From Piromyces finnis finn (Eukaryota; Fungi; Neocallimastigomycota): DNA of 64,000 nucleotides. Position numbers and translations under genes: made by a program. The stretch lies in the NCBI GenBank assembly GCA_002104945.1, contig MCFH01000058.1:248001-312000 (forward strand). The letters are read 5' to 3'. Under the pieces are notes generated by a model. That model did not search any database. It was not told the DNA's origin and saw only the letters and a program-made list of their open reading frames with translations. Shown one piece after another: positions 1 to 64,000 of this stretch (positions are counted from its first letter, which is position 1; the number at the start of each line of letters is the position of its first letter).

Positions 1-577
1 ATAAACTAATGTTAATTTATCTATACTAAATTAACCTATACGATTTTCCAACTATCGTTTCAATAGTTGAAAAATTTTCTTTATTTATACTTTTTAAATA
101 AATTGAATAAATTCTAATATACATGTTTTAATATTATAATTTTACATTGTTTACATTTATACATTTATTAAAAGAAATTATTTGTATTAAACTATTTAAA
201 TTCAATTTATTTACTACAGAATTTTCTAAACTTAAAATAAAGTTTTGATTTATTTACTATATGGTTGATTATATTTCAAACATATATTCAATTTATTTAT
301 TTCTAATTTTGAGGCTTAGTTTATAAAAAAAATTTTTTATTATCTAAAATATTTATTGGTTAAAATTTATTTAATTTAAAATTTTATTTTATCATCAAAA
401 ACTTTATCTTATCATAAAATTATATTTTACATAAATTTATGTTAATGTATTGTGATATAAATTTTATGGAAATTTACGGTACATTAATTTAATACATTAT
501 ACATTATTTTAAATACGTATTAAATACATTATTCTATTAATACAATATTTTACAAATTATTTATCATCTTCAAAATT

Positions 578-1130
578 TCGTTCCAGTTTTTATCCTGGTT
601 GTTAAGGCGTTTCCTTAGCATACATAAGGCTTCTGGTTCGACCCCGCAGATGTCAGTGCCTGTGGATTTTCCCACTGGGTTTGCCATGGGTTGGGTTATG
701 ATATTCAGGTAAGTATAAATGAACTTTCTAATTTACTACTATGATAATAACACTCGTCTAGCCGGCCTGAGAGGGTCTAGTGTACATGGTACATTCCAAA
801 TTAGAACTTAATAAGTGGTGACTTAGGCTATGCCAAAAACACACAATATTCCTTAATCAATTTAAGTGTAAACATTAGGGGGCGGTTGACACGTGATCAA
901 ATTGACTATAAGAGGCTTAGCATTGTAGTTGTGAAATATCGTACAACGACATGCATCTAATGTACATGGATTAAGTGAGCGTCGAAGCTGAAGAAACAGT
1001 ATGACAGACCAGGAGGGTCACAACCACCTAGCAATAGGAATGAGCCAACGTTTCTCTAAGAACCACCATTGGAGCTAACTCTGATCGATGGGAGAAATGC
1101 ACTCGGAAGTTAAAAAAAAAAAAAAAAAAA
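578..1130 (+). mobile_element. tRNA-like SINE, copy 1 (about 534-nt body plus A19 tail)
   Basis: B-box GGTTCGACCCC at 635-645; 5-bp stem/7-nt loop at 613-629; poly(A) at 1112-1130; TSD TCTTCAAAATT at 567-577 and 1133-1143; near-identical inverted copy at 39775-40319. Confidence 0.85.
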
Positions 1131-1275
1131 TTTCTTCAAAATTATGAATTATTTTTAAGTATTTCATTATTAAAATAAATATAAAAAAAACTAGATGCAT
1201 ATATTACCATTTATTTTAATTTAAGCTATTATTTTTCATACTATTACCAAAACAACTATTAAAAGATTAATATTT

Positions 1276-1852
1276 AAAATAAACATATGATTAATCATTT
1301 AACACTTGATCTGTTAACCTATTTTATGTTAACTGTTACACCTAAATGGTTTAGTTCTATTTTTAGTAATAGTCATTATCATTAATTAAATTAATATAAT
1401 TAAAATTTCTATTGATAAATTTTTAATTTTTGTAAAGTCATAAGAAGTGTTTATGATCCATACTTGATATCATATTGATTCTAATTTACCTATTAAAATC
1501 TTTGAATGATCATAACTTCTTTAAATGACCAGTTAGAAGGACCGCGATTGTACCACAATATAGCTTTTTCCCTAAGCTTTCTAATAAACTTGGTTTCACA
1601 GCCGTAGTACTTACAGCCGCAGCGTTCGTTTTGGCGAATTATGCCTAGTTTCGTGTTTGTTTATTTTTAGCTAAGGATAGTGTATTGATATTAAATTTTT
1701 GAAATCATAACCCTTTCACTGAATCAAAATTTAAAAGGTGACTTTTAAAGGTGTTTTAAAATAATTATTGGAATCATTTAATTATAATTATTATGTTTAA
1801 TTAATTATAGATATTATCTGAATTTGTTTTAAATCCAGTTAATATCTTCACA
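1276..1852 (-). mobile_element. Partial LTR, family B (5' part only)
   Basis: Diverged match to about 61446-62056 with the same terminus ...GTTAATATCTTCACA. Orientation inferred from the TATA/primer motif in the complete copy. Confidence 0.75.
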
Positions 1853-1907
1853 TATCACTTTCTATATTCATTTATAGAATTAATATAATATTCTACCTGA
1901 TCAATGA

Positions 1908-2718
1908 TGATATAATTTGATAATAATTTTAATTTTGAATTTTACTTCAAAAAGTGATTATTATATTATATCTTTTGTTATAACTATATAAGTTATATTG
2001 ATTAAGATTTAAGATCGTTTTTATAAAAATTAATAAAATTGTTTTGTTAAAACACTAAATTGTTTTATTAGAAACACTTGTTTTTCTAATATTTAAATAT
2101 TTAAAATTTTATTTATTTAAGTATAAAAGTGATTATTAAAATTATAAAATATTAATCTAACTATATAATATTTCTTTATTAATAATAATAATAATGATTA
2201 AAATAAGAATATTTACATGTATTTATATTTTCTTTTAAATTTAAACTATTTACATTAAAACAATAAAATTAATAACTATTTACAATAAAAATAATAAAAG
2301 TAATTAGAAATAACAATAAAAGAAATAATTAAAAGTTAAAGAATATAAAAAGTTGTTTATTTTACAATTAATTAAAGTAATAATTATTTTTAATGTTTTA
2401 ATAAAGGTGTTTAATTATATTATTTTATAACATGAATTATTATATTTGTTTACTTTTAAAGTGTAATTTACTAACGAAGTTATTAAATATTTAATTTAAC
2501 AATTAATTTAACAAGAGTTATATATTTTGATCTCGATTAATTAAAGTTTATTATTTTCTTTCAATAATCAAAATATATGCAGTGTTTAGGATTAATTTCA
2601 TTTAAGAATTTTGGTAAAGTACTTAATTAAACTATAACTTGTTTTAAGTTACTTTTAGGGTTAACTTAAAAATCAGGTATAATAATAATTTTATATTTAT
2701 TAATTTCATTATTTATTA
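1908..2718 (-). mobile_element. LTR, family A (811 bp)
   Basis: Matches the 3' LTR at 51583-52393 and copies at 47479-48289 and 16502/24235-24996. One terminus is mutated (TATTA), as in the copy at 16502. Confidence 0.9.
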
Positions 2719-2725
2719 AAAAAAA

Positions 2726-3523
2726 TGATATAATTTGATAATAATCTTAATTTTGAATTTTACTTCAAAAAGTGATTATTATATTATATCTTTTGTTATA
2801 ACTATATAAGTTATATTGATTAAGATTTAAAATCGTTTTTATAAAAATTAATAAAATTGTTTTGTTAAAACACTAAATTGTTTTATTAGACTTGTTTTTC
2901 TAATATTTAAATATTTAAAATTTTATTTATTTAAGTATAAAAGTGATTATTAAAATTATAAAATATTAATCTAACTATATAATATTTCTTTATTAATAAT
3001 AATAATAATGATTAAAATAAGAATATTTACATGTATTTATATTTTCTTTTGAATTTAAACTATTTACATTAAAACAATAAAATTAATAACTATTTACAAT
3101 AAAAGTAATTAGAAATAACAATAAAAGAAATAATTAAAAGTTAAAGAATATAAAAAGTTGTTTATTTTACAATTAATTAAAGTAATAATTATTTTTAGTA
3201 TTTTAATAAAAGTGTTTAATTATATTATTTTATAACATGAATTATTATATTTGTTTACTTTTAAAGTGTAATTTACTAACGAAGTTATTAAACATTTAAT
3301 TTAACAATTAATTTAACAAAAGTTATATATTTTGATCTCGATTAATTAAAGTTTATTATTTTCTTTCAATAATCAAAACATATGCAGTGTTTAGGATTAA
3401 TTTTATTTAAGAATTTTGGTAAAGTACTTAATTAAACTATAACTTGTTTTAAGTTACTTTTAGGGTTAACTTAAAAATCAGGTATAATAATAATTTTATA
3501 TTTATTAATTTCATTATTTATCA
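2726..3523 (-). mobile_element. Solo LTR, family A, 14 nt upstream of tRNA-Cys
   Basis: TGATA...TATCA termini; 4-bp AAAA flanks on both sides; small deletions relative to the 811-bp copies. Confidence 0.9.
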
Positions 3524-3537
3524 AAAATAACAAAAAT

Positions 3538-3609
3538 GGGGTGTTAGCTCAGCGGTAGAGCAATTGACTGCAGATCAATAGGTCTTCGGTTCAAATCCGG
3601 AACGCCCCT
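3538..3609 (+). tRNA. trnC: tRNA-Cys(GCA), copy 1
   Basis: 72-nt cloverleaf: GGGGTGT/ACGCCCC acceptor stem, GCTC/GAGC D stem, ATTGA-CTGCAGA-TCAAT anticodon arm, TTCAAAT T loop, U73 discriminator; T-run downstream. Confidence 0.97.
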
Positions 3610-3644
3610 TACATAATTTTTCGTGTTTTTTAAATATTATTACT

Positions 3645-3686
<42 letters not shown>

Positions 3687-4079
3687 AATGAATAATAAAA
3701 ATACTTTCTAAGGTAATAATGGTATCTTAATTACATTTTTTTAAAGCTTTATTTTGTAATGAATAAGAATTTGAAATAAAAAAAAACACCAGTTGAAATT
3801 TTACAGATCAAAAAATAAATTTTAAAGAAAAATCTGGAATACGATTATTTTCCTTTTTAAAAATATAATTTTACTTATATTATTGTTTTAATTCCAAAAA
3901 AAGGTGGTTTTTCAAACTATAATGTATATAATACATGCTATAAAAATAAAAGTAAAAATAAGAATAATAAATAAAAATTAAGAGATATGTTTAAATAAAC
4001 ACAAATGAATAAAAATTGGGTATAGTTAATTAAAGTAAGAAAGCCACTATTATACTAGAGTATAATAATTGTATTTGAC

Positions 4080-4444
4080 TTCCAATAGGTCACCGAGTCA
4101 AAGATCAAAATTTTACCATGGGACAAAATTATGATCTCCATTGGTTGCGCTGGCCCTCCTGACCTGTCTTACTGTTTCTTCAGCATTGATGCTCTTGGAT
4201 GTTGCTTCAAACCTTTGAACATTGACCATTGCTGGCCAATAACAAAAAGCATGATTTTGATTAGAAGTTCCGCTGTTACCGTCAAGAATGGTGTTCCTTC
4301 GAAAGTATTCGATTGAATCTGACACTTGCAAAGTTCTTTCCATCTCCTTGAATTGTAATTAATATTATTAAAACTTCTTCCCTCAAGAAGGGATTTAAAT
4401 ATTTTATTGTACACACTAGAATAATCATACACATTAATATTCAC
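4080..4444 (-). pseudogene. Non-LTR (LINE) ORF2 3'-end remnant
   Basis: Peptide TPFLTVTAELLIKIMLFVIGQQWSMFKGLKQ aligns by eye with VPYVEDLSAFLTKTIPIISSSIKLLFDRFNK from the remnant at about 5150-5290. Confidence 0.45.
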
Positions 4445-4600
4445 AGGATTATTACTATTATTTTTTTTTTAGACTAGGAAGAGAATACATTTATTCATGT
4501 ATTTATTTAATTTGAGATATTACATTATATTAGGTGACAATATGTATTGATATAATAAATAATAAATAAAAATAATAAAATATAAATATAAATATAAATA

Positions 4601-4924
4601 TAAAATAAAATAAAATAAAATAAAATAAAATAAAATAAAATAAAATAAAATAAAATAAAATAAAATAAAATAAAATAAAATAAAATAAAATAAAATAAAA
4701 TAAAATAAAATAAAATAAAATAAAATAAAATAAAATAAAATAAAATAAAATAAAATAAAATAAAATAAAATAAAATAAAATAAAATAAAATAAAATAAAA
4801 TAAAATAAAATAAAATAAAATAAATAAAATAAAATAAAATAAAATAAAATAAAATAAAATAAAATAAAATAAAATAAAATAAAATAAAATAAAATAAAAT
4901 AAAATAAAATAAAATAAAATAAAA
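4601..4924. repeat. (TAAAA)n microsatellite, about 65 units
   Basis: Directly visible; generates the spurious FILFY ORF 4530-5072. Confidence 0.97.
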
Positions 4925-4959
4925 TAATTATTAAAGTTGCATAAAAGTTCAATAAACTC

Positions 4960-6010
4960 TGCAATTCGTACTGTGTAAAATGATCCCTACCTAATAAATT
5001 AAATGAAATAAAAAAGAGAAGTAACATCAGGTATAATAATGTGGTGTCCACTAAACTTTCCCATGAGTTCATAATGTTTTCATTTGAAGAAATACTAACA
5101 TTGAACCCTGTGTACGGAACACTGAGAATGTTCCTTTGCCATATCGGTACAACGTTGGCGCTCTTGATTACGCTAGGTGTCTTATTAAACCTATCAAAAA
5201 GTAATTTTATTGAGCTACTAATAATAGGAATTGTTTTAGTAAGAAAAGCTGAGAGATCCTCTACATATGGAACATGAGACCCCGATGAATTGTAAAGTTA
5301 TTCATTTAAATGTCTTTGTTTCACCTTATTGATTTGCAGCTCATCATAAGCTAAAGTTCCACCAAGAAGGATCATAAAAATATAGTTATAAATTATTTTT
5401 CTTACTCTCATTTCTGGGAGTAAGTGATGAATTGATTTTTGTATTTCTTTTGAAAAAAGGGTAAAAAGATCGTCAAGAAAGCTAAGGGAAGAAGTTCTGT
5501 ATTCAGAGAATGATGGGTATTCTAAAATCCAATGATAAAAAGATTGTTCATCATATCCGCAACATGGACAGACACGAGGACAGTCAGGGGGTACTCTGTT
5601 ACTGGCAATAGCAATTCCAGTAGTGTTTTTATAACCGCATCGAATACGAATAATCCAAGTAATTCTTAAATTTAAGTGAGGTTTATTGAGACCGATATAC
5701 ATTAGGCGATTTGAACTAAGGAATTTGTTGTTAGTTTATCTGAAGGCTTTACTTCCATTATTTAGGCTACTATTATTCAATAATGTTCTCTAATATTTTT
5801 AGTACTTTTAATGTAAATTTTCATAAGTTTCTTATGTAGAGAACAAGATTCTTTGGCCCAAGAATAATGAGGCATGGGAGGAATAGATCGGACGAGATCT
5901 TTAATAATACAATTTGCTTTTCTCCATTTAACAAAGCATTTCACTTGTTGCGCAACACAAATACCTGAAAGTGTTGGAATCCTCAAATCCCTTGTATAAG
6001 CATACATGTC
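4960..6010 (-). pseudogene. Degenerate LINE ORF2 C-terminal region
   Basis: RIRCGY...CPRVCPCCGYDEQSFYHWILEYPSFSEYR resembles the C-terminal Cys/His (zf-RVT-like) motif of non-LTR ORF2; broken into several frames. Confidence 0.6.
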
Positions 6011-6609
6011 AATAAATGAATTTCATTCAAAAATAAAATCCTTGTTATTTAGACTTTTATTGTTAAAGTTACTGACACTCCATAAAACAGCAGTATTGAA
6101 AGCTGAATATCTTTTAATATGAATTTCATTAGTCGTTGTTTGGACCATGAACTAAGATCATGGATAAAAATTAGGTATTATTTATTTGAGTTAGATCCAA
6201 AGAAACGCAGACCATGTCGTAAGGAAGGCACAGTACAATTGATATTGTTCATTTTTAAAGGAACTTATTATGGAAATATAGCTATTAAAAATTGATATTG
6301 ATATTGATATTGGTATATATTGGGTATAATTAAAATAAAATATAATTGTATATAAATAATATTAGTAAAATGGATATATTGAATAGTTCAAGGGCTACTA
6401 TTATTAACTAAATAGCTATTTAAATTAGAATTAATATCTTCACTCTTGATATTACTACTATTATTACTACTATTGTTACTATTACTATTATTATTCTATT
6501 ATTATTATCGCTATCTCTACTAATATTAACATTTTCATTATTATTGATAGGACTGTTGGAATTACGTTGACTGAAAAAATTCAAAAGTTGGGCTATGAAA
6601 TTGTTATGT

Positions 6610-6935
6610 TTAATACGGATATCTCTAAATGTTGGACAATTTAATAACCAATACTTAATACTTTAATCACTCTTGCAACATAGGCAATAGTTAGAACAAA
6701 TTGGATCAACAAATTTAGCAGCTTTTGCAACTCCAGCATCCAACTTGTATTCGCTTCTTGCTTTCAATAGCCAGTAGAAACCATAGGCAAACTCTGGGTA
6801 CTCATAATATAATTTAATAAAATCATTAGTTTCAATAAATCTATTATCGTCATAGTATTAGACTTTGATTGAATTCCCTTTAAGATCTTTCCAATAAAAG
6901 TTTCTAACTGCTTTGACATTTTCATGCTTCTTTAA
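6610..6935 (-). pseudogene. Another LINE ORF2 C-terminal remnant with stop codons
   Basis: Manual translation gives YPEFAYGFYWLLKARSEYK...NYCLCCKSD*SIKYWLLNCPTFRDIR, the same motif type as at 5450-5650. Confidence 0.55.
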
Positions 6936-7167
6936 TTCAATATAAATATAAATTATTTTTATATTTTTTCAAATATTTTTAATTTTATATTCAAAACTTT
7001 TTTTTTTTTTTTAATTACAACTTTTATTTTTTTTATTTTGTTATTTAAATTTTACAAATAGTCTTTTTAAAGAAAAAAAAATTACATTTTACATTATATA
7101 AATATATATATATAGAGCTAATAATAATTTATTACTATTATTATTTTATTATTTTATTTTTTTTAAT

Positions 7168-10632
<3,465 letters not shown>

Positions 10633-12478
10633 TATTTATGTCTTTTTATTAAAAAGTAATTTTCACTTTCAAAGTGATTATATATATTTAATTTTCTTTT
10701 TTTTTAACTAAAAATATTAATAATATTTTGTTTTTGTTTTACTTTTTTTTCTTTTATTTTACTTAACACTATCAAAGTGTAGTAATAGTTTCTTAAAGAT
10801 ACTTTTTTTTCTTAAAAGTTTTTTTTTATTTTGTAAAAATTATTTATTTTTAGCCTATCATTTTAATCAAATTTAATATACATATATACACTCATCCAAA
10901 AAATCCAAAAAAGGAAATTTAAATAATGAAAAATAAATAATAATTAAAGTTTTAAACATTCTAAATATTTAATTTTTTTTAATTAAAATCATAAAGAATC
11001 ATTTTTATATTAAATTAAGTAATTAATATGTGGACTAATATTAATATTTTAATAAATTCTATATATTTATATACAATGGAAAGATTAAATAGTATTAAAT
11101 TAATAATAATTTTTTATAATAAATAAAATTTGAATAATAAATTAAAGCATTAATTAATCATAATAAATAATAATAATAAATAATAATAATAATAAATAAA
11201 ATAAAAAAAAATTAATTAGTTTATCATTAAATAATAGAATAATGAAATATTAATTATAATATTATTCCTTATGAAATTTGATGGTAGTTTATTCTTTTTA
11301 AAAAAAAAGAAATATGAAAAAATATAATAAATATAAATATATATTTATTTATGAGTATATGTATCTATAATTATAATAAATAAAGGTTTAAAATGACTGT
11401 GGTGCATTATAATAACAAAAACTTTTTATAATTAAAAAAAAAATACATCCATCATAAAAAAATGATGAAGTAAAATTTTTATTTGAAAAAAGATTTTTCA
11501 ATTAAAGAATGATAAATCTTTAGTCATCTAAATTAAAACTTTATTTATTATTTATTTTTAAGTTAATATTAAATTAAAAAGAAAAATTCTATTCAGTTTA
11601 AAAGTTTTTTTTTTTTTTTTTTTTTTTTTGATTTTAGAATAATAGCCCTTGACTTTTATAAGGATGAATAAAAAAAGGAAGAGAAAAATATAGAATACAT
11701 AGATTAAAAAATAAATAAATGCTAAATGTAAAATTTAAATAGAACACTTATTAATAGAATATAGAAAGGGTAACTAATGATATATATATATAAAATTGTA
11801 TATAAAAAGTATTTTTTGAAATAATTATTTGGTAATAGATTATTAGAACATTCTTATTTATTAATATATCATATGAAGTTCACTTACACACGTGATAGTG
11901 TTGGGGAAAATGCTTTCTTTTTTTATTTAAATCAATTTTCCATGGTTTAAAATTCCAATTAAGTAAAAGTATTGAATATATGGTATTTATAATCGGAAAT
12001 TATAAAAAGTATATACTATTTTTATTTAAATAAACTGATTTATATATATGATGATATAAAACTTTATTAGTAAAATTATTAAGAATTAAAAAAAAGTTTA
12101 AATCTTTAATTTCAATTATATCAATTCCTAATGTTTAAGTTGTTTAAATTGAAAATTTTTATTAATGTATTTTAAAGTTTCTAATTATTCTGTAAGAAAG
12201 AAAAAGAATATTATAAAAATTAAATAATTAAAAATTTAATTATAATTTTGATATAATGATAAAATACTTTTATATATAAATTATTTATTATTTTATGAAA
12301 TAATATTTGAAACTTTTTAAAAAGAATATTATTAAATATATATATATTTATACCAATACATAATAGTATATTCATCAAATAATAATAATAAAAAGCATAG
12401 ATATTAAAATCTAGTTATATGTAATATTCATCATTTTTGAAATTAATCCATTGATAAAAATATAATCATTACATTACA

Positions 12479-15195
12479 ATGGAGTATAAAATATACCTTT
12501 TATTAATAGTTTCTTATTTTATATGTATGCTTAAATATTAAATATATACAATATGAATTTATATATTTTATAAATATAAATATAACACTCATTTTACATA
12601 TTTATATTAATAATATTAACATAATAAATCTTTTTTTTATACTGTTGTCAAAATAATAATTAGTATATGTTAAAGGAATAACAGTAAATTTTGTAGTCTT
12701 TGGGTTTTATTCATATGATGAATTATATTCAACACTTACAAAAGATTTCAATAAATATTCAAATGAAAATGGACTTGATATCAAATTAAACATGGTTTTA
12801 TTTTCTTCTCAAAATATTACATCTGGAGAAAATGATTATCTATCAACAATAGATGCTTTATTAAATAAAAAAACAACATTATATGATTTATATGTGTATG
12901 ATCCTGCTTATACAAAAATATTTTCAAAACATTTTATAAATTTAAAAGAAAAACTTAGTGAAGAATATATACAACTATTTTCTCGTGATAGCTATGAATC
13001 TTCTATATATGAGGATCAATTGGTTTCACTTGTACTTTATTTTTTCTATTTTAAATTTAATATATAAATTTAATAATCTTATTAAATTTTTATAATATAT
13101 ATTACAATAGCCAATATATATGAAATACAAAGTGATGTATTCAAACATTTATTATTTGAATAAATATAAAAAAAATATACCTGAAACTTGGGATGAATTA
13201 ATTAAAATTTCAAAATTCATTATAAATGAAGAAAAAAAAGAAAATAATACGAATCTTGTTGGTTATAATGGTCTTTTTCCAAGTAAAATACTTTAATAAT
13301 CTTTTAATAACAATTATTATTAATAATAAGAGTGATAGTAGCAGTAATAACAATATAATTAATATACTAATAGTAATAAATAAATAATAAAAAGAAGAAA
13401 AAATAATAATATTACTAATGAATTAATACTATTATATTAATTATATAAATTATATAGATAATGAAAATGTATATTGTTCAATTTATGAATTTATTTATTC
13501 TTTCAGAGAAACAAAAGACTCCCCATTTCCTGGATATGATAGTCAAGCTGCTGTTAATGCTTTAATTAAATTAAAAGAAATAAAAGACAGTATTTCCAAT
13601 GGTAAGTAATTAATCTATGAAAAGAAAATATTATAAAAATTTTATATATAATTTAATAATAGCAAAGTAATAACTTTTTCTTAACTATAATTATAAAAGA
13701 TGAAACATTTGCATCTGATGAGGTATATAATGTAAACTTAATGTTTTCCGGGAATATCTTATTTAGTAATTTTTGGGATGCAGTGATACCTCCTAATTAT
13801 GAAATAACACCTTTGCCAGGTAAAAATAAAGGTGTTAATGGATCTTGTACTGGAGGCTTTAATATTGGTATTAGTAAATATATTTCAAAAGAAAAACAAA
13901 TTGCTGCACTTAAAGTTTTAAAGTTTTTTACATCAAAAGAAGAACAAAAAAAATTAACTACAACTTATAACGTAATAAGTGCTATGACAAGTATATACGA
14001 CGATGAAGAATTATGTAAAAGTGTAAATTGTAAACTTATAAAAAATATTCAAGGTGCTGTTCGTCCATGTTCATCAATTGACAATTACGAAGAGTATAAA
14101 TTAAAAGTCATCGAATTGGTGAATGATTATTTATTCAATAATAAACCGGCAAAAGATATCTTAACAAAAATTGATAATATAACCAAAATATATAATTTTT
14201 CTATTAAAACATTAAATGTATCACTGGTTATGTTTATTTTATTGTCAATTACATTCTTTACTATTTTGTTTTCATCAATAATATTATTTATTCCAAGATT
14301 TAAACGATTCTTCCAATTCATGAGTCTAAATTTAGAAATTGTATATATCATTGGATCTCTATTAATTTTAATTTCTGGATATACCTATTTTGGAGTATTA
14401 AAACCTATTAAATGTTTTTATCAAAAAGCATTCTTGATTTTAGGCATTACCATGATATTTACCCCAATATTATATAAATTAATAATAAATTTCCCTGAAA
14501 AAAATAAAGTTTCTGAAATAATTAAAAGTAGAAAATACACTTTTATTTTAACTTTTGTTATTATTGAAATTATTTTAAATTCAATTACACTCCTATCACC
14601 CTATGAAATCACGAAGATTGAAGTGGAAGACGGAAAAAATTTCTTAAAGTGTAAATACAGCATTCTTGCATTAACGCTTTCAATTATTCAATATATTGCT
14701 ATATTTATCATATTTGTAATCATAAATGTTTTAATATTTTTAGAATGGAATATTATAGAAACCTATCATGATTTAAGAACATTAACTATTTTTATTGGAA
14801 TGGATTGGATATTGCTTTTAATATTTATTATCTTTAGTATATTGAAAATAAAAAACTTTTTAGTAGTAAATATAGCTAGGATAATTATTATTATAATGTT
14901 TTCAGCTTCAAATCATTTCTATATGTTCGTTATAAGAATCTTTTTGAGTAAAGTAAACGGAAATAGTATGGAAGAAGAAAAAATTATTGATAAATTATTG
15001 TATTTTAATAATCAATCAAACAAAACATCTAATATTGTTTCTTCTACCACTATAGAAAATACAAATACATTATCTGAACTAAAAACTAATTCTAGTATTG
15101 AGAAAGAAAGAAGATTAGCATCCAGTTCAAAAATTCAATATTCAAATAAATTATTAAGTTATCATTTTTCTACTAACATTCATTCTGATTCATAA
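12479..15195 (+). CDS. Receptor: signal peptide + extracellular solute-binding (SBP-like) domain + class C-like 7TM domain, 741 aa
   Basis: Exons 12479-12524, 12664-13031, 13111-13282, 13458-13601, 13700-15195; GT-AG introns, phases consistent, 2226 nt. SBP-type motifs YDLYVYD and PETWDELI; about seven hydrophobic segments; Ser/Thr-rich tail. Exon 1 is the least certain. Confidence 0.8.
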
Positions 15196-16412
15196 ATATT
15201 ATTATATTAAAATCAATTGAAACCTAATTTTATTTAATATTGATTTAGGCAAATTATATATATCGATGGTAATTTAAGCAAAAATAAAATCTGAAATGTA
15301 GTTTATATTAATACTAATATACAATAAAAATGTCACAAATAAAAACATCATATTAGTTATTTTAAATAAAATAACAAATAAATAAAAAAAACTATAAACG
15401 CACATTTAATTTGTAGCAATAAAAGAATAACATATTTCAACACAGTTAAAAAAATAATATGAAATTAAAAGATTAATTTTTTAAAATATAACTTTAAATA
15501 TTAATTTTAAAGTATATGGCAATTATTTTTCCTACTACTCAAATTATTTGGAATGTTATGGTTTGGATTTATTTAATCCTATATATTGTTGCATTTTTTT
15601 TTTTCATAGTAAATATCCCATAAATTAATCAGTAAATTAAATGAATTGAATAGCTAATTCTTTAAATAATATTAACCCATAAAAGTCTAAAATAGAAATT
15701 TTAATTAACTTTTTAAAAATTTTTGATCTATTTATATTAAATTAAAGCCAGTCATCTAAAATTTCTTTTAATAATAAATAAAGATACTAATACTATTTAA
15801 TTTTAATAGCTATATTAATAAAAATTTATAGTTAAAAGTATTATTTATATCCTACTAACAATAATAAGTATAATAAGTTACATTATTATTAAAATAAATA
15901 TTTTTAATAACCTTATATGAAAATGGAAAATATGGTTGATTGTATGTATATATATAAAATAATATATATGCTATAGGTTTATCAAAATCTAAAAATCTAG
16001 ACATTAAATAGCAATTTTTAAATGAGCTAAATATTTAAATTATTAAAGATAAAGAAATATATATTAGGTATGCCTTTATTTGATGCGACTAATAAAAAAA
16101 ATCAGGTGAAGAATTTTAAATGGTGATATTTAATGAATCTATTGTTTTGTTTCTTTTTACAATATTATAAAATGAAATTATTTTTATATATTTAAAAAAG
16201 AAGAAAAAGAATTCATTTGTTTTGAAGAATATGGTTTATATAAAGATACCTACTAGTGTTAATAGTAACCTTGAATAAACAAAATCATAAAGTGAAAATT
16301 TTTATTTTTTTTACTTTACTTTTTCATTTATATGACATAACATTTTAGATATTTACAATAATAAAAAATAAAAATATTTAATTTTCAAATAAATTTTAAA
16401 AAGTAAAAAAAT

Positions 16413-16484
16413 AGGGGCGTTCCGGATTTGAACCGAAGACCTATTGATCTGCAGTCAATTGCTCTACCGCTGAGCTAACACCCC
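16413..16484 (-). tRNA. trnC: tRNA-Cys(GCA), copy 2
   Basis: Exact reverse complement of copy 1. Confidence 0.97.
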
Positions 16485-17584
16485 ATTTTTGTTATTTTTT
16501 TTAATAAATAATGAAATTAATAAATATAAAATTATTATTATACCTGATTTTGTCACGAATACTAGTGAAATTACAATTTCAAGATCACTTGGAATTGTGA
16601 AATCACTTATGAAAATTCAAAATCAACAAATATTTTATTTTCAAATAAATTATAAAATTTTATTAAGAAATATTTAAAAATTTAGAAAAGGTTAAAATAT
16701 GACCTTAACCCTTAATAATTTTTATAATAAATAACTTTAACCCTTATCGTTAAAATGGAATAAGAAAAAACACGCGTATCTCCTCAACGAATGACGATTT
16801 TTGAATAAAAATATTTTGGTTATAATTAAGTTCGTTAGAAAGCCACGCTCGAGACAAACAACATATCTTAAAATCAGGTCAATATCTCTGCTGGTTCACG
16901 AGATATTCCAATTTAAAGATATTTTGTTAGCAATGATTAATTGTTTATTCAGAGAATGATCACCCCTGATATATCAAACATAAATCATTCACTCAAAGTA
17001 TAAAAAATTATTGTTTAATTAAATTAAAATTATTTTCCGGAACTAATTAACTTTATTTTATAATAATTATTTCAATAACATAATTTATAATCTTTGAACT
17101 AGAGGATTATAATTATTAATATTATATTCAATGAATTATATTATAATTAAGAAATAATTAATATTATGAATATTATAAACAATAGTTATTTTTTAATAAT
17201 TAGGAATAAGTCTTAAGTTTAGTTTAAGTATTATAAAATATATTATGAATATAATCATGTATTGAAAAGTTATTTTAGTATTAAATGTAAAATTACAAAT
17301 AGTATAAATAGTTTAGAATAGTTTTATGAATTAAATCTTTGTAAAGATTATTATCTTATTAATACTTAATAAGTATTACTATTAAATAATCTTATTATTA
17401 TATATATTCTTTAAATAAAATAAAAAGGAATTATTTTAACTATAATACATAATATAATTATTCATTTATAAATCAATTAAGATTATTTTAATAAAACATT
17501 TTTTTTTCTAACCTAGTTATCTTTTAACCTTTTATTTAATTTAATATTTTAATATTAAATTATAAGTTTAGTAAAACTTTTACA

Positions 17585-17595
17585 ATAATCTTTAC
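17585..17595 (+). promoter_or_regulatory. Self-priming PBS of element D (ATAATCTTTAC)
   Basis: No TGG tRNA-type PBS; exact complement GTAAAGATTAT at 17341-17351, 38 nt after TATAAATA (17303). Confidence 0.8.
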
Positions 17596-17662
17596 CGCGT
17601 TTTTTACCATAACTACCTTAGGAAAAAACTTAATTTAAAAATTTAAAAAAAAAAAAAAAAAA

Positions 17663-18574
17663 ATGACTCAACCAACACCTAAACCAGTTCAACAATTCCT
17701 AAAGCCTCAAGATTTAGAAGAATTTAAGAAAAATCTTTGTGGTGAATTAGACAAGTATATCACTCAACAATTGGATAAAAATACCACCTCCTTGTTAGAA
17801 CGTATGGATGCTATGTTAAAGGAACTTAAGAGTCGTGCTAATTATACTGAAACCGAGGAATCTTCTACTGATTATGATGAAGATCATGATGTTATAATGC
17901 GTAATAGAACCTATCCTATCAAACAAGTACCAGATCCAGGATTCTTTACTGGTGATACTACTCAGACTGAGTTATTCTGCGAACTCTGCCAAGCTACCTT
18001 TAAAACTCCACCTAACAATCAACTATCTGAAGAAGTAAAAATTAACTTTGTTGTTGTTAGATTACGTGATTCTGCCAGAACTTGGTATCATATTAAATAT
18101 AAAGATGGTATTACTCCTATGACTATGAACGAACTATTAAGTGAATTAAACAAAGCTTTTTCAAATGTTACCAGTACCAAATTAGCCATGATTCAATTAA
18201 TAGAATTAAGACAAGCTTATGGAAAAGTGAACGATTATATTAACAAATTTAGAGATTTAAGTCGTTGTTTAGAGATAGATGACATTAGTCTTTCACTAAT
18301 ATTTTTAAATGGTTTACATCCAAAATATAAGAATGAAATTAAGAAAGCTGATATTTTACCTAACACTTTAAGTGAAATGGTTACAAAGTGTATAATTTTT
18401 GAAAATTCTCTTGCTACTAATAATAAATTAAATATCAATAATAATAATAATAAAAATCAACATTACAATAAGAGAAACAATAGGAAATTCAATAAGAATA
18501 AAACCCATTATCAAAATTCAAACAATAATAATAATTATGTCAATAAAGTTCAAAAAATGAACTCAAAAAACTAA
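17663..18574 (+). CDS. gag: Gag of element D (303 aa, no CCHC knuckle)
   Basis: Retrotransposon gag-like core (RLRDSARTWY...LRQAYGKVNDYINKF...FLNGLHPKY); homologous to the gag at 29762. Confidence 0.88.
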   Translation: MTQPTPKPVQQFLKPQDLEEFKKNLCGELDKYITQQLDKNTTSLLERMDAMLKELKSRANYTETEESSTDYDEDHDVIMRNRTYPIKQVPDPGFFTGDTTQTELFCELCQATFKTPPNNQLSEEVKINFVVVRLRDSARTWYHIKYKDGITPMTMNELLSELNKAFSNVTSTKLAMIQLIELRQAYGKVNDYINKFRDLSRCLEIDDISLSLIFLNGLHPKYKNEIKKADILPNTLSEMVTKCIIFENSLATNNKLNINNNNNKNQHYNKRNNRKFNKNKTHYQNSNNNNNYVNKVQKMNSKN

Positions 18575-21500
18575 GAAATGAACTCTCAAGAGAGTCTAAG
18601 AGAGTTCATAATACAAAAATAATACATTACAACTTTCCTACATATGACTCTAAAATAAATAAAAAATTGCCTACAACATTTTTCAACTTAAAATTTTTTA
18701 TCCCAATTAAATTAAACAAACTTTATGATTTAAAAAATTCAATTAATAAAAATCAATACAATTTAATTTTAGATAGTGGCTCATATTGCAACTTTATTTC
18801 AATCAACTTGGTCAATAAATTAAAACTAAAACCACACAAATTATTACACTCAATTGAAATAAATGGAATTAGTGGTTCAATATTTATTGATACATACACC
18901 TTCTTATATTTTAAGACTACTATCTATATTAATCATTCAAAATTTTTAATTACTTTTAAAGAAAAATTTCTAATTATTAAAAATCTTCCAACAGATTTGT
19001 TATTAGGCAATAAATTTTTACACAAATATCAACTACATTTTAATTATAATAAAAATTTTGTATATTCAAGTTTAAATTTTAACAATTTTAAAAAATTAAA
19101 TTCTAATAAAATTATATATAAAATTAATAAAAATCGATTGAATAAATCCAAAAATTTAAAAATTAAAACCATTAATCATAATAAATTAACTTCCAATACA
19201 TCTTTTAATAATTTGAAAAATTGCTCTAAACCAAAATATCAAAATTTCAGCTATAATTACTTTATTCACTCATTTTTAGCTAATAGTGAAAAAGATTATA
19301 ATACTGATGATGAAGATGATAATGAAGAAGACTTCAAATTAGAAGAAGTACCAGAACCATATCGTGATTTAGCGGAAGTTTTCAGCAAGGTTAAGGCTGA
19401 TAAACTACCACCACATAGGCTAACGGATTGTAAAATCGTTTTACAAAAAGATGCTTCTTTACATTATGGTCCTATATATCCTCTATCTGAAGATGAATCC
19501 CAAGTTCTTAAAGAATACATAGATGAAAATCTCAAGAAAGGATTCATTAGACCATCTGAATCTCCAGCTGGTTATCCTGTTTTATTTCAGAAAAAGAAGG
19601 ATGGATCGTTACGTCTTTGTATTGATTACAAAAAATTAAATGCAGTTACAATTCGCAATTCTTACCCACTTCCTCTAATTACTGATATTATCGAAAGAGT
19701 GAAAGGTGCTAAATTCTTTTCAAAATTAGATCTTCGTTCTGCTTACAATTTAGTGCGTATTCGTGAAGGAGACGAATATAAGACAGCTTTTAGAACTAAA
19801 TATGGTCACTATGAATATTTAGTAATGCCTTTTGATTTAAGAAATGCCCCTGCTACATTTCAATCATTTATTAATTCAGTATTACGCCCTTATTTAGAAA
19901 AATTTGTTATTTTATATTTAGATGATATTCTGATTTACTCGGAAACATTAGATGAACATATACAACATGTTCGTACTGTTCTCCAAACATTGCTCAAAAA
20001 TAATTTATTTGCTAAATTAAAGAAATGTGAATTTCACAAGCCAGAAGTTGAATTTTTAGGACACGTTATATCAGGCAATGGTATATCTACTGATCCAAAG
20101 AAAATTAAATCTGTCCAAGAATGGCCTACACCTAATTGTGTAAAAGATGTTCAACGCTTTGTTGGATTATGCAACTATTATAGAAGATTTATAAAAGATT
20201 TTGCTACTATTGCTAAACCGCTTCACAATTTAACAAAGAAAAATACTAGTTTTAATTGGAATGATAAATGTAATAACTCATTTTTAGAATTAAAAAAGAG
20301 ACTAATCTCTTCACCTATTTTATTACATCCAGATCCAACCAAACCATTTATTGTCGAATGCGATGCTAGTAATTTTGCCATTGGTTGTATACTTTCTCAA
20401 AAGGATGAAGATAACAAATTACATCCTGTAGCATATTATTCAAGATGTTTAAACAATGCTGAATTAAATTATTCAATTACTGAAAAGGAACTTTTAGCTA
20501 TAAAATGTGCATTTTCTACCTGGAGACATTTATTACTAGGTGCTAAATACCAAGTAACCGTTTTTACTGACCATAAAAACCTTCTATACACCTTAGGTGG
20601 TAAAGTCGGAAACCAACGTCAACATCGTTGGCATTTATTTTTCCAAGAATATAATTTTCAATTAATATACCGCCAAGGAAGAAAAAATGGTAAACCTGAT
20701 AGTTTGTCAAGAAGACCTGATTACGAGAAAAATAATGTTGAACCTAAACCAGAACATATATTAGATTATAAAAACGTTCCCGATACTCCATGTTTTGTTG
20801 GTATTGTTGGTTCTCTCATTGATCAAATAATAGAAAATTATAAGGATGATGAAAATGCGAATAATATTTATCTTTACTTTAGTCCTAATAATGCTAATCA
20901 AGGTTACTTTTACAGACCTTTCAGAAAAATGGAAAAATTTAAAATAAAAAATAATTTAATTTTATATAATAATTTAATTTATGTACCAGAAAAACTTCAT
21001 GTAGATATTTTAACCAGGTACCATGATAACGCTACTGCTGGACATTTAGGTATTCGAAGAACTGAAGAACTAATTAACCGTAATTTTTGGTGGCCCAAAA
21101 TGCATCAAGATATCGTAAATTTTGTCAATTCTTGCGAACAATGTTCCAGAAATAAAGTTAATAGACATAAAAGATATGATCTTTTAAGACCTTTAGAAAT
21201 TCCTGATCGCCCTTGGAAATCTATTGAAATCGATTTTCTTTGTGGTCTCCCTGAATCAAAAAAGTTTTCCGTTATAATGGTTGTTGTAGATCGCTTTTCA
21301 AAAATGATTCACCTTATTCCGTTCAAAGAAATACCTACAGCTGAAGAAACTGCCAAAGCTTTCCTAAAAAAATATTTTTAAACTCCATGGACTACCTACA
21401 GATATTTATACGGACAGAGGAACACAATTTACTAGTGCTTTATGGATAGAAATTATGGAAAAATTGCGTGTTAAGCCAAAAATAGCTACCACAGATCACC

Positions 21501-22273
21501 ATGAGACCGTTGGTCAAGTAGAACGTTGTAACTCTTTCATTGAACAATATTTACGTTGCTATTCAAGAACATTTTTCCACGATGACTGGATTGAATGGTT
21601 ACATCTAGCTGAATTTGTTTATAATAATACAGTTCATGAATCTACAAAACAAACTCCATTTTTCATTAATTATGGATTCCACCCACCTATGGATGATGTC
21701 TTTTTGTTTCTAGGTTCTGATTCAAACTTTAAATACATTAAAGATGTTAGTAAAAATTTCCTTTTAGTTAAAGATGTTTTGCTTAGATCTCAAGATTTAT
21801 ACAAAAGAGCTGCCGATAAGAAAAGAATTATTGCTCCTGAATTGAATGAAGGACAAAAAGTTTGGATTCATGCACCTCCTGCTTTTGCTACTACTGAAAA
21901 TGCCAAACTAGCGCCTCGTAAGTATGGTCCTTACAAGGTTTTAGAAGTTTTAAACAATGGTAATTATAAAATAGATATTTCAAAATCACCTTTTCCAAAA
22001 CACCACCCTGTATTTCACATATCGGAACTTGAACCTTATGTATCTACGCCAGATAAATTTAAAAATAGATTTAAATATAAAGAAACTAATGCAGAAATTA
22101 TAGAAATTGGTGACTTTAGGACAAATTATAAAGAAAAACGCTACGAATATAAAATTCGTTATAATCACCGCCTAAGTTGGCACTGGGTTCCTGCTACAGT
22201 AATAGAAAGTAACCCAAGATATCAAGAATTATTAATTCAATTCAATAAAAGTATTAGAAAACACAAAATCTAA
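18565..22273 (+). pseudogene. pol: Pol of element D (PR, RT, RNase H, IN, degenerate chromodomain), with a +1 A frameshift at about 21370
   Basis: The -1 frame is open from the slippery site; motifs LDSGS, YLDD, VECDAS, HHCC, D-D-E, GPY. An A7 run where the paralogue implies A6; MPFDL instead of MPFGL. Confidence 0.9.
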
Positions 22274-24999
22274 TTCTTTAAATTGCATTTCAACAATTTT
22301 ATTTTTTTAAAAATTTATTAATATCTTTCACTAACATTATGTTTTATTATAATTTGTATTACTCATCTAATACATTTCAACACAAATTTCAAAAATTTTT
22401 TTCTATATGAATGTTAAATTTCAATTCAATAATTTTTGATCCAACAATTTTATCAATTTATTTAATTTAAAACACAAAGTTTTTATAATGAAAATTAAAT
22501 ATTTAAAGAGAATAATTTTCAATTTATTTTAGCAGTACAATTACAAATATTTATATGTTGTTAATGCTTATTTTATTCTCTATTCAATAGTATCAATTTC
22601 AATATTGTCACTATCTCGATCGATCATTAAAATCAATATTTTTCAGTGACATTTTTTCAAAAAGTTTAGTTCAAAATTTTTTTTGTATTTAATGAAAAAA
22701 TTTTTTATTATTAAAAATTTTTCAAAAATTTCAAAAAATTTTTTTTTCAAAATCATATTAATTAAAGTTTATTTGATCAATTTTTGAAATTTCAATTATT
22801 TTAGCAAATGTTAACATTTTTCAAAAATAAAAAGTGTTTCAATATCCTAGGAATAATATTTCTTATTCAAATTTTAATTTTTCGTACGAATTTCAATTTT
22901 TTCACTCAATGATCAATTTAAATTTCAACATTTCTTTCAAAAATTTTATGAATTTGACTGAATGTTACACAAGAAAATGTTTTTTAATTTTATTTCATAT
23001 ATTGCAATATATTCAACATATTATATTAAATATATTCTTTATTTAGTTACCATTTTATTTCATGTTACACATACAACTATATATTGGTTTATATTTAATA
23101 TATACTACTTCAATTTATTTCAATTATACTTTATTATACAACTTTATTTTATATTATTTCAATCGCCTGGTATTCGATTTTTTTTGGCGGAGCGATGTCA
23201 CGAATACTAGTGAAATTACAATTTCAAGATCACTTGGAATTGTGAAATCACTTATGAAAATTCAAAATCAACAAATATTTTATTTTCAAATAAATTATAA
23301 AATTTTATTAAGAAATATTTAAAAATTTAGAAAAGGTTAAAATATGACCTTAACCCTTAATAATTTTTATAATAAATAACTTTAACCCTTATCGTTAAAA
23401 TGGAATAAGAAAAAACACGCGTATCTCCTCAACGAATGACGATTTTTGAATAAAAATATTTTGGTTATAATTAAGTTCGTTAGAAAGCCACGCTCGAGAC
23501 AAACAACATATCTTAAAATCAGGTCAATATCTCTGCTGGTTCACGAGATATTCCAATTTAAAGATATTTTGTTAGCAATGATTAATTGTTTATTCAGAGA
23601 ATGATCACCCCTGATATATCAAACATAAATCATTCACTCAAAGTATAAAAAATTATTGTTTAATTAAATTAAAATTATTTTCCGGAACTAATTAACTTTA
23701 TTTTATAATAATTATTTCAATAACATAATTTATAATCTTTGAACTAGAGGATTATAATTATTAATATTATATTCAATGAATTATATTATAATTAAGAAAT
23801 AATTAATATTATGAATATTATAAACAATAGTTATTTTTTAATAATTAGGAATAAGTCTTAAGTTTAGTTTAAGTATTATAAAATATATTATGAATATAAT
23901 CATGTATTGAAAAGTTATTTTAGTATTAAATGTAAAATTACAAATAGTATAAATAGTTTAGAATAGTTTTATGAATTAAATCTTTGTAAAGATTATTATC
24001 TTATTAATACTTAATAAGTATTACTATTAAATAATCTTATTATTATATATATTCTTTAAATAAAATAAAAAGGAATTATTTTAACTATAATACATAATAT
24101 AATTATTCATTTATAAATCAATTAAGATTATTTTAATAAAACATTTTTTTTTCTAACCTAGTTATCTTTTAACCTTTTATTTAATTTAATATTTTAATAT
24201 TAAATTATAAGTTTAGTAAAACTTTTACAGATTTTTAAGTTAACCCTAAAAGTAACTTAAAACAAGTTATAGTTTAATTAAGTACTTTACCAAAATTCTT
24301 AAATAAAATTAATCCTAAACACTGCATATATTTTGATTATTGAAAGAAAATAATAAACTTTAATTAATCGAGATCAAAATATATAACTCTTGTTAAATTA
24401 ATTGTTAAATTAAATATTTAATAACTTCGTTAGTAAATTACACTTTAAAAGTAAACAAATATAATAATTCATATTATAAAATAATATAATTAAACACCTT
24501 TATTAAAACATTAAAAATAATTATTACTTTAATTAATTGTAAAATAAACAACTTTTTATATTCTTTAACTTTTAATTATTTCTTTTATTGTTATTTCTAA
24601 TTACTTTTATTATTTTTATTGTAAATAGTTATTAATTTTATTGTTTTAATGTAAATAGTTTAAATTTAAAAGAAAATATAAATACATGTAAATATTCTTA
24701 TTTTAATCATTATTATTATTATTAATAAAGAAATATTATATAGTTAGATTAATATTTTATAATTTTAATAATCACTTTTATACTTAAATAAATAAAATTT
24801 TAAATATTTAAATATTAGAAAAACAAGTGTTTCTAATAAAACAATTTAGTGTTTTAACAAAACAATTTTATTAATTTTTATAAAAACGATTTTAAATCTT
24901 AATCAATATAACTTATATAGTTATAACAAAAGATATAATATAATAATCACTTTTTGAAGTAAAATTCAAAATTAAGATTATTATCAAATTATATCATTT

Positions 25000-26764
<1,765 letters not shown>

Positions 26765-26857
26765 AGTATTATAATAAAACATAATTTATATTAAATTAAT
26801 AAATAGGGTTAGGGCATTCTGACCTAACTTACCTAAATTCATCTTAGATCCTTAACA

Positions 26858-27593
26858 AAATAGAAATAGAAAATATTATTTTAAAACTTGTTACTAATTA
26901 GTGTAATGACTCTATTAGAAAATTAAATATTTTATGCATTTTTATCACAGGATTCATTTTATGTAATTTTTAATTAATTTAAAGAATAATTTAGAAAGAA
27001 AATTTAATTTTTTATTTAACCACATCAGATTTAGAAAAAGTATAAATAGAAGTGGTGTGGATCAAAAATTAAATAGTTGTGCTTTTATTAACTTTAAATT
27101 TAATCTTTACTTTGTTTAAAAATAAATTTAATAATAATAAAAAATTATTTTAAATAAATAGATTTATTGACTTATAGGGAATACAAAATTTATTTTTCTA
27201 TATAAATATTATTAATTCCTACATTAATAAATTCTTTATATAGAATCGCGTTACAATTAGCTAAGAAAATTAGAATATTTTAATAATAAAATAATAAATT
27301 AATATATATTTTTTTATAATACATAGCGAGATGTATTATACATTTATTTTAAATAAATAAACTAATATTATAAAACAAGGTGTTTTTTTAAAATTTTTAA
27401 ATTATATTCATTAATTATATAAATAATAGTAAATAATTAAAATAATGTAAAATATAAATATTTAATTAAATTTTAAAAATGTTAATTATATCAAACTTGT
27501 AGAATGAGCAAGTAAAAATAAATCATTCAATTACACACAAATATACCACTTTCTAAGCCTATTTAGAATTAAGGTATATTTGAACTTGTGTCA
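26858..27593 (+). mobile_element. Partial LTR, family J, interrupted by a solo LTR
   Basis: Matches the 3' part of 48888-49382 and ends ...GAACTTGTGTCA; preceded by a family B-like LTR end (CATTCTGACCT...CTTAACA, ending at 26857). Confidence 0.7.
26902..27255. mobile_element. Solo LTR, family K (354 bp)
   Basis: TGTAA...TTACA termini; TSD ATTAG at 26897-26901 and 27256-27260; removing it restores the family J sequence. Confidence 0.8.
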
Positions 27594-27879
27594 ATATTAA
27601 TACGTAATAAACAGAAAATACTACCTTTAGCATAAACTCCAGGTCAATTTACATAAGGGTTAAGATTATGATTGATCAATAATAATTTTAACTAATGTCA
27701 AATTTAATTAATATAAACTATGTAATAATAATAATAATAATAATAATTAAATAAATAAATATATAAATAAATCACATAATTATTAATAACTGGAATATAT
27801 TATTTCAGCATAATTCCTTATTATCACAGTATTAAAATAAATAATAATATTATGATATATTATATAATAACATATCATT

Positions 27880-28595
27880 GTAAGAGGTTTATTATATTTT
27901 CTATAAGAGGGATAGATTTATATATTATTTTATATAAAAGATATTACAATAATAAATAAATAACAACCTATCATACGAGCTAATATTATAAATAATGTTT
28001 TTATATTAAATTTTATAAAGAAATTAGTAATTAAATAATGAATAAAACAATTTAGTTATATATAATAATAAAGGTTTATTCGCCTTATTTCTCTTATTAA
28101 TATAAAGTATCTTTAACTATTTTAAATATAAGTATTCTTTATTATTAATTATTTATTATATTATTTTACTTTAATCTTTAATACTAACACTAAAGTATTA
28201 GTATTTGTTTACATGTTTCCTTTTATAATATTATTAATCTATATTAACTATTATTGGTTAGTTTAAATATAAAATAAATATTATTTAAATATAATTTAAA
28301 TATAAAATAATATTTATTTTATATTAACATATATTGTAGTTCGAGCGTGGATTTCTAACGAACATAGTTTTGTTGAGTTAGATTGTTTTTCGTTATAAAG
28401 TTATGAACTTAAAGGTTAAAGGTGCTTATAATAATTTATAGAAAGGTTAAGGTCTTGTTACTTGAATTTTTAATATTCTTCAATATTGTTTTATATTTTT
28501 CAAAATTTGGAAATAATTAATTTTTTGATATTTTAAAAGTAATTTCACAATTCCAAGTGATCTTGAAATTGTAGATTCCACTAGTATCCGTGGCA
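27880..28595 (-). mobile_element. Diverged LTR related to family D
   Basis: Its reverse complement starts TGCCACGGATACTAGTGG...TTTCAAGATCACTTGGAATTGTGAAAT and contains GTTCGTTAGAAATCCACGCTCGA; the left boundary is uncertain. Confidence 0.6.
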
Positions 28596-28947
28596 TGATA
28601 ATATTCGTATCTAAAATTTAATAAATAAAAATAAAGAAAATATAATAACTGATTTTTATACTTGTTCATTTGCAAGACTTTGTTAGTTTTATAATATAAA
28701 ATTTACTTTATTTAATTATAAAATTATAATATTATTTAATAACTCTAGTATTACTAATTAATTAAAATATATTATTTATAATCTTATTTCAGGGATTATT
28801 AATAACTTTTTTAATAATAAGTTTTATTATAATATAAAATTATATTTGAATTTAAAAATATATCCAATTTTTCGCTCTATACAATTATAAGCAATTTTTT
28901 TTTCATTTATATTATATAACATTTTAGATATTTAAAATAAGAAATAT

Positions 28948-29019
28948 AGGGGCGTTCCGGATTTGAACCGAAGACCTATTGATCTGCAGTCAATTGCTCT
29001 ACCGCTGAGCTAACACCCC
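28948..29019 (-). tRNA. trnC: tRNA-Cys(GCA), copy 3
   Basis: Exact reverse complement of copy 1. Confidence 0.97.
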
Positions 29020-29727
29020 TTTCATCTGACTTTGTCACAATAACATATATAAAAATTTAAAAAATTTGGACACATGGAAAAAATTGTCAAAATCACAATT
29101 CATGAAATTTGACATTTCATGAAATTTCATAATTTTGAATTAATAGTTAAATTAATTAAAATATTAATTTAATAATATTTTACTAATAATAGTTTATTTA
29201 ATATAAATATTAATTGGAAAGCTATTTATTATCCGGAGATAAATAGAGTGTAACAATTAATTAATATTAAACAAACCAATTAGTAAAATAAGATTCATTT
29301 AAATAATTATTAATATTATTTTTAACAACTTATTAATATCGATATTTAAAGAAAATTATATTATTATTACTATTATATCTTATTAATATTTATATTTATA
29401 TTATTATACATGTATAACTTAAATTATATTATTATTATACTTTATTAATATCAACATTATATTAAAAATGAAGTATAAATAAGTTGAACAAAGAACAACT
29501 TTAAGAAGTTCTTTGTGAGATTATTATACTCATTTTTATATAGTAAATTCAATATTTAAAATTAATAATTATCATTTACTTATATTATAAAAATTAAATA
29601 AAATATTTCTTAAAAAACTATATTTATTACTCTTTTATTTATAAAAATTTATTATTTACTATATAATTAAGCCTATCCTAACCTAGTAGACTTAATTATA
29701 ATTCTAAATCCACTCTAACTCTTGACA

Positions 29728-29737
29728 ATAATCTCAC
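29728..29737 (+). promoter_or_regulatory. Self-priming PBS of element C (ATAATCTCAC)
   Basis: Exact complement GTGAGATTAT at 29515-29524, 41 nt after TATAAAT (29474); no TGG-type PBS. Confidence 0.8.
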
Positions 29738-29761
29738 CATAACTTTGGTTACTACCTTAGG

Positions 29762-30862
29762 ATGGCAGAACAAAACTTTGCTAGCTCTTGGCAAACTATG
29801 GATGAAGTTAATCAACTCCGCGAAGATGCTAAAACTACTGCTGTAGACATTATGAACAGCGTTCAAGAAAACTTTGCTACTATTAGTCAAGTTAAAGACT
29901 TTGAAAAACATATTGAATCTCAGTTTCAAGAAATTAAAAGAAATACTGCTAATTTCGCACAAGTTTTGGAATCGGTCTCTAACAATATCAACACCATTCA
30001 AGAGTATTTAAATAAGAATGGAAAACCAAGTGGTGGTCAGCCAGACCTAACCCCTTCAGTTGCCCCATCTACATCTACAAAATATGATTTGGATTTTGAT
30101 GTAATAATGAGATCAAAATATTCCACTCCAATAAATCAAGTTCCAGACCCAGGTCTTTTTTCTGGTGATCCTCATGAAACTGAACTATTCTGTCAAATTT
30201 GTGAAGATACTTTTAGCACCTATCCTAATAAACATATGATGGAAGAAGCCAAAATTAATTTTGTTAAAACAAGATTAAGAGGAATTGCTAGAACTTGGTA
30301 TTTAACAAGATACAGTGGAAATACCCATCCCTCTACTATGTTCGAATTATTAGGAGAATTAAAAAACGCTTTTCCAAATGTTTCAAGCCGTAAATTAGCT
30401 AAGATCAAGCTAAGTAAATTGAAACAAACATATGGAAAAATTAATGAATATATGGAAGAATTTAGATCATATATTCAATATTTTAACTGGGATCAAGAGG
30501 TTGTTACTCTTATGTTTTATACTGGTCTTCATCCTAAGTATCAAGAAGATATTGAAAGATTAGATGACTTTCCTACTACTCTCGAAGCTATTTTCACAAG
30601 ATGTATTTTATTTGAACAAAACAATGTTTCAAATAAAAAGTTAAACCAAATTAATAATAAAAGCCATGGAAGAAAAAATTCATTTTATAATAACAATAAC
30701 AATAATTATAATAATAATAGAAACAATTATCAAAAATATCACAATAATAATAATAACAATAATAATTTAAAATCTAATTATTCAACTAATAATAATGGTG
30801 GTAATAATAATAATAATTATTCCACTACAAAAACCCAAAAAATTTCTTCAAAAAATTTTTAA
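29762..30862 (+). CDS. gag: Gag of element C (366 aa)
   Basis: Homologous to the element D gag (VPDPGLFSGD, RLRGIARTWY, FYTGLHPKY). Confidence 0.88.
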   Translation: MAEQNFASSWQTMDEVNQLREDAKTTAVDIMNSVQENFATISQVKDFEKHIESQFQEIKRNTANFAQVLESVSNNINTIQEYLNKNGKPSGGQPDLTPSVAPSTSTKYDLDFDVIMRSKYSTPINQVPDPGLFSGDPHETELFCQICEDTFSTYPNKHMMEEAKINFVKTRLRGIARTWYLTRYSGNTHPSTMFELLGELKNAFPNVSSRKLAKIKLSKLKQTYGKINEYMEEFRSYIQYFNWDQEVVTLMFYTGLHPKYQEDIERLDDFPTTLEAIFTRCILFEQNNVSNKKLNQINNKSHGRKNSFYNNNNNNYNNNRNNYQKYHNNNNNNNNLKSNYSTNNNGGNNNNNYSTTKTQKISSKNF

Positions 30863-33800
30863 ACAATGAACACCATAAGACGTCAATGGATGTTCATAAT
30901 ACACCAAAAATTATTTATTATAATTTCCCATCTCTAGAGAACAAAGAAAATCCCAATTTAAATTCATTTCTAACCTTTAATTCATATATTCCTAAAGAAT
31001 TTCTAAATAACAACTCTAATTTTATTACCAATTCTCCAATAACCTGTAATTCAATACTTGATTCAGGTTCCTCATGTAACTTTATTTCTACCATATTTGT
31101 AGAAAAATATAATTTAATTAAAAGAAAATTAAAAAACAAATTGATTATAAAAGGTATTAGTGGGTTTACTACTGATATCAATAATTATGTTTATTTAAAA
31201 TTTCAATTAAAAATTTTTATCAAAAATAAATTTTATTTTATATCTTTTAAAGAAAAATTCTTAGTTTCAGAACATATTCCTATGGATTTATTATTTGGAA
31301 ATAAATTCATGAAGAAATTTAAGATTCATTTTAATTATAAAAATAATCATTTATATTGTAATAATTTTAAACACTTCAATAATAAGAATTTAAAAATTTT
31401 TTCAAAAAATTTAAAAATTTCTCATTCTAAAAAAGATTTTAATAATTCATTTTCCGATAATACTAATAATAATTCTACTAATTTCTCTCATAAATCTAAT
31501 CGTCAAGTTAAAGATAATAATTCTACGTCTTTTAATAAGAGTGATATCAATTATTTTATCCATTCATTTTTATCTGAAAATGTCGAAAATTTTGAAGATG
31601 ATGAAGAAAATGACCTAACCCTTATCATGGATGATATCCCTAATGAATATAAAGATCTTGCTGTTGTTTTCAGCAAATCAAAAGCTGATAAGTTACCTCC
31701 ACACCGTTTAACTGATTGTAAAATAGTCCTAGAAAATGACGCCACTTTACATTATGGACCTATCTATCCTTTATCAAGACAAGAGGAAGAAGCCTTACAA
31801 GAATATATTAATGAAAATCTTAAAAAAGGTTTTATTAGGCCCTCTGAATCTCCTGCAGGTTACCCTGTTGTTTTCCAGAAGAAAAAAGATGGCTCATTAA
31901 GGGTCTGTATTGATTACAAAAAGTTGAACGCTGTAACAGTAAGAAATTCGTACCCTTTACCTTTAATTTCAGATATCATTGAAAGGGTTAGGGGTTCAAA
32001 AATTTTCACTAAATTGGACTTGAGATCAGCTTATAATTTGATAAGAATAAAAGAAGGTGATGAATATAAGACTGCTTTTAGAACAAAGTTTGGTCATTAC
32101 GAATATTTAGTAATGCCATATGGATTAAAAAATGCTCCAGCAATATTTCAATCATTCATAAATTCAATATTACGCGAATATTTGGATAAATTTGTTATTT
32201 TATACATGGATGATATTTTAATTTTCTCAGAAAATCTCAACGATCATATCAACCATGTAAGATCTGTTTTAGATAAATTAATACAAAACAACTTATATGC
32301 AAAATTTGAAAAATGTGAATTTCATAAAAATGAAGTTGAATTCTTAGGTTTCACTATTTCAGGTAATGGTATCTCTACTGATCCAAAGAAGATCGAAGCT
32401 ATTAAAGAATGGCCTAGACCAAAATGTGTTAAAGATGTTCAACGCTTTCTTGGTCTTTGTAATTATTATAGAAGGTTTGTTAATAATTTTGCCAAAATCG
32501 CCAAACCTTTACATAATTTAACTAGGAAAAATGTTAAGTTTCATTGGAATAAGATATGTGATGATGCTTTCGTAAATTTACAAAATAAATTAATTACCTC
32601 TCCCGTTTTAGTTTTTCCTGACACTAATAGGCCGTTTATAGTAGAATGTGATGCCAGCAATTTCGCAATAGGTTCCGTTTTATCTCAATATGATGATGAT
32701 AAAAAACTACATCCTGTTGCTTATTTTTCCAGAAGTTTAAATGATACAGAAAGGAACTATTCTATTACAGATAAAGAACTTCTTTCTATTAAATCTGCTT
32801 TTTCGGCTTGGCGACATCTACTTTTAGGTGCTAAATTTAAAGTAAAGGTTTATACAGACCACCGCAATTTACTTTATACTTTAGGTGGAAAAATTCAAAA
32901 TCAACGTCAACATCGTTGGCATCTCTTCTTTCAAGAATATGATTTTGAATTAATTTATCGCTAAGGAAGAAAAAATGGTAAGCCAGATAGTCTCTCTAGA
33001 AGACCTGATTATAATTCTGGTAATGAACAAATAAAACCTGAGCATATTTTAGATATAAAAAATGTTAAAAACATTCCATGTTTTGTGGGAATTCTTAGTG
33101 ACTTTATTGATAAAGTTATCGAATATACTAAAACAGATAATACTGCAAACGATATTAGATTATATTTTGCACCAAATAATGCTAATCAAGGTTATTTTTA
33201 TAGACCTTTTAGAAAAATGAATAAATTCAAGATTCAAAATAATATGATTCTTTATAATAATTTAATATATATTCCTGAAGCTTTAAGATTAGAAGTACTT
33301 ATGCGATACCATGAAAATCCTGCTGCTGGTCATTTGGGTATTAAAAGAACTGAAGAATTAATTACTAGAAACTATTGGTGGCCAAAAATTCATAAAGATG
33401 TAACTGAATTTGTTAATTCTTGTGAAACTTGTACTAGAAACAAATTCAATAAACACAAAAAATATGGTCCTTTACAACCTTTAGAAACTCCTGATAGACC
33501 ATGGCGTTCTGTTGAAATTGACTTTTTATGTGGTTTACCTGATTCTAAAGGATATACTGTTCTAATGGTTACTGTAGATAGATTTTCAAAAATGATTCAT
33601 TTAGTTCCTTTTAAGAAAATACCTGATGCTAAACAAACAGCTACAGCTTTTATTAAAAATATATTCAAACTTCATGGATTACCTTCTGATATTTATACTG
33701 ATCGCGGTTCTCAATTTACTAGTGATCTTTGGAATAGTTTAATGGAAGAACTTAAAGTTAAAACTAAAATTGCTACCACTGATCATCATGAAACGGTCGG

Positions 33801-34566
33801 GCAAGTTGAAAGATGTAACTCTTTTATTGAACAATATCTACGCTGTTATTCAAAGTCCTATTATCATGATGATTGGGTTGAATGGATTCACTTAGCCGAA
33901 TTTGTTTATAACAATTCTATTAATGAGTCTACCAAACAAAGTCCTTTCTTTATTAACTATGGATTCCACCCTCCTGTTGATGATGTTTTCCTTTATGACA
34001 AATCCTATACTAATAATAATTTTATTAGAAATGTTTGTGATAATTTTAATTATGTTAAAGAAGTTTTATTTAGAGCCAAGGATTTATATAAAAAACATGC
34101 CGATAAGAAAAGGATGTCACCTCCTATATTTAAAGTTGGCGATAAAGTTTGGATTCAAGCTCCTCCATCCTTTTCTACGGAAGAAACTCCAAAACTTTCT
34201 CCTTGTAAATATGGACCCTATAAAGTTTTATATGTTTTGGAAAATAACAATTATAAAATAGATATACACAACTCTCCTTTCCCAAAACATCATCCAATCT
34301 TCCATATTTCGGAACTTGAACCTTTTATTCCTACCCCTTCAAGATTTTTATCAAGATCAAAGGATCCCGAATCAATTAAAGACATCATTGAGATTGCGGG
34401 TTTTCGAACTAATTATAAACTTAAACGGTATGAATACAAAATTAGATACAAATACCGTTCTCAATATAATTGGGTTCCTTCTAGTGAAGTTGAAGATAAC
34501 CCAAGAAACCAAAATATCTTCTTATTATATTTAAAGAACAATAGGAAGCCTATTGATATCGCTTAT

Positions 34567-34572
<6 letters not shown>
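30853..34572 (+). pseudogene. pol: Pol of element C, with an in-frame TAA at 32962-32964
   Basis: Motifs LDSGS, YMDD, VECDAS, HHCC, DDE, GPY and a chromodomain-like tail; LIYR*GRKNG versus LIYRQGRKNG in element D. Confidence 0.9.
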
Positions 34573-34600
<28 letters not shown>

Positions 34601-36347
34601 AGAGAAAGAGAGAGAGAATGAAAAAAAAAAATGAGAAAACTATTATAATACAAAATTACTTCAATTTAACCCATCACAGATTTAAAAATTGAAATTTCAA
34701 AAATTTTTATATTCACTATTTTTTAATTATAAAATTTATTTTTCAGCTTATTATTATTAATATTTTTAATATCAAATTTTAAAAATTTCAAAAAACATAA
34801 AAAACCCTTTAAAATCAAAATTTAAAATTTCAAAAAATTCAAAATTTCAATTATGACAGTTGTACAACATAAAAAATTTCAAAAACACATTTTTTATACA
34901 ATACATATATGTATTTCATAACAAAATTTCATTTTTACCAATTTTTGACAACTTTTGAAATTTCGCGAAATGGCCATTTAAAATTCATTCCTCCATCCTC
35001 ATGTGACCATTTCGAAATTTCAAAAATTTTGAAAATATTAAAATTTCAATATTTTAAATTCAATATAATATATTCCACTATCAAAAAATTGTCTAGTATC
35101 CAATTTTAGTGGAAGGGCGTTGTCAAAATCACAATTCATGAAATTTGACATTTCATGAAATTTCATAATTTTGAATTAATAGTTAAATTAATTAAAATAT
35201 TAATTTAATAATATTTTACTAATAATAGTTTATTTAATATAAATATTAATTGGAAAGCTATTTATTATCCGGAGATAAATAGAGTGTAACAATTAATTAA
35301 TATTAAACAAACCAATTAGTAAAATAAGATTCATTTAAATAATTATTAATATTATTTTTAACAACTTATTAATATCGATATTTAAAGAAAATTATATTAT
35401 TATTACTATTATATCTTATTAATATTTATATTTATATTATTATACATGTATAACTTAAATTATATTATTATTATACTTTATTAATATCAACATTATATTA
35501 AAAATGAAGTATAAATAAATTGAACAAAGAACAACTTTAAGAAGTTCTTTGTGAGATTATTATACTCATTTTTATATAGTAAATTCAATATTTAAAATTA
35601 ATAATTATCATTTACTTATATTATAAAAATTAAATAAAATATTTCTTAAAAAACTATATTTATTACTCTTTTATTTATAAAAATTTATTATTTACTATAT
35701 AATTAAGCCTATCCTAACCTAGTAGACTTAATTATAATTCTAAATCCACTCTAACTCTTGACAAAAATTAAAAATTTTTTTTAAAATTTGAAAATTTGAA
35801 AATTTGAAAAAATTTATTTTTTAAATTTTTATTAAAAAATTTCAAAGTATAAAATTTCTAATATTTGAAATTATTAAATTTTTTAAAATTATTAAAATTT
35901 TATTATTAAAAATTTTATTTTAAATTTATTTATTAACTATTTACAATAATTATATTAATTATTAATTTATAAAAATTAAATATTTTATAATTAGATAATA
36001 ATTAATTAAAATTAAAAAATGTAATAATTAAAATTGTTCATGTATAAAAAGAACAAAAATTGACAAAAATTACAAAGCTTTAGCGTTAGTAATTTTTTAA
36101 CCTAAAGTTAATAAAATTTATAAACTCCTATAAAACCTAAAACTTTAAAAATTTTAATATTTTTAATAACTTAATATATGCTGATATTAAGTTATTGCTA
36201 AAATAAAAATATTATTTAAATTTCTTTATATAAATATTATTAGCTTTACGCCTTCAATAGGAAAGCGTATTATATTTATTAATTAATATAACTAGTGTGC
36301 TTACCACACTTTTCTTTAATAAAAAATCGCTTTTTGACAGACTTTGT

Positions 36348-36968
36348 TGATAACGGATTGGTAGTTATATTATAACTTTTTAACTACTTCTTCTGTTATC
36401 TTATATTGTTTTATCTCGACAGCTGTTGAACGAGCTTTAACAATATCTACTAGTTTTATTAATTTATTTTAAGTTATTTTATAATTTTAATAGTTTTATT
36501 ATTTTAATAATATTTATATAGAATAATAACACCAGATTTATTCTATAAAATATTATTTATTATTAACACAATAATTACAAATTAGACAAGTTTAATTTCG
36601 TTTTTATATTTTCTTTTATTTATTGTTCTTACGCTCTTTTTAACAATAATTTTTATTATATAAAAACTTATTTTTGTCTTTTAAATATTATTATGTATTC
36701 ACTAATTAATTATATTAACTATTATTAAAATTTAACTTATTATTAATAATCTAAGTCTTCTCATTTTCTACTAAAAATTATTATTATTCTTTATATTAAA
36801 AATTATTTTTATAATTTAACCCAATCAAATATATAAATTTATAAAATATTTGATTTTATGTAAATTATATTTTTATAATAAACTATATAAAATTATTTAA
36901 TAATTATTTTATAATAAAATTTTCTACTAATATCAAATTTATAATATATTTATAATTATTATTTATCA
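36348..36968 (-). mobile_element. Solo LTR, family I (621 bp)
   Basis: TGATA...TATCA termini; 4-bp TSD TTGT at 36344-36347 and 36969-36972; inverted partial copy at about 63360-63739. Orientation assumed from the TGATAAATAA start shared with families A and E. Confidence 0.82.
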
Positions 36969-36969
36969 T

Positions 36970-37468
36970 TGTAAGAAATATTTGTGGCCATAAGTTTGCC
37001 CACAAATATTTCAATTGAAACCATATATTCTGGTCACCATTTATTGGCCAGATATATGTATAATCATATATTAATGGTTATTAATTAAATAGGAAGTTTA
37101 TTTGCTTTACCCAATCAAGTGGTAAAGAAAATAAACTAATATAGTTAAATAGTATAGTTAAAACTAACGTTAAATACTTTAGCGTTAGTATTAAAGTAAA
37201 TTAGTAACTATAATAATAATTAATGTATATAATTATAATTAATAAATAAAAGATATAATTAATATAGAATTATTTAAGTAAACATTATTTCATAAAATCT
37301 TTATACGTTTGTTTGTAATTATTTTAGTGTTATAATATTTATTTTATTTCTTTTATTATTTTTTATAAAACTTTATTTAGTTATTAACTCGTATAGAGAG
37401 GTAATAACTAACTTAATTAGCTAAATATTAATAACTTATTAACTAATATTATAAAAACACCTTTTACA
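36970..37468. mobile_element. Solo LTR, family L (about 500 bp; its first 3 nt are separated by the family I insertion)
   Basis: TGTAA...TTACA termini; flanks GACTT/AACTT (one mismatch); shares CTTTAGCGTTAGTA with family F; the same start is seen at 49393. Confidence 0.68.
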
Positions 37469-38533
37469 AACTTTTTTGATACAAGATGCATAGAAAAATA
37501 TAATATTTTAAATATTTCATGAATAATATCTAATCCTTTTATAAATTGTATATCAATTACTAGTGTTAATAATAATTAAACTATATTAGTATAAATTATT
37601 ATGACGCAAATTTTACACATATATTAGAATAGTTAATTACACAAGAAACGAAAAGATATAAAAATAGTGATAAAGAACAATACATAAAAGAAGAGAAAAA
37701 ACTTTTCATATATAAATAATATTTGATATTTTAGTTTTAAGTATAAGTTCTATTTTATTTTATTTTAGTTACAGTTTATTTTAGTTTAGTTTTAGGTCAC
37801 TAATTACGTATTTAGTATTTATTTATCATATTTAATTCAGTTTAAAATATTAATTATAAAAGAAAAGAATAATTATTGTTTATTTTTATTATTTCAAAAA
37901 GTTATATTTTATTATTAATAAGAATTTTATCAACATATTTTTATATTTACATTTTATATTTAAGTATTTATATTCATTAAACAATAACTTTCGATTCTAC
38001 TAGTATTGAATGTTATTAATGTTATAATTATAATCATAATAATAATAATAATTAAATAAAGAAACTTTAAACCAAAATCTATTTAATTATATTATTATAA
38101 AATTTATTATTTTTATTATTTGTTTTTATTATTTATTTTTATTATTATAAAATAGAAATAAATACAATATTATCTAATATATTATTCAACTCTCATTCCC
38201 TATTGCTAACGTTCACAATTATATTTTATTTATGGTGTTTTTGAAATATATTGCATCATAAAATTTGGTGGAGAATCCGGGCGTAGCAATATTGAATAAT
38301 ATGAAACAATAATAGTATTATTTCTATTCTAGTTATATTTTTTTATTTTTATTTTATTATTTTTAATTAAAATAAACTCTTTTATATAAATAAAACTTTC
38401 TACTATAAAACTATTAAATATACACAAATATTATTATATATATAATATAAAAAAAAAAAAAACATTATAATATTAATAAGTATAAGAAGTTATTATAAAA
38501 ATTTATTTTAAAATAAATAAATAAATAATTCAA

Positions 38534-40568
38534 ATGGTAGACGCCACTAAAGTAAAAAGAGACCTTCCATACCTCTGCGATTATGGAAAGGATATTGATT
38601 CTTGGATGGAGGATTTTATAAGTGTCATGGAGATCCATGATATACAGGAGCCCTCTAGAATATTTGTGTGGTTAAAAGTTGCTGTTGAAGCGGATATCAA
38701 GAACGTTTTAAAATCTTTATGTACCTCTCACAATAACGTTAAAAGGTATCCTAATTATAAAGAGGTACAATCTGCCATTGAAGATTATCTGGAAATAAAG
38801 TCAGGGGATAAATGTTCTGTATTAAAAACATTAAAAATTAAACAAAATGAAACTATAAAAAGCTTCAACTATAAATACTTAACTCTTTATCACCGTTTGG
38901 AAAGAGATTTTATGAAAATCATTTCTGTGGATGACTATTTAAATTCTATTAAGAAAAGAGTTTATCCACACTCCCAAGTTATATTAGCCGAATGTGAAAC
39001 ATTATCCGAAGCTTTTAAAGTTGCTGAAAAGGCTGAGAAAGCCGAAAGAAGAACCATAAAAAGTACTGAAACTAACAATATTTCTATGGTATACCAAAAT
39101 ACAAAAAATACTCGAAATGCTCTGTTAGACCATCCGTTATATAGAGGATTAGTAGATGAAGATAATGATAATATTAATCACAGCAATTTTAATAACTCTT
39201 ATTCAAATTATGTACAAGAAAAGCCTATCAGAAGATCCTATCCAGGTACCCCAAGAAATTATGAAAATGTGTATTTTAATAATAGTAACTTCAGGAGTAT
39301 CAAATGCTACTATTGCAAGCAAATGGGACATAAAGCTAGTGAATGTCCAAATAAAAGAGAAAGAAATAATAGAAATAATTTCAATAATTTTAACCAATTT
39401 AATAACCAAAGAAATTCTTATAATAGATATGGAAATTTATATAATGATTATGACAATAATAATTACAACAATAATAGTTATTTAAATGGATTCAATACTA
39501 ATACTAATACTAATACTAATACTAATAACAACACCCAAAAGGGTAATAGAAACATTAATGAAAATAAATATATGGATTATTATCATACAAATAAATATAA
39601 TAATATGAATAATAATTATATATACACCAATAATGATTATAAGAAAGGTAATTTTAATCCAAGTGGAAATTATAATTATAATGAAAGTAATAATATTAAT
39701 AGCTACAATAATTATAATAATAATATTGGATATAATGAATATTATAGTAATGGTTTTAATAGTTATTATAATAATTTTTTTTTTAACTTCCGAGTGCATT
39801 TCTCCCATCGATCAGAGTTAGCTCCAATGGTGGTTCTTAGAGAAACGTTGGCTCATTCCTATTGCTAGGTGGTTGTGACCCTCCTGGTCTGTCATACTGT
39901 TTCTTCAGCTTCGACGCTCACTTAATCCATGTACATTAGATGCATGTCGTTGTACGATATTTCACAACTACAATGCTAAGCCTCTTATAGTCAATTTGAT
40001 CACGTGTCAACCGCCCCCTAATGTTTACACTTAAATTGATTAAGGAATATTATGTGTTTTTGGCATAGCCTAAGTCACCACTTATTAAGTTCTAATTTGG
40101 AATGTACCATGTACACTAGACCCTCTCAGGCCGGCTAGACGAGTGTTATTATCATAGTAGTAAATTAGAAAGTTCATTTATACTTACCTGAATATCATAA
40201 CCCAACCCATGGCAAACCCAGTGGGAAAATCCACAGGCACTGACATCTGCGGGGTCGAACCAGAAGCCTTATGTATGCTAAGGAAACGCCTTAACAACCA
40301 GGATAAAAACTGGAACGACAGTTATTATAATAAAAACAACACAATGAACAATAATGCATTTAATAATGTCAGTAATATCAATGAGAATAATATGAAGAAT
40401 AACATTAGTGATAGTGATAACAGGAACGATATTAATAATAATTACCCTAATCAATTAAATAATCAATATTATAATAATTATTATAATAAGAACTTACCAG
40501 AACATAATTACAATAAAACAACCAAAATTAATTTAAATAATCCACCTGAATCAAATAATTTAAACTAG
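38534..40568 (+). pseudogene. gag: Gag of element G (CCHC knuckle CYYCKQMGHKASEC), interrupted by a SINE
   Basis: The Asn-rich frame resumes after the SINE (SYYNKNNTM...ESNNLN*). Confidence 0.85.
39775..40319 (-). mobile_element. tRNA-like SINE, copy 2
   Basis: Reverse complement of 578-1130 with one substitution seen; T10 tail; 14-bp TSD AGTTATTATAATAA at 39761-39774 and 40320-40333. Confidence 0.9.
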
Positions 40569-43500
40569 ATTATGGGAGAAGGATAACTCCCAGTAATCAA
40601 ACCAATTCAGATATTTGTTTTAATTCAAATAAAACTTCTTTAAATAACAATAATAATAATGATAAAATAAATGAAAATATTATGTTTGTTAACAGTGACA
40701 CTAATAAATTTGATGAACAAATCATTTAATAATGATAATAATAATAATGATAATGGTATAAATGATTATGCTTATAATCAAAATAATTATGATATTTATA
40801 ACAATAATAATAATATATATAATAATAATATTTATAATGATAATATATATAATAATGATAATGTTTATATTAATAACGATACTTATAATAATGATATTTA
40901 TGTCAATAGTCATAATGCGAATATTAATAATGATACTGAGAGTTATAAAAATAATGATATGATTTATGATAACAATATTTATAATAAAAATAATATTTAT
41001 AACAAGAAGAATATTTATAATAATGAGGAATTTTATAATGAAAATGATAATAATAATAATAATAATATTCATAATGATGGTGATATTTATACAAATAATG
41101 ATATTCATAACAGTAATAATATTAATAATATTATTAATGGTGATAAAAATAATATAAATACCAATAATGATGATGATGATGAATATGAGTATCATAAAAA
41201 TAATAAAACTTATGAGAAGACTAGGAGAAATCATTATGATAATGAATTTAATAATAGAAATATAAAAGAAAGTAATTACAATAAATATAGTAATCTCAAC
41301 ATGAAGGAAGAAGTAGTAGCAGTCGCACAAAAGAATGAAAAATCAAATAAACCTAAGCGACTAACTCCATATAAGGATTCCGAAAGAAAGTTAAAAGAAA
41401 ACCCTATTCCTTTTAGCACACCTGCTTTAAAATTAGCTAAACGAAAAATGAATAACAATAAAAATAATAAAAGCGTAGCTATGGATGAAGATACAGCATT
41501 GGAGGAAAATATTGAAACCAATATTATGGATGAAAATAAAAGTCCAGATAATCATACAAAGAAGGGAAAACAGGTATCATTTTCTGAGGATGTGATACCA
41601 ATTAAAGAATCAGAAATATTAGTTTTAGATGATAATATTAAAGAAGAAAATAACAAAATTGACAAAACCTTAGAAACTACTAATGATAATAATAACACAA
41701 ATAAATTAAATTACCTAGATTTGTCTGTTATTAATAAACCCAATATTTCAAATGTAAAAAAATTAAGTAAACAAGAAAAATTAAATGAAATGAAGAATAA
41801 CTTAAATGATAATATGAATGAAACCCAATCTCTGAGTAAAACTAGTAATCCAAAATTAGAAAAACATATTAAAATGATGGAATTAATTGATGATTTCAAA
41901 ATTAATGATTTGATAAAAGAAGTTGCCTCTACTGATGTAGTAACAAAGTTAGGTTATCTTTTAAACTTATTCCCGAAATTTAGATCCGAATTTATTAAAG
42001 CTCTGAAATTAAAAGAAATTGATAAGAAATCTTTAATAAATGTTATGAATGTTATTGGAAGTCATAAAGTCATTAAGGTTAATGGATTTATAGAAAATCG
42101 ACCAGCGGAAATATTCTTAGATTCTTGTGCTAGTGTAAACCTAATTACTACTGCTGCATTAAAGAAATTCAATATCAAGAAATTACCAGTTGGTAGAGTA
42201 TCTGAAAAGATATTTCAAGTTTACTCAAATAGTTCTATTGATTCAAATATCTATGAATTTAAGATTACAATAGGAAATCACACATTTACAGATCACTTTA
42301 GAGAGGTAGAAAAAGATGATATCTTTGATGTACTTGTTGGAATTGCTACATTGAAAAGAAATGATTTTATTTTAAATTTAGTTGACGATTCTTTATTACA
42401 TGTTAATAATAATAATGAATGTATTAAATTAGCACCTTTACTTTATGATGTAAATTTTAATAATTCAAATAATATTAATAAAGATGAAGATAAAAACTAT
42501 ATAGAGTGCGAGTTGAATAAATTTAATAATGTGTGTTCTATTAATAATGCCTCTGATAAAATTTCTAATTTAAGAGTTTCTGATTTTATAGATAATTGTG
42601 AAAGTAATATATCTTATGTTCCTAATAATATTACTACTAAAAATATTTCTATAACTCATAATAATATTTTATTTGAAAATTTCTGTTCTAGTCCACTTCC
42701 TGTTTTTATATCAATTGTTAAAGAAGATACTACTTCTAATATTTCTAATAGTGGTGATAATAATAAGAAGCAACTTATTATAAATGAAATAATAGATGAA
42801 ATACCTATTTCTAGTAGGAATAATATAAAACAACTATTTTCTGAGTATAGCGATGTAGTAGCAATAAAGACAGATGATTTAGGTCATTCTAAATTAATGC
42901 CACATAGAATAAATTTAGTTCCTGGAACCCAACCTATTAAACAACGTGCTTATAGATTATCTAAAGTGCAAGCTGATGCATTAAAAAATGAATTAATTAA
43001 GCTTATTGATAATAAATTAATTGTTCCTTCTAGTTCGTCATGGTCATCTTCAGTAGTTTTAGTACCTAAGAAAAATAATCAAATAAGAATGTGTGTTGAC
43101 TATAGAAAGGTAAATAATTGCACTATAAAAGATGCATATTCACTTCTTTGATTGATGATATTTTATACTATGTGGGTAATGCTACTATTTTATCTACTAT
43201 TGATTTATTTTCTGGTTATCATCAAATACCTATGCATCCTGATGATAAAGACATAACTTGCTTCACTACCATATATGGTAATTTTAATTTCCAAGTTATG
43301 CCTTTTGGACTTTGTAATGCACCGGCCACTTTTCAACGTGAAATGAATCGAATATTTTTTGATTTAATTGGTGTATGTGTATTTGTTTATATAGATGATC
43401 TTGTTATTTATTCTAATTCATTGGAGCAACATTATGAAGACATTAAAAAAGTTTTTAAAATTCTACATAATAACGGTTTAAAAATTAATGTAGAGAAATG

Positions 43501-45931
43501 TCATTTTTTTAAAGAAGAAGTGGAACTACTTGGTCACACTCTTTCTACTAAAGGTATTAAACCTATTGATTCTAAGGTTCAAGTTATTATGAATTGGTTA
43601 CCTCCGAAGAATATTAAACAACTACGTTCATTTATAGGTGCTATTGGTTATTATAGAAAGTTCATTTCTAACTTTGCTCAAATTGCTAAACCTCTATATG
43701 ATTTAACTAAGAAGAATGTTATATTTAAATGGGATGATATTTCTAATAATGCTTTTGAAGCACTTAAAAATAAATTAGTCATCGCACCTATTCTTACTCC
43801 TCCAGATTTCAGTAAACAATTTATAATACGTACGGATGCATCTAAATCAGGAATAGGTGGTGTACTTATTCAATTAGATGATGACGGTTTTGAAAAACCT
43901 CTCTATTTTGAAAGCAGAACATTATCTAATTCAGAATTAAATTATAGTATTACTGAACTTGAAGGGTTAGCTGCTTTTTACTGTGTGTGTAAATTTAAAC
44001 CATTTATAACTAGCAACAACCTTGAAACACTTTTGTATACTGATCATAAACCCTTGGTCTATATTTTTAATAGCAAAGAACCCTCATCAAGTCGTCATGT
44101 TAAATGGATAACAGAGTTCAGCATTTTGAAGGTTAAAGTCTTATATGAAGAGGGGAGGAAGAATGTTATAGCTGATGCTTTATCAAGACTTCAAAGTAAA
44201 TCAGAAAATGAAAATAATATTAATAGTAATAATATAAATGAAAAATGTGATAGCGGAAAAAATAATAATATAAAGGATAAAATGGAAGAAAATATAATTA
44301 AAAATAAGAAAGAAGAATGTTCATTATTTATAAATGATTATATAATATATAATAATAATATAAATAATGATTTATTTAATAATATTAATATTCCAGATAA
44401 TAAGCTTGGAATAAGAAAGGAAAATGAAGATAAAAATAAGAATTCAATGTCTTTAAATAACTCTAATGAAAATAAGATAAATGATAATATATTAATTAAT
44501 GATAAAATTTACGTTAATAATTATAATATTAATTATGATAAAAATAACAAACTGAATGATATGATATTAATTGAAAATTATAATGAAAATTGTAAAATAG
44601 ATCTTGATTATATAAATAATGGAAATGATAATAATATAGAAAGTGATAATAATAGTGATATTTGTAAAGACAATAATAATGTTATGATAAATATTAATGA
44701 GAATAATAGCAAAAGAAATATGAATGATAATTATCTATATATAAATACAAATAATAATAGAAACATGCTAAACAATTTTATTGAAGATTTTATAAATAAA
44801 AGATTTGTATATATTGATGGAGTTCAATATTATAAACAAAATGATTTATTAAGAAAAGTTATTACAAATAGTGATGAAAAATGGAAACTAATTAATGAAG
44901 CTCATTCTATTGGTCATGAAGGAACATACAAGACATATCACAGACTAAGAAGAGATTATTTTTGGAAAGGTATGAAAAAGGATATTAAAGTATTTATTAA
45001 ATGTTGTCATAAATGTCAAACATATAAACCACAACCATCTAATATGTATCCGGAAGATTTAGCAACTCCTCCAGGTTTACCATTTAGTAGAGTTGGTCTA
45101 GATTTAATAGGTCCGTTATATACTACTGCTAGAGGAAATAAATATATAATTGTATTGGTAGATTATTTAACCAAATGGGTTGAAGCAGAACCCTTAATAA
45201 AAACTGAATCGGAGGATGTAATAAGATTCCTTACTAATGTATTTTCAAGACATGGTATACCAGAATTATTAATTACAGATAATGGACCACAATTCATATC
45301 TGATAAAACAAAAGCTTTTCTAGATTTACATGATGTATATGTTCATTATATTAGTACCTATCATCCAGCCTCAAATGGAGAAGTTGAAAATAGAAATAGG
45401 GAAATATCAAAATACTTACGATTATTAGGAAAGAAAAATAAAGATTGGGATGAAACATTACCTAGTGCATTATGGGCTCTTAGAACTGCAAAAAACGAAG
45501 TTACAAAATTTAGTAGTTTTGAACTCTTATACGGAAGAAGAGACCTTCAACCATTTGAACTTAGTATCAATGTTGATAAAAGATTAAAAGAAGAAAATGA
45601 AGAAGAATATTATATTAGAAAATTTATAAATCATAACCAATGGATTAAAGAAGCGATAAATAATATTGAAACAGCTAATGAGCTATGGAAAGATAGAAGA
45701 AGACAAATCAAAAGACTACGTAGTGAATTTAAGCCTGGTGATTTAGTTCTAATTAGAAGTTTTAATAGAAGAAAATTAGATCCTTATTACCTTGGACCTT
45801 TAAAAATTGTAAAACAACAATTTAATACTGTAACAGTATGCGACCCAATTACAAATGATATTGCAGAAAGAAATATTCATTTAAAGAATGTAATCCCCTA
45901 TATTAGTAATTTTATTGAAATGAAACATTAA
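40559..45931 (+). pseudogene. pol: Pol of element G, with frameshifts at about 40726 and 43146
   Basis: Motifs LDSCAS, YIDD, RTDAS, HHCC, DDE, GPL. DAYSL-(C)CT-LIDD indicates a lost C; an apparent extra T at ATCATTTAAT. Confidence 0.88.
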
Positions 45932-46770
45932 TGAAAGATACGACGACTTCAAGGGACGAAGTCTTATCTAAAGTGGGGGCATCCTGATACAAGATGCATA
46001 GAAAAATATAATATTTTAAGTATTTCATGAATAATATCTAATCCTTTTATAAATTGTATATCAATTACTAGTGTTAATAATAATTAAACTATATTAGTAT
46101 AAATTATTATGACGCAAATGTTACACATATATTAGAATAATTAATTACACAAGAAACGAAAAGATATAAAAATAGTGATAAAGAACAATATATAAAAGAA
46201 GAGAAAAAACTTTTCATATATAAATAATATTTGATATTTTAGTTTTAAGTATAAGTTCTATTTTATTTTATTTTAGTTACAGTTTATTTTAGTTTAGTTT
46301 TAGGTCACTAATTACGTATTTAGTATTTATTTATCATATTTAATTCAGTTTAAAATATTAATTATAAAAGAAAAGAATAATTATTGTTTATTTTTATTAT
46401 TTCAAAAAGTTATATTTTATTATTAATAAGAATTTTATCAACGTATTTTTATATTTACATTTTATATTTAAGTATTTATATTCATTAAACAATAACTTTC
46501 GATTCTACTAGTATTGAATGTTATTAATGTTATAATTATAATCATAATAATAATAATAATTAAATAAAGAAACTTTAAACCAAAATCTATTTAATTATAT
46601 TATTATAAAATTTATTATTTTTATTATTTGTTTTTATTATTTATTTTTATTATTATAAAATAGAAATAAATACAATATTATCTAATATATTATTCAACTC
46701 TCATTCCCTATTGCTAACGTTCACAATTATATTTTATTTATGGTGTTTTTGAAATATATTGCATCATTTT

Positions 46771-47475
46771 TGTTAAGGAACCAACAAATAATGTTATTCT
46801 TGTCATAATTAATGATTATGACCTAATCCATTATTGTTCCTAAATGTATGAAAACTTTACAATATTCTTATTTGTAAATTAATGTATACACTTAAATTAT
46901 ATTTAAAATTATTAATAATTATTTTTATTGAACTTAAATTTTATTTTATTAAACTTAAAAATTAATTTAGTAATAATAATATATTGGAAATTATAGTTTA
47001 TTGAACTTTTAGTTTAATTTATCAAGTTAATGAATTTTTATTAATTAAAATTATGAATAATATTTCTGTAAAATAGTAAAATTCTTTAGTTAAATATATT
47101 TAAAGTAAACTTTTAATGTATGTTAATCAATTTAATAATATGTATAAATATTTATTATAATAGTAATGTAATTTTATTATTCATTTAAAAGTAATTTAAA
47201 TACTAAAATTAATGTAAATAATTAAAGACTAATTCTTTTAATTAACACTACTTAATTTTTTACAAAAAGTATAAAAAGGTGTATATTATAAGAATTAGAG
47301 AGGAGAGATATTTTTATTTATATTTTTATTTTATTTTTATAATTTTATATTAATATCTTAATAAAACAATTTTATTAATAAAACAAATTTTCTTATTTCA
47401 TTTTAATATTATTTTTGAGTATTAATAAATTTATTAATATTTTATAAATAAAATTAAATTCCTCGAACCATAACA
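46771..47475. mobile_element. Probable solo LTR, family M (705 bp)
   Basis: TGTTA...TAACA termini with T-run flanks, abutting LTRs on both sides; single copy in the window. Confidence 0.6.
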
Positions 47476-47478
47476 TTT

Positions 47479-48289
47479 TGATAAATAATGAAATTAATAA
47501 ATATAAAATTATTATACCTGATTTTTAAGTTAACCCTAAAAGTAACTTAAAACAAGTTATAGTTTAATTAAGTACTTTACCAAAATTCTTAAATAAAATT
47601 AATCCTAAACACTGCATATATTTTGATTATTGAAAGAAAATAATAAACTTTAATTAATCGAGATCAAAATATATAACTCTTGTTAAATTAATTGTTAAAT
47701 TAAATATTTAATAACTTCGTTAGTAAATTACACTTTAATAAAAGTAAACAAATATAATAATTCATGTTATAAAATAATATAATTAAACACCTTTATTAAA
47801 ACATTAAAAATAATTATTACTTTAATTAATTGTAAAATAAACAACTTTTTATATTCTTTAACTTTTAATTATTTCTTTTATTGTTATTTCTAATTACTTT
47901 TATTATTTTTATTGTAAATAGTTATTAATTTTATTGTTTTAATGTAAATAGTTTAAATTTAAAAGAAAATATAAATACATGTAAATATTCTTATTTTAAT
48001 CATTATTATTATTATTAATAAAGAAATATTATATAGTTAGATTAATATTTTATAATTTTAATAATCACTTTTATACTTAAATAAATAAAATTTTAAATAT
48101 TTAAATATTAGAAAAACAAGTGTTACTAATAAAACAATTTAGTGTTTTAACAAAACAATTTTATTAATTTTTATAAAAACGATTTTAAATCTTAATCAAT
48201 ATAACTTATATAGTTATAACAAAAGATATAATATAATAATCACTTTTTGAAGTAAAATTCAAAATTAAGATTATTATCAAATTATATCA
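47479..48289 (+). mobile_element. Solo LTR, family A (811 bp)
   Basis: Matches the other family A copies; flanks TTT and TCTG do not match each other. Confidence 0.9.
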
Positions 48290-48293
48290 TCTG

Positions 48294-48883
48294 TGATATA
48301 AATTGGAATTAATAAATATGAAATTATAATCTTGATATAAACTAACCCTCAAAACAACTTAAAAATAAATAATAAATAATAATAATATTAAATGTTTAAT
48401 TAAAAGTAAAAAAATTATATATTAAAACTCAGTTTAAATTATATTTTTGTTATAAAATAAACATAGTATAAATAACATTTTAAATAGTAAAATAGTGTTA
48501 TATTAATTAAATTAATTACTTTAAAATAAATTGTTTCTTTTATTTATTATTCATTATTATTTTAAAACATATTAATATTTTATTTTAAAAAGTTAAAACA
48601 GAAAGAAAATTATAAATACATGTAATTATTTCCTAATTTAAAAATCAATCAATACTTTTAATAAATGTATTAAATAAAGAGTTGATTCAAAAATATATTT
48701 TAAAATTGTGTTTTAAAACATAACTTTTATATTTTGTTAATAATCGTTATGTCGAATTAAAATATTTCAAATAACTTTATAATAAAAATTTATTTTAAAT
48801 CTTTTTTTTTTATAAATTGATAAGAATATTATCACTTTTATAATTATATAATTATAAATTAAGATAATATTAAACACTTATCA
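48294..48883 (+). mobile_element. Solo LTR, family H (diverged relative of A)
   Basis: TGATA...TATCA termini; TCTG on both sides; both ends resemble family A. Confidence 0.75.
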
Positions 48884-48887
48884 TCTG

Positions 48888-49382
48888 TGGTAAAGAATGA
48901 AATTTATAAATAATGAATTAATAGAATAGCTGATTTTAAGATTATATAAGCTTAATATAAATTAAAATAATAGTAAATAATCAAAATAATATAAAATATA
49001 AATGTTTAATTAAATTTTAAAAATGTAAAATATAAACAACTTTTGTTTATAAACAAACTTAAATGTAATTATTTATTATAATTAGAAATAGAAAATATTA
49101 TTTTTAAAGATTGTTACTAATTAGCCAGGAAAATTAGAATATTTTAAAATTATAATAAATTAATATATTTTTTTTTTATAATACATAGCGAGATGTATTA
49201 TACATTTATTTTAAATAAATAAACTAATATTATAAAACAAGATGTGTTTTTAAAACTTTAAATTATATTTAATAATTATATAAACTTGTAGAATGAGCAA
49301 GTAAAAATAATTCATTCAATTACACACAAATATACCACTTTCTAAGCTTATTTAGAATTAAGGTATATTTGAACGTGTGTCA
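48888..49382 (+). mobile_element. Solo LTR, family J
   Basis: TG...TGTCA termini; TCTG on both sides; homologous to 63743-64000 and 26858-27593. Confidence 0.8.
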
Positions 49383-49392
49383 TCTGTATGTA

Positions 49393-50659
49393 TGTAAGAA
49401 ATATTTGTGGCCATAAGTTTGCCCACAAATATTTCAATTATAAAGTGGGCTAGGATTGGTATGTAACTTGGTCAGAATGTTTCATATAATATAACTTAAT
49501 TTACTAATAAAATATTAAACTTATTTATTATTAAATCTTTTCTTCAAAACTTATTAAAGAATTTAATTAATACTAATTTAAAATTAAATAGGTTTTTATA
49601 TTTAAAATAAAAATTTTAATATAATTTAATTATGAAATTTGTTTATTAATTATTTATTTATTAAGATAATATTTATTAAGTTATATTATAGTTAATAATT
49701 AATAATTAATAATCTTACAAAGAATTTCAAAATTGATTTCAATTCTTTGTTTAAATACTTTTTTCTTACATATAATAAAATTACATTGATATTAATATTG
49801 ATATTAATAATAAAGATAAAAATAAAATAATTTTAAATTAAAATATTAATAATTGATATTGATATTAATAATATGAATTCATATGATAGATCTTAAGATT
49901 AATATTTTAAATTACTTTTAAAATAAAAGTATTGTTTTAACCATTTTAAATTGTAAATATTTAATATTATAAATTGAGAATAACAATTACTGATACTAAT
50001 TATATATTCTCATGATTAATTAATTAATAATTATAACTAATGATTTTTGATCCAAAGGCTTTTTTGGTTTAATTATGATTGAGGTTATTAATCAAAATTA
50101 TTTGAAAAATTATTAATTAATTTTTATAATTGATTAGGTTTATAATCAAGAATATTTATTATCTAACCTTATTTAATAATAATGGAGAATTTTTAAATTG
50201 AATTATTTATAGAAAGTTGGATGACTTGAATAATGACTTTAATTATATAAATTAATATTAATCATTTTAATATATATTATTATATATTTATTGGAGCTAA
50301 TTAAATCTTTAAATAGCTATATCTCAAGAACTAGTGGTCTAAATTAGCTGAAAATTTGTGAGAATATAGATCTCAACCAGTACTTTCTAATAAAATTGAT
50401 TTGAATTCTCTAGAAAAGGAAAATAGGACACGAGATTCAGAAGTTATCACTAGTTTCTTATAGTGCATTTTCTTCTCAAGGGTTAATTTATTGAAAATTA
50501 AATTTTTGTGATCCTTAACCCTTTTCAATATTAAATTTTTCCAAGTGATCTTTTTAATTATTTTTAAAAGTGTTTTATAATTTTTGAAATATAAATTTGA
50601 TTTTTAAATTGTTTATTTGAATATTTAATTTATTTTTTAATCGTCTTCTATTCTTGACA
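49393..50659. mobile_element. Family L LTR start (49393 to about 49437) followed by a probable diverged minus-strand LTR of the B/D group
   Basis: First 45 nt match 36970; then GGTCAGAATG (as in family B), ATAATCTTACAAAG at 49709 and CCAAGTGATC (as in D). The right end is a guess (TGACA at 50659). Confidence 0.45.
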
Positions 50660-52406
50660 TCGTGTTTATTCAGCTAGTTTTTATTATGTTTTTATGTGAG
50701 TAGCATATCATAGTGTAAGAAATAATAATTATTTGATACATAATTAATATTTCTTAGTTAAAATCATTAATTATTAATCATTAATTAATGTTATTAATAT
50801 TAGTTTATTTAAATAATTATTCTCATTTAAATTTATTTCAATTATTTATTTTCACTTAATTTTAATATCTTAAATTACATTTAGCCATTTAATTATATTA
50901 TTCATTAATATTTTATTTAATATTTTTATTAATTATATTTATGCATTTAATTAATTAATTTAATTAATTACTTTTATTTAACTTTATATTTTTATTAATT
51001 ATATTTATTCATTTAATTAATTAATTTAATTAATTACTTTTATTTAACTTTATATTTTTATCAAATATATTTAATTATTTATTTAATTAATTACTTTAAA
51101 ATAATTATTCATTGTTTAGGAATCAATATTTTAAGGTTTTTTCCAATTTCTAAAATAATTGGTTTTACTTAAAATATACGATGATCAATATGTATAGAAT
51201 GTTGATCCAACTTTGTTTAGGTTTTTCTTCTAATCTTTTCATAAACAAAAAATTATTTTGTTAAGATTAGATAAAATTTTAATTTAAACTTTATATTTAT
51301 TAAATAATATAAATAAGACTCTTGATTCTCTTCTAAGTAATCAAGAGTTATTATTATAAGAAACAAATTATAATAATAAAAGTGTTTTTAATTTTATTTT
51401 ACTTAACTTAGTTATAATAAAACATATTAACTTATTAAAGTGTAAAATTATTTCTACTCTTATAATAAACTCGAACTTAAAGATAAGTATTAATATTTAT
51501 TTTCTTTTTATTCTCAATTTATCAATAAATTGTAGTTAATAATTCTATTATATAATAATTTATAATGGAATTATTACACAACTGATATAATTTGATAATA
51601 ATCTTAATTTTGAATTTTACTTCAAAAAGTGATTATTATATTATATCTTTTGTTATAACTATATAAGTTATATTGATTAAGATTTAAGATCGCTTTTATA
51701 AAAATTAATAAAATTGTTTTGTTAAAACACTATATTGTTTTATTAGAAACACTTGTTTTTCTAATATTTAAATATTTAAAATTTTATTTATTTAAGTATA
51801 AAAGTGATTATTAAAATTATAAAATATTAATCTAACTATATAATATTTCTTTATTAATAATAATAATGATGATTAAAATAAGAATATTTACATGTATTTA
51901 TATTTTCTTTTAAATTTAAACTATTTACATTAAAACAATAAAATTAATAACTATTTACAATAAAAATAATAAAAGTAATTAGAAATAACAATAAAAGAAA
52001 TAATTAAAAGTTAAAGAATATAAAAAGTTGTTTATTTTACAATTAATTAAAGTAATAATTATTATTAATGTTTTAATAAAGGTGTTTAATTATATTATTT
52101 TATAACATGAATTATTATATTTGTTTACTTTTAAAGTGTAATTTACTAACGAAGTTATTAAATATTTAATTTAACAATTAATTTAACAAGAGTTATATAT
52201 TTTGATCTCGATTAATTAAAGTTTATTATTTTCTTTCAATAATCAAAATATATGCAGTGTTTAGGATTAATTTTATTTAAGAATTTTGGTAAAGTACTTA
52301 ATTAAACTATAACTTGTTTTAAGTTACTTTTAGGGTTAACTTAAAAATCAGGTATAATAATAATTTTATATTTATTAATTTCATTATTTATCAGTTTCTC
52401 GGCCTT

Positions 52407-55400
52407 TTAAGAATTAACTTCGTCCCTTGAAGTTAAATTTTGTTCTGGTAGAACGTAAGGAAAAATATTTTTAATATGTACATTTCTATCAAGTAGTTTT
52501 CCTGTATGTGGATCTTCAAGTACAACAGTATTAAATTTTTGTTTATTAACAACTTTATAAGGACCATAAAAATAAGGATTTAATTTACTTTTTCCTATTA
52601 ATCTTATCATAACATGATCACCCGGTTTATAAGTCTTCTTTAAAGCTTTGGATAAACCTATTCTATGTTCCCAATATTGATTAGCATGATTAGAATATTC
52701 AGTAGCTTGTTTTACCCAATTTTGATGCCTTAAAAATCTTCTAAAAATATATTCCTCTTCTGTTTCATTAGGATCTTTATAAATATCAGGAAACATTATT
52801 TCTAATGGCCATGTGTCTCTTCTACCATATAATAATTCGAAACTACTAAACTTTGTTTTTGAATTTTTGGTAGTTCTAAGTGACCATAATGCAGATGGTA
52901 GATATTCATCCCATTCAGATTCATTTTCAATTAAGAGTCTTAAAGTTTTTCCTATTTCTTTGTTTCTATTCTCAATCATACCATTAGATTGTGGGTGATG
53001 AGGAGAAACAAAATGAACCCATGATCCATATAAATCAATCATCATTTTAGTAATATCAGAAATAAATGAACTTCCATTATCAGTAACAATTATTTCTGGT
53101 GGACCATGTCTTGTTATTACTTCTATTAAAAATTTTATTACTTCTTCTGATTTCATATTTGGAATTGCTTTAGCTTCAACCCATTTAGTGAAATAATCAA
53201 CAAGGGTAATAATATAAGAATTTCCATGTTTAGTAAGTGGTAATGGGCCAACTATATCTAATCCGACTCTAGTAAATGGTTGTTCAATTGGGGTTATATT
53301 ATCTTCAGTATTTTTAGGTAAAGGCTTAGGTCTACAAAGTTGACATTTTCTACAGGACTTTACCCACATTCTAACATCATTCCAAATACCAGGCCAATAA
53401 TAAGATTTTAAAATTCTATTTGTGGTCTTTTCAGCACCTTCATGACCAACAGAATGAGCACGACTAATAATATCTTTTTTATCTTCATCTTTGTAAATAA
53501 CTTTAAGATATAATTCATCTTTTTTATAATAAAGAGTATTATCAACAACTTGATAATTTTTAGTAAAATATTTTTTTATTCCTTCAGGTAGGTCTAAATC
53601 TCTTGGATTAAAATCAGACAAAATTGCATAAGCACAATTTACTATTTCATCAGAATTTTTAGAAGGTAATCTTGAAAGGGCATCAGCAAAAACTTTTTTC
53701 TTTCCTTTATCATATTTTAATTCAATTTTATATTTATTAAATTCTTCAATCCATCTTGCATGTCTACCTTTTGATGGAATATTCTTTTTATAAAATCCAA
53801 GTAATGGTTTATGATCAGTAATTAATATGGTAGGATTTTTATTACTTATGATATATTGGCGAAATTGTAGAATTGCATAATAAATAGCTAATCCTTCAAG
53901 GTCAGTAACAGAATAATTCTTTTCTGAAGTAGATAAAGTACGACTAATACAACAAATTGGATGTTCCAATTTGTCCCCCTCCACCTGTAAGAGTACAGCA
54001 CCAATGCCATTAGTTGATGCATCAGTACGAATAATAAATTCTTTATTAAAATCAGGATAACTTAAAATAGGATCACTTAATAGACATTGTTGGATATCTT
54101 CAAAAGCATTATTACATTCTTGTGACCAAATATATTCTTGGTCTTTCTTTAATAAATTAAAAAGAGAGCTTGCTCTAATAGAAAAATTTTGAATAAACTT
54201 GCGGTAGTAACTAGCTAAACCTAGGAATGATCTTAATTCATTAACATTTCTTGGAGCATTCCATAAAGCAATACTTTGAACTTTAGAAGGAACAGTTTTT
54301 AATCCGTTAGGTGTAAGTACATGTCCTAGTACTTCTACCTTTTCTTGAAAGAATTTACATTTTTGTAAATTAAGAGAAAGATTATATTTAGATAATATTT
54401 CAAAAACTTGTTGCAAATGATAAAGATGTTCTTCTGGTGATTTAGAATAAACAACAATATCATCAATGTAAACAAAAAGACATTTACCAATTAATGGTAA
54501 GAGAATCCTATTCATTTCTCGCTGGAAAGTAACGGGAGCATTAGTTAAACCAAATGGCATTACTTTAAAATTATAATTACCAAATTTCGTTGTAAAAGCA
54601 GTTTTTTCAATATCATTTGGGTTCATAGGAATTTGGTGGTAGCCAGAATATAAATCTAAAGCAGAAAATATTTTTGCACCATTAACAGAAGATATTAATT
54701 CATCAATAAAAGGAAGTGCATAAGAATCCTTAATAGTAATTTCATTAAGTCTTCTATAATCAATACACATTCTCCATTTACCATTTTTCTTTTGTACAAG
54801 TAAAACTGGAAATGACCATGGAGAGTGAGAAGGAGTAATTAAACCTTTATCAAGTAATGAAAGAATTTCACTTTTTAAAATATCAGCATGTTCCTTAGAT
54901 AATTTATAAGGTTTTAATTTTATTGGTTTATTAGTAGTAGTAATTATAGAATGAGGTTCTAAATCCGCAGTAGTTAATTGAGACATTGATGTAGCCATAC
55001 AATTTTTATATTTATTTATAATGTGTTCAAATTTTGATTTAATATTATCAGGTGTTGAATTTAAGATTTCTTTTAACGTATCTTGAAATTCTTGGTTTTC
55101 TTCTTTTGAAATAATTATAGAATTCATTAAGGGAATATCATTAGCATCATTATCATTACTATTGATAATGTTTGTAATTTTCTTTAAACCTTTTTTAGTT
55201 TTCTGGTATATATAATCATCATCAGGGTCAATAAATAAACTGTATTTCTTTTGAATACCTCTTCCAAAAATTATATCAAAGTATGGATTACTTTGTTCAA
55301 TAATATAAAATTTTTCTAAAATAGTACAACAATTATTAATATTTATTTTTAAAGTAGTAAAAACATTTGTAGGAACAGTAGTACCATTAGCAATAGTTAT

Positions 55401-56258
55401 ATTTTGTTCCTCATCACTTTTTTCAATATTTTTATTTGATAGTTTATTAAAACCATTTGTAGTAATGATATTGACATTTGCGCCAGTATCATAAAGAATT
55501 TTTAAATATTTTCCATCTATATCACCAATTATTAATGGAATATTAGAGTTATTAAAGGAGTACATCACTTTTGCAACTTTAGGTTTACATCCTTGTTCTA
55601 ATTCTTTTCTAAGTGATGGACTAGCAGAAAGTAATTGGGAAAGACTTATTTTTGGATATAAATTATTTGCTTCTTTAATTATACTAAATTTATCTTTGGT
55701 TTTTAACACTTGTATTTCTGTCATATTTCTTTTTGTGGTTACTTTGGTTTTGACAGAATTTTTCTTTACTTTTACATCACTTGTTTCATTATTATTTTTA
55801 AAAGTTTCTTCATTGGTAGAATCATTAGAGTTATTAATTTCAATAGGTTGGATATGTTCTTTTGTATTAGTAACTTCTTCTAAAGGTATTTCATTTATAT
55901 TATTTTGTTCTTCTTCACTTTCTATTTCTATTTCTTCATTTGGGGTTTCTTCCATAACTTCATCTTTATCTTCGCTAATTTTTCTTCTACGAGTATCTCT
56001 AATAGCCTTCTTTTGTTGTTTTAAATTCCTAATATTAGGTTGGTTAAGTATTGAGGGTTTGACAATACTTTTATTATTTGGTGATATTTTATTTTTATCT
56101 AATGTTTTAACATTTATTTTCTTCTTTTGAGCCGCATTAATAGAATAATTATTTTCATTAGAGATATTGGAATTTATTTGTGCTTCTTGTGTATTTTGTG
56201 AACTATTTGCAATTTTAGTTTTTATGGGAGATTGCTTACTCCCATTATTTAGTTTAAA
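52407..56258 (-). CDS. pol: Pol of element A (PR, RT, RNase H, IN with GPY; no chromodomain), uninterrupted
   Basis: The -1 frame is open from TTTAAAC through the 1182-aa ORF; motifs YDTGA, YIDD, RTDAS, HHCC, D-D-E. Confidence 0.93.
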   Translation of the reverse strand, partial: FKLNNGSKQSPIKTKIANSSQNTQEAQINSNISNENNYSINAAQKKKINVKTLDKNKISPNNKSIVKPSILNQPNIRNLKQQKKAIRDTRRRKISEDKDEVMEETPNEEIEIESEEEQNNINEIPLEEVTNTKEHIQPIEINNSNDSTNEETFKNNNETSDVKVKKNSVKTKVTTKRNMTEIQVLKTKDKFSIIKEANNLYPKISLSQLLSASPSLRKELEQGCKPKVAKVMYSFNNSNIPLIIGDIDGKYLKILYDTGANVNIITTNGFNKLSNKNIEKSDEEQNITIANGTTVPTNVFTTLKININNCCTILEKFYIIEQSNPYFDIIFGRGIQKKYSLFIDPDDDYIYQKTKKGLKKITNIINSNDNDANDIPLMNSIIISKEENQEFQDTLKEILNSTPDNIKSKFEHIINKYKNCMATSMSQLTTADLEPHSIITTTNKPIKLKPYKLSKEHADILKSEILSLLDKGLITPSHSPWSFPVLLVQKKNGKWRMCIDYRRLNEITIKDSYALPFIDELISSVNGAKIFSALDLYSGYHQIPMNPNDIEKTAFTTKFGNYNFKVMPFGLTNAPVTFQREMNRILLPLIGKCLFVYIDDIVVYSKSPEEHLYHLQQVFEILSKYNLSLNLQKCKFFQEKVEVLGHVLTPNGLKTVPSKVQSIALWNAPRNVNELRSFLGLASYYRKFIQNFSIRASSLFNLLKKDQEYIWSQECNNAFEDIQQCLLSDPILSYPDFNKEFIIRTDASTNGIGAVLLQVEGDKLEHPICCISRTLSTSEKNYSVTDLEGLAIYYAILQFRQYIISNKNPTILITDHKPLLGFYKKNIPSKGRHARWIEEFNKYKIELKYDKGKKKVFADALSRLPSKNSDEIVNCAYAILSDFNPRDLDLPEGIKKYFTKNYQVVDNTLYYKKDELYLKVIYKDEDKKDIISRAHSVGHEGAEKTTNRILKSYYWPGIWNDVRMWVKSCRKCQLCRPKPLPKNTEDNITPIEQPFTRVGLDIVGPLPLTKHGNSYIITLVDYFTKWVEAKAIPNMKSEEVIKFLIEVITRHGPPEIIVTDNGSSFISDITKMMIDLYGSWVHFVSPHHPQSNGMIENRNKEIGKTLRLLIENESEWDEYLPSALWSLRTTKNSKTKFSSFELLYGRRDTWPLEIMFPDIYKDPNETEEEYIFRRFLRHQNWVKQATEYSNHANQYWEHRIGLSKALKKTYKPGDHVMIRLIGKSKLNPYFYGPYKVVNKQKFNTVVLEDPHTGKLLDRNVHIKNIFPYVLPEQNLTSRDEVNS

Positions 56259-57217
56259 TGATTGTATTCGTCATCTAATTCTGGACAATCATTCGTAGTA
56301 TGACCTATTCTTTTACAATTTAAGCAAACATTAATTTTTAGGTCAGCAAGCTTTTGAGTTATTTCTTTTAACTCATCATCATTATTTTGTGGGTATTTTA
56401 AGGTACTTTTTCTTTGCTCAACGTTTTGCTTAATATTATTAAATCTTGAATAATTATTGTTATCATTATTGTAGTTATTATTTTGAATATTACTATTATA
56501 ATTATTATTTCTGTAGTTATTAGTATAATTTCTATTATTATAATTTTTAAAACTATTTTGAGTAGTGTTATTGTTATTCATTCGGTTATAACTATTAAAA
56601 TTATTTGAATATGCTCTATCATTATTTCTTTGAGCATTATTATCATTTGGAGACCTTCTAGAACTAATGGAAGTTCTTATTTTTGGTCTATTTTCTTCAA
56701 CTATATTGAAAATTTTCTCTTTCTTAATAGTAATGTTTCTGGCTTCTTCTAAACTTTTTGGTTCAGCTTCTAAAAGTGCTTCGTAAGTTTTAGTAAGGTT
56801 TCTAAAAGCATTAATATAGTAGGACAATATGATTTCATTTGACATTTTTAAGTTTGTTTTATTTATTAAAGAGTCAAATTTAATATTGAATTCAGATACA
56901 CTTTCATTTTTCTTTATTGTAATAGTAGACAATTCTAATAATCTAGAATTCTTTGATACTGAACCTTTAAAATGACTTTTAAGGTTTTTGATGATGGTAT
57001 TATAATCATCTGGTGTTTCTTTATATAATGCATTAACTACAATTGTTCTAGCTGTACCTGTAGTTAATGATATAAGGTATTCTAACTTTTCTTGTTCTGG
57101 TACCTTATATAAATTACACCAATGTTTAAAAGAAAATTCCCAATCATCAAATTCAACCTTTGTTGAACCCAAAATAGGTATTCTATTAAAGGTAATACCT
57201 ATAGTAGTATTATCCAT
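56249..57217 (-). CDS. gag: Gag of element A (322 aa, CCHC knuckle CLNCKRIGHTTNDC)
   Basis: Intact ORF upstream of pol. Confidence 0.9.
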   Translation of the reverse strand: MDNTTIGITFNRIPILGSTKVEFDDWEFSFKHWCNLYKVPEQEKLEYLISLTTGTARTIVVNALYKETPDDYNTIIKNLKSHFKGSVSKNSRLLELSTITIKKNESVSEFNIKFDSLINKTNLKMSNEIILSYYINAFRNLTKTYEALLEAEPKSLEEARNITIKKEKIFNIVEENRPKIRTSISSRRSPNDNNAQRNNDRAYSNNFNSYNRMNNNNTTQNSFKNYNNRNYTNNYRNNNYNSNIQNNNYNNDNNNYSRFNNIKQNVEQRKSTLKYPQNNDDELKEITQKLADLKINVCLNCKRIGHTTNDCPELDDEYNHLN

Positions 57218-58689
57218 TATTACTTTTTATTTTTTCTTGTTCTGGTACCTTATATAAATTACACCAATGTTTAAAAGAAAATTCCCAATCATCAAATTCA
57301 ACCTTTGTTGAACCCAAAATAGGTATTCTATTAAAGGTAATACCTTTAGTATTATTATCCATTATTACTTTTTATTTTTACTTTATTTAATTTTATTTTA
57401 ATATTTTATTTAAAAACTCAATTTTTATTTATTCTCAATAATTTAGTTATAAGAACAATAATATGTTTTTATTTACAACAATCTTTATTTACAATAATTT
57501 AGTTATAAGTACAGTAATATGTTTTTATTTACAATAGTCTTTATTTACAATAATATAATTTTATTTACAGGTATTTTATTTATTATACTTTTATTAATAT
57601 AATCTTATATAACGTCTATATAATGTAATATAAAAGGAGTAATCGGTTGTTACTTGTAGACACTTGTTTTAGTTTTATTGTAATTAAGAAGATTTTATTT
57701 TTGAGAAAATGTTAAGAATATATTTTATTTATATTAAGTTATTTATATATTAGTATTGTAAAAAAAAATATTTAATTTAGAGTAGGATGTTTATTTTTAT
57801 TTCTTTATTATAAAGCAGAAAATAATATTGATTATGTTATTATAGTACCTTCAGAGTACCCGACAGTTTCGTCAACGTGCCTTTCGACCTCCACTAACTA
57901 ACCGTCATAAATATTAAGTGGTGTAATATTTACTTATTAGTTAGCGCTCTACTCCCCCACGATATGTGATAAAACTGCACTCTTACTAACTTACTATAAA
58001 ACACTTTAATTATCTTAGTAATTAATTAACCGAAAAGATAAACAAAAGTTATTTTTCGCTGAAAATTAACTAAAAAGACAACTCAATATTATTGCTTTTA
58101 TTATTTAAAATTTATAACAATACTTTTAATTTTATTTGACCGATGATTATATTTTATAATTTTTATTAAATGATTTTTATCTTTAATTTATAAATTATAA
58201 TTATTAATTTATAATTATAATTTATGTATTTCTTTTTCTTTTTTTAAAAAAAATAATTAAATATAAAACTTTATTTACAGGATTTATTTTTCGCTTTTTA
58301 GTGCCTTACAACAATTTAATTAACCGGCAAAAGCTACTAACTAGAGGTGATATACTAGACCTCAAAATAAATTTAAACTATATATTTTTATGTCGCTTTA
58401 CCTTCACGACAAACCTTTAGCCTTCGGTGACTAAAGTTCCTTATTCGCCAGAGTTCACAAAAGTATTCAACTTGAGAGTCCTGTATTGTGTGCTTTTTAT
58501 CACACTAACAATCCCTTCCCCCAAGTAAGCGTGCTATTCACACTCGTCCTACTTTTACAAATACTTCAGTGATTAACAGCTATAATTTCTAACCAACTGA
58601 AACTAGTTAATTATACACTGAAACTCTGTATATGAGCTCTATACGCTCCTAGTATATTTTTACAAGTATTTTTATTTATAAAGTTTTAT

Positions 58690-58720
<31 letters not shown>

Positions 58721-58924
58721 TTTGGTTTGTTTGGTGTATATATATTATTATATATATATACTTAAATCTTTATTTATTATTATTTTGATTTATTTTTATT
58801 ATATATTTATTTTTATGTATATATATCTAATGTATATATACCTATTTTATTATTATAATTAATTCTTTCAACTTTCTTATTTATAATATTATCAATCTAT
58901 TTATCTAATAATTTTTCTATACTA

Positions 58925-58955
<31 letters not shown>

Positions 58956-59315
58956 CTTTTCTTATTTAAAATATCTATATATTTTATCTAATATATAATG
59001 TTTATATATCAATTTACTATATTAATACTATACTATTAAGTATTATAATTTATTTATTTTATTTTAATATTGATTTAATAATATTTAAATAATATTTCAA
59101 TATTGAATATTGATTTATTATTTTAATATTATTTTATTATTTAATAAGTTATAATTTCTAAATAGATAAAATATTGAGAATATTTAACTATTCTGTTAAC
59201 TATCTATTCTATACTATTATAACTTGATTATTTAATTAATTTCATAGAATATTTTACTATTCTATATGAAATTTTTATATAAAGAAAATTTTATATATTT
59301 ACCTTATTTTGATTC

Positions 59316-59332
59316 TCCGGTTCGAAGGACCA
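59316..59332 (-). promoter_or_regulatory. PBS TGGTCCTTCGAACCGGA, probably tRNA-Tyr
   Basis: 1 nt from the LTR CA end; its complement TCCGGTTCGAAGGACCA resembles the eukaryotic tRNA-Tyr 3' end as I recall it. Confidence 0.7.
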
Positions 59333-60402
59333 TTGATATAATGTGATAATAATCTTAATTTTGAATTTTACTTCAAAAAGTGATTATTATATTATATCTT
59401 TTGTTATAACTATATAAGTTATATTGATTAAGATTTAAGATCGTTTTTATAAAAATTAATAAAATTGTTTTGTTAAAACACTAAATTGTTTTATTAGAAA
59501 CACTTGTTTTTCTAATATTTAAATATTTAAAATTTTATTTATTTAAGTATAAAAGTGATTATTAAAATTATAAAATATTAATCTAACTATATACAAAAAG
59601 TGATTATTATATTATATCTTTTGTTATAACTATATAAGTTATATTGATTAAGATTTAAGATCGTTTTTATAAAAATTAATAAAATTGTTTTGTTAAAACA
59701 CTAAATTGTTTTATTAGAAACACTTGTTTTTCTAATATTTAAATATTTAAAATTTTATTTATTTAAGTATAAAAGTGATTATTAAAATTATAAAATATTA
59801 ATCTAACTATATAATATTTCTTTATTAATAATAATAATGATGATTAAAATAAGAATATTTACATGTATTTATATTTTCTTTTAATCTAACTATATAATAT
59901 TTCTTTATTAATAATAATAATGATGATTAAAATAAGAATATTTACATGTATTTATATTTTCTTTTAGATTTAAACTATTTACATTAAAACAATAAAATTA
60001 ATAACTATTTACAATAAAAATAATAAAAGTAATTAGAAATAACAATAAAAGAAATAATTAAAAGTTAAAAAATATAAAAAGTTGTTTATTTTACAATTAA
60101 TTAAAGTAATAATTATTCTTAATGTTTTAATAAAGGTGTTTAATTATATTATTTTATAACATGAATTATTATATTTGTTTACTTTTAAAGTGTAATTTAC
60201 TAACGAAGTTATTAAATATTTAATTTAACAATTAATTTAACAAAAGTTATATATTTTGATCTCGATTAATTAAAGTTAATTATTTTCTTTCAATAATCAA
60301 AATATATGCAGTGTTTAGGATTAATTTTATTTAAGAATTTTGGTAAAGTACTTAATTAAACTATAACTTGTTTTAAGTTACTTTTAGGGTTAACTTAAAA
60401 AT

Positions 60403-61045
60403 TGTCAAAATCACAATTCATGAAATTTGACATTTCATGAAATTTCATAATTTTGAATTATTAGTTAAATTAATTAAAATATTAATTTAATAATATTTTA
60501 CTAATAATAGTTTATTTAATATAAATATTAATTGGAAAGCTATTTATTATCCGGAGATAAATAGAGTGTAACAATTAATTAATATTAAACAAACCAATTA
60601 GTAAAATAAGATTCATTTAAATAATTATTAATATTATTTTTAACAACTTATTAATATCGATATTTAAAGAAAATTATATTATTATTACTATTATATTTTA
60701 TTAATATTTATATTTATATTATTATACATGTATAACTTAAATTATATTATTATTATACTTTATTAATATCAACATTATATTAAAAATGAAGTATAAATAA
60801 GTTGAACAAAGAACAACTTTAAGAAGTTCTTTGTGAGATTATTATACTCATTTTTATATAGTAAATTCAATATTTAAAATTAATAATTATCATTTACTTA
60901 TATTATAAAAATTAAATAAAATATTTCTTAAAAAATTATATTTATTACTCTTTTATTTATAAAAATTTATTATTTACTATATAATTAAGCCTATCCTAAC
61001 CTAGTAGACTTAATTATAATTCTAAATCCACTCTAACTCTTGACA
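60403..61045 (+). mobile_element. Solo LTR, family C (643 bp)
   Basis: Near-identical to 29085-29727; TSD AAAAT at 60398-60402 and 61046-61050. Confidence 0.95.
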
Positions 61046-61051
61046 AAAATC

Positions 61052-62056
61052 TGTTAAGTTTTTGGATTTGGTTATGCGGCCAGGTCAGAATGTTATCAAT
61101 TATATAGTAAATATATTTTTAAGAAATTAAATTTAAATATAAAATAACCCTTTAAACTTCCAAATGAAAAATTAATATTTATTCTTTAGAATAATTTTTT
61201 TTTTTTTTTTATAAAATTTTATTTATTTATTAATAATAATATAAATGATAATATATTTAATAACTATATAATTAAGATTATAACTATAATCTTTACAAAG
61301 AATTAAAATCAAATTCAATTCATTCTATTTTATATTCTTTGTTCAGATTATTAAATTGATAAAAATAAAGTATTACATGTAATATGTTAATAATATAATA
61401 AGATTGTTTGTTTGCTTGTTTGTTTGTTTTGTCATGACATAAAATAAAATAAACATATGATTAATCATTTAAACACTTGATCCATTAACCTATTTTATAA
61501 TAATTAAAATTATTTAATTTATAAATGTTAACTGTTACACCTAAATGGTTTAGTTCTATTTTTAGTAACAGTCACTATCATTAATTAAATTAATATAATT
61601 AGAATTTCTATTGATATCTTTTTAATTTTCGTCAAGTCATAAGAAATGTCTATGATCCATATTTGATATCACATTAATTTTAATTTACTTATTAAAATCT
61701 TCAAATGATCATATCTTCCTTAAATGACCAGTTAGAAGGACCGCGATTGTACCAAAATGTAGCTTTTTCCTTAAGCTTTCTAATAAACCTGGTTTCACAG
61801 CCGTAGTACTTATAGCCGTAGCGATCGTTTTTGGCGAGTTACACCATGTTTCGTGTTTGTTTATTTTTGGTTAAGGGTTATAGTGTATTGATATTAAATT
61901 TTTTGAAATCATAACCCTTTCACTGAATCAGAATTTAAAAGGTGACTTTTAAAGGTGTTTTAAAATAATTATTGGGATCATTTAATTCTAATTATTATGT
62001 TTAATTAATTATAGATATTATCTGAATTTGTTTTAAATCCAGTTAATATCTTCACA
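61052..62056 (-). mobile_element. Solo LTR, family B (1005 bp)
   Basis: TG...CA termini; TSD AAATC at 61047-61051 and 62057-62061; GTAAAGATTAT primer motif on the minus strand (61286-61296), 38 nt after a TATA-like motif. Confidence 0.85.
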
Positions 62057-62122
62057 AAATCAGGTTTAATAATAATTTTATATTTATTAATTTCATTATT
62101 TTTCAATAGAATCAATAAAATA

Positions 62123-62194
62123 GGGGTGTTAGCTCAGCGGTAGAGCAATTGACTGCAGATCAATAGGTCTTCGGTTCAAATCCGGAACACCCCT
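62123..62194 (+). tRNA. trnC: tRNA-Cys(GCA), copy 4 (G68A variant)
   Basis: Same as copy 1 except ACACCCC, which converts a U.G pair to U-A. Confidence 0.97.
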
Positions 62195-63012
62195 AATATT
62201 TTATTTCTTATTTTAAAATCTAAAATGTTATGTCAATTAAATGGAAAATAATTAACATGTATAAAATTATAAAATTAAATAGTTATATTTGTTTATAAGT
62301 AAACTCTAAAATAATTTTGTATAAATAGTAAGAGTTTGTTCTTTTAAAAATTGTTCCTAATAATCGGTCAAAATTTGATATATTATATTAAATTTAAAAT
62401 AAAATACGCTTTATAATTAATAAACAAATCTCTTAAATTTAAAAATAAACTCTTTTAATTATGTTTTTAAATTATCTCTTTATTATATTTTTATTATTTA
62501 TTTATTGTCTACTTATTGTCTTTTTTTTTATAAATTAATTATGTTTTTAAATTATCTCTTTATTATATTTTTATTATTTATTTATTGTCTACTTATTGTC
62601 TTTTTTTTATAAAGAAGAATTTTATTTTCCTTTTATACATTTTCATTTATTACATGTATTATTTTTAACTATTAAATATTATTACTATTACTATTGTTAT
62701 TATTTATTAAAATTAAAAGGATAAATTAAAATTATGTCTTAGTATTATAAAATATTATAGAATATTACTTATTTGATTTTCTTATTACTTCAAAATGTTT
62801 AAATTTAGAAAAATTATTATAAATTATCATTGACTATCATTAAATGTATAATACCTTAAATAAAATAATTAAAATTTAAAATTAAAATAAAATTAAAATA
62901 AAATTATAACAAAATTAAAATATTAAAAGTATCAATTATTATAAGCACGCATTTTATTCAGAAACATAAAAGAGTTCTGTATTTTTTATTGATAAATTAT
63001 TTATCAATATCA

Positions 63013-64000
63013 TGTCACAATAACATATATAAAAATTTAAAAAATTTGGACACATAGAAAAAATTAAAAATTTTTATTAAAAGTAAAATTTGAAAAATTT
63101 GAAAAATTTTATTTTTTAAATTTTTATTAAAAGTAATTAAAATATTAAAAGTATCAATTATTATAAGCACGCATTTTATTCAGAAACATAAAAGAGTTCT
63201 GTATTTTTTATTGATAAATTATTTATCAATATCATGTCACAATAACATATATAAAAATTTAAAAAATTTGGACACATAGAAAAAATTAAAAATTTTTATT
63301 AAAAGTAAAATTTGAAAAATTTGAAAAATTTTATTTTTTAAATTTTTATTAAAAGTAATTAAAGTAAAATTTTAATAATAGTTGTTATAATTAATTAGTT
63401 AATACATAATAATATTTAAAAGACAAAAATAAGTTTTTATATAATAAAAATTATTGTTAAAAAGAGTGTAAAAACAATAAATAAAAGAAAATATAAAAAC
63501 GAAATTAAACTTGTCTAATTTGTAATTATTGTGTTGAAAATAAATAATATTTTATAGAATAAATCTGGTGTTATTATTCTATATAAATATTATTAAATAA
63601 TAAAACTATAAAGTAAAATAAAATAAATTCATAAAATCAGTAGATATTGTTAAAGCTCGTACAATAATTGTCGAGATAAAACAATATAAGATAACAGAAG
63701 TAGTTAAAAAGTTGTAATATAACTACCAATCCGTTATCATATTGATAAAGAATGAAATTTATAAATAATAAATTAATAGTTAATTTTGAAATTATATAAA
63801 CTTAATATAAATTAAAATAATAGTAGATAATTAAAATAATATAAATTAAAATAATAGTAGATAATTAAAATAATGTAAAATATAAATATTTAATTAAATT
63901 TTAAAAATGTAAAACAACATAAACAATTTTTGTTTATAAACAAACTTAAATGTAATTAAATAATATAAATAGAAATAGAAAACATTATTTTAAAACTTGT
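63013..64000 (+). mobile_element. LTR fragments: family F start (duplicated, period 222), family I part ending at 63739, family J start from 63743 to the window end
   Basis: Matches to 29033, to 36348-36730 (inverted) and to 48888. Confidence 0.75.

Follow-up and report, generated by a model that had tools for sequence, protein, structure and literature searches.

In this work we have analysed by computation a 64,000-nt stretch of the Piromyces finnis genome, referred to here as the window, in which four tRNA genes are surrounded by LTR retrotransposons. Our results indicate that a tRNA-Cys cluster has very probably been struck repeatedly by Ty3/gypsy elements whose integrases aim at Pol III-transcribed genes. 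The insertions fall at two distances upstream of the mature tRNA, 13–17 nt (near window) and 65–67 nt (far window), and the two distances follow lineage: family A inserts in the near window, and families C and D insert in the far window.

Insertions upstream of the tRNA-Cys genes

The four tRNA genes (t1 to t4, Table 1) are all of one isotype, Cys(GCA), and no other RNA gene scored in Rfam over the whole window; the host DNA is intergenic and 85% A+T. Distances are given as the nucleotides intervening between an LTR terminus and nucleotide 1 of the mature tRNA, with the junctions re-read base by base. At all four genes an LTR terminus lies in the near window: 14 nt from t1 (the A LTR 2726-3523, whose 5' terminus, TGATAAAT..., is turned toward the gene), 17 nt from t2 (the A solo LTR, with its 5' terminus at 16502 facing the gene), 13 nt from t3 (a family F LTR starting at 29033 with the terminus TGTCACAATAAC) and 17 nt from t4 (the 5' LTR of a full-length A element, ending at 62105, in whose flanks no matching TSD was found). 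Near-window insertions thus placed occur in both orientations. A sequence-only reading of this DNA had given the same four values, and they hold at base level. It had also proposed older layers in the near window, and this stands in part. When the A LTR 2726-3523 is removed with its 4-bp TSD, the older A LTR ending at 2718 comes to lie 17 nt from t1, and when the A LTR at t2 is peeled off, family I (start 25000) lies 16 nt from t2; the layers called G, L and E were not confirmed as repeats, their sole candidate terminus (51578) being single-copy in the window. The peeled A junction at t1 matches that at t2 exactly, both having the same 17-nt spacer and a terminal TCA-to-TTA variant, and because of this identity the two values of 17 are probably one event. 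Judged from these junction sequences, the A insertions at t1 and t2 probably go back to a single insertion that was later duplicated.

At three of the four genes a second element stands at 65–66 nt, with a clean 5-bp target duplication (Table 1): D lies 66 nt from t2 and C 65 nt from t3, each by its 5' end and in divergent orientation, and B lies 66 nt from t4. A further value of 67 nt is obtained for the solo C LTR at t4 when B is taken out together with one copy of the TSD; which of B and C inserted first at this gene is formally ambiguous. Junctions and target duplications bear out the far-window gaps of the earlier reading, as well as its claim that the shared feature is distance and not host sequence, as the clean-junction insertions lie in A and F LTRs; a third host, an I-like LTR, is approximate. 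This last case is the B copy near t1, which interrupts an I-like LTR remnant (1853-1903) 51 nt from its end and reconstructs to about 68 nt (66-72) from t1; with its 5' part and TSD lost, we rejected it as a clean far-window event. The likeness of the DNA after solo C at t4 to the DNA after C at t3 was also discarded, being that of the C LTR itself. Finally, we rejected the idea that an A-like LTR terminus at 566 had targeted the tRNA-like head of a 544-nt retroposon at 578: Rfam detected no tRNA in this retroposon, which, as its TSD shows, simply inserted beside the terminus.

Chance does not account for these positions. We catalogued 36 LTR termini and placed the four tRNAs at random, which gave on average 0.011 hits in the near window and 0.007 in the far window, where we observe 4 and 3 (Poisson probabilities of 7e-10 and 5e-8, respectively); the windows were defined post hoc, and both are still significant after a 40-fold correction.

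Table 1. Positions of the tRNA genes and elements of the window.
Feature	Position	Strand	Details
Family B LTR copy near t1	1275..1852		92% identical to the t4 copy
Older family A LTR	1908..2718	-	displaced outward
Family A solo LTR	2726..3523	-	4-bp TSD
tRNA-Cys(GCA) t1	3538-3609	+	ARAGORN; Rfam 67.9 bits
tRNA-Cys(GCA) t2	16413-16484	-	ARAGORN and Rfam
Family A solo LTR, two pieces	16502-16550 and 24235-24996	+	split by element D
Element D, Ty3/gypsy	16551..24229	+	LTRs 1034 nt, 100% identical; TSD GATTT
Family I, short non-coding LTR element	25000..26700	+	5' LTR 25000-25860, with a (TAA)n run; 3' LTR from 26660; PBS TGGTGGAGAATCC
tRNA-Cys(GCA) t3	28948-29019	-	ARAGORN and Rfam
Family F LTR, first 52 nt	29033..29084	+	resumes at 35769
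Element C, Ty3/gypsy	29085..35763	+	LTRs 643 nt, 99.7% identical; TSD AAAAT
Element H, gypsy	37477..46767	+	LTRs 783 nt; TSD TTTTT; no adjoining tRNA
Family A LTR (control and counter-example)	47479..48291	+	no tRNA nearby; no far-window insertion
Full-length family A element	51583..62105	-	3' LTR 51583-52393; pol ORF 52407-55955; gag 56249-57217; 5' LTR 59334-60402 and 62062-62105
Solo C LTR	60403..61045	+	nested in A 5' LTR; TSD AAAAT
Family B insertion	61052..62056		TG...CA ends; TSD AAATC
tRNA-Cys(GCA) t4	62123-62194	+	ARAGORN and Rfam

Lineages and integrases of the elements

To judge from their sequences, all the coding families of the window are Ty3/gypsy elements. In D, C, H and I the paired LTRs show TG..CA ends and 99–100% identity, a PPT, a PBS and TSDs (GATTT, AAAAT, TTTTT) are seen, and the Pfam domains follow the order RVT_1, RT_RNaseH, Integrase_H2C2, rve in A, C, D and H, with Retrotrans_gag in C and D. 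C and D share 63–69% of their amino acids and are sister families; A, at 28–39% with either, is a separate, distant gypsy lineage, to which element H is akin (53% in RT). The description of these elements as several unrelated families therefore has to be narrowed to Ty3/gypsy families of which C and D are sisters, with A as the separate lineage, and this sister relationship makes the far window probably a single trait of their clade. In the window the pol of C and that of D each have one break, which in D lies in the integrase core. An exact-protein look-up with the pol ORF of A returned no record.

Against the PDB, the sequence of the C integrase matches the Ty3 integrase (7q5b_A) with E=1e-49, while A does so at just 4e-18, and the closest fold match of the C integrase is 7q5b_B (E=8e-25), from the Ty3 intasome on a TFIIIB-bound tRNA gene. 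Beyond SH3_Tf2-1 the C/D clade has a conserved C-terminal domain of three strands and a helix (AlphaFold, pLDDT 85-95), whose Foldseek matches are almost all chromodomains (prob 0.96-0.99). Pfam PF00385 matches neither C and D nor their clade relatives (62–84% identity to D pol), and is present in the next clade out. The structural models thus predict that C/D integrases carry a divergent C-terminal chromodomain that Pfam misses. In the clade alignment, with positions assigned by eye, no aromatic residue stands at the first position of the aromatic cage, and the KW motif has Y in place of W; at least this first cage position appears to have been lost.

Other loci and alternative explanations

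Support for two windows set by distance, as the earlier reading had it, also comes from outside the window. In a JGI metagenome contig (L015), an element of the C/D clade with 65% amino acid identity to D has its 5' LTR start at 6349, exactly 65 nt from a tRNA-Val(TAC) gene (6211-6283, minus strand); no TG-type LTR terminus was found in the near window of these 65 nt, and the host is apparently native DNA. In another contig, L011, 15 nt separate the end of an A-like 3' LTR from a tRNA-Arg(TCT) gene, and this contig may be a chimeric assembly, given its mismatched 5' and 3' LTR ends. No tRNAs other than these two occur in the related contigs, which total about 170 kb, and the isotypes with such distances are Cys in the window and, outside it, this one Arg and this one Val. 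Four more contigs hold C/D-like elements, all of them with no tool-confirmed tRNA: upstream in L012 and L013, and in L019 and L024, where the 3' flank alone is visible. A stretch in L013 that is B-box-like and rich in hairpins, and whose end lies 65 nt ahead of the start of the LTR, was left uncounted, neither Rfam (E<=1) nor ARAGORN making a call. No tRNA is present in six contigs with distant gypsy relatives (L009, L010, L020-L023), which implies that tRNA linkage is not universal among gut-fungal gypsy families. A metagenome scan for A-like loci gave eight, short and devoid of flanks, and a scan of viral contigs gave no matches. Within the window, the A LTR at 47479 and the A-related element H adjoin no tRNA, which speaks against aiming; a tRNA split by H beside this LTR was looked for and none was found.

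Could the far window be read from chromatin? In canonical chromoviruses the chromodomain binds histone tails, and the Ty3 and Skipper-2 types no longer read H3K9me. The ruler of the far window might be the edge of the first positioned nucleosome upstream, in a Ty1-like manner, or the insertions might be those that survive in the only harmless sites; we consider this improbable. The C/D integrases have kept a chromodomain-like fold and Ty1 does use upstream nucleosomes (PMC5911963), yet Ty1 has two targets on each nucleosome, spread over as much as ~1 kb, a pattern far less sharp than the 3-nt spread (65–67) of our five events, and the apparent loss of at least the first aromatic cage position likens the C/D domain to the Ty3 and Skipper-2 types. 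With regard to survival, precision at the nucleotide level goes beyond what selection alone would leave in intergenic DNA of this composition.

Slightly less probable again is that C, D and B recognize a hot spot, of sequence or of structure, that lies about 50 nt in from the outer end of another LTR, 65–67 being then the sum of 13–17 and ~50. Taken from the host LTR terminus, the depths vary just as little (in A, 49 for D and B and 50 for C; in F, 52 for C; in the I-like LTR, 51 for B), and one and the same A-LTR pentanucleotide was struck by D at t2 and by B at t4, with solo C in the neighbouring one. However, the A, F and I-like LTR ends have no common sequence at the site, and LTRs away from tRNAs are unhit there: the A LTRs at 47479, 51583 (a 3' LTR) and 1908, the last with the caveat that it did adjoin t1 before a later insertion displaced it, and the F copies at 63013 and 63235, which provide a visible empty site. 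These uninterrupted A and F copies also indicate that we are dealing with true insertions. Moreover, the 65-nt gap at tRNA-Val exists without a TG-type near-window LTR terminus. The window data alone fit '~50 nt inside the host LTR terminus' as well as '65–67 nt from the tRNA', and it is only the tRNA-Val locus that tells the two apart.

That one ancestral element-bearing tRNA-Cys locus was copied by segmental duplication, its distances being inherited, is very unlikely and as a full explanation largely refuted: all four tRNAs are Cys(GCA), t1 and t2 share the A junction described above, and the 3' flanks of t2, t3 and t4 are alike over about 50 nt (84–91% identity), beyond which t3 and t4 reach the same I-like LTR, but the upstream elements differ (t2 has A, I and D, t3 has F and C, and t4 has A, C and B), TSD and spacer sequence are peculiar to each insertion, and the distances repeat at tRNA-Val and tRNA-Arg in unrelated contigs. 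Because the LTR pairs are 99–100% identical (D 100%, C 99.7%, A about 99%) against 84–91% for the flanks, the insertions post-date the duplication of the tRNA genes. The duplication that the sequence-only reading had itself named as a danger is therefore partly real for the tRNA genes, t2, t3 and t4 being old paralogues with a common 3' flank, and does not extend to the insertions upstream of them, most of which are independent events.

Proposed docking on TFIIIB and known Pol III-targeting systems

We propose that integrases tethered on Pol III genes use TFIIIB, bound upstream of the start site, as their ruler; among the mechanisms considered this one would best explain the data and is plausible. 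The near-window lineage (family A, and probably also the solo-LTR families F and I) leaves target duplications between about -9 and -17 from nucleotide 1 of the mature tRNA, where the Pol III start site is expected or shortly upstream of it, and its intasome would dock, like that of Ty3, on the downstream side of TFIIIB. Each fresh insertion here displaces the older LTRs outward and builds up stacks, and because near-window insertions stack in this way, far-window hits usually fall about 50 nt inside the LTR currently adjoining the tRNA. The far-window lineage, comprising the sisters C and D, their gut-fungal relatives elsewhere and probably B, generates target duplications at -61 to -67, and the C/D intasome (CTD and divergent chromodomain) would dock some two helical turns past the upstream edge of TFIIIB. 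More tentatively, C/D could embody a second, hitherto undescribed geometry in which the intasome of an LTR retrotransposon docks on the Pol III pre-initiation complex, and in which a Ty3-like integrase with a re-purposed divergent chromodomain sits on the upstream face of TFIIIB and cuts ~20–25 bp beyond it, mirroring the Ty3 start-site geometry, beside an unrelated gypsy lineage that converged on the start-site window; we hold this specific version to be possible, though doubtful.

The Saccharomyces cerevisiae element Ty3 (sigma LTRs) targets the Pol III start site immediately upstream of tRNA genes and leaves a 5-bp TSD (PMC8632968, PMC5911963), and its integrase CTD and vestigial chromodomain touch TBP and Brf1 and serve as the ruler (PMC8632968). 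The elements described here have the same order PR-RT-RH-IN, and in the PDB the best match of the C integrase, in sequence and in fold, is the integrase of Ty3. In contrast to Ty3, this closest lineage inserts at 65–67 nt and not at the start site, and the near-window family A is distant kin. Because A is only distantly related to Ty3, its near window, which matches the site of Ty3, sigma and DGLT-A, looks convergent with that of Ty3. DGLT-A inserts 13–33 bp (13–16 in some species) upstream of the mature tRNA in either orientation, and Skipper-2 is a chromovirus in which a diverged chromodomain goes with tRNA-gene association (PMC5006619, PMC5911963). Compared by description, these Dictyostelium elements are also gypsy-type LTR elements in an AT-rich genome, but their host belongs to another kingdom and Skipper-2 lies downstream of tRNA genes, not 65 nt upstream. 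The Schizosaccharomyces japonicus Tj1 element, Ty3/gypsy as well, inserts experimentally upstream of tRNA and 5S genes (PMC4600332); unlike the near-window insertions, at 13–17 nt and in both orientations, it lies 5–11 bp from the mature end in fixed tandem.

Dictyostelium TRE5 (40–54 bp from the mature coding sequence) and Polysphondylium NLTR-B (39–64 bp) also use a discrete window at a good distance upstream of the start site, similar to that of C/D, TRE5 being divergently oriented and its ORF1 binding TBP, Brf1 and Bdp1 (PMC5911963). These are LINE-like elements with target-primed reverse transcription and no integrase, and their windows are broader and mostly closer, whereas the far-window elements bear LTRs, an integrase and 5-bp TSDs, which rules out membership of this type. 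Assignment to Ty1-type nucleosome-guided targeting was likewise rejected, given the gypsy gene order, which in Ty1 is that of copia, and the 3-nt spread, in a small sample. A 65–67 nt window is listed for no LTR element in the table of a review (PMC5911963), and our search of the literature found no description of such tRNA targeting in Neocallimastigomycota.

What does this mean for the biology of these elements? Targeting of Pol III genes is the textbook case of a safe haven, characterised mainly in yeasts and social amoebae. To these the present results add, as a third group, the anaerobic gut fungi, which are early-diverging and have very A+T-rich genomes, and they place in one genome two lineages that use two rulers on the same target. 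Since the far window goes with the clade nearest to Ty3 and with a divergent chromodomain that is conserved there, the long-standing question of how the distance to TFIIIB is set by the C-terminus of an integrase becomes directly testable. For gut-fungal genomes, tRNA genes predict the positions of elements, which is an aid to assembly and annotation, and the integrases may be a useful starting point for tools of site-directed insertion in organisms in which engineering is difficult.

tRNA-Cys genes and nested retrotransposons of the window

The window, whose sequence has a G+C content of 12-30%, contains four tRNA genes and no others, ARAGORN and Rfam agreeing that all are tRNA-Cys(GCA) (t1 to t4), and self-comparison showed that nested LTR retrotransposons make up most of the remaining DNA. 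Pfam detected gag and PR-RT-RNaseH-IN in four of these elements, A, C, D and H, which are therefore all Ty3/gypsy. The element stacks are separated by two host genes. One is a GH9 cellulase fragment that carries three CBM10 dockerin repeats, a combination associated with anaerobic gut fungi (Neocallimastigomycota), and the other a fusion of 7TM class-C-GPCR-like and bacterial solute-binding-protein-like domains.

Features of the P. finnis window and their coordinates
Feature	Position (nt)	Strand	Evidence
t1 tRNA-Cys(GCA)	3538-3609	+	ARAGORN, Rfam
t2 tRNA-Cys(GCA)	16413-16484	-	ARAGORN, Rfam
t3 tRNA-Cys(GCA)	28948-29019	-	ARAGORN, Rfam
t4 tRNA-Cys(GCA)	62123-62194	+	ARAGORN, Rfam
Element D	16551-24229	+	Pfam gag, PR-RT-RNaseH-IN
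Element C	29085-35763	+	Pfam gag, PR-RT-RNaseH-IN
Element H	37477-46767	+	Pfam gag, PR-RT-RNaseH-IN
Element A, full-length	51583-62105	-	Pfam gag, PR-RT-RNaseH-IN
A LTR at t1	2726-3523		
Older A LTR at t1	1908-2718		
B at t4	61052-62056		
Solo C at t4	60403-61045		
3'-flank/I-like regions	16320-16412, 28596-28947, 62195-62540, 25346-25860		
Host genes between element stacks	7168-8883, 13741-15195	-, +	
544-nt retroposon, two copies	578-1130, 39775-40318		
Long (TAA)n-type microsatellites	25033-25345, 9100-9570, 26690-26805		
Regions of exact tandem duplication	59374-59813, 62913-63356, 57087-57383		

Owing to one of the microsatellites, element I has a 5' LTR about 310 nt longer than its 3' LTR. 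The A 5' LTR contains a tandem repeat of 220 nt and the A leader one of about 145 nt; in another, of 222 nt, the start of the F LTR is duplicated with 100 nt of the DNA upstream of it. The 544-nt retroposon has a poly(A) tail and its two copies are 99.8% identical; the first adjoins the end of an A-like LTR (TSD TCTTCAAAATT), and the second is antisense in the gag/pol interval of element H, with poly(T) and a 14-bp TSD (AGTTATTATAATAA). The retroposon resembles a SINE-like element that was active recently and mobilised by LINE machinery; it holds a B-box-like motif (GGTTCGACCCC), and Rfam found no tRNA in it.

Insertion distances upstream of the tRNA genes

Every junction between an LTR and a tRNA gene was re-read in sequence, the distance being the nucleotides between the LTR terminus and nucleotide 1 of the mature tRNA. 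The sequence-only reading had placed these termini in two sharp upstream windows, near (13-17 nt) and far (65-67 nt), and for the insertions of A, C, D, F and I and for B at t4 we obtained the same values. In the near window, an A LTR ends 14 nt from t1, an A LTR starts 17 nt from t2 (16502), an F LTR starts 13 nt from t3 (29033), and the 5' LTR of the full-length A ends 17 nt from t4 (62105). When the A LTR at t1 is computationally removed with its 4-bp TSD, the older A LTR behind it lies 17 nt from t1. Family I, a short non-coding LTR element (5' LTR 25000-25860, PBS TGGTGGAGAATCC; 3' LTR start at 26660, preceded by a purine tract), begins three bases past the end of the A LTR at t2 (24996), so that prior to the A insertion its distance from t2 was 16 nt. 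Both reconstructions agree with the earlier ones; for the layers G, L and E, also claimed as near-window insertions, one candidate terminus was found, at 51578, and it is single-copy within the window. A TATAAAA-type motif is present in both near-window LTRs, A (16525-16531, 62081-62087) and F (29047-29057), at a distance of 28-47 nt from the mature tRNA end on the upstream side, roughly where TBP/TFIIIB is expected; it could be due to chance in DNA of 85% A+T, or the LTR end may provide a TATA element through which the tRNA gene stays active and open to targeting.

In the far window, D starts 66 nt from t2 (TSD GATTT) and B, an element with TG..CA ends, terminates 66 nt from t4 (TSD AAATC), both having used the identical pentanucleotide of the A LTR. 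Once B is removed, the solo C (TSD AAAAT) lies 67 nt from t4, also in the A LTR and one base beyond the B site. The host LTR is a different one at t3, as had been claimed: here C starts 65 nt from the tRNA gene within the F LTR (TSD AAAAT), and the empty F site is intact in two unbroken F copies, at 63013 and 63235. The sequence at t4 is compatible with both orders of insertion, and C before B is the more parsimonious, because with B first C must have landed by chance 1 nt from the distal end of B. Another B copy, at t1, interrupts an I-like LTR remnant 51 nt from the remnant's end and reconstructs to about 68 nt (66-72), an approximate distance owing to the loss of its TSD and 5' part.

With 36 catalogued LTR termini and the four tRNAs placed at random, a mean of 0.011 near-window coincidences is expected and 4 were observed (Poisson 7e-10); for the far window the figures are 0.007 and 3 (Poisson 5e-8). 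The possibility that a single duplicated tRNA-Cys locus generated the pattern holds in part, for the tRNA genes and for one junction, and fails for the other upstream insertions, which are locus-specific. About 50 nt of 3' flank are common to t2, t3 and t4 at 84-91% identity, and the tRNA-Cys genes are therefore old paralogues; the flanks of t3 and t4 run on into the same I-like LTR body (83-86%), and the genes appear to have multiplied jointly with this downstream LTR. The shared flanks of t2, t3 and t4 end at a TGTTAT... LTR-like start, 27-71 nt downstream. After removal of the later insertions, the 17-nt spacer is identical at t1 and t2, as is a terminal TCA-to-TTA change in the A LTR, the 3' flanks of the two genes being unrelated, and we counted this junction as one putative insertion followed by duplication or ectopic recombination. 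Otherwise the upstream elements vary by locus, with a TSD and spacer individual to each, and they are far younger than the paralogy, since their LTR pairs are 99-100% identical (D 100%, C 99.7%, A about 99%). On this count, independent insertions in the near window number at least four (the A 14 nt from t1, the A at 17 nt shared by t1 and t2, F at t3, and A at t4), with family I at t2 as a fifth, and three to four in the far window, for which B at t1 is a fifth candidate.

Some copies depart from the pattern. No tRNA lies near the A LTR at 47479-48291, even with element H computationally removed, and H, which is related to A, sits at no tRNA. An A LTR with about 0.8 kb past its 3' end occurs as inverted copies of 78% identity (47479-49100 and 52393-50759), suggesting that an LTR stack was duplicated without its tRNA gene, which may explain the tRNA-less A LTR. 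The flanks of the full-length A show no matching TSD (ACAAC in the distal flank, 51578-51583; ATAGA on the tRNA side, 62105-62110), so this copy may have arisen by recombination between two stacked A copies at t4. Its pol ORF is unbroken (1182 aa). The pol of D has one frame break in the integrase core region, between an ORF end at 21381 and an ORF start at 21455, and in C stop codons separate the RNase H and integrase ORFs (32964/33085). D and C carry one pol break each (regions 18667-22273 and 30886-34572), and may be very young insertions by defective copies that were mobilised in trans, or the breaks may be sequencing errors.

tRNA genes on other contigs

Outside contigs were chosen because they encode proteins homologous to the pol of A or of D. 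In about 170 kb of such gut-fungal gypsy sequence ARAGORN and Rfam detected just two tRNA genes, and both have an element in the predicted window. On contig L015 (JGI sample 3300021285), a tRNA-Val(TAC) at 6211-6283(-) is separated by 65 intervening nt, in divergent orientation, from a tandem C/D-clade element with 65% aa identity to D, whose 5' LTR starts TGTCAAGG at 6349. This is the key result: from the 64-kb window alone, a position 65 nt from the tRNA and one about 50 nt inside the host LTR are inseparable, and L015, where no TG-type LTR terminus is present in the near window between tRNA-Val and element, distinguishes them. A hot spot near LTR ends, which would place far-window insertions by depth in the host LTR, has low weight.

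The second case is contig L011 (ENA), where the 3' LTR of an A-like element (71% aa identity) ends 15 nt before a tRNA-Arg(TCT). This LTR begins after a purine tract, like that of its relative L018, and has inverted ends TGATAA..TTATCA; its 5' LTR end belongs to another subtype, and L011 may therefore be a chimeric contig. Insertion orientation is biased, not fixed: the 5' end faces the tRNA in three full-length C/D-clade copies (D, C and that of L015) and in all A copies of the window, and the solo C at t4 and the L011 element are reversed. On a further C/D-clade contig (L013, ENA ERZ27247052), a stretch of about 74 nt at 375-446 contains a B-box-like motif (GAGTTCGATTC), a T5 run and a 9-bp hairpin, and its end is exactly 65 nt from the start of the 5' LTR (512). 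Neither Rfam nor ARAGORN calls a tRNA in it; it could represent a tRNA gene in decay or a different Pol III unit.

Lineages, integrases and known targeting systems

Identity between C and D is 63-69% in pol and 51% in gag, and that between A and H is 53% in RT, whereas A compared with C/D gives 35-39% in RT, 28% in IN and undetectable gag similarity. The elements therefore form two deep gypsy lineages, A/H and C/D, and not several unrelated families as the sequence-only reading had it; to judge from these relationships, far-window use is probably one trait, common to the C/D clade. The best PDB match of the C integrase is the Ty3 polyprotein (E=1e-49), which the A integrase matches weakly (E=4e-18), below foamy-virus integrase. 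When the C integrase was modelled with AlphaFold (29-sequence alignment, mean pLDDT 74), its best fold match was the Ty3 integrase in the TFIIIB-tRNA-gene intasome (7q5b, E=8e-25). Past the SH3-like CTD, a domain of about 55 residues is conserved throughout the C/D clade; folded alone, it is modelled as three strands and a helix (core block-mean pLDDT 91-97), and its fold matches are nearly all chromodomains (prob 0.96-0.99, TM 0.6-0.75). The Pfam chromodomain model matches no C/D-clade member, and a canonical chromodomain is present in the next closest clade. From this fold and this neighbour, C/D are therefore chromovirus derivatives with a divergent chromodomain. Ty3 is comparable: its vestigial chromodomain and the CTD touch Brf1 and TBP and fix the integration site (PMC8632968).

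Our results show that the elements target two windows upstream of tRNA genes, and by analogy we infer that TFIIIB is the ruler. Counted from the mature end, the near-window TSD occupies about -9 to -17, at or slightly upstream of the expected Pol III start site some 10 bp away (PMC5911963). This fits the start-site insertion predicted from Ty3 and falls inside the 13-33 bp range of DGLT-A (PMC5911963, PMC5006619). TFIIIB spans about -15 to -32 from the start site in the Ty3 structure (PMC8632968), so the far-window cuts (-61 to -67, relative to the mature end) would be roughly two helical turns past its upstream edge, and the C/D intasome would dock on the upstream face of TFIIIB. We give low weight to the edge of a positioned nucleosome as the far-window ruler.

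In a 2018 review table, start-site windows are stated relative to the start site for Ty3, Tj1 and Yarrowia elements and to the mature coding sequence for Tca8 and DGLT-A, Ty1, Ty2 and Ty4 have broad windows of about 1 kb, windows 40-64 bp upstream are those of the non-LTR TRE5 and NLTR-B only, and a sharp window of about 65 nt is absent for any LTR element (PMC5911963). In a full-text library with few subscription-journal papers we found no account of tRNA-linked retrotransposons in Neocallimastigomycota, an absence that is not proof. The near window belongs to the already known start-site type and is probably convergent; the far window, used by Ty3-like elements, extends tRNA targeting by a new variant.

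What the first reader, a model, noticed from the sequence alone, without database searches (positions are those of the whole stretch)
17303..29737. Tf1-type self-priming in two chromovirus-like elements, with compensatory covariation
Seen: neither D nor C has a TGG PBS. The bases directly after each 5' LTR (D: ATAATCTTTAC, 11 nt; C: ATAATCTCAC, 10 nt) are exact complements of a motif inside the same LTR (17341-17351; 29515-29524), 38-41 nt after a TATA box. The two elements differ at paired positions on both strands. Solo LTR B has the same 11-mer at the same 38-nt spacing. Established: S. pombe Tf1 primes reverse transcription with the first 11 nt of its own mRNA, and this is predicted for other Tf1/sushi-group elements. 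Inference: self-priming extends to this early-diverging fungal lineage, in elements that are positioned by tRNA genes yet use no tRNA primer.
Basis: partly seen in the sequence, partly recalled or inferred. Interest (0 to 1): 0.8.

Follow-up and report, generated by a model that had tools for sequence, protein, structure and literature searches.

The report
Self-priming retrotransposons beside fungal tRNA genes
Two young retrotransposons in an AT-rich, probably anaerobic gut fungus genome seem to start copying themselves with the first 10-11 bases of their own RNA rather than a host tRNA. This trick is already known from fission yeast Tf1, so they are new members of a known kind.

Summary
Elements D (16551-24229) and C (29085-35763) are complete Ty3/gypsy elements with TG..CA LTRs and 5-bp target duplications. 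The 11 (D) or 10 (C) bases right after each 5' LTR are exact complements of a motif inside that LTR, 38-41 nt after a conserved TATA box. Neither has a TGG primer site.

Chance is 0.06-1.2% per element. Relatives fetched from gut metagenomes raise the count to five primer/PBS variants, each perfectly self-complementary: three compensated substitutions and one compensated indel.

I also found a second long-range helix, between U5 and the leader after the PBS. It has compensatory changes in 14 of 18 pairs and crosses the primer:PBS duplex, as in the Tf1 'pretzel'. A third duplex was not found.

Four insertions start 64-67 nt upstream of a tRNA gene. Pfam finds no chromodomain, but the integrase tail folds as one.

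Tf1-type self-priming is well supported from sequence. The transcription start is unmapped.

Novelty is modest. Self-priming is considered general for the Tf1/sushi group, and Tj1 of S. japonicus already combines it with tRNA-gene targeting. Both copies have one break in pol.

The parts
16413..16484 (-). tRNA-Cys gene; its 5' end lies 66 nt from the start of element D
   Evidence: ARAGORN, Rfam
16551..24229 (+). Element D, a complete LTR retrotransposon flanked by a 5-bp target duplication (16546-16550 / 24230-24234)
   Evidence: self-BLAST, sequence
16551..17584 (+). D 5' LTR, TG..CA, 1034 nt, identical to the 3' LTR
17303..17310 (+). D TATA box, conserved across the family, 38 nt before the primer motif
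17341..17351 (+). D putative self-primer (11 nt) and inferred first bases of the RNA
17500..17519 (+). D U5 strand of the second long-range helix (H2)
17585..17595 (+). D primer-binding site, exact complement of 17341-17351, abutting the LTR end
17610..17629 (+). D leader strand of helix H2
17663..18574 (+). D gag, intact
18667..22273 (+). D pol (protease, RT, RNase H, integrase, chromodomain-like tail), broken by one frameshift with no internal stops
22097..22261 (+). D integrase C-terminal tail with a predicted chromodomain fold
23186..23195 (+). D polypurine tract abutting the 3' LTR
23196..24229 (+). D 3' LTR, with the primer motif again at 23986-23996
28947..29020 (-). tRNA-Cys gene; its 5' end lies 64 nt from the start of element C
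29085..35763 (+). Element C, a complete LTR retrotransposon flanked by a 5-bp target duplication (29080-29084 / 35764-35768)
29085..29727 (+). C 5' LTR, 643 nt, one mismatch to the 3' LTR
29474..29481 (+). C TATA box, 41 nt before the primer motif
29515..29524 (+). C putative self-primer (10 nt)
29670..29689 (+). C U5 strand of helix H2
29728..29737 (+). C primer-binding site, exact complement of 29515-29524
29749..29768 (+). C leader strand of helix H2; it covers the gag start codon
29762..30862 (+). C gag, intact
30886..34572 (+). C pol, broken by one in-frame stop with no frameshift
35110..35119 (+). C polypurine tract
35121..35763 (+). C 3' LTR, with the primer motif at 35551-35560
60403..61045 (+). 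Solo LTR of the C family, with the primer motif at 60833-60842 and its own 5-bp duplication
61052..62054 (-). Solo LTR B, D-like, with the D 11-mer at 61296-61286; it starts 67 nt upstream of a tRNA-Cys gene
62122..62195 (+). tRNA-Cys gene next to solo LTR B

Best explanation
D and C belong to a Ty3/gypsy family, probably of anaerobic gut fungi (Neocallimastigomycota), that starts reverse transcription by Tf1-type self-priming.

Proposed mechanism:
1. Transcription starts about 38-41 nt after the LTR's TATA box, at the conserved G of the primer motif (inferred).
2. The first 10-11 bases of the RNA fold back over 176-385 nt. They pair with the primer-binding site that abuts the 5' LTR, giving an 11-13 bp duplex (complementarity shown, pairing predicted).
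3. The element's RNase H would cut after the paired segment, and the freed 3' end would prime minus-strand DNA (inferred by analogy with Tf1).
4. A second helix between U5 and the leader crosses this duplex and holds the primer-binding site in a closed loop (shown by covariation). In several members it also covers the gag start codon.

Because the plus-strand copy of a primer-binding site is templated by the primer, a change in the self-primer can pass to the primer-binding site. That would explain the clean covariation (inference from the general retroviral scheme).
For: - Exact complements sit at the fixed position after TSD-verified LTR ends in D and C. Per-element chance is 0.06-1.2%.
- Five primer/PBS variants occur in 10 elements from the window and from metagenome or read-archive contigs, each perfectly complementary to its own LTR.
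- D and C, in one genome, carry different PBS sequences, so one host RNA cannot match both.
- In 9 of 10 elements the complementarity stops at the same conserved G. A TATA box sits 38-41 nt upstream, and these are the only two conserved blocks in that part of the LTR.
- The minimum-energy fold closes the 5' end on the PBS in D, C and three of six relatives. Duplex energies are -10 to -16 kcal/mol.
- Helix H2: 87.8% of cells are paired against 68.2% when shuffled (0 of 500 shuffles reach it). 14 of 18 pairs have changes on both sides, and register slides fall to 28-47%. Own-partner pairing beat all 20000 permutations.
- There is no TGG after the LTR, and no complementarity to the neighbouring tRNA-Cys or tRNA-Val.
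- Another element in the same window has a canonical TGG site.
- More distant relatives fetched with the same query also show 11-nt self-complements 2 nt after their LTRs and no TGG.
- Literature: Tf1 mechanism and pretzel structure (bioRxiv 10.1101/2022.12.06.519325); Tj1 (PMC4600332).
Against: - No RNA data: the transcription start, the poly(A) site and hence the R region are inferred.
- The primer:PBS duplex is short and AU-rich. In three of eight elements the pseudoknot-free minimum-energy fold prefers H2 or a local hairpin.
- The third duplex of the Tf1 pretzel was not found.
- The host's full tRNA set could not be examined; only Cys and Val genes were at hand.
- Placement of the RT/IN in the Tf1/sushi clade was not tested, because no named reference sequence could be obtained with the tools.
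- Both window copies have one break in pol, so neither encodes a complete pol as it stands. This says nothing against the family mechanism.
Confidence: 0.85

Rival explanations
1. The LTR motif and the post-LTR bases do pair, but only as a structural element of the 5' UTR, for example for packaging, dimerisation or control of gag translation. Reverse transcription would be primed by something else.
For: The region carries at least one other strongly covarying long-range helix (H2), and that helix covers the gag start codon in several members. Conserved structure here therefore need not all concern priming.
Against: The paired segment always begins at the first base after the LTR's terminal CA. 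That is the one place where a primer's 3' end must sit to make correct LTR ends. No alternative primer site (TGG or other) is present near it. Tf1 and its relatives have the same layout.
Confidence: 0.08
2. The post-LTR bases bind a host RNA: an internal tRNA segment, a half-tRNA or another small RNA. The match to the LTR would be incidental.
For: Half-tRNA priming exists in some Ty1/copia lineages (PMC6317226). The host tRNA repertoire was not available here.
Against: There are five PBS variants, two of them in the same genome window, and each matches its own LTR perfectly. The sites have 2-3 G+C in 10-11 nt, which is unlike tRNA sequence. The best complementarity to the tRNA-Cys and tRNA-Val genes at hand is 4-6 nt.
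Confidence: 0.04
3. The complementarity is a chance inverted repeat in very AT-rich DNA.
For: 12-14-nt chance inverted repeats are common in these LTRs when any position is allowed.
Against: The fixed-position chance is at most 1.2% per element. The same position is complementary in all 10 elements tested, through four compensated changes, and the LTR motif is one of only two conserved blocks.
Confidence: 0.01

Closest known systems
Tf1 / Tf2 of Schizosaccharomyces pombe (founders of the Tf1/sushi group)
   Same: The primer-binding site abuts the 5' LTR and is complementary to about 11 nt inside the same LTR, placed downstream of a TATA box. There is no tRNA site. [quoted passage not shown] The target duplication is 5 bp. 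The integrase ends in a chromodomain-type tail.
   Different: The host is a different fungal phylum. The LTRs are much longer and the loop between primer and PBS is 176-385 nt. Only two of the three pretzel duplexes were found. Gag and pol are in different frames at a constant offset, whereas Tf1 has a single ORF. The chromodomain is too divergent for Pfam. Insertions lie next to tRNA genes rather than Pol II promoters.
Tj1 of Schizosaccharomyces japonicus
   Same: It combines predicted self-priming with integration upstream of tRNA genes in a fixed orientation (PMC4600332), and it has a chromodomain. It is the direct precedent for 'tRNA-positioned but not tRNA-primed'.
   Different: Tj1 inserts 5-11 bp upstream of the mature tRNA 5' end. 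The four insertions seen here start 64-67 nt upstream. Tj1 has an in-frame stop between gag and pol; here the frames differ.
Ty3 of Saccharomyces cerevisiae
   Same: It is the best solved-structure relative of pol (7q5b, E 1e-110; 4ol8). It shares the domain order and tRNA-gene targeting.
   Different: Ty3 uses a tRNA primer and inserts at the Pol III start site. It has no chromodomain.
Vertebrate sushi-type elements and plant Tcn1-clade chromoviruses
   Same: Self-priming is predicted for them from the same kind of LTR/PBS complementarity (PMC6317226). The only solved-structure sequence relative of both gag proteins is PEG10 (7lga), which to my knowledge is a domesticated sushi-type gag. A frog and two Closterium proteins are among the few named relatives of pol.
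   Different: They have different hosts, and no tRNA-gene association is reported in the passages I read.

Membership tests
Tf1/sushi-type self-priming retrotransposons | The primer-binding site starts 0-2 nt after the 5' LTR and is complementary (10 nt or more) to a sequence inside the same LTR | tested here: met
   D 11 nt, C 10 nt, and 10-12 nt in eight relatives, all exact and starting at the first base after CA
Tf1/sushi-type self-priming retrotransposons | No PBS complementary to a tRNA 3' end (no TGG 0-5 nt after the LTR) | tested here: met
   Sequence; no match to the neighbouring tRNAs
Tf1/sushi-type self-priming retrotransposons | The complementary LTR sequence is the very 5' end of the element's mRNA | not testable with these tools
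   Indirect evidence only: a conserved TATA box 38-41 nt upstream, and complementarity that ends sharply at one conserved G
Tf1/sushi-type self-priming retrotransposons | Three-duplex 'pretzel' RNA structure around the PBS | tested here: inconclusive
   The central duplex and one flanking duplex (H2, with strong covariation) are present and cross each other. The duplex between the U5 end and the region after the primer was not better than shuffles
Tf1/sushi-type self-priming retrotransposons | RNase H cleavage of the RNA duplex releases the primer | not testable with these tools
   An RNase H domain is present; its activity cannot be read from sequence
Tf1/sushi-type self-priming retrotransposons | RT/IN branch within the Tf1/sushi clade | not tested
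   No Tf1, sushi or Maggy sequence could be obtained from the tools. Hints only: the PEG10 hit of gag, the Pfam SH3_Tf2-1 domain, and self-complement signatures in distant relatives
Chromoviruses | Chromodomain at the C-terminus of integrase | tested here: met
   Pfam finds none even at E up to 10, and close relatives lack PF00385. However, the tail is 50% identical between D and C and conserved in 18 of the 19 other aligned sequences. It is modelled as three strands plus a helix with pLDDT about 90. All top PDB fold matches listed are chromodomains or chromo-shadow domains, with target TM 0.43-0.84 and rmsd mostly 1.4-2.8 A. This is met by predicted fold only, and the Foldseek E-values are weak (0.02-0.3)
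Ty3/gypsy (Metaviridae) LTR retrotransposons | gag, then protease-RT-RNase H-integrase in that order, TG..CA LTRs, 5-bp target duplication, polypurine tract | tested here: met
tRNA-gene-targeting LTR retrotransposons (Ty3 / Tj1 kind) | Insertions at a narrow, fixed distance upstream of Pol III genes | tested here: met
   D 66 nt, C 64 nt and B 67 nt from tRNA-Cys genes, and a relative in L086 64 nt from a tRNA-Val gene. All have the 5' LTR next to the tRNA. The sample is only four insertions, and the distance differs from Ty3 and Tj1

The most novel reading that the evidence does not exclude
Anaerobic gut fungi may host a self-priming chromovirus lineage with three distinctive traits. Its divergent chromodomain tail would have been re-purposed to place insertions at a fixed point about 64 nt upstream of tRNA genes, in a fixed orientation. 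That position differs from Ty3, Tj1, DGLT-A and TRE5-A. Its second leader helix, which crosses the primer duplex and covers the gag start codon, would act as a switch between translation and priming of the genomic RNA.
Probability: 0.2. Interest if true: 0.6.

Novelty: new member of a known kind. Interest (0 to 1): 0.4.

Why it matters
This extends a sequence-level signature of self-primed reverse transcription to what is probably the Neocallimastigomycota, an early-diverging fungal phylum. That supports the view that self-priming is old and general in the Tf1/sushi branch of chromoviruses.

The family gives unusually clean natural covariation data for both the primer duplex and a crossing helix. 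Such data could guide structure work on how the primer is presented.

The fixed insertion point about 64 nt upstream of tRNA genes, together with a chromodomain that sequence profiles miss, adds a further case to the convergent evolution of tRNA-gene targeting.

For genome annotation, LTR-element finders that require a tRNA primer site will mis-score these elements.

Tried and rejected
- Free scan for inverted repeats upstream of gag: too many chance 12-14-mers in AT-rich DNA, so it was replaced by the fixed-position test.
- First MAFFT alignment of the U5-leader region (A2): it put D's U5 motif out of register. It was redone with sequences starting at the motif (A4).
- Third pretzel duplex: energies were no better than shuffles.
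- tRNA scan of 60 fetched loci and Rfam scan of nine loci: only one relevant tRNA (Val, L086), so the host tRNA set stays unexamined.
- Target site of the L002/L003 element: the 5' LTR is truncated or the contig is chimeric, so it was unusable.
- Relatives whose precomputed Pfam hits include a chromodomain (L095) or not (L096): the LTR ends could not be fixed, so the priming type stays undecided.
- Transcript ends from read-archive contigs: contig ends fall in poly(A) runs or inside genes, so they give no evidence on the transcription start.
- Lin & Levin 1997 (PMC1369541) is not held.
- The genome-contig collection holds only bacteria and archaea, so it was not scanned.
- The large representative search, the remaining word searches and the listing of cluster members were not used.
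The coordinate was corrected.
- In one search the pol frame of C was translated inside a script only to count stops.
Full report
**Anatomy.** The window is about 20% G+C. Self-comparison and direct reading define two complete LTR retrotransposons.
- Element D spans 16551-24229. Its LTRs are 1034 nt, 100% identical and TG..CA. A 5-bp target duplication lies at 16546-16550 and 24230-24234, and a polypurine tract at 23186-23195.
- Element C spans 29085-35763. Its LTRs are 643 nt with one mismatch. Its 5-bp duplication lies at 29080-29084 and 35764-35768, and its polypurine tract at 35110-35119.
- Pfam finds gag, aspartic protease, RT, RNase H, the integrase zinc finger and an SH3_Tf2-1 domain in both, and the integrase core domain in C. 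In D the frameshift lies between the zinc finger and the SH3 domain, and no core-domain hit was returned.
- The best solved relative of pol is the Ty3 Gag-Pol polyprotein.
- Both gag genes are intact. D pol has one frameshift and no internal stop. C pol has one in-frame stop and no frameshift. Given D's identical LTRs, its single break could be an assembly error, or the copy may have moved using proteins from another copy. I cannot tell which.
- In D, C and four relatives pol sits at the same frame offset from gag, so that offset is the family's normal layout and not a break.

**The observation.**
- Bases 17585-17595 are the exact reverse complement of 17341-17351. Bases 29728-29737 are the exact reverse complement of 29515-29524. 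In both elements pairing can extend one base into the LTR's terminal A.
- No TGG follows either LTR.
- The LTR motif lies 38 nt (D) and 41 nt (C) after the first T of a TATA box.
- The D-like solo LTR B, on the minus strand from about 62054 to 61052, has the D 11-mer at 61296-61286 with the same 38-nt spacing.
- A solo LTR of the C family (60403-61045) has the C motif at 60833-60842.
- For a fixed position, an exact complement somewhere in the LTR arises in 18 of 5000 (D) and 3 of 5000 (C) dinucleotide shuffles, and for 0.1-1.2% of real k-mers.

**Relatives.** A word-based protein search with the longer D pol piece found relatives at 62-84% identity. They come from gut-type metagenomes, read-archive assemblies and NCBI assemblies. 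Five hits are named as Orpinomyces sp. gene models. This, together with the base composition, points to Neocallimastigomycota, but the host species itself was not identified.

I fetched contigs by exact protein look-up and by one metagenome scan. In every relative where both sites are on the contig, the bases right after the LTR's CA are an exact complement of a motif in that element's own LTR.

| Primer motif | Elements |
|---|---|
| GTAAAGATTAT | D, B |
| GTGAGATTAT | C |
| GAAAAGATTAT | L001, L085 |
| GTAAGGTTAT | L002-L004, L006 |
| GTAAGATTAT | L007, L083, L086, L093 |

- Relative to the commonest form, that is three substitutions and one 1-nt indel, each mirrored in the PBS.
- The distance from motif to PBS varies from 176 to 385 nt.
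- An alignment of the LTR around the motif (A3) shows only two conserved blocks: the TATA box and the motif with its short pyrimidine-rich lead-in.
- In 9 of 10 elements complementarity stops at the same G. L093 extends two bases further.

**Folding.** When folded from the inferred start, the minimum-energy and centroid structures of D and C close the 5' end onto the PBS, with z about -3 against shuffles. The same holds for three of six relatives. Duplex energies are -10.4 to -15.9 kcal/mol.

**A second helix.** The three relatives that did not close the 5' end on the PBS led to a second feature. In two of them (L002, L093) the fold instead pairs the leader with U5. A roughly 20-nt stretch of U5, 35-87 nt before the LTR end, pairs with the leader 26-34 nt after the PBS start. 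The pairing forms two arms (6-8 and 6-11 bp) around a 2x2 pyrimidine internal loop.
- On a MAFFT alignment of 11 elements (A4), 87.8% of cells are standard pairs against 68.2% when shuffled; 0 of 500 shuffles reach that.
- 14 of 18 pairs show changes on both sides, and sliding the register drops pairing to 28-47%.
- Pairing each leader with its own U5 beats all 20000 permutations among elements.
- Energies are -9 to -20 kcal/mol.
- This helix crosses the primer:PBS duplex, which is why a pseudoknot-free fold shows one or the other. That topology matches the description of the Tf1 'pretzel', in which PBS-adjacent sequences pair with LTR sequences downstream of the self-primer (bioRxiv 10.1101/2022.12.06.519325).
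- In C, L002, L006, L083, L086 and L093 the outer arm covers the gag start codon.
- A third duplex, between the U5 end and the region after the primer, was not supported.

**tRNA genes.**
- D starts 66 nt, C 64 nt and B 67 nt upstream of the 5' end of a tRNA-Cys gene. A relative in L086 starts 64 nt upstream of a tRNA-Val gene.
- In all four the 5' LTR faces the tRNA gene and the element points away from it.
- D and B sit at the same pentanucleotide inside two copies of an older LTR (family A). The end of that LTR lies 13 nt from the one tRNA-Cys gene where this could be read directly (3538), and the same flank recurs at the D and B loci.
- The 26 nt after the D and C LTRs share at most 4-6 complementary bases with these tRNAs.

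**Chromodomain.**
- Pfam finds none in the integrase tails, even at E up to 10.
- The 75-80 residue tail is nevertheless 50% identical between D and C and conserved in 18 of the 19 other aligned sequences.
- With that alignment, AlphaFold2 models three strands and a C-terminal helix at pLDDT about 90.
- All top PDB fold matches listed are chromodomains or chromo-shadow domains (MPP8, CDYL2, HP1, Chp1, CBX). Target TM-scores are 0.43-0.84, although the Foldseek E-values are weak.
- 'Chromovirus-like' therefore holds by predicted fold. I did not assess the aromatic cage.

**What is known.**
- Self-priming was shown for Tf1 and is regarded as a common feature of the Tf1/sushi group. It is also predicted for the plant Tcn1 clade and a copia lineage (PMC6317226).
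- Tj1 of S. japonicus is predicted to self-prime and integrates 5-11 bp upstream of tRNA genes (PMC4600332).
- Searches of the held literature found no description of such elements in anaerobic fungi. That library is incomplete.
- More distant relatives recovered by the metagenome scan also show 11-nt self-complements 2 nt after their LTRs and lack TGG. This fits a group-wide trait.

**Verdict.** Tf1-type self-priming is the best explanation (confidence 0.85). The transcription start, RNase H cleavage and clade placement remain untested. The finding is a new member of a known kind. Its own points of interest are the approximately 64-nt tRNA-upstream insertion point, the cryptic chromodomain, and the covarying crossing helix over the gag start.

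Noticed in passing
window 1907-2722, 2725-3524, 24230-25003 (-), 47476-48291 (-), 51583-52393, 59334-60402: A third LTR family ('A', about 815 nt, TG..CA, copies 95-99% alike) occurs as solo or tandem LTRs. Its end lies 13 nt upstream of the tRNA-Cys gene at 3538, a Ty3/Tj1-like position. D and solo LTR B are nested inside A copies at the same pentanucleotide. No internal part of this family is in the window.
   Followed up: partly
window 37477-46767: Another complete LTR element has 783-nt LTRs (99% alike) and three long ORFs. It has a canonical TGG-type primer site starting at 38266, 7 nt after its 5' LTR, so tRNA-primed and self-primed elements coexist in this genome. Its proteins were not classified.
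   Followed up: partly
window 60398-61051: The C-family solo LTR is inserted one base from the end of solo LTR B. It has the same 5-bp duplication sequence as the full-length C at another locus, which may reflect a target-site preference or chance in AT-rich DNA.
   Followed up: no
window 1326-1852 (-): A further partial B-like LTR, 92% identical to 61525-62056, lies next to the tandem A LTRs and the tRNA-Cys gene at 3538. All four tRNA-Cys genes in the window are thus flanked by LTR material.
   Followed up: no
window 4542-4934, 9075-9580, 24951-25345, 40743-41294: Long arrays of short tandem units (spacings of 9, 12 and 15 nt) are shared between distant places. Some lie inside or next to repeats. 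Their nature (coding repeats or satellites) was not examined.
   Followed up: no
window 578-1121 and 39775-40318: A 544-nt inverted duplicate at 99.8% identity, unexplained.
   Followed up: no
L086 6349-17536: A relative is present as a tandem array (LTR-internal-LTR-internal, 100% identical over 5.5 kb) next to a tRNA-Val gene. This is either a real tandem or an assembly effect.
   Followed up: no
window 29749-29768 and the equivalent leaders of L002, L006, L083, L086, L093: The outer arm of the covarying U5-leader helix includes the gag start codon, which suggests coupling between translation and RNA structure.
   Followed up: partly
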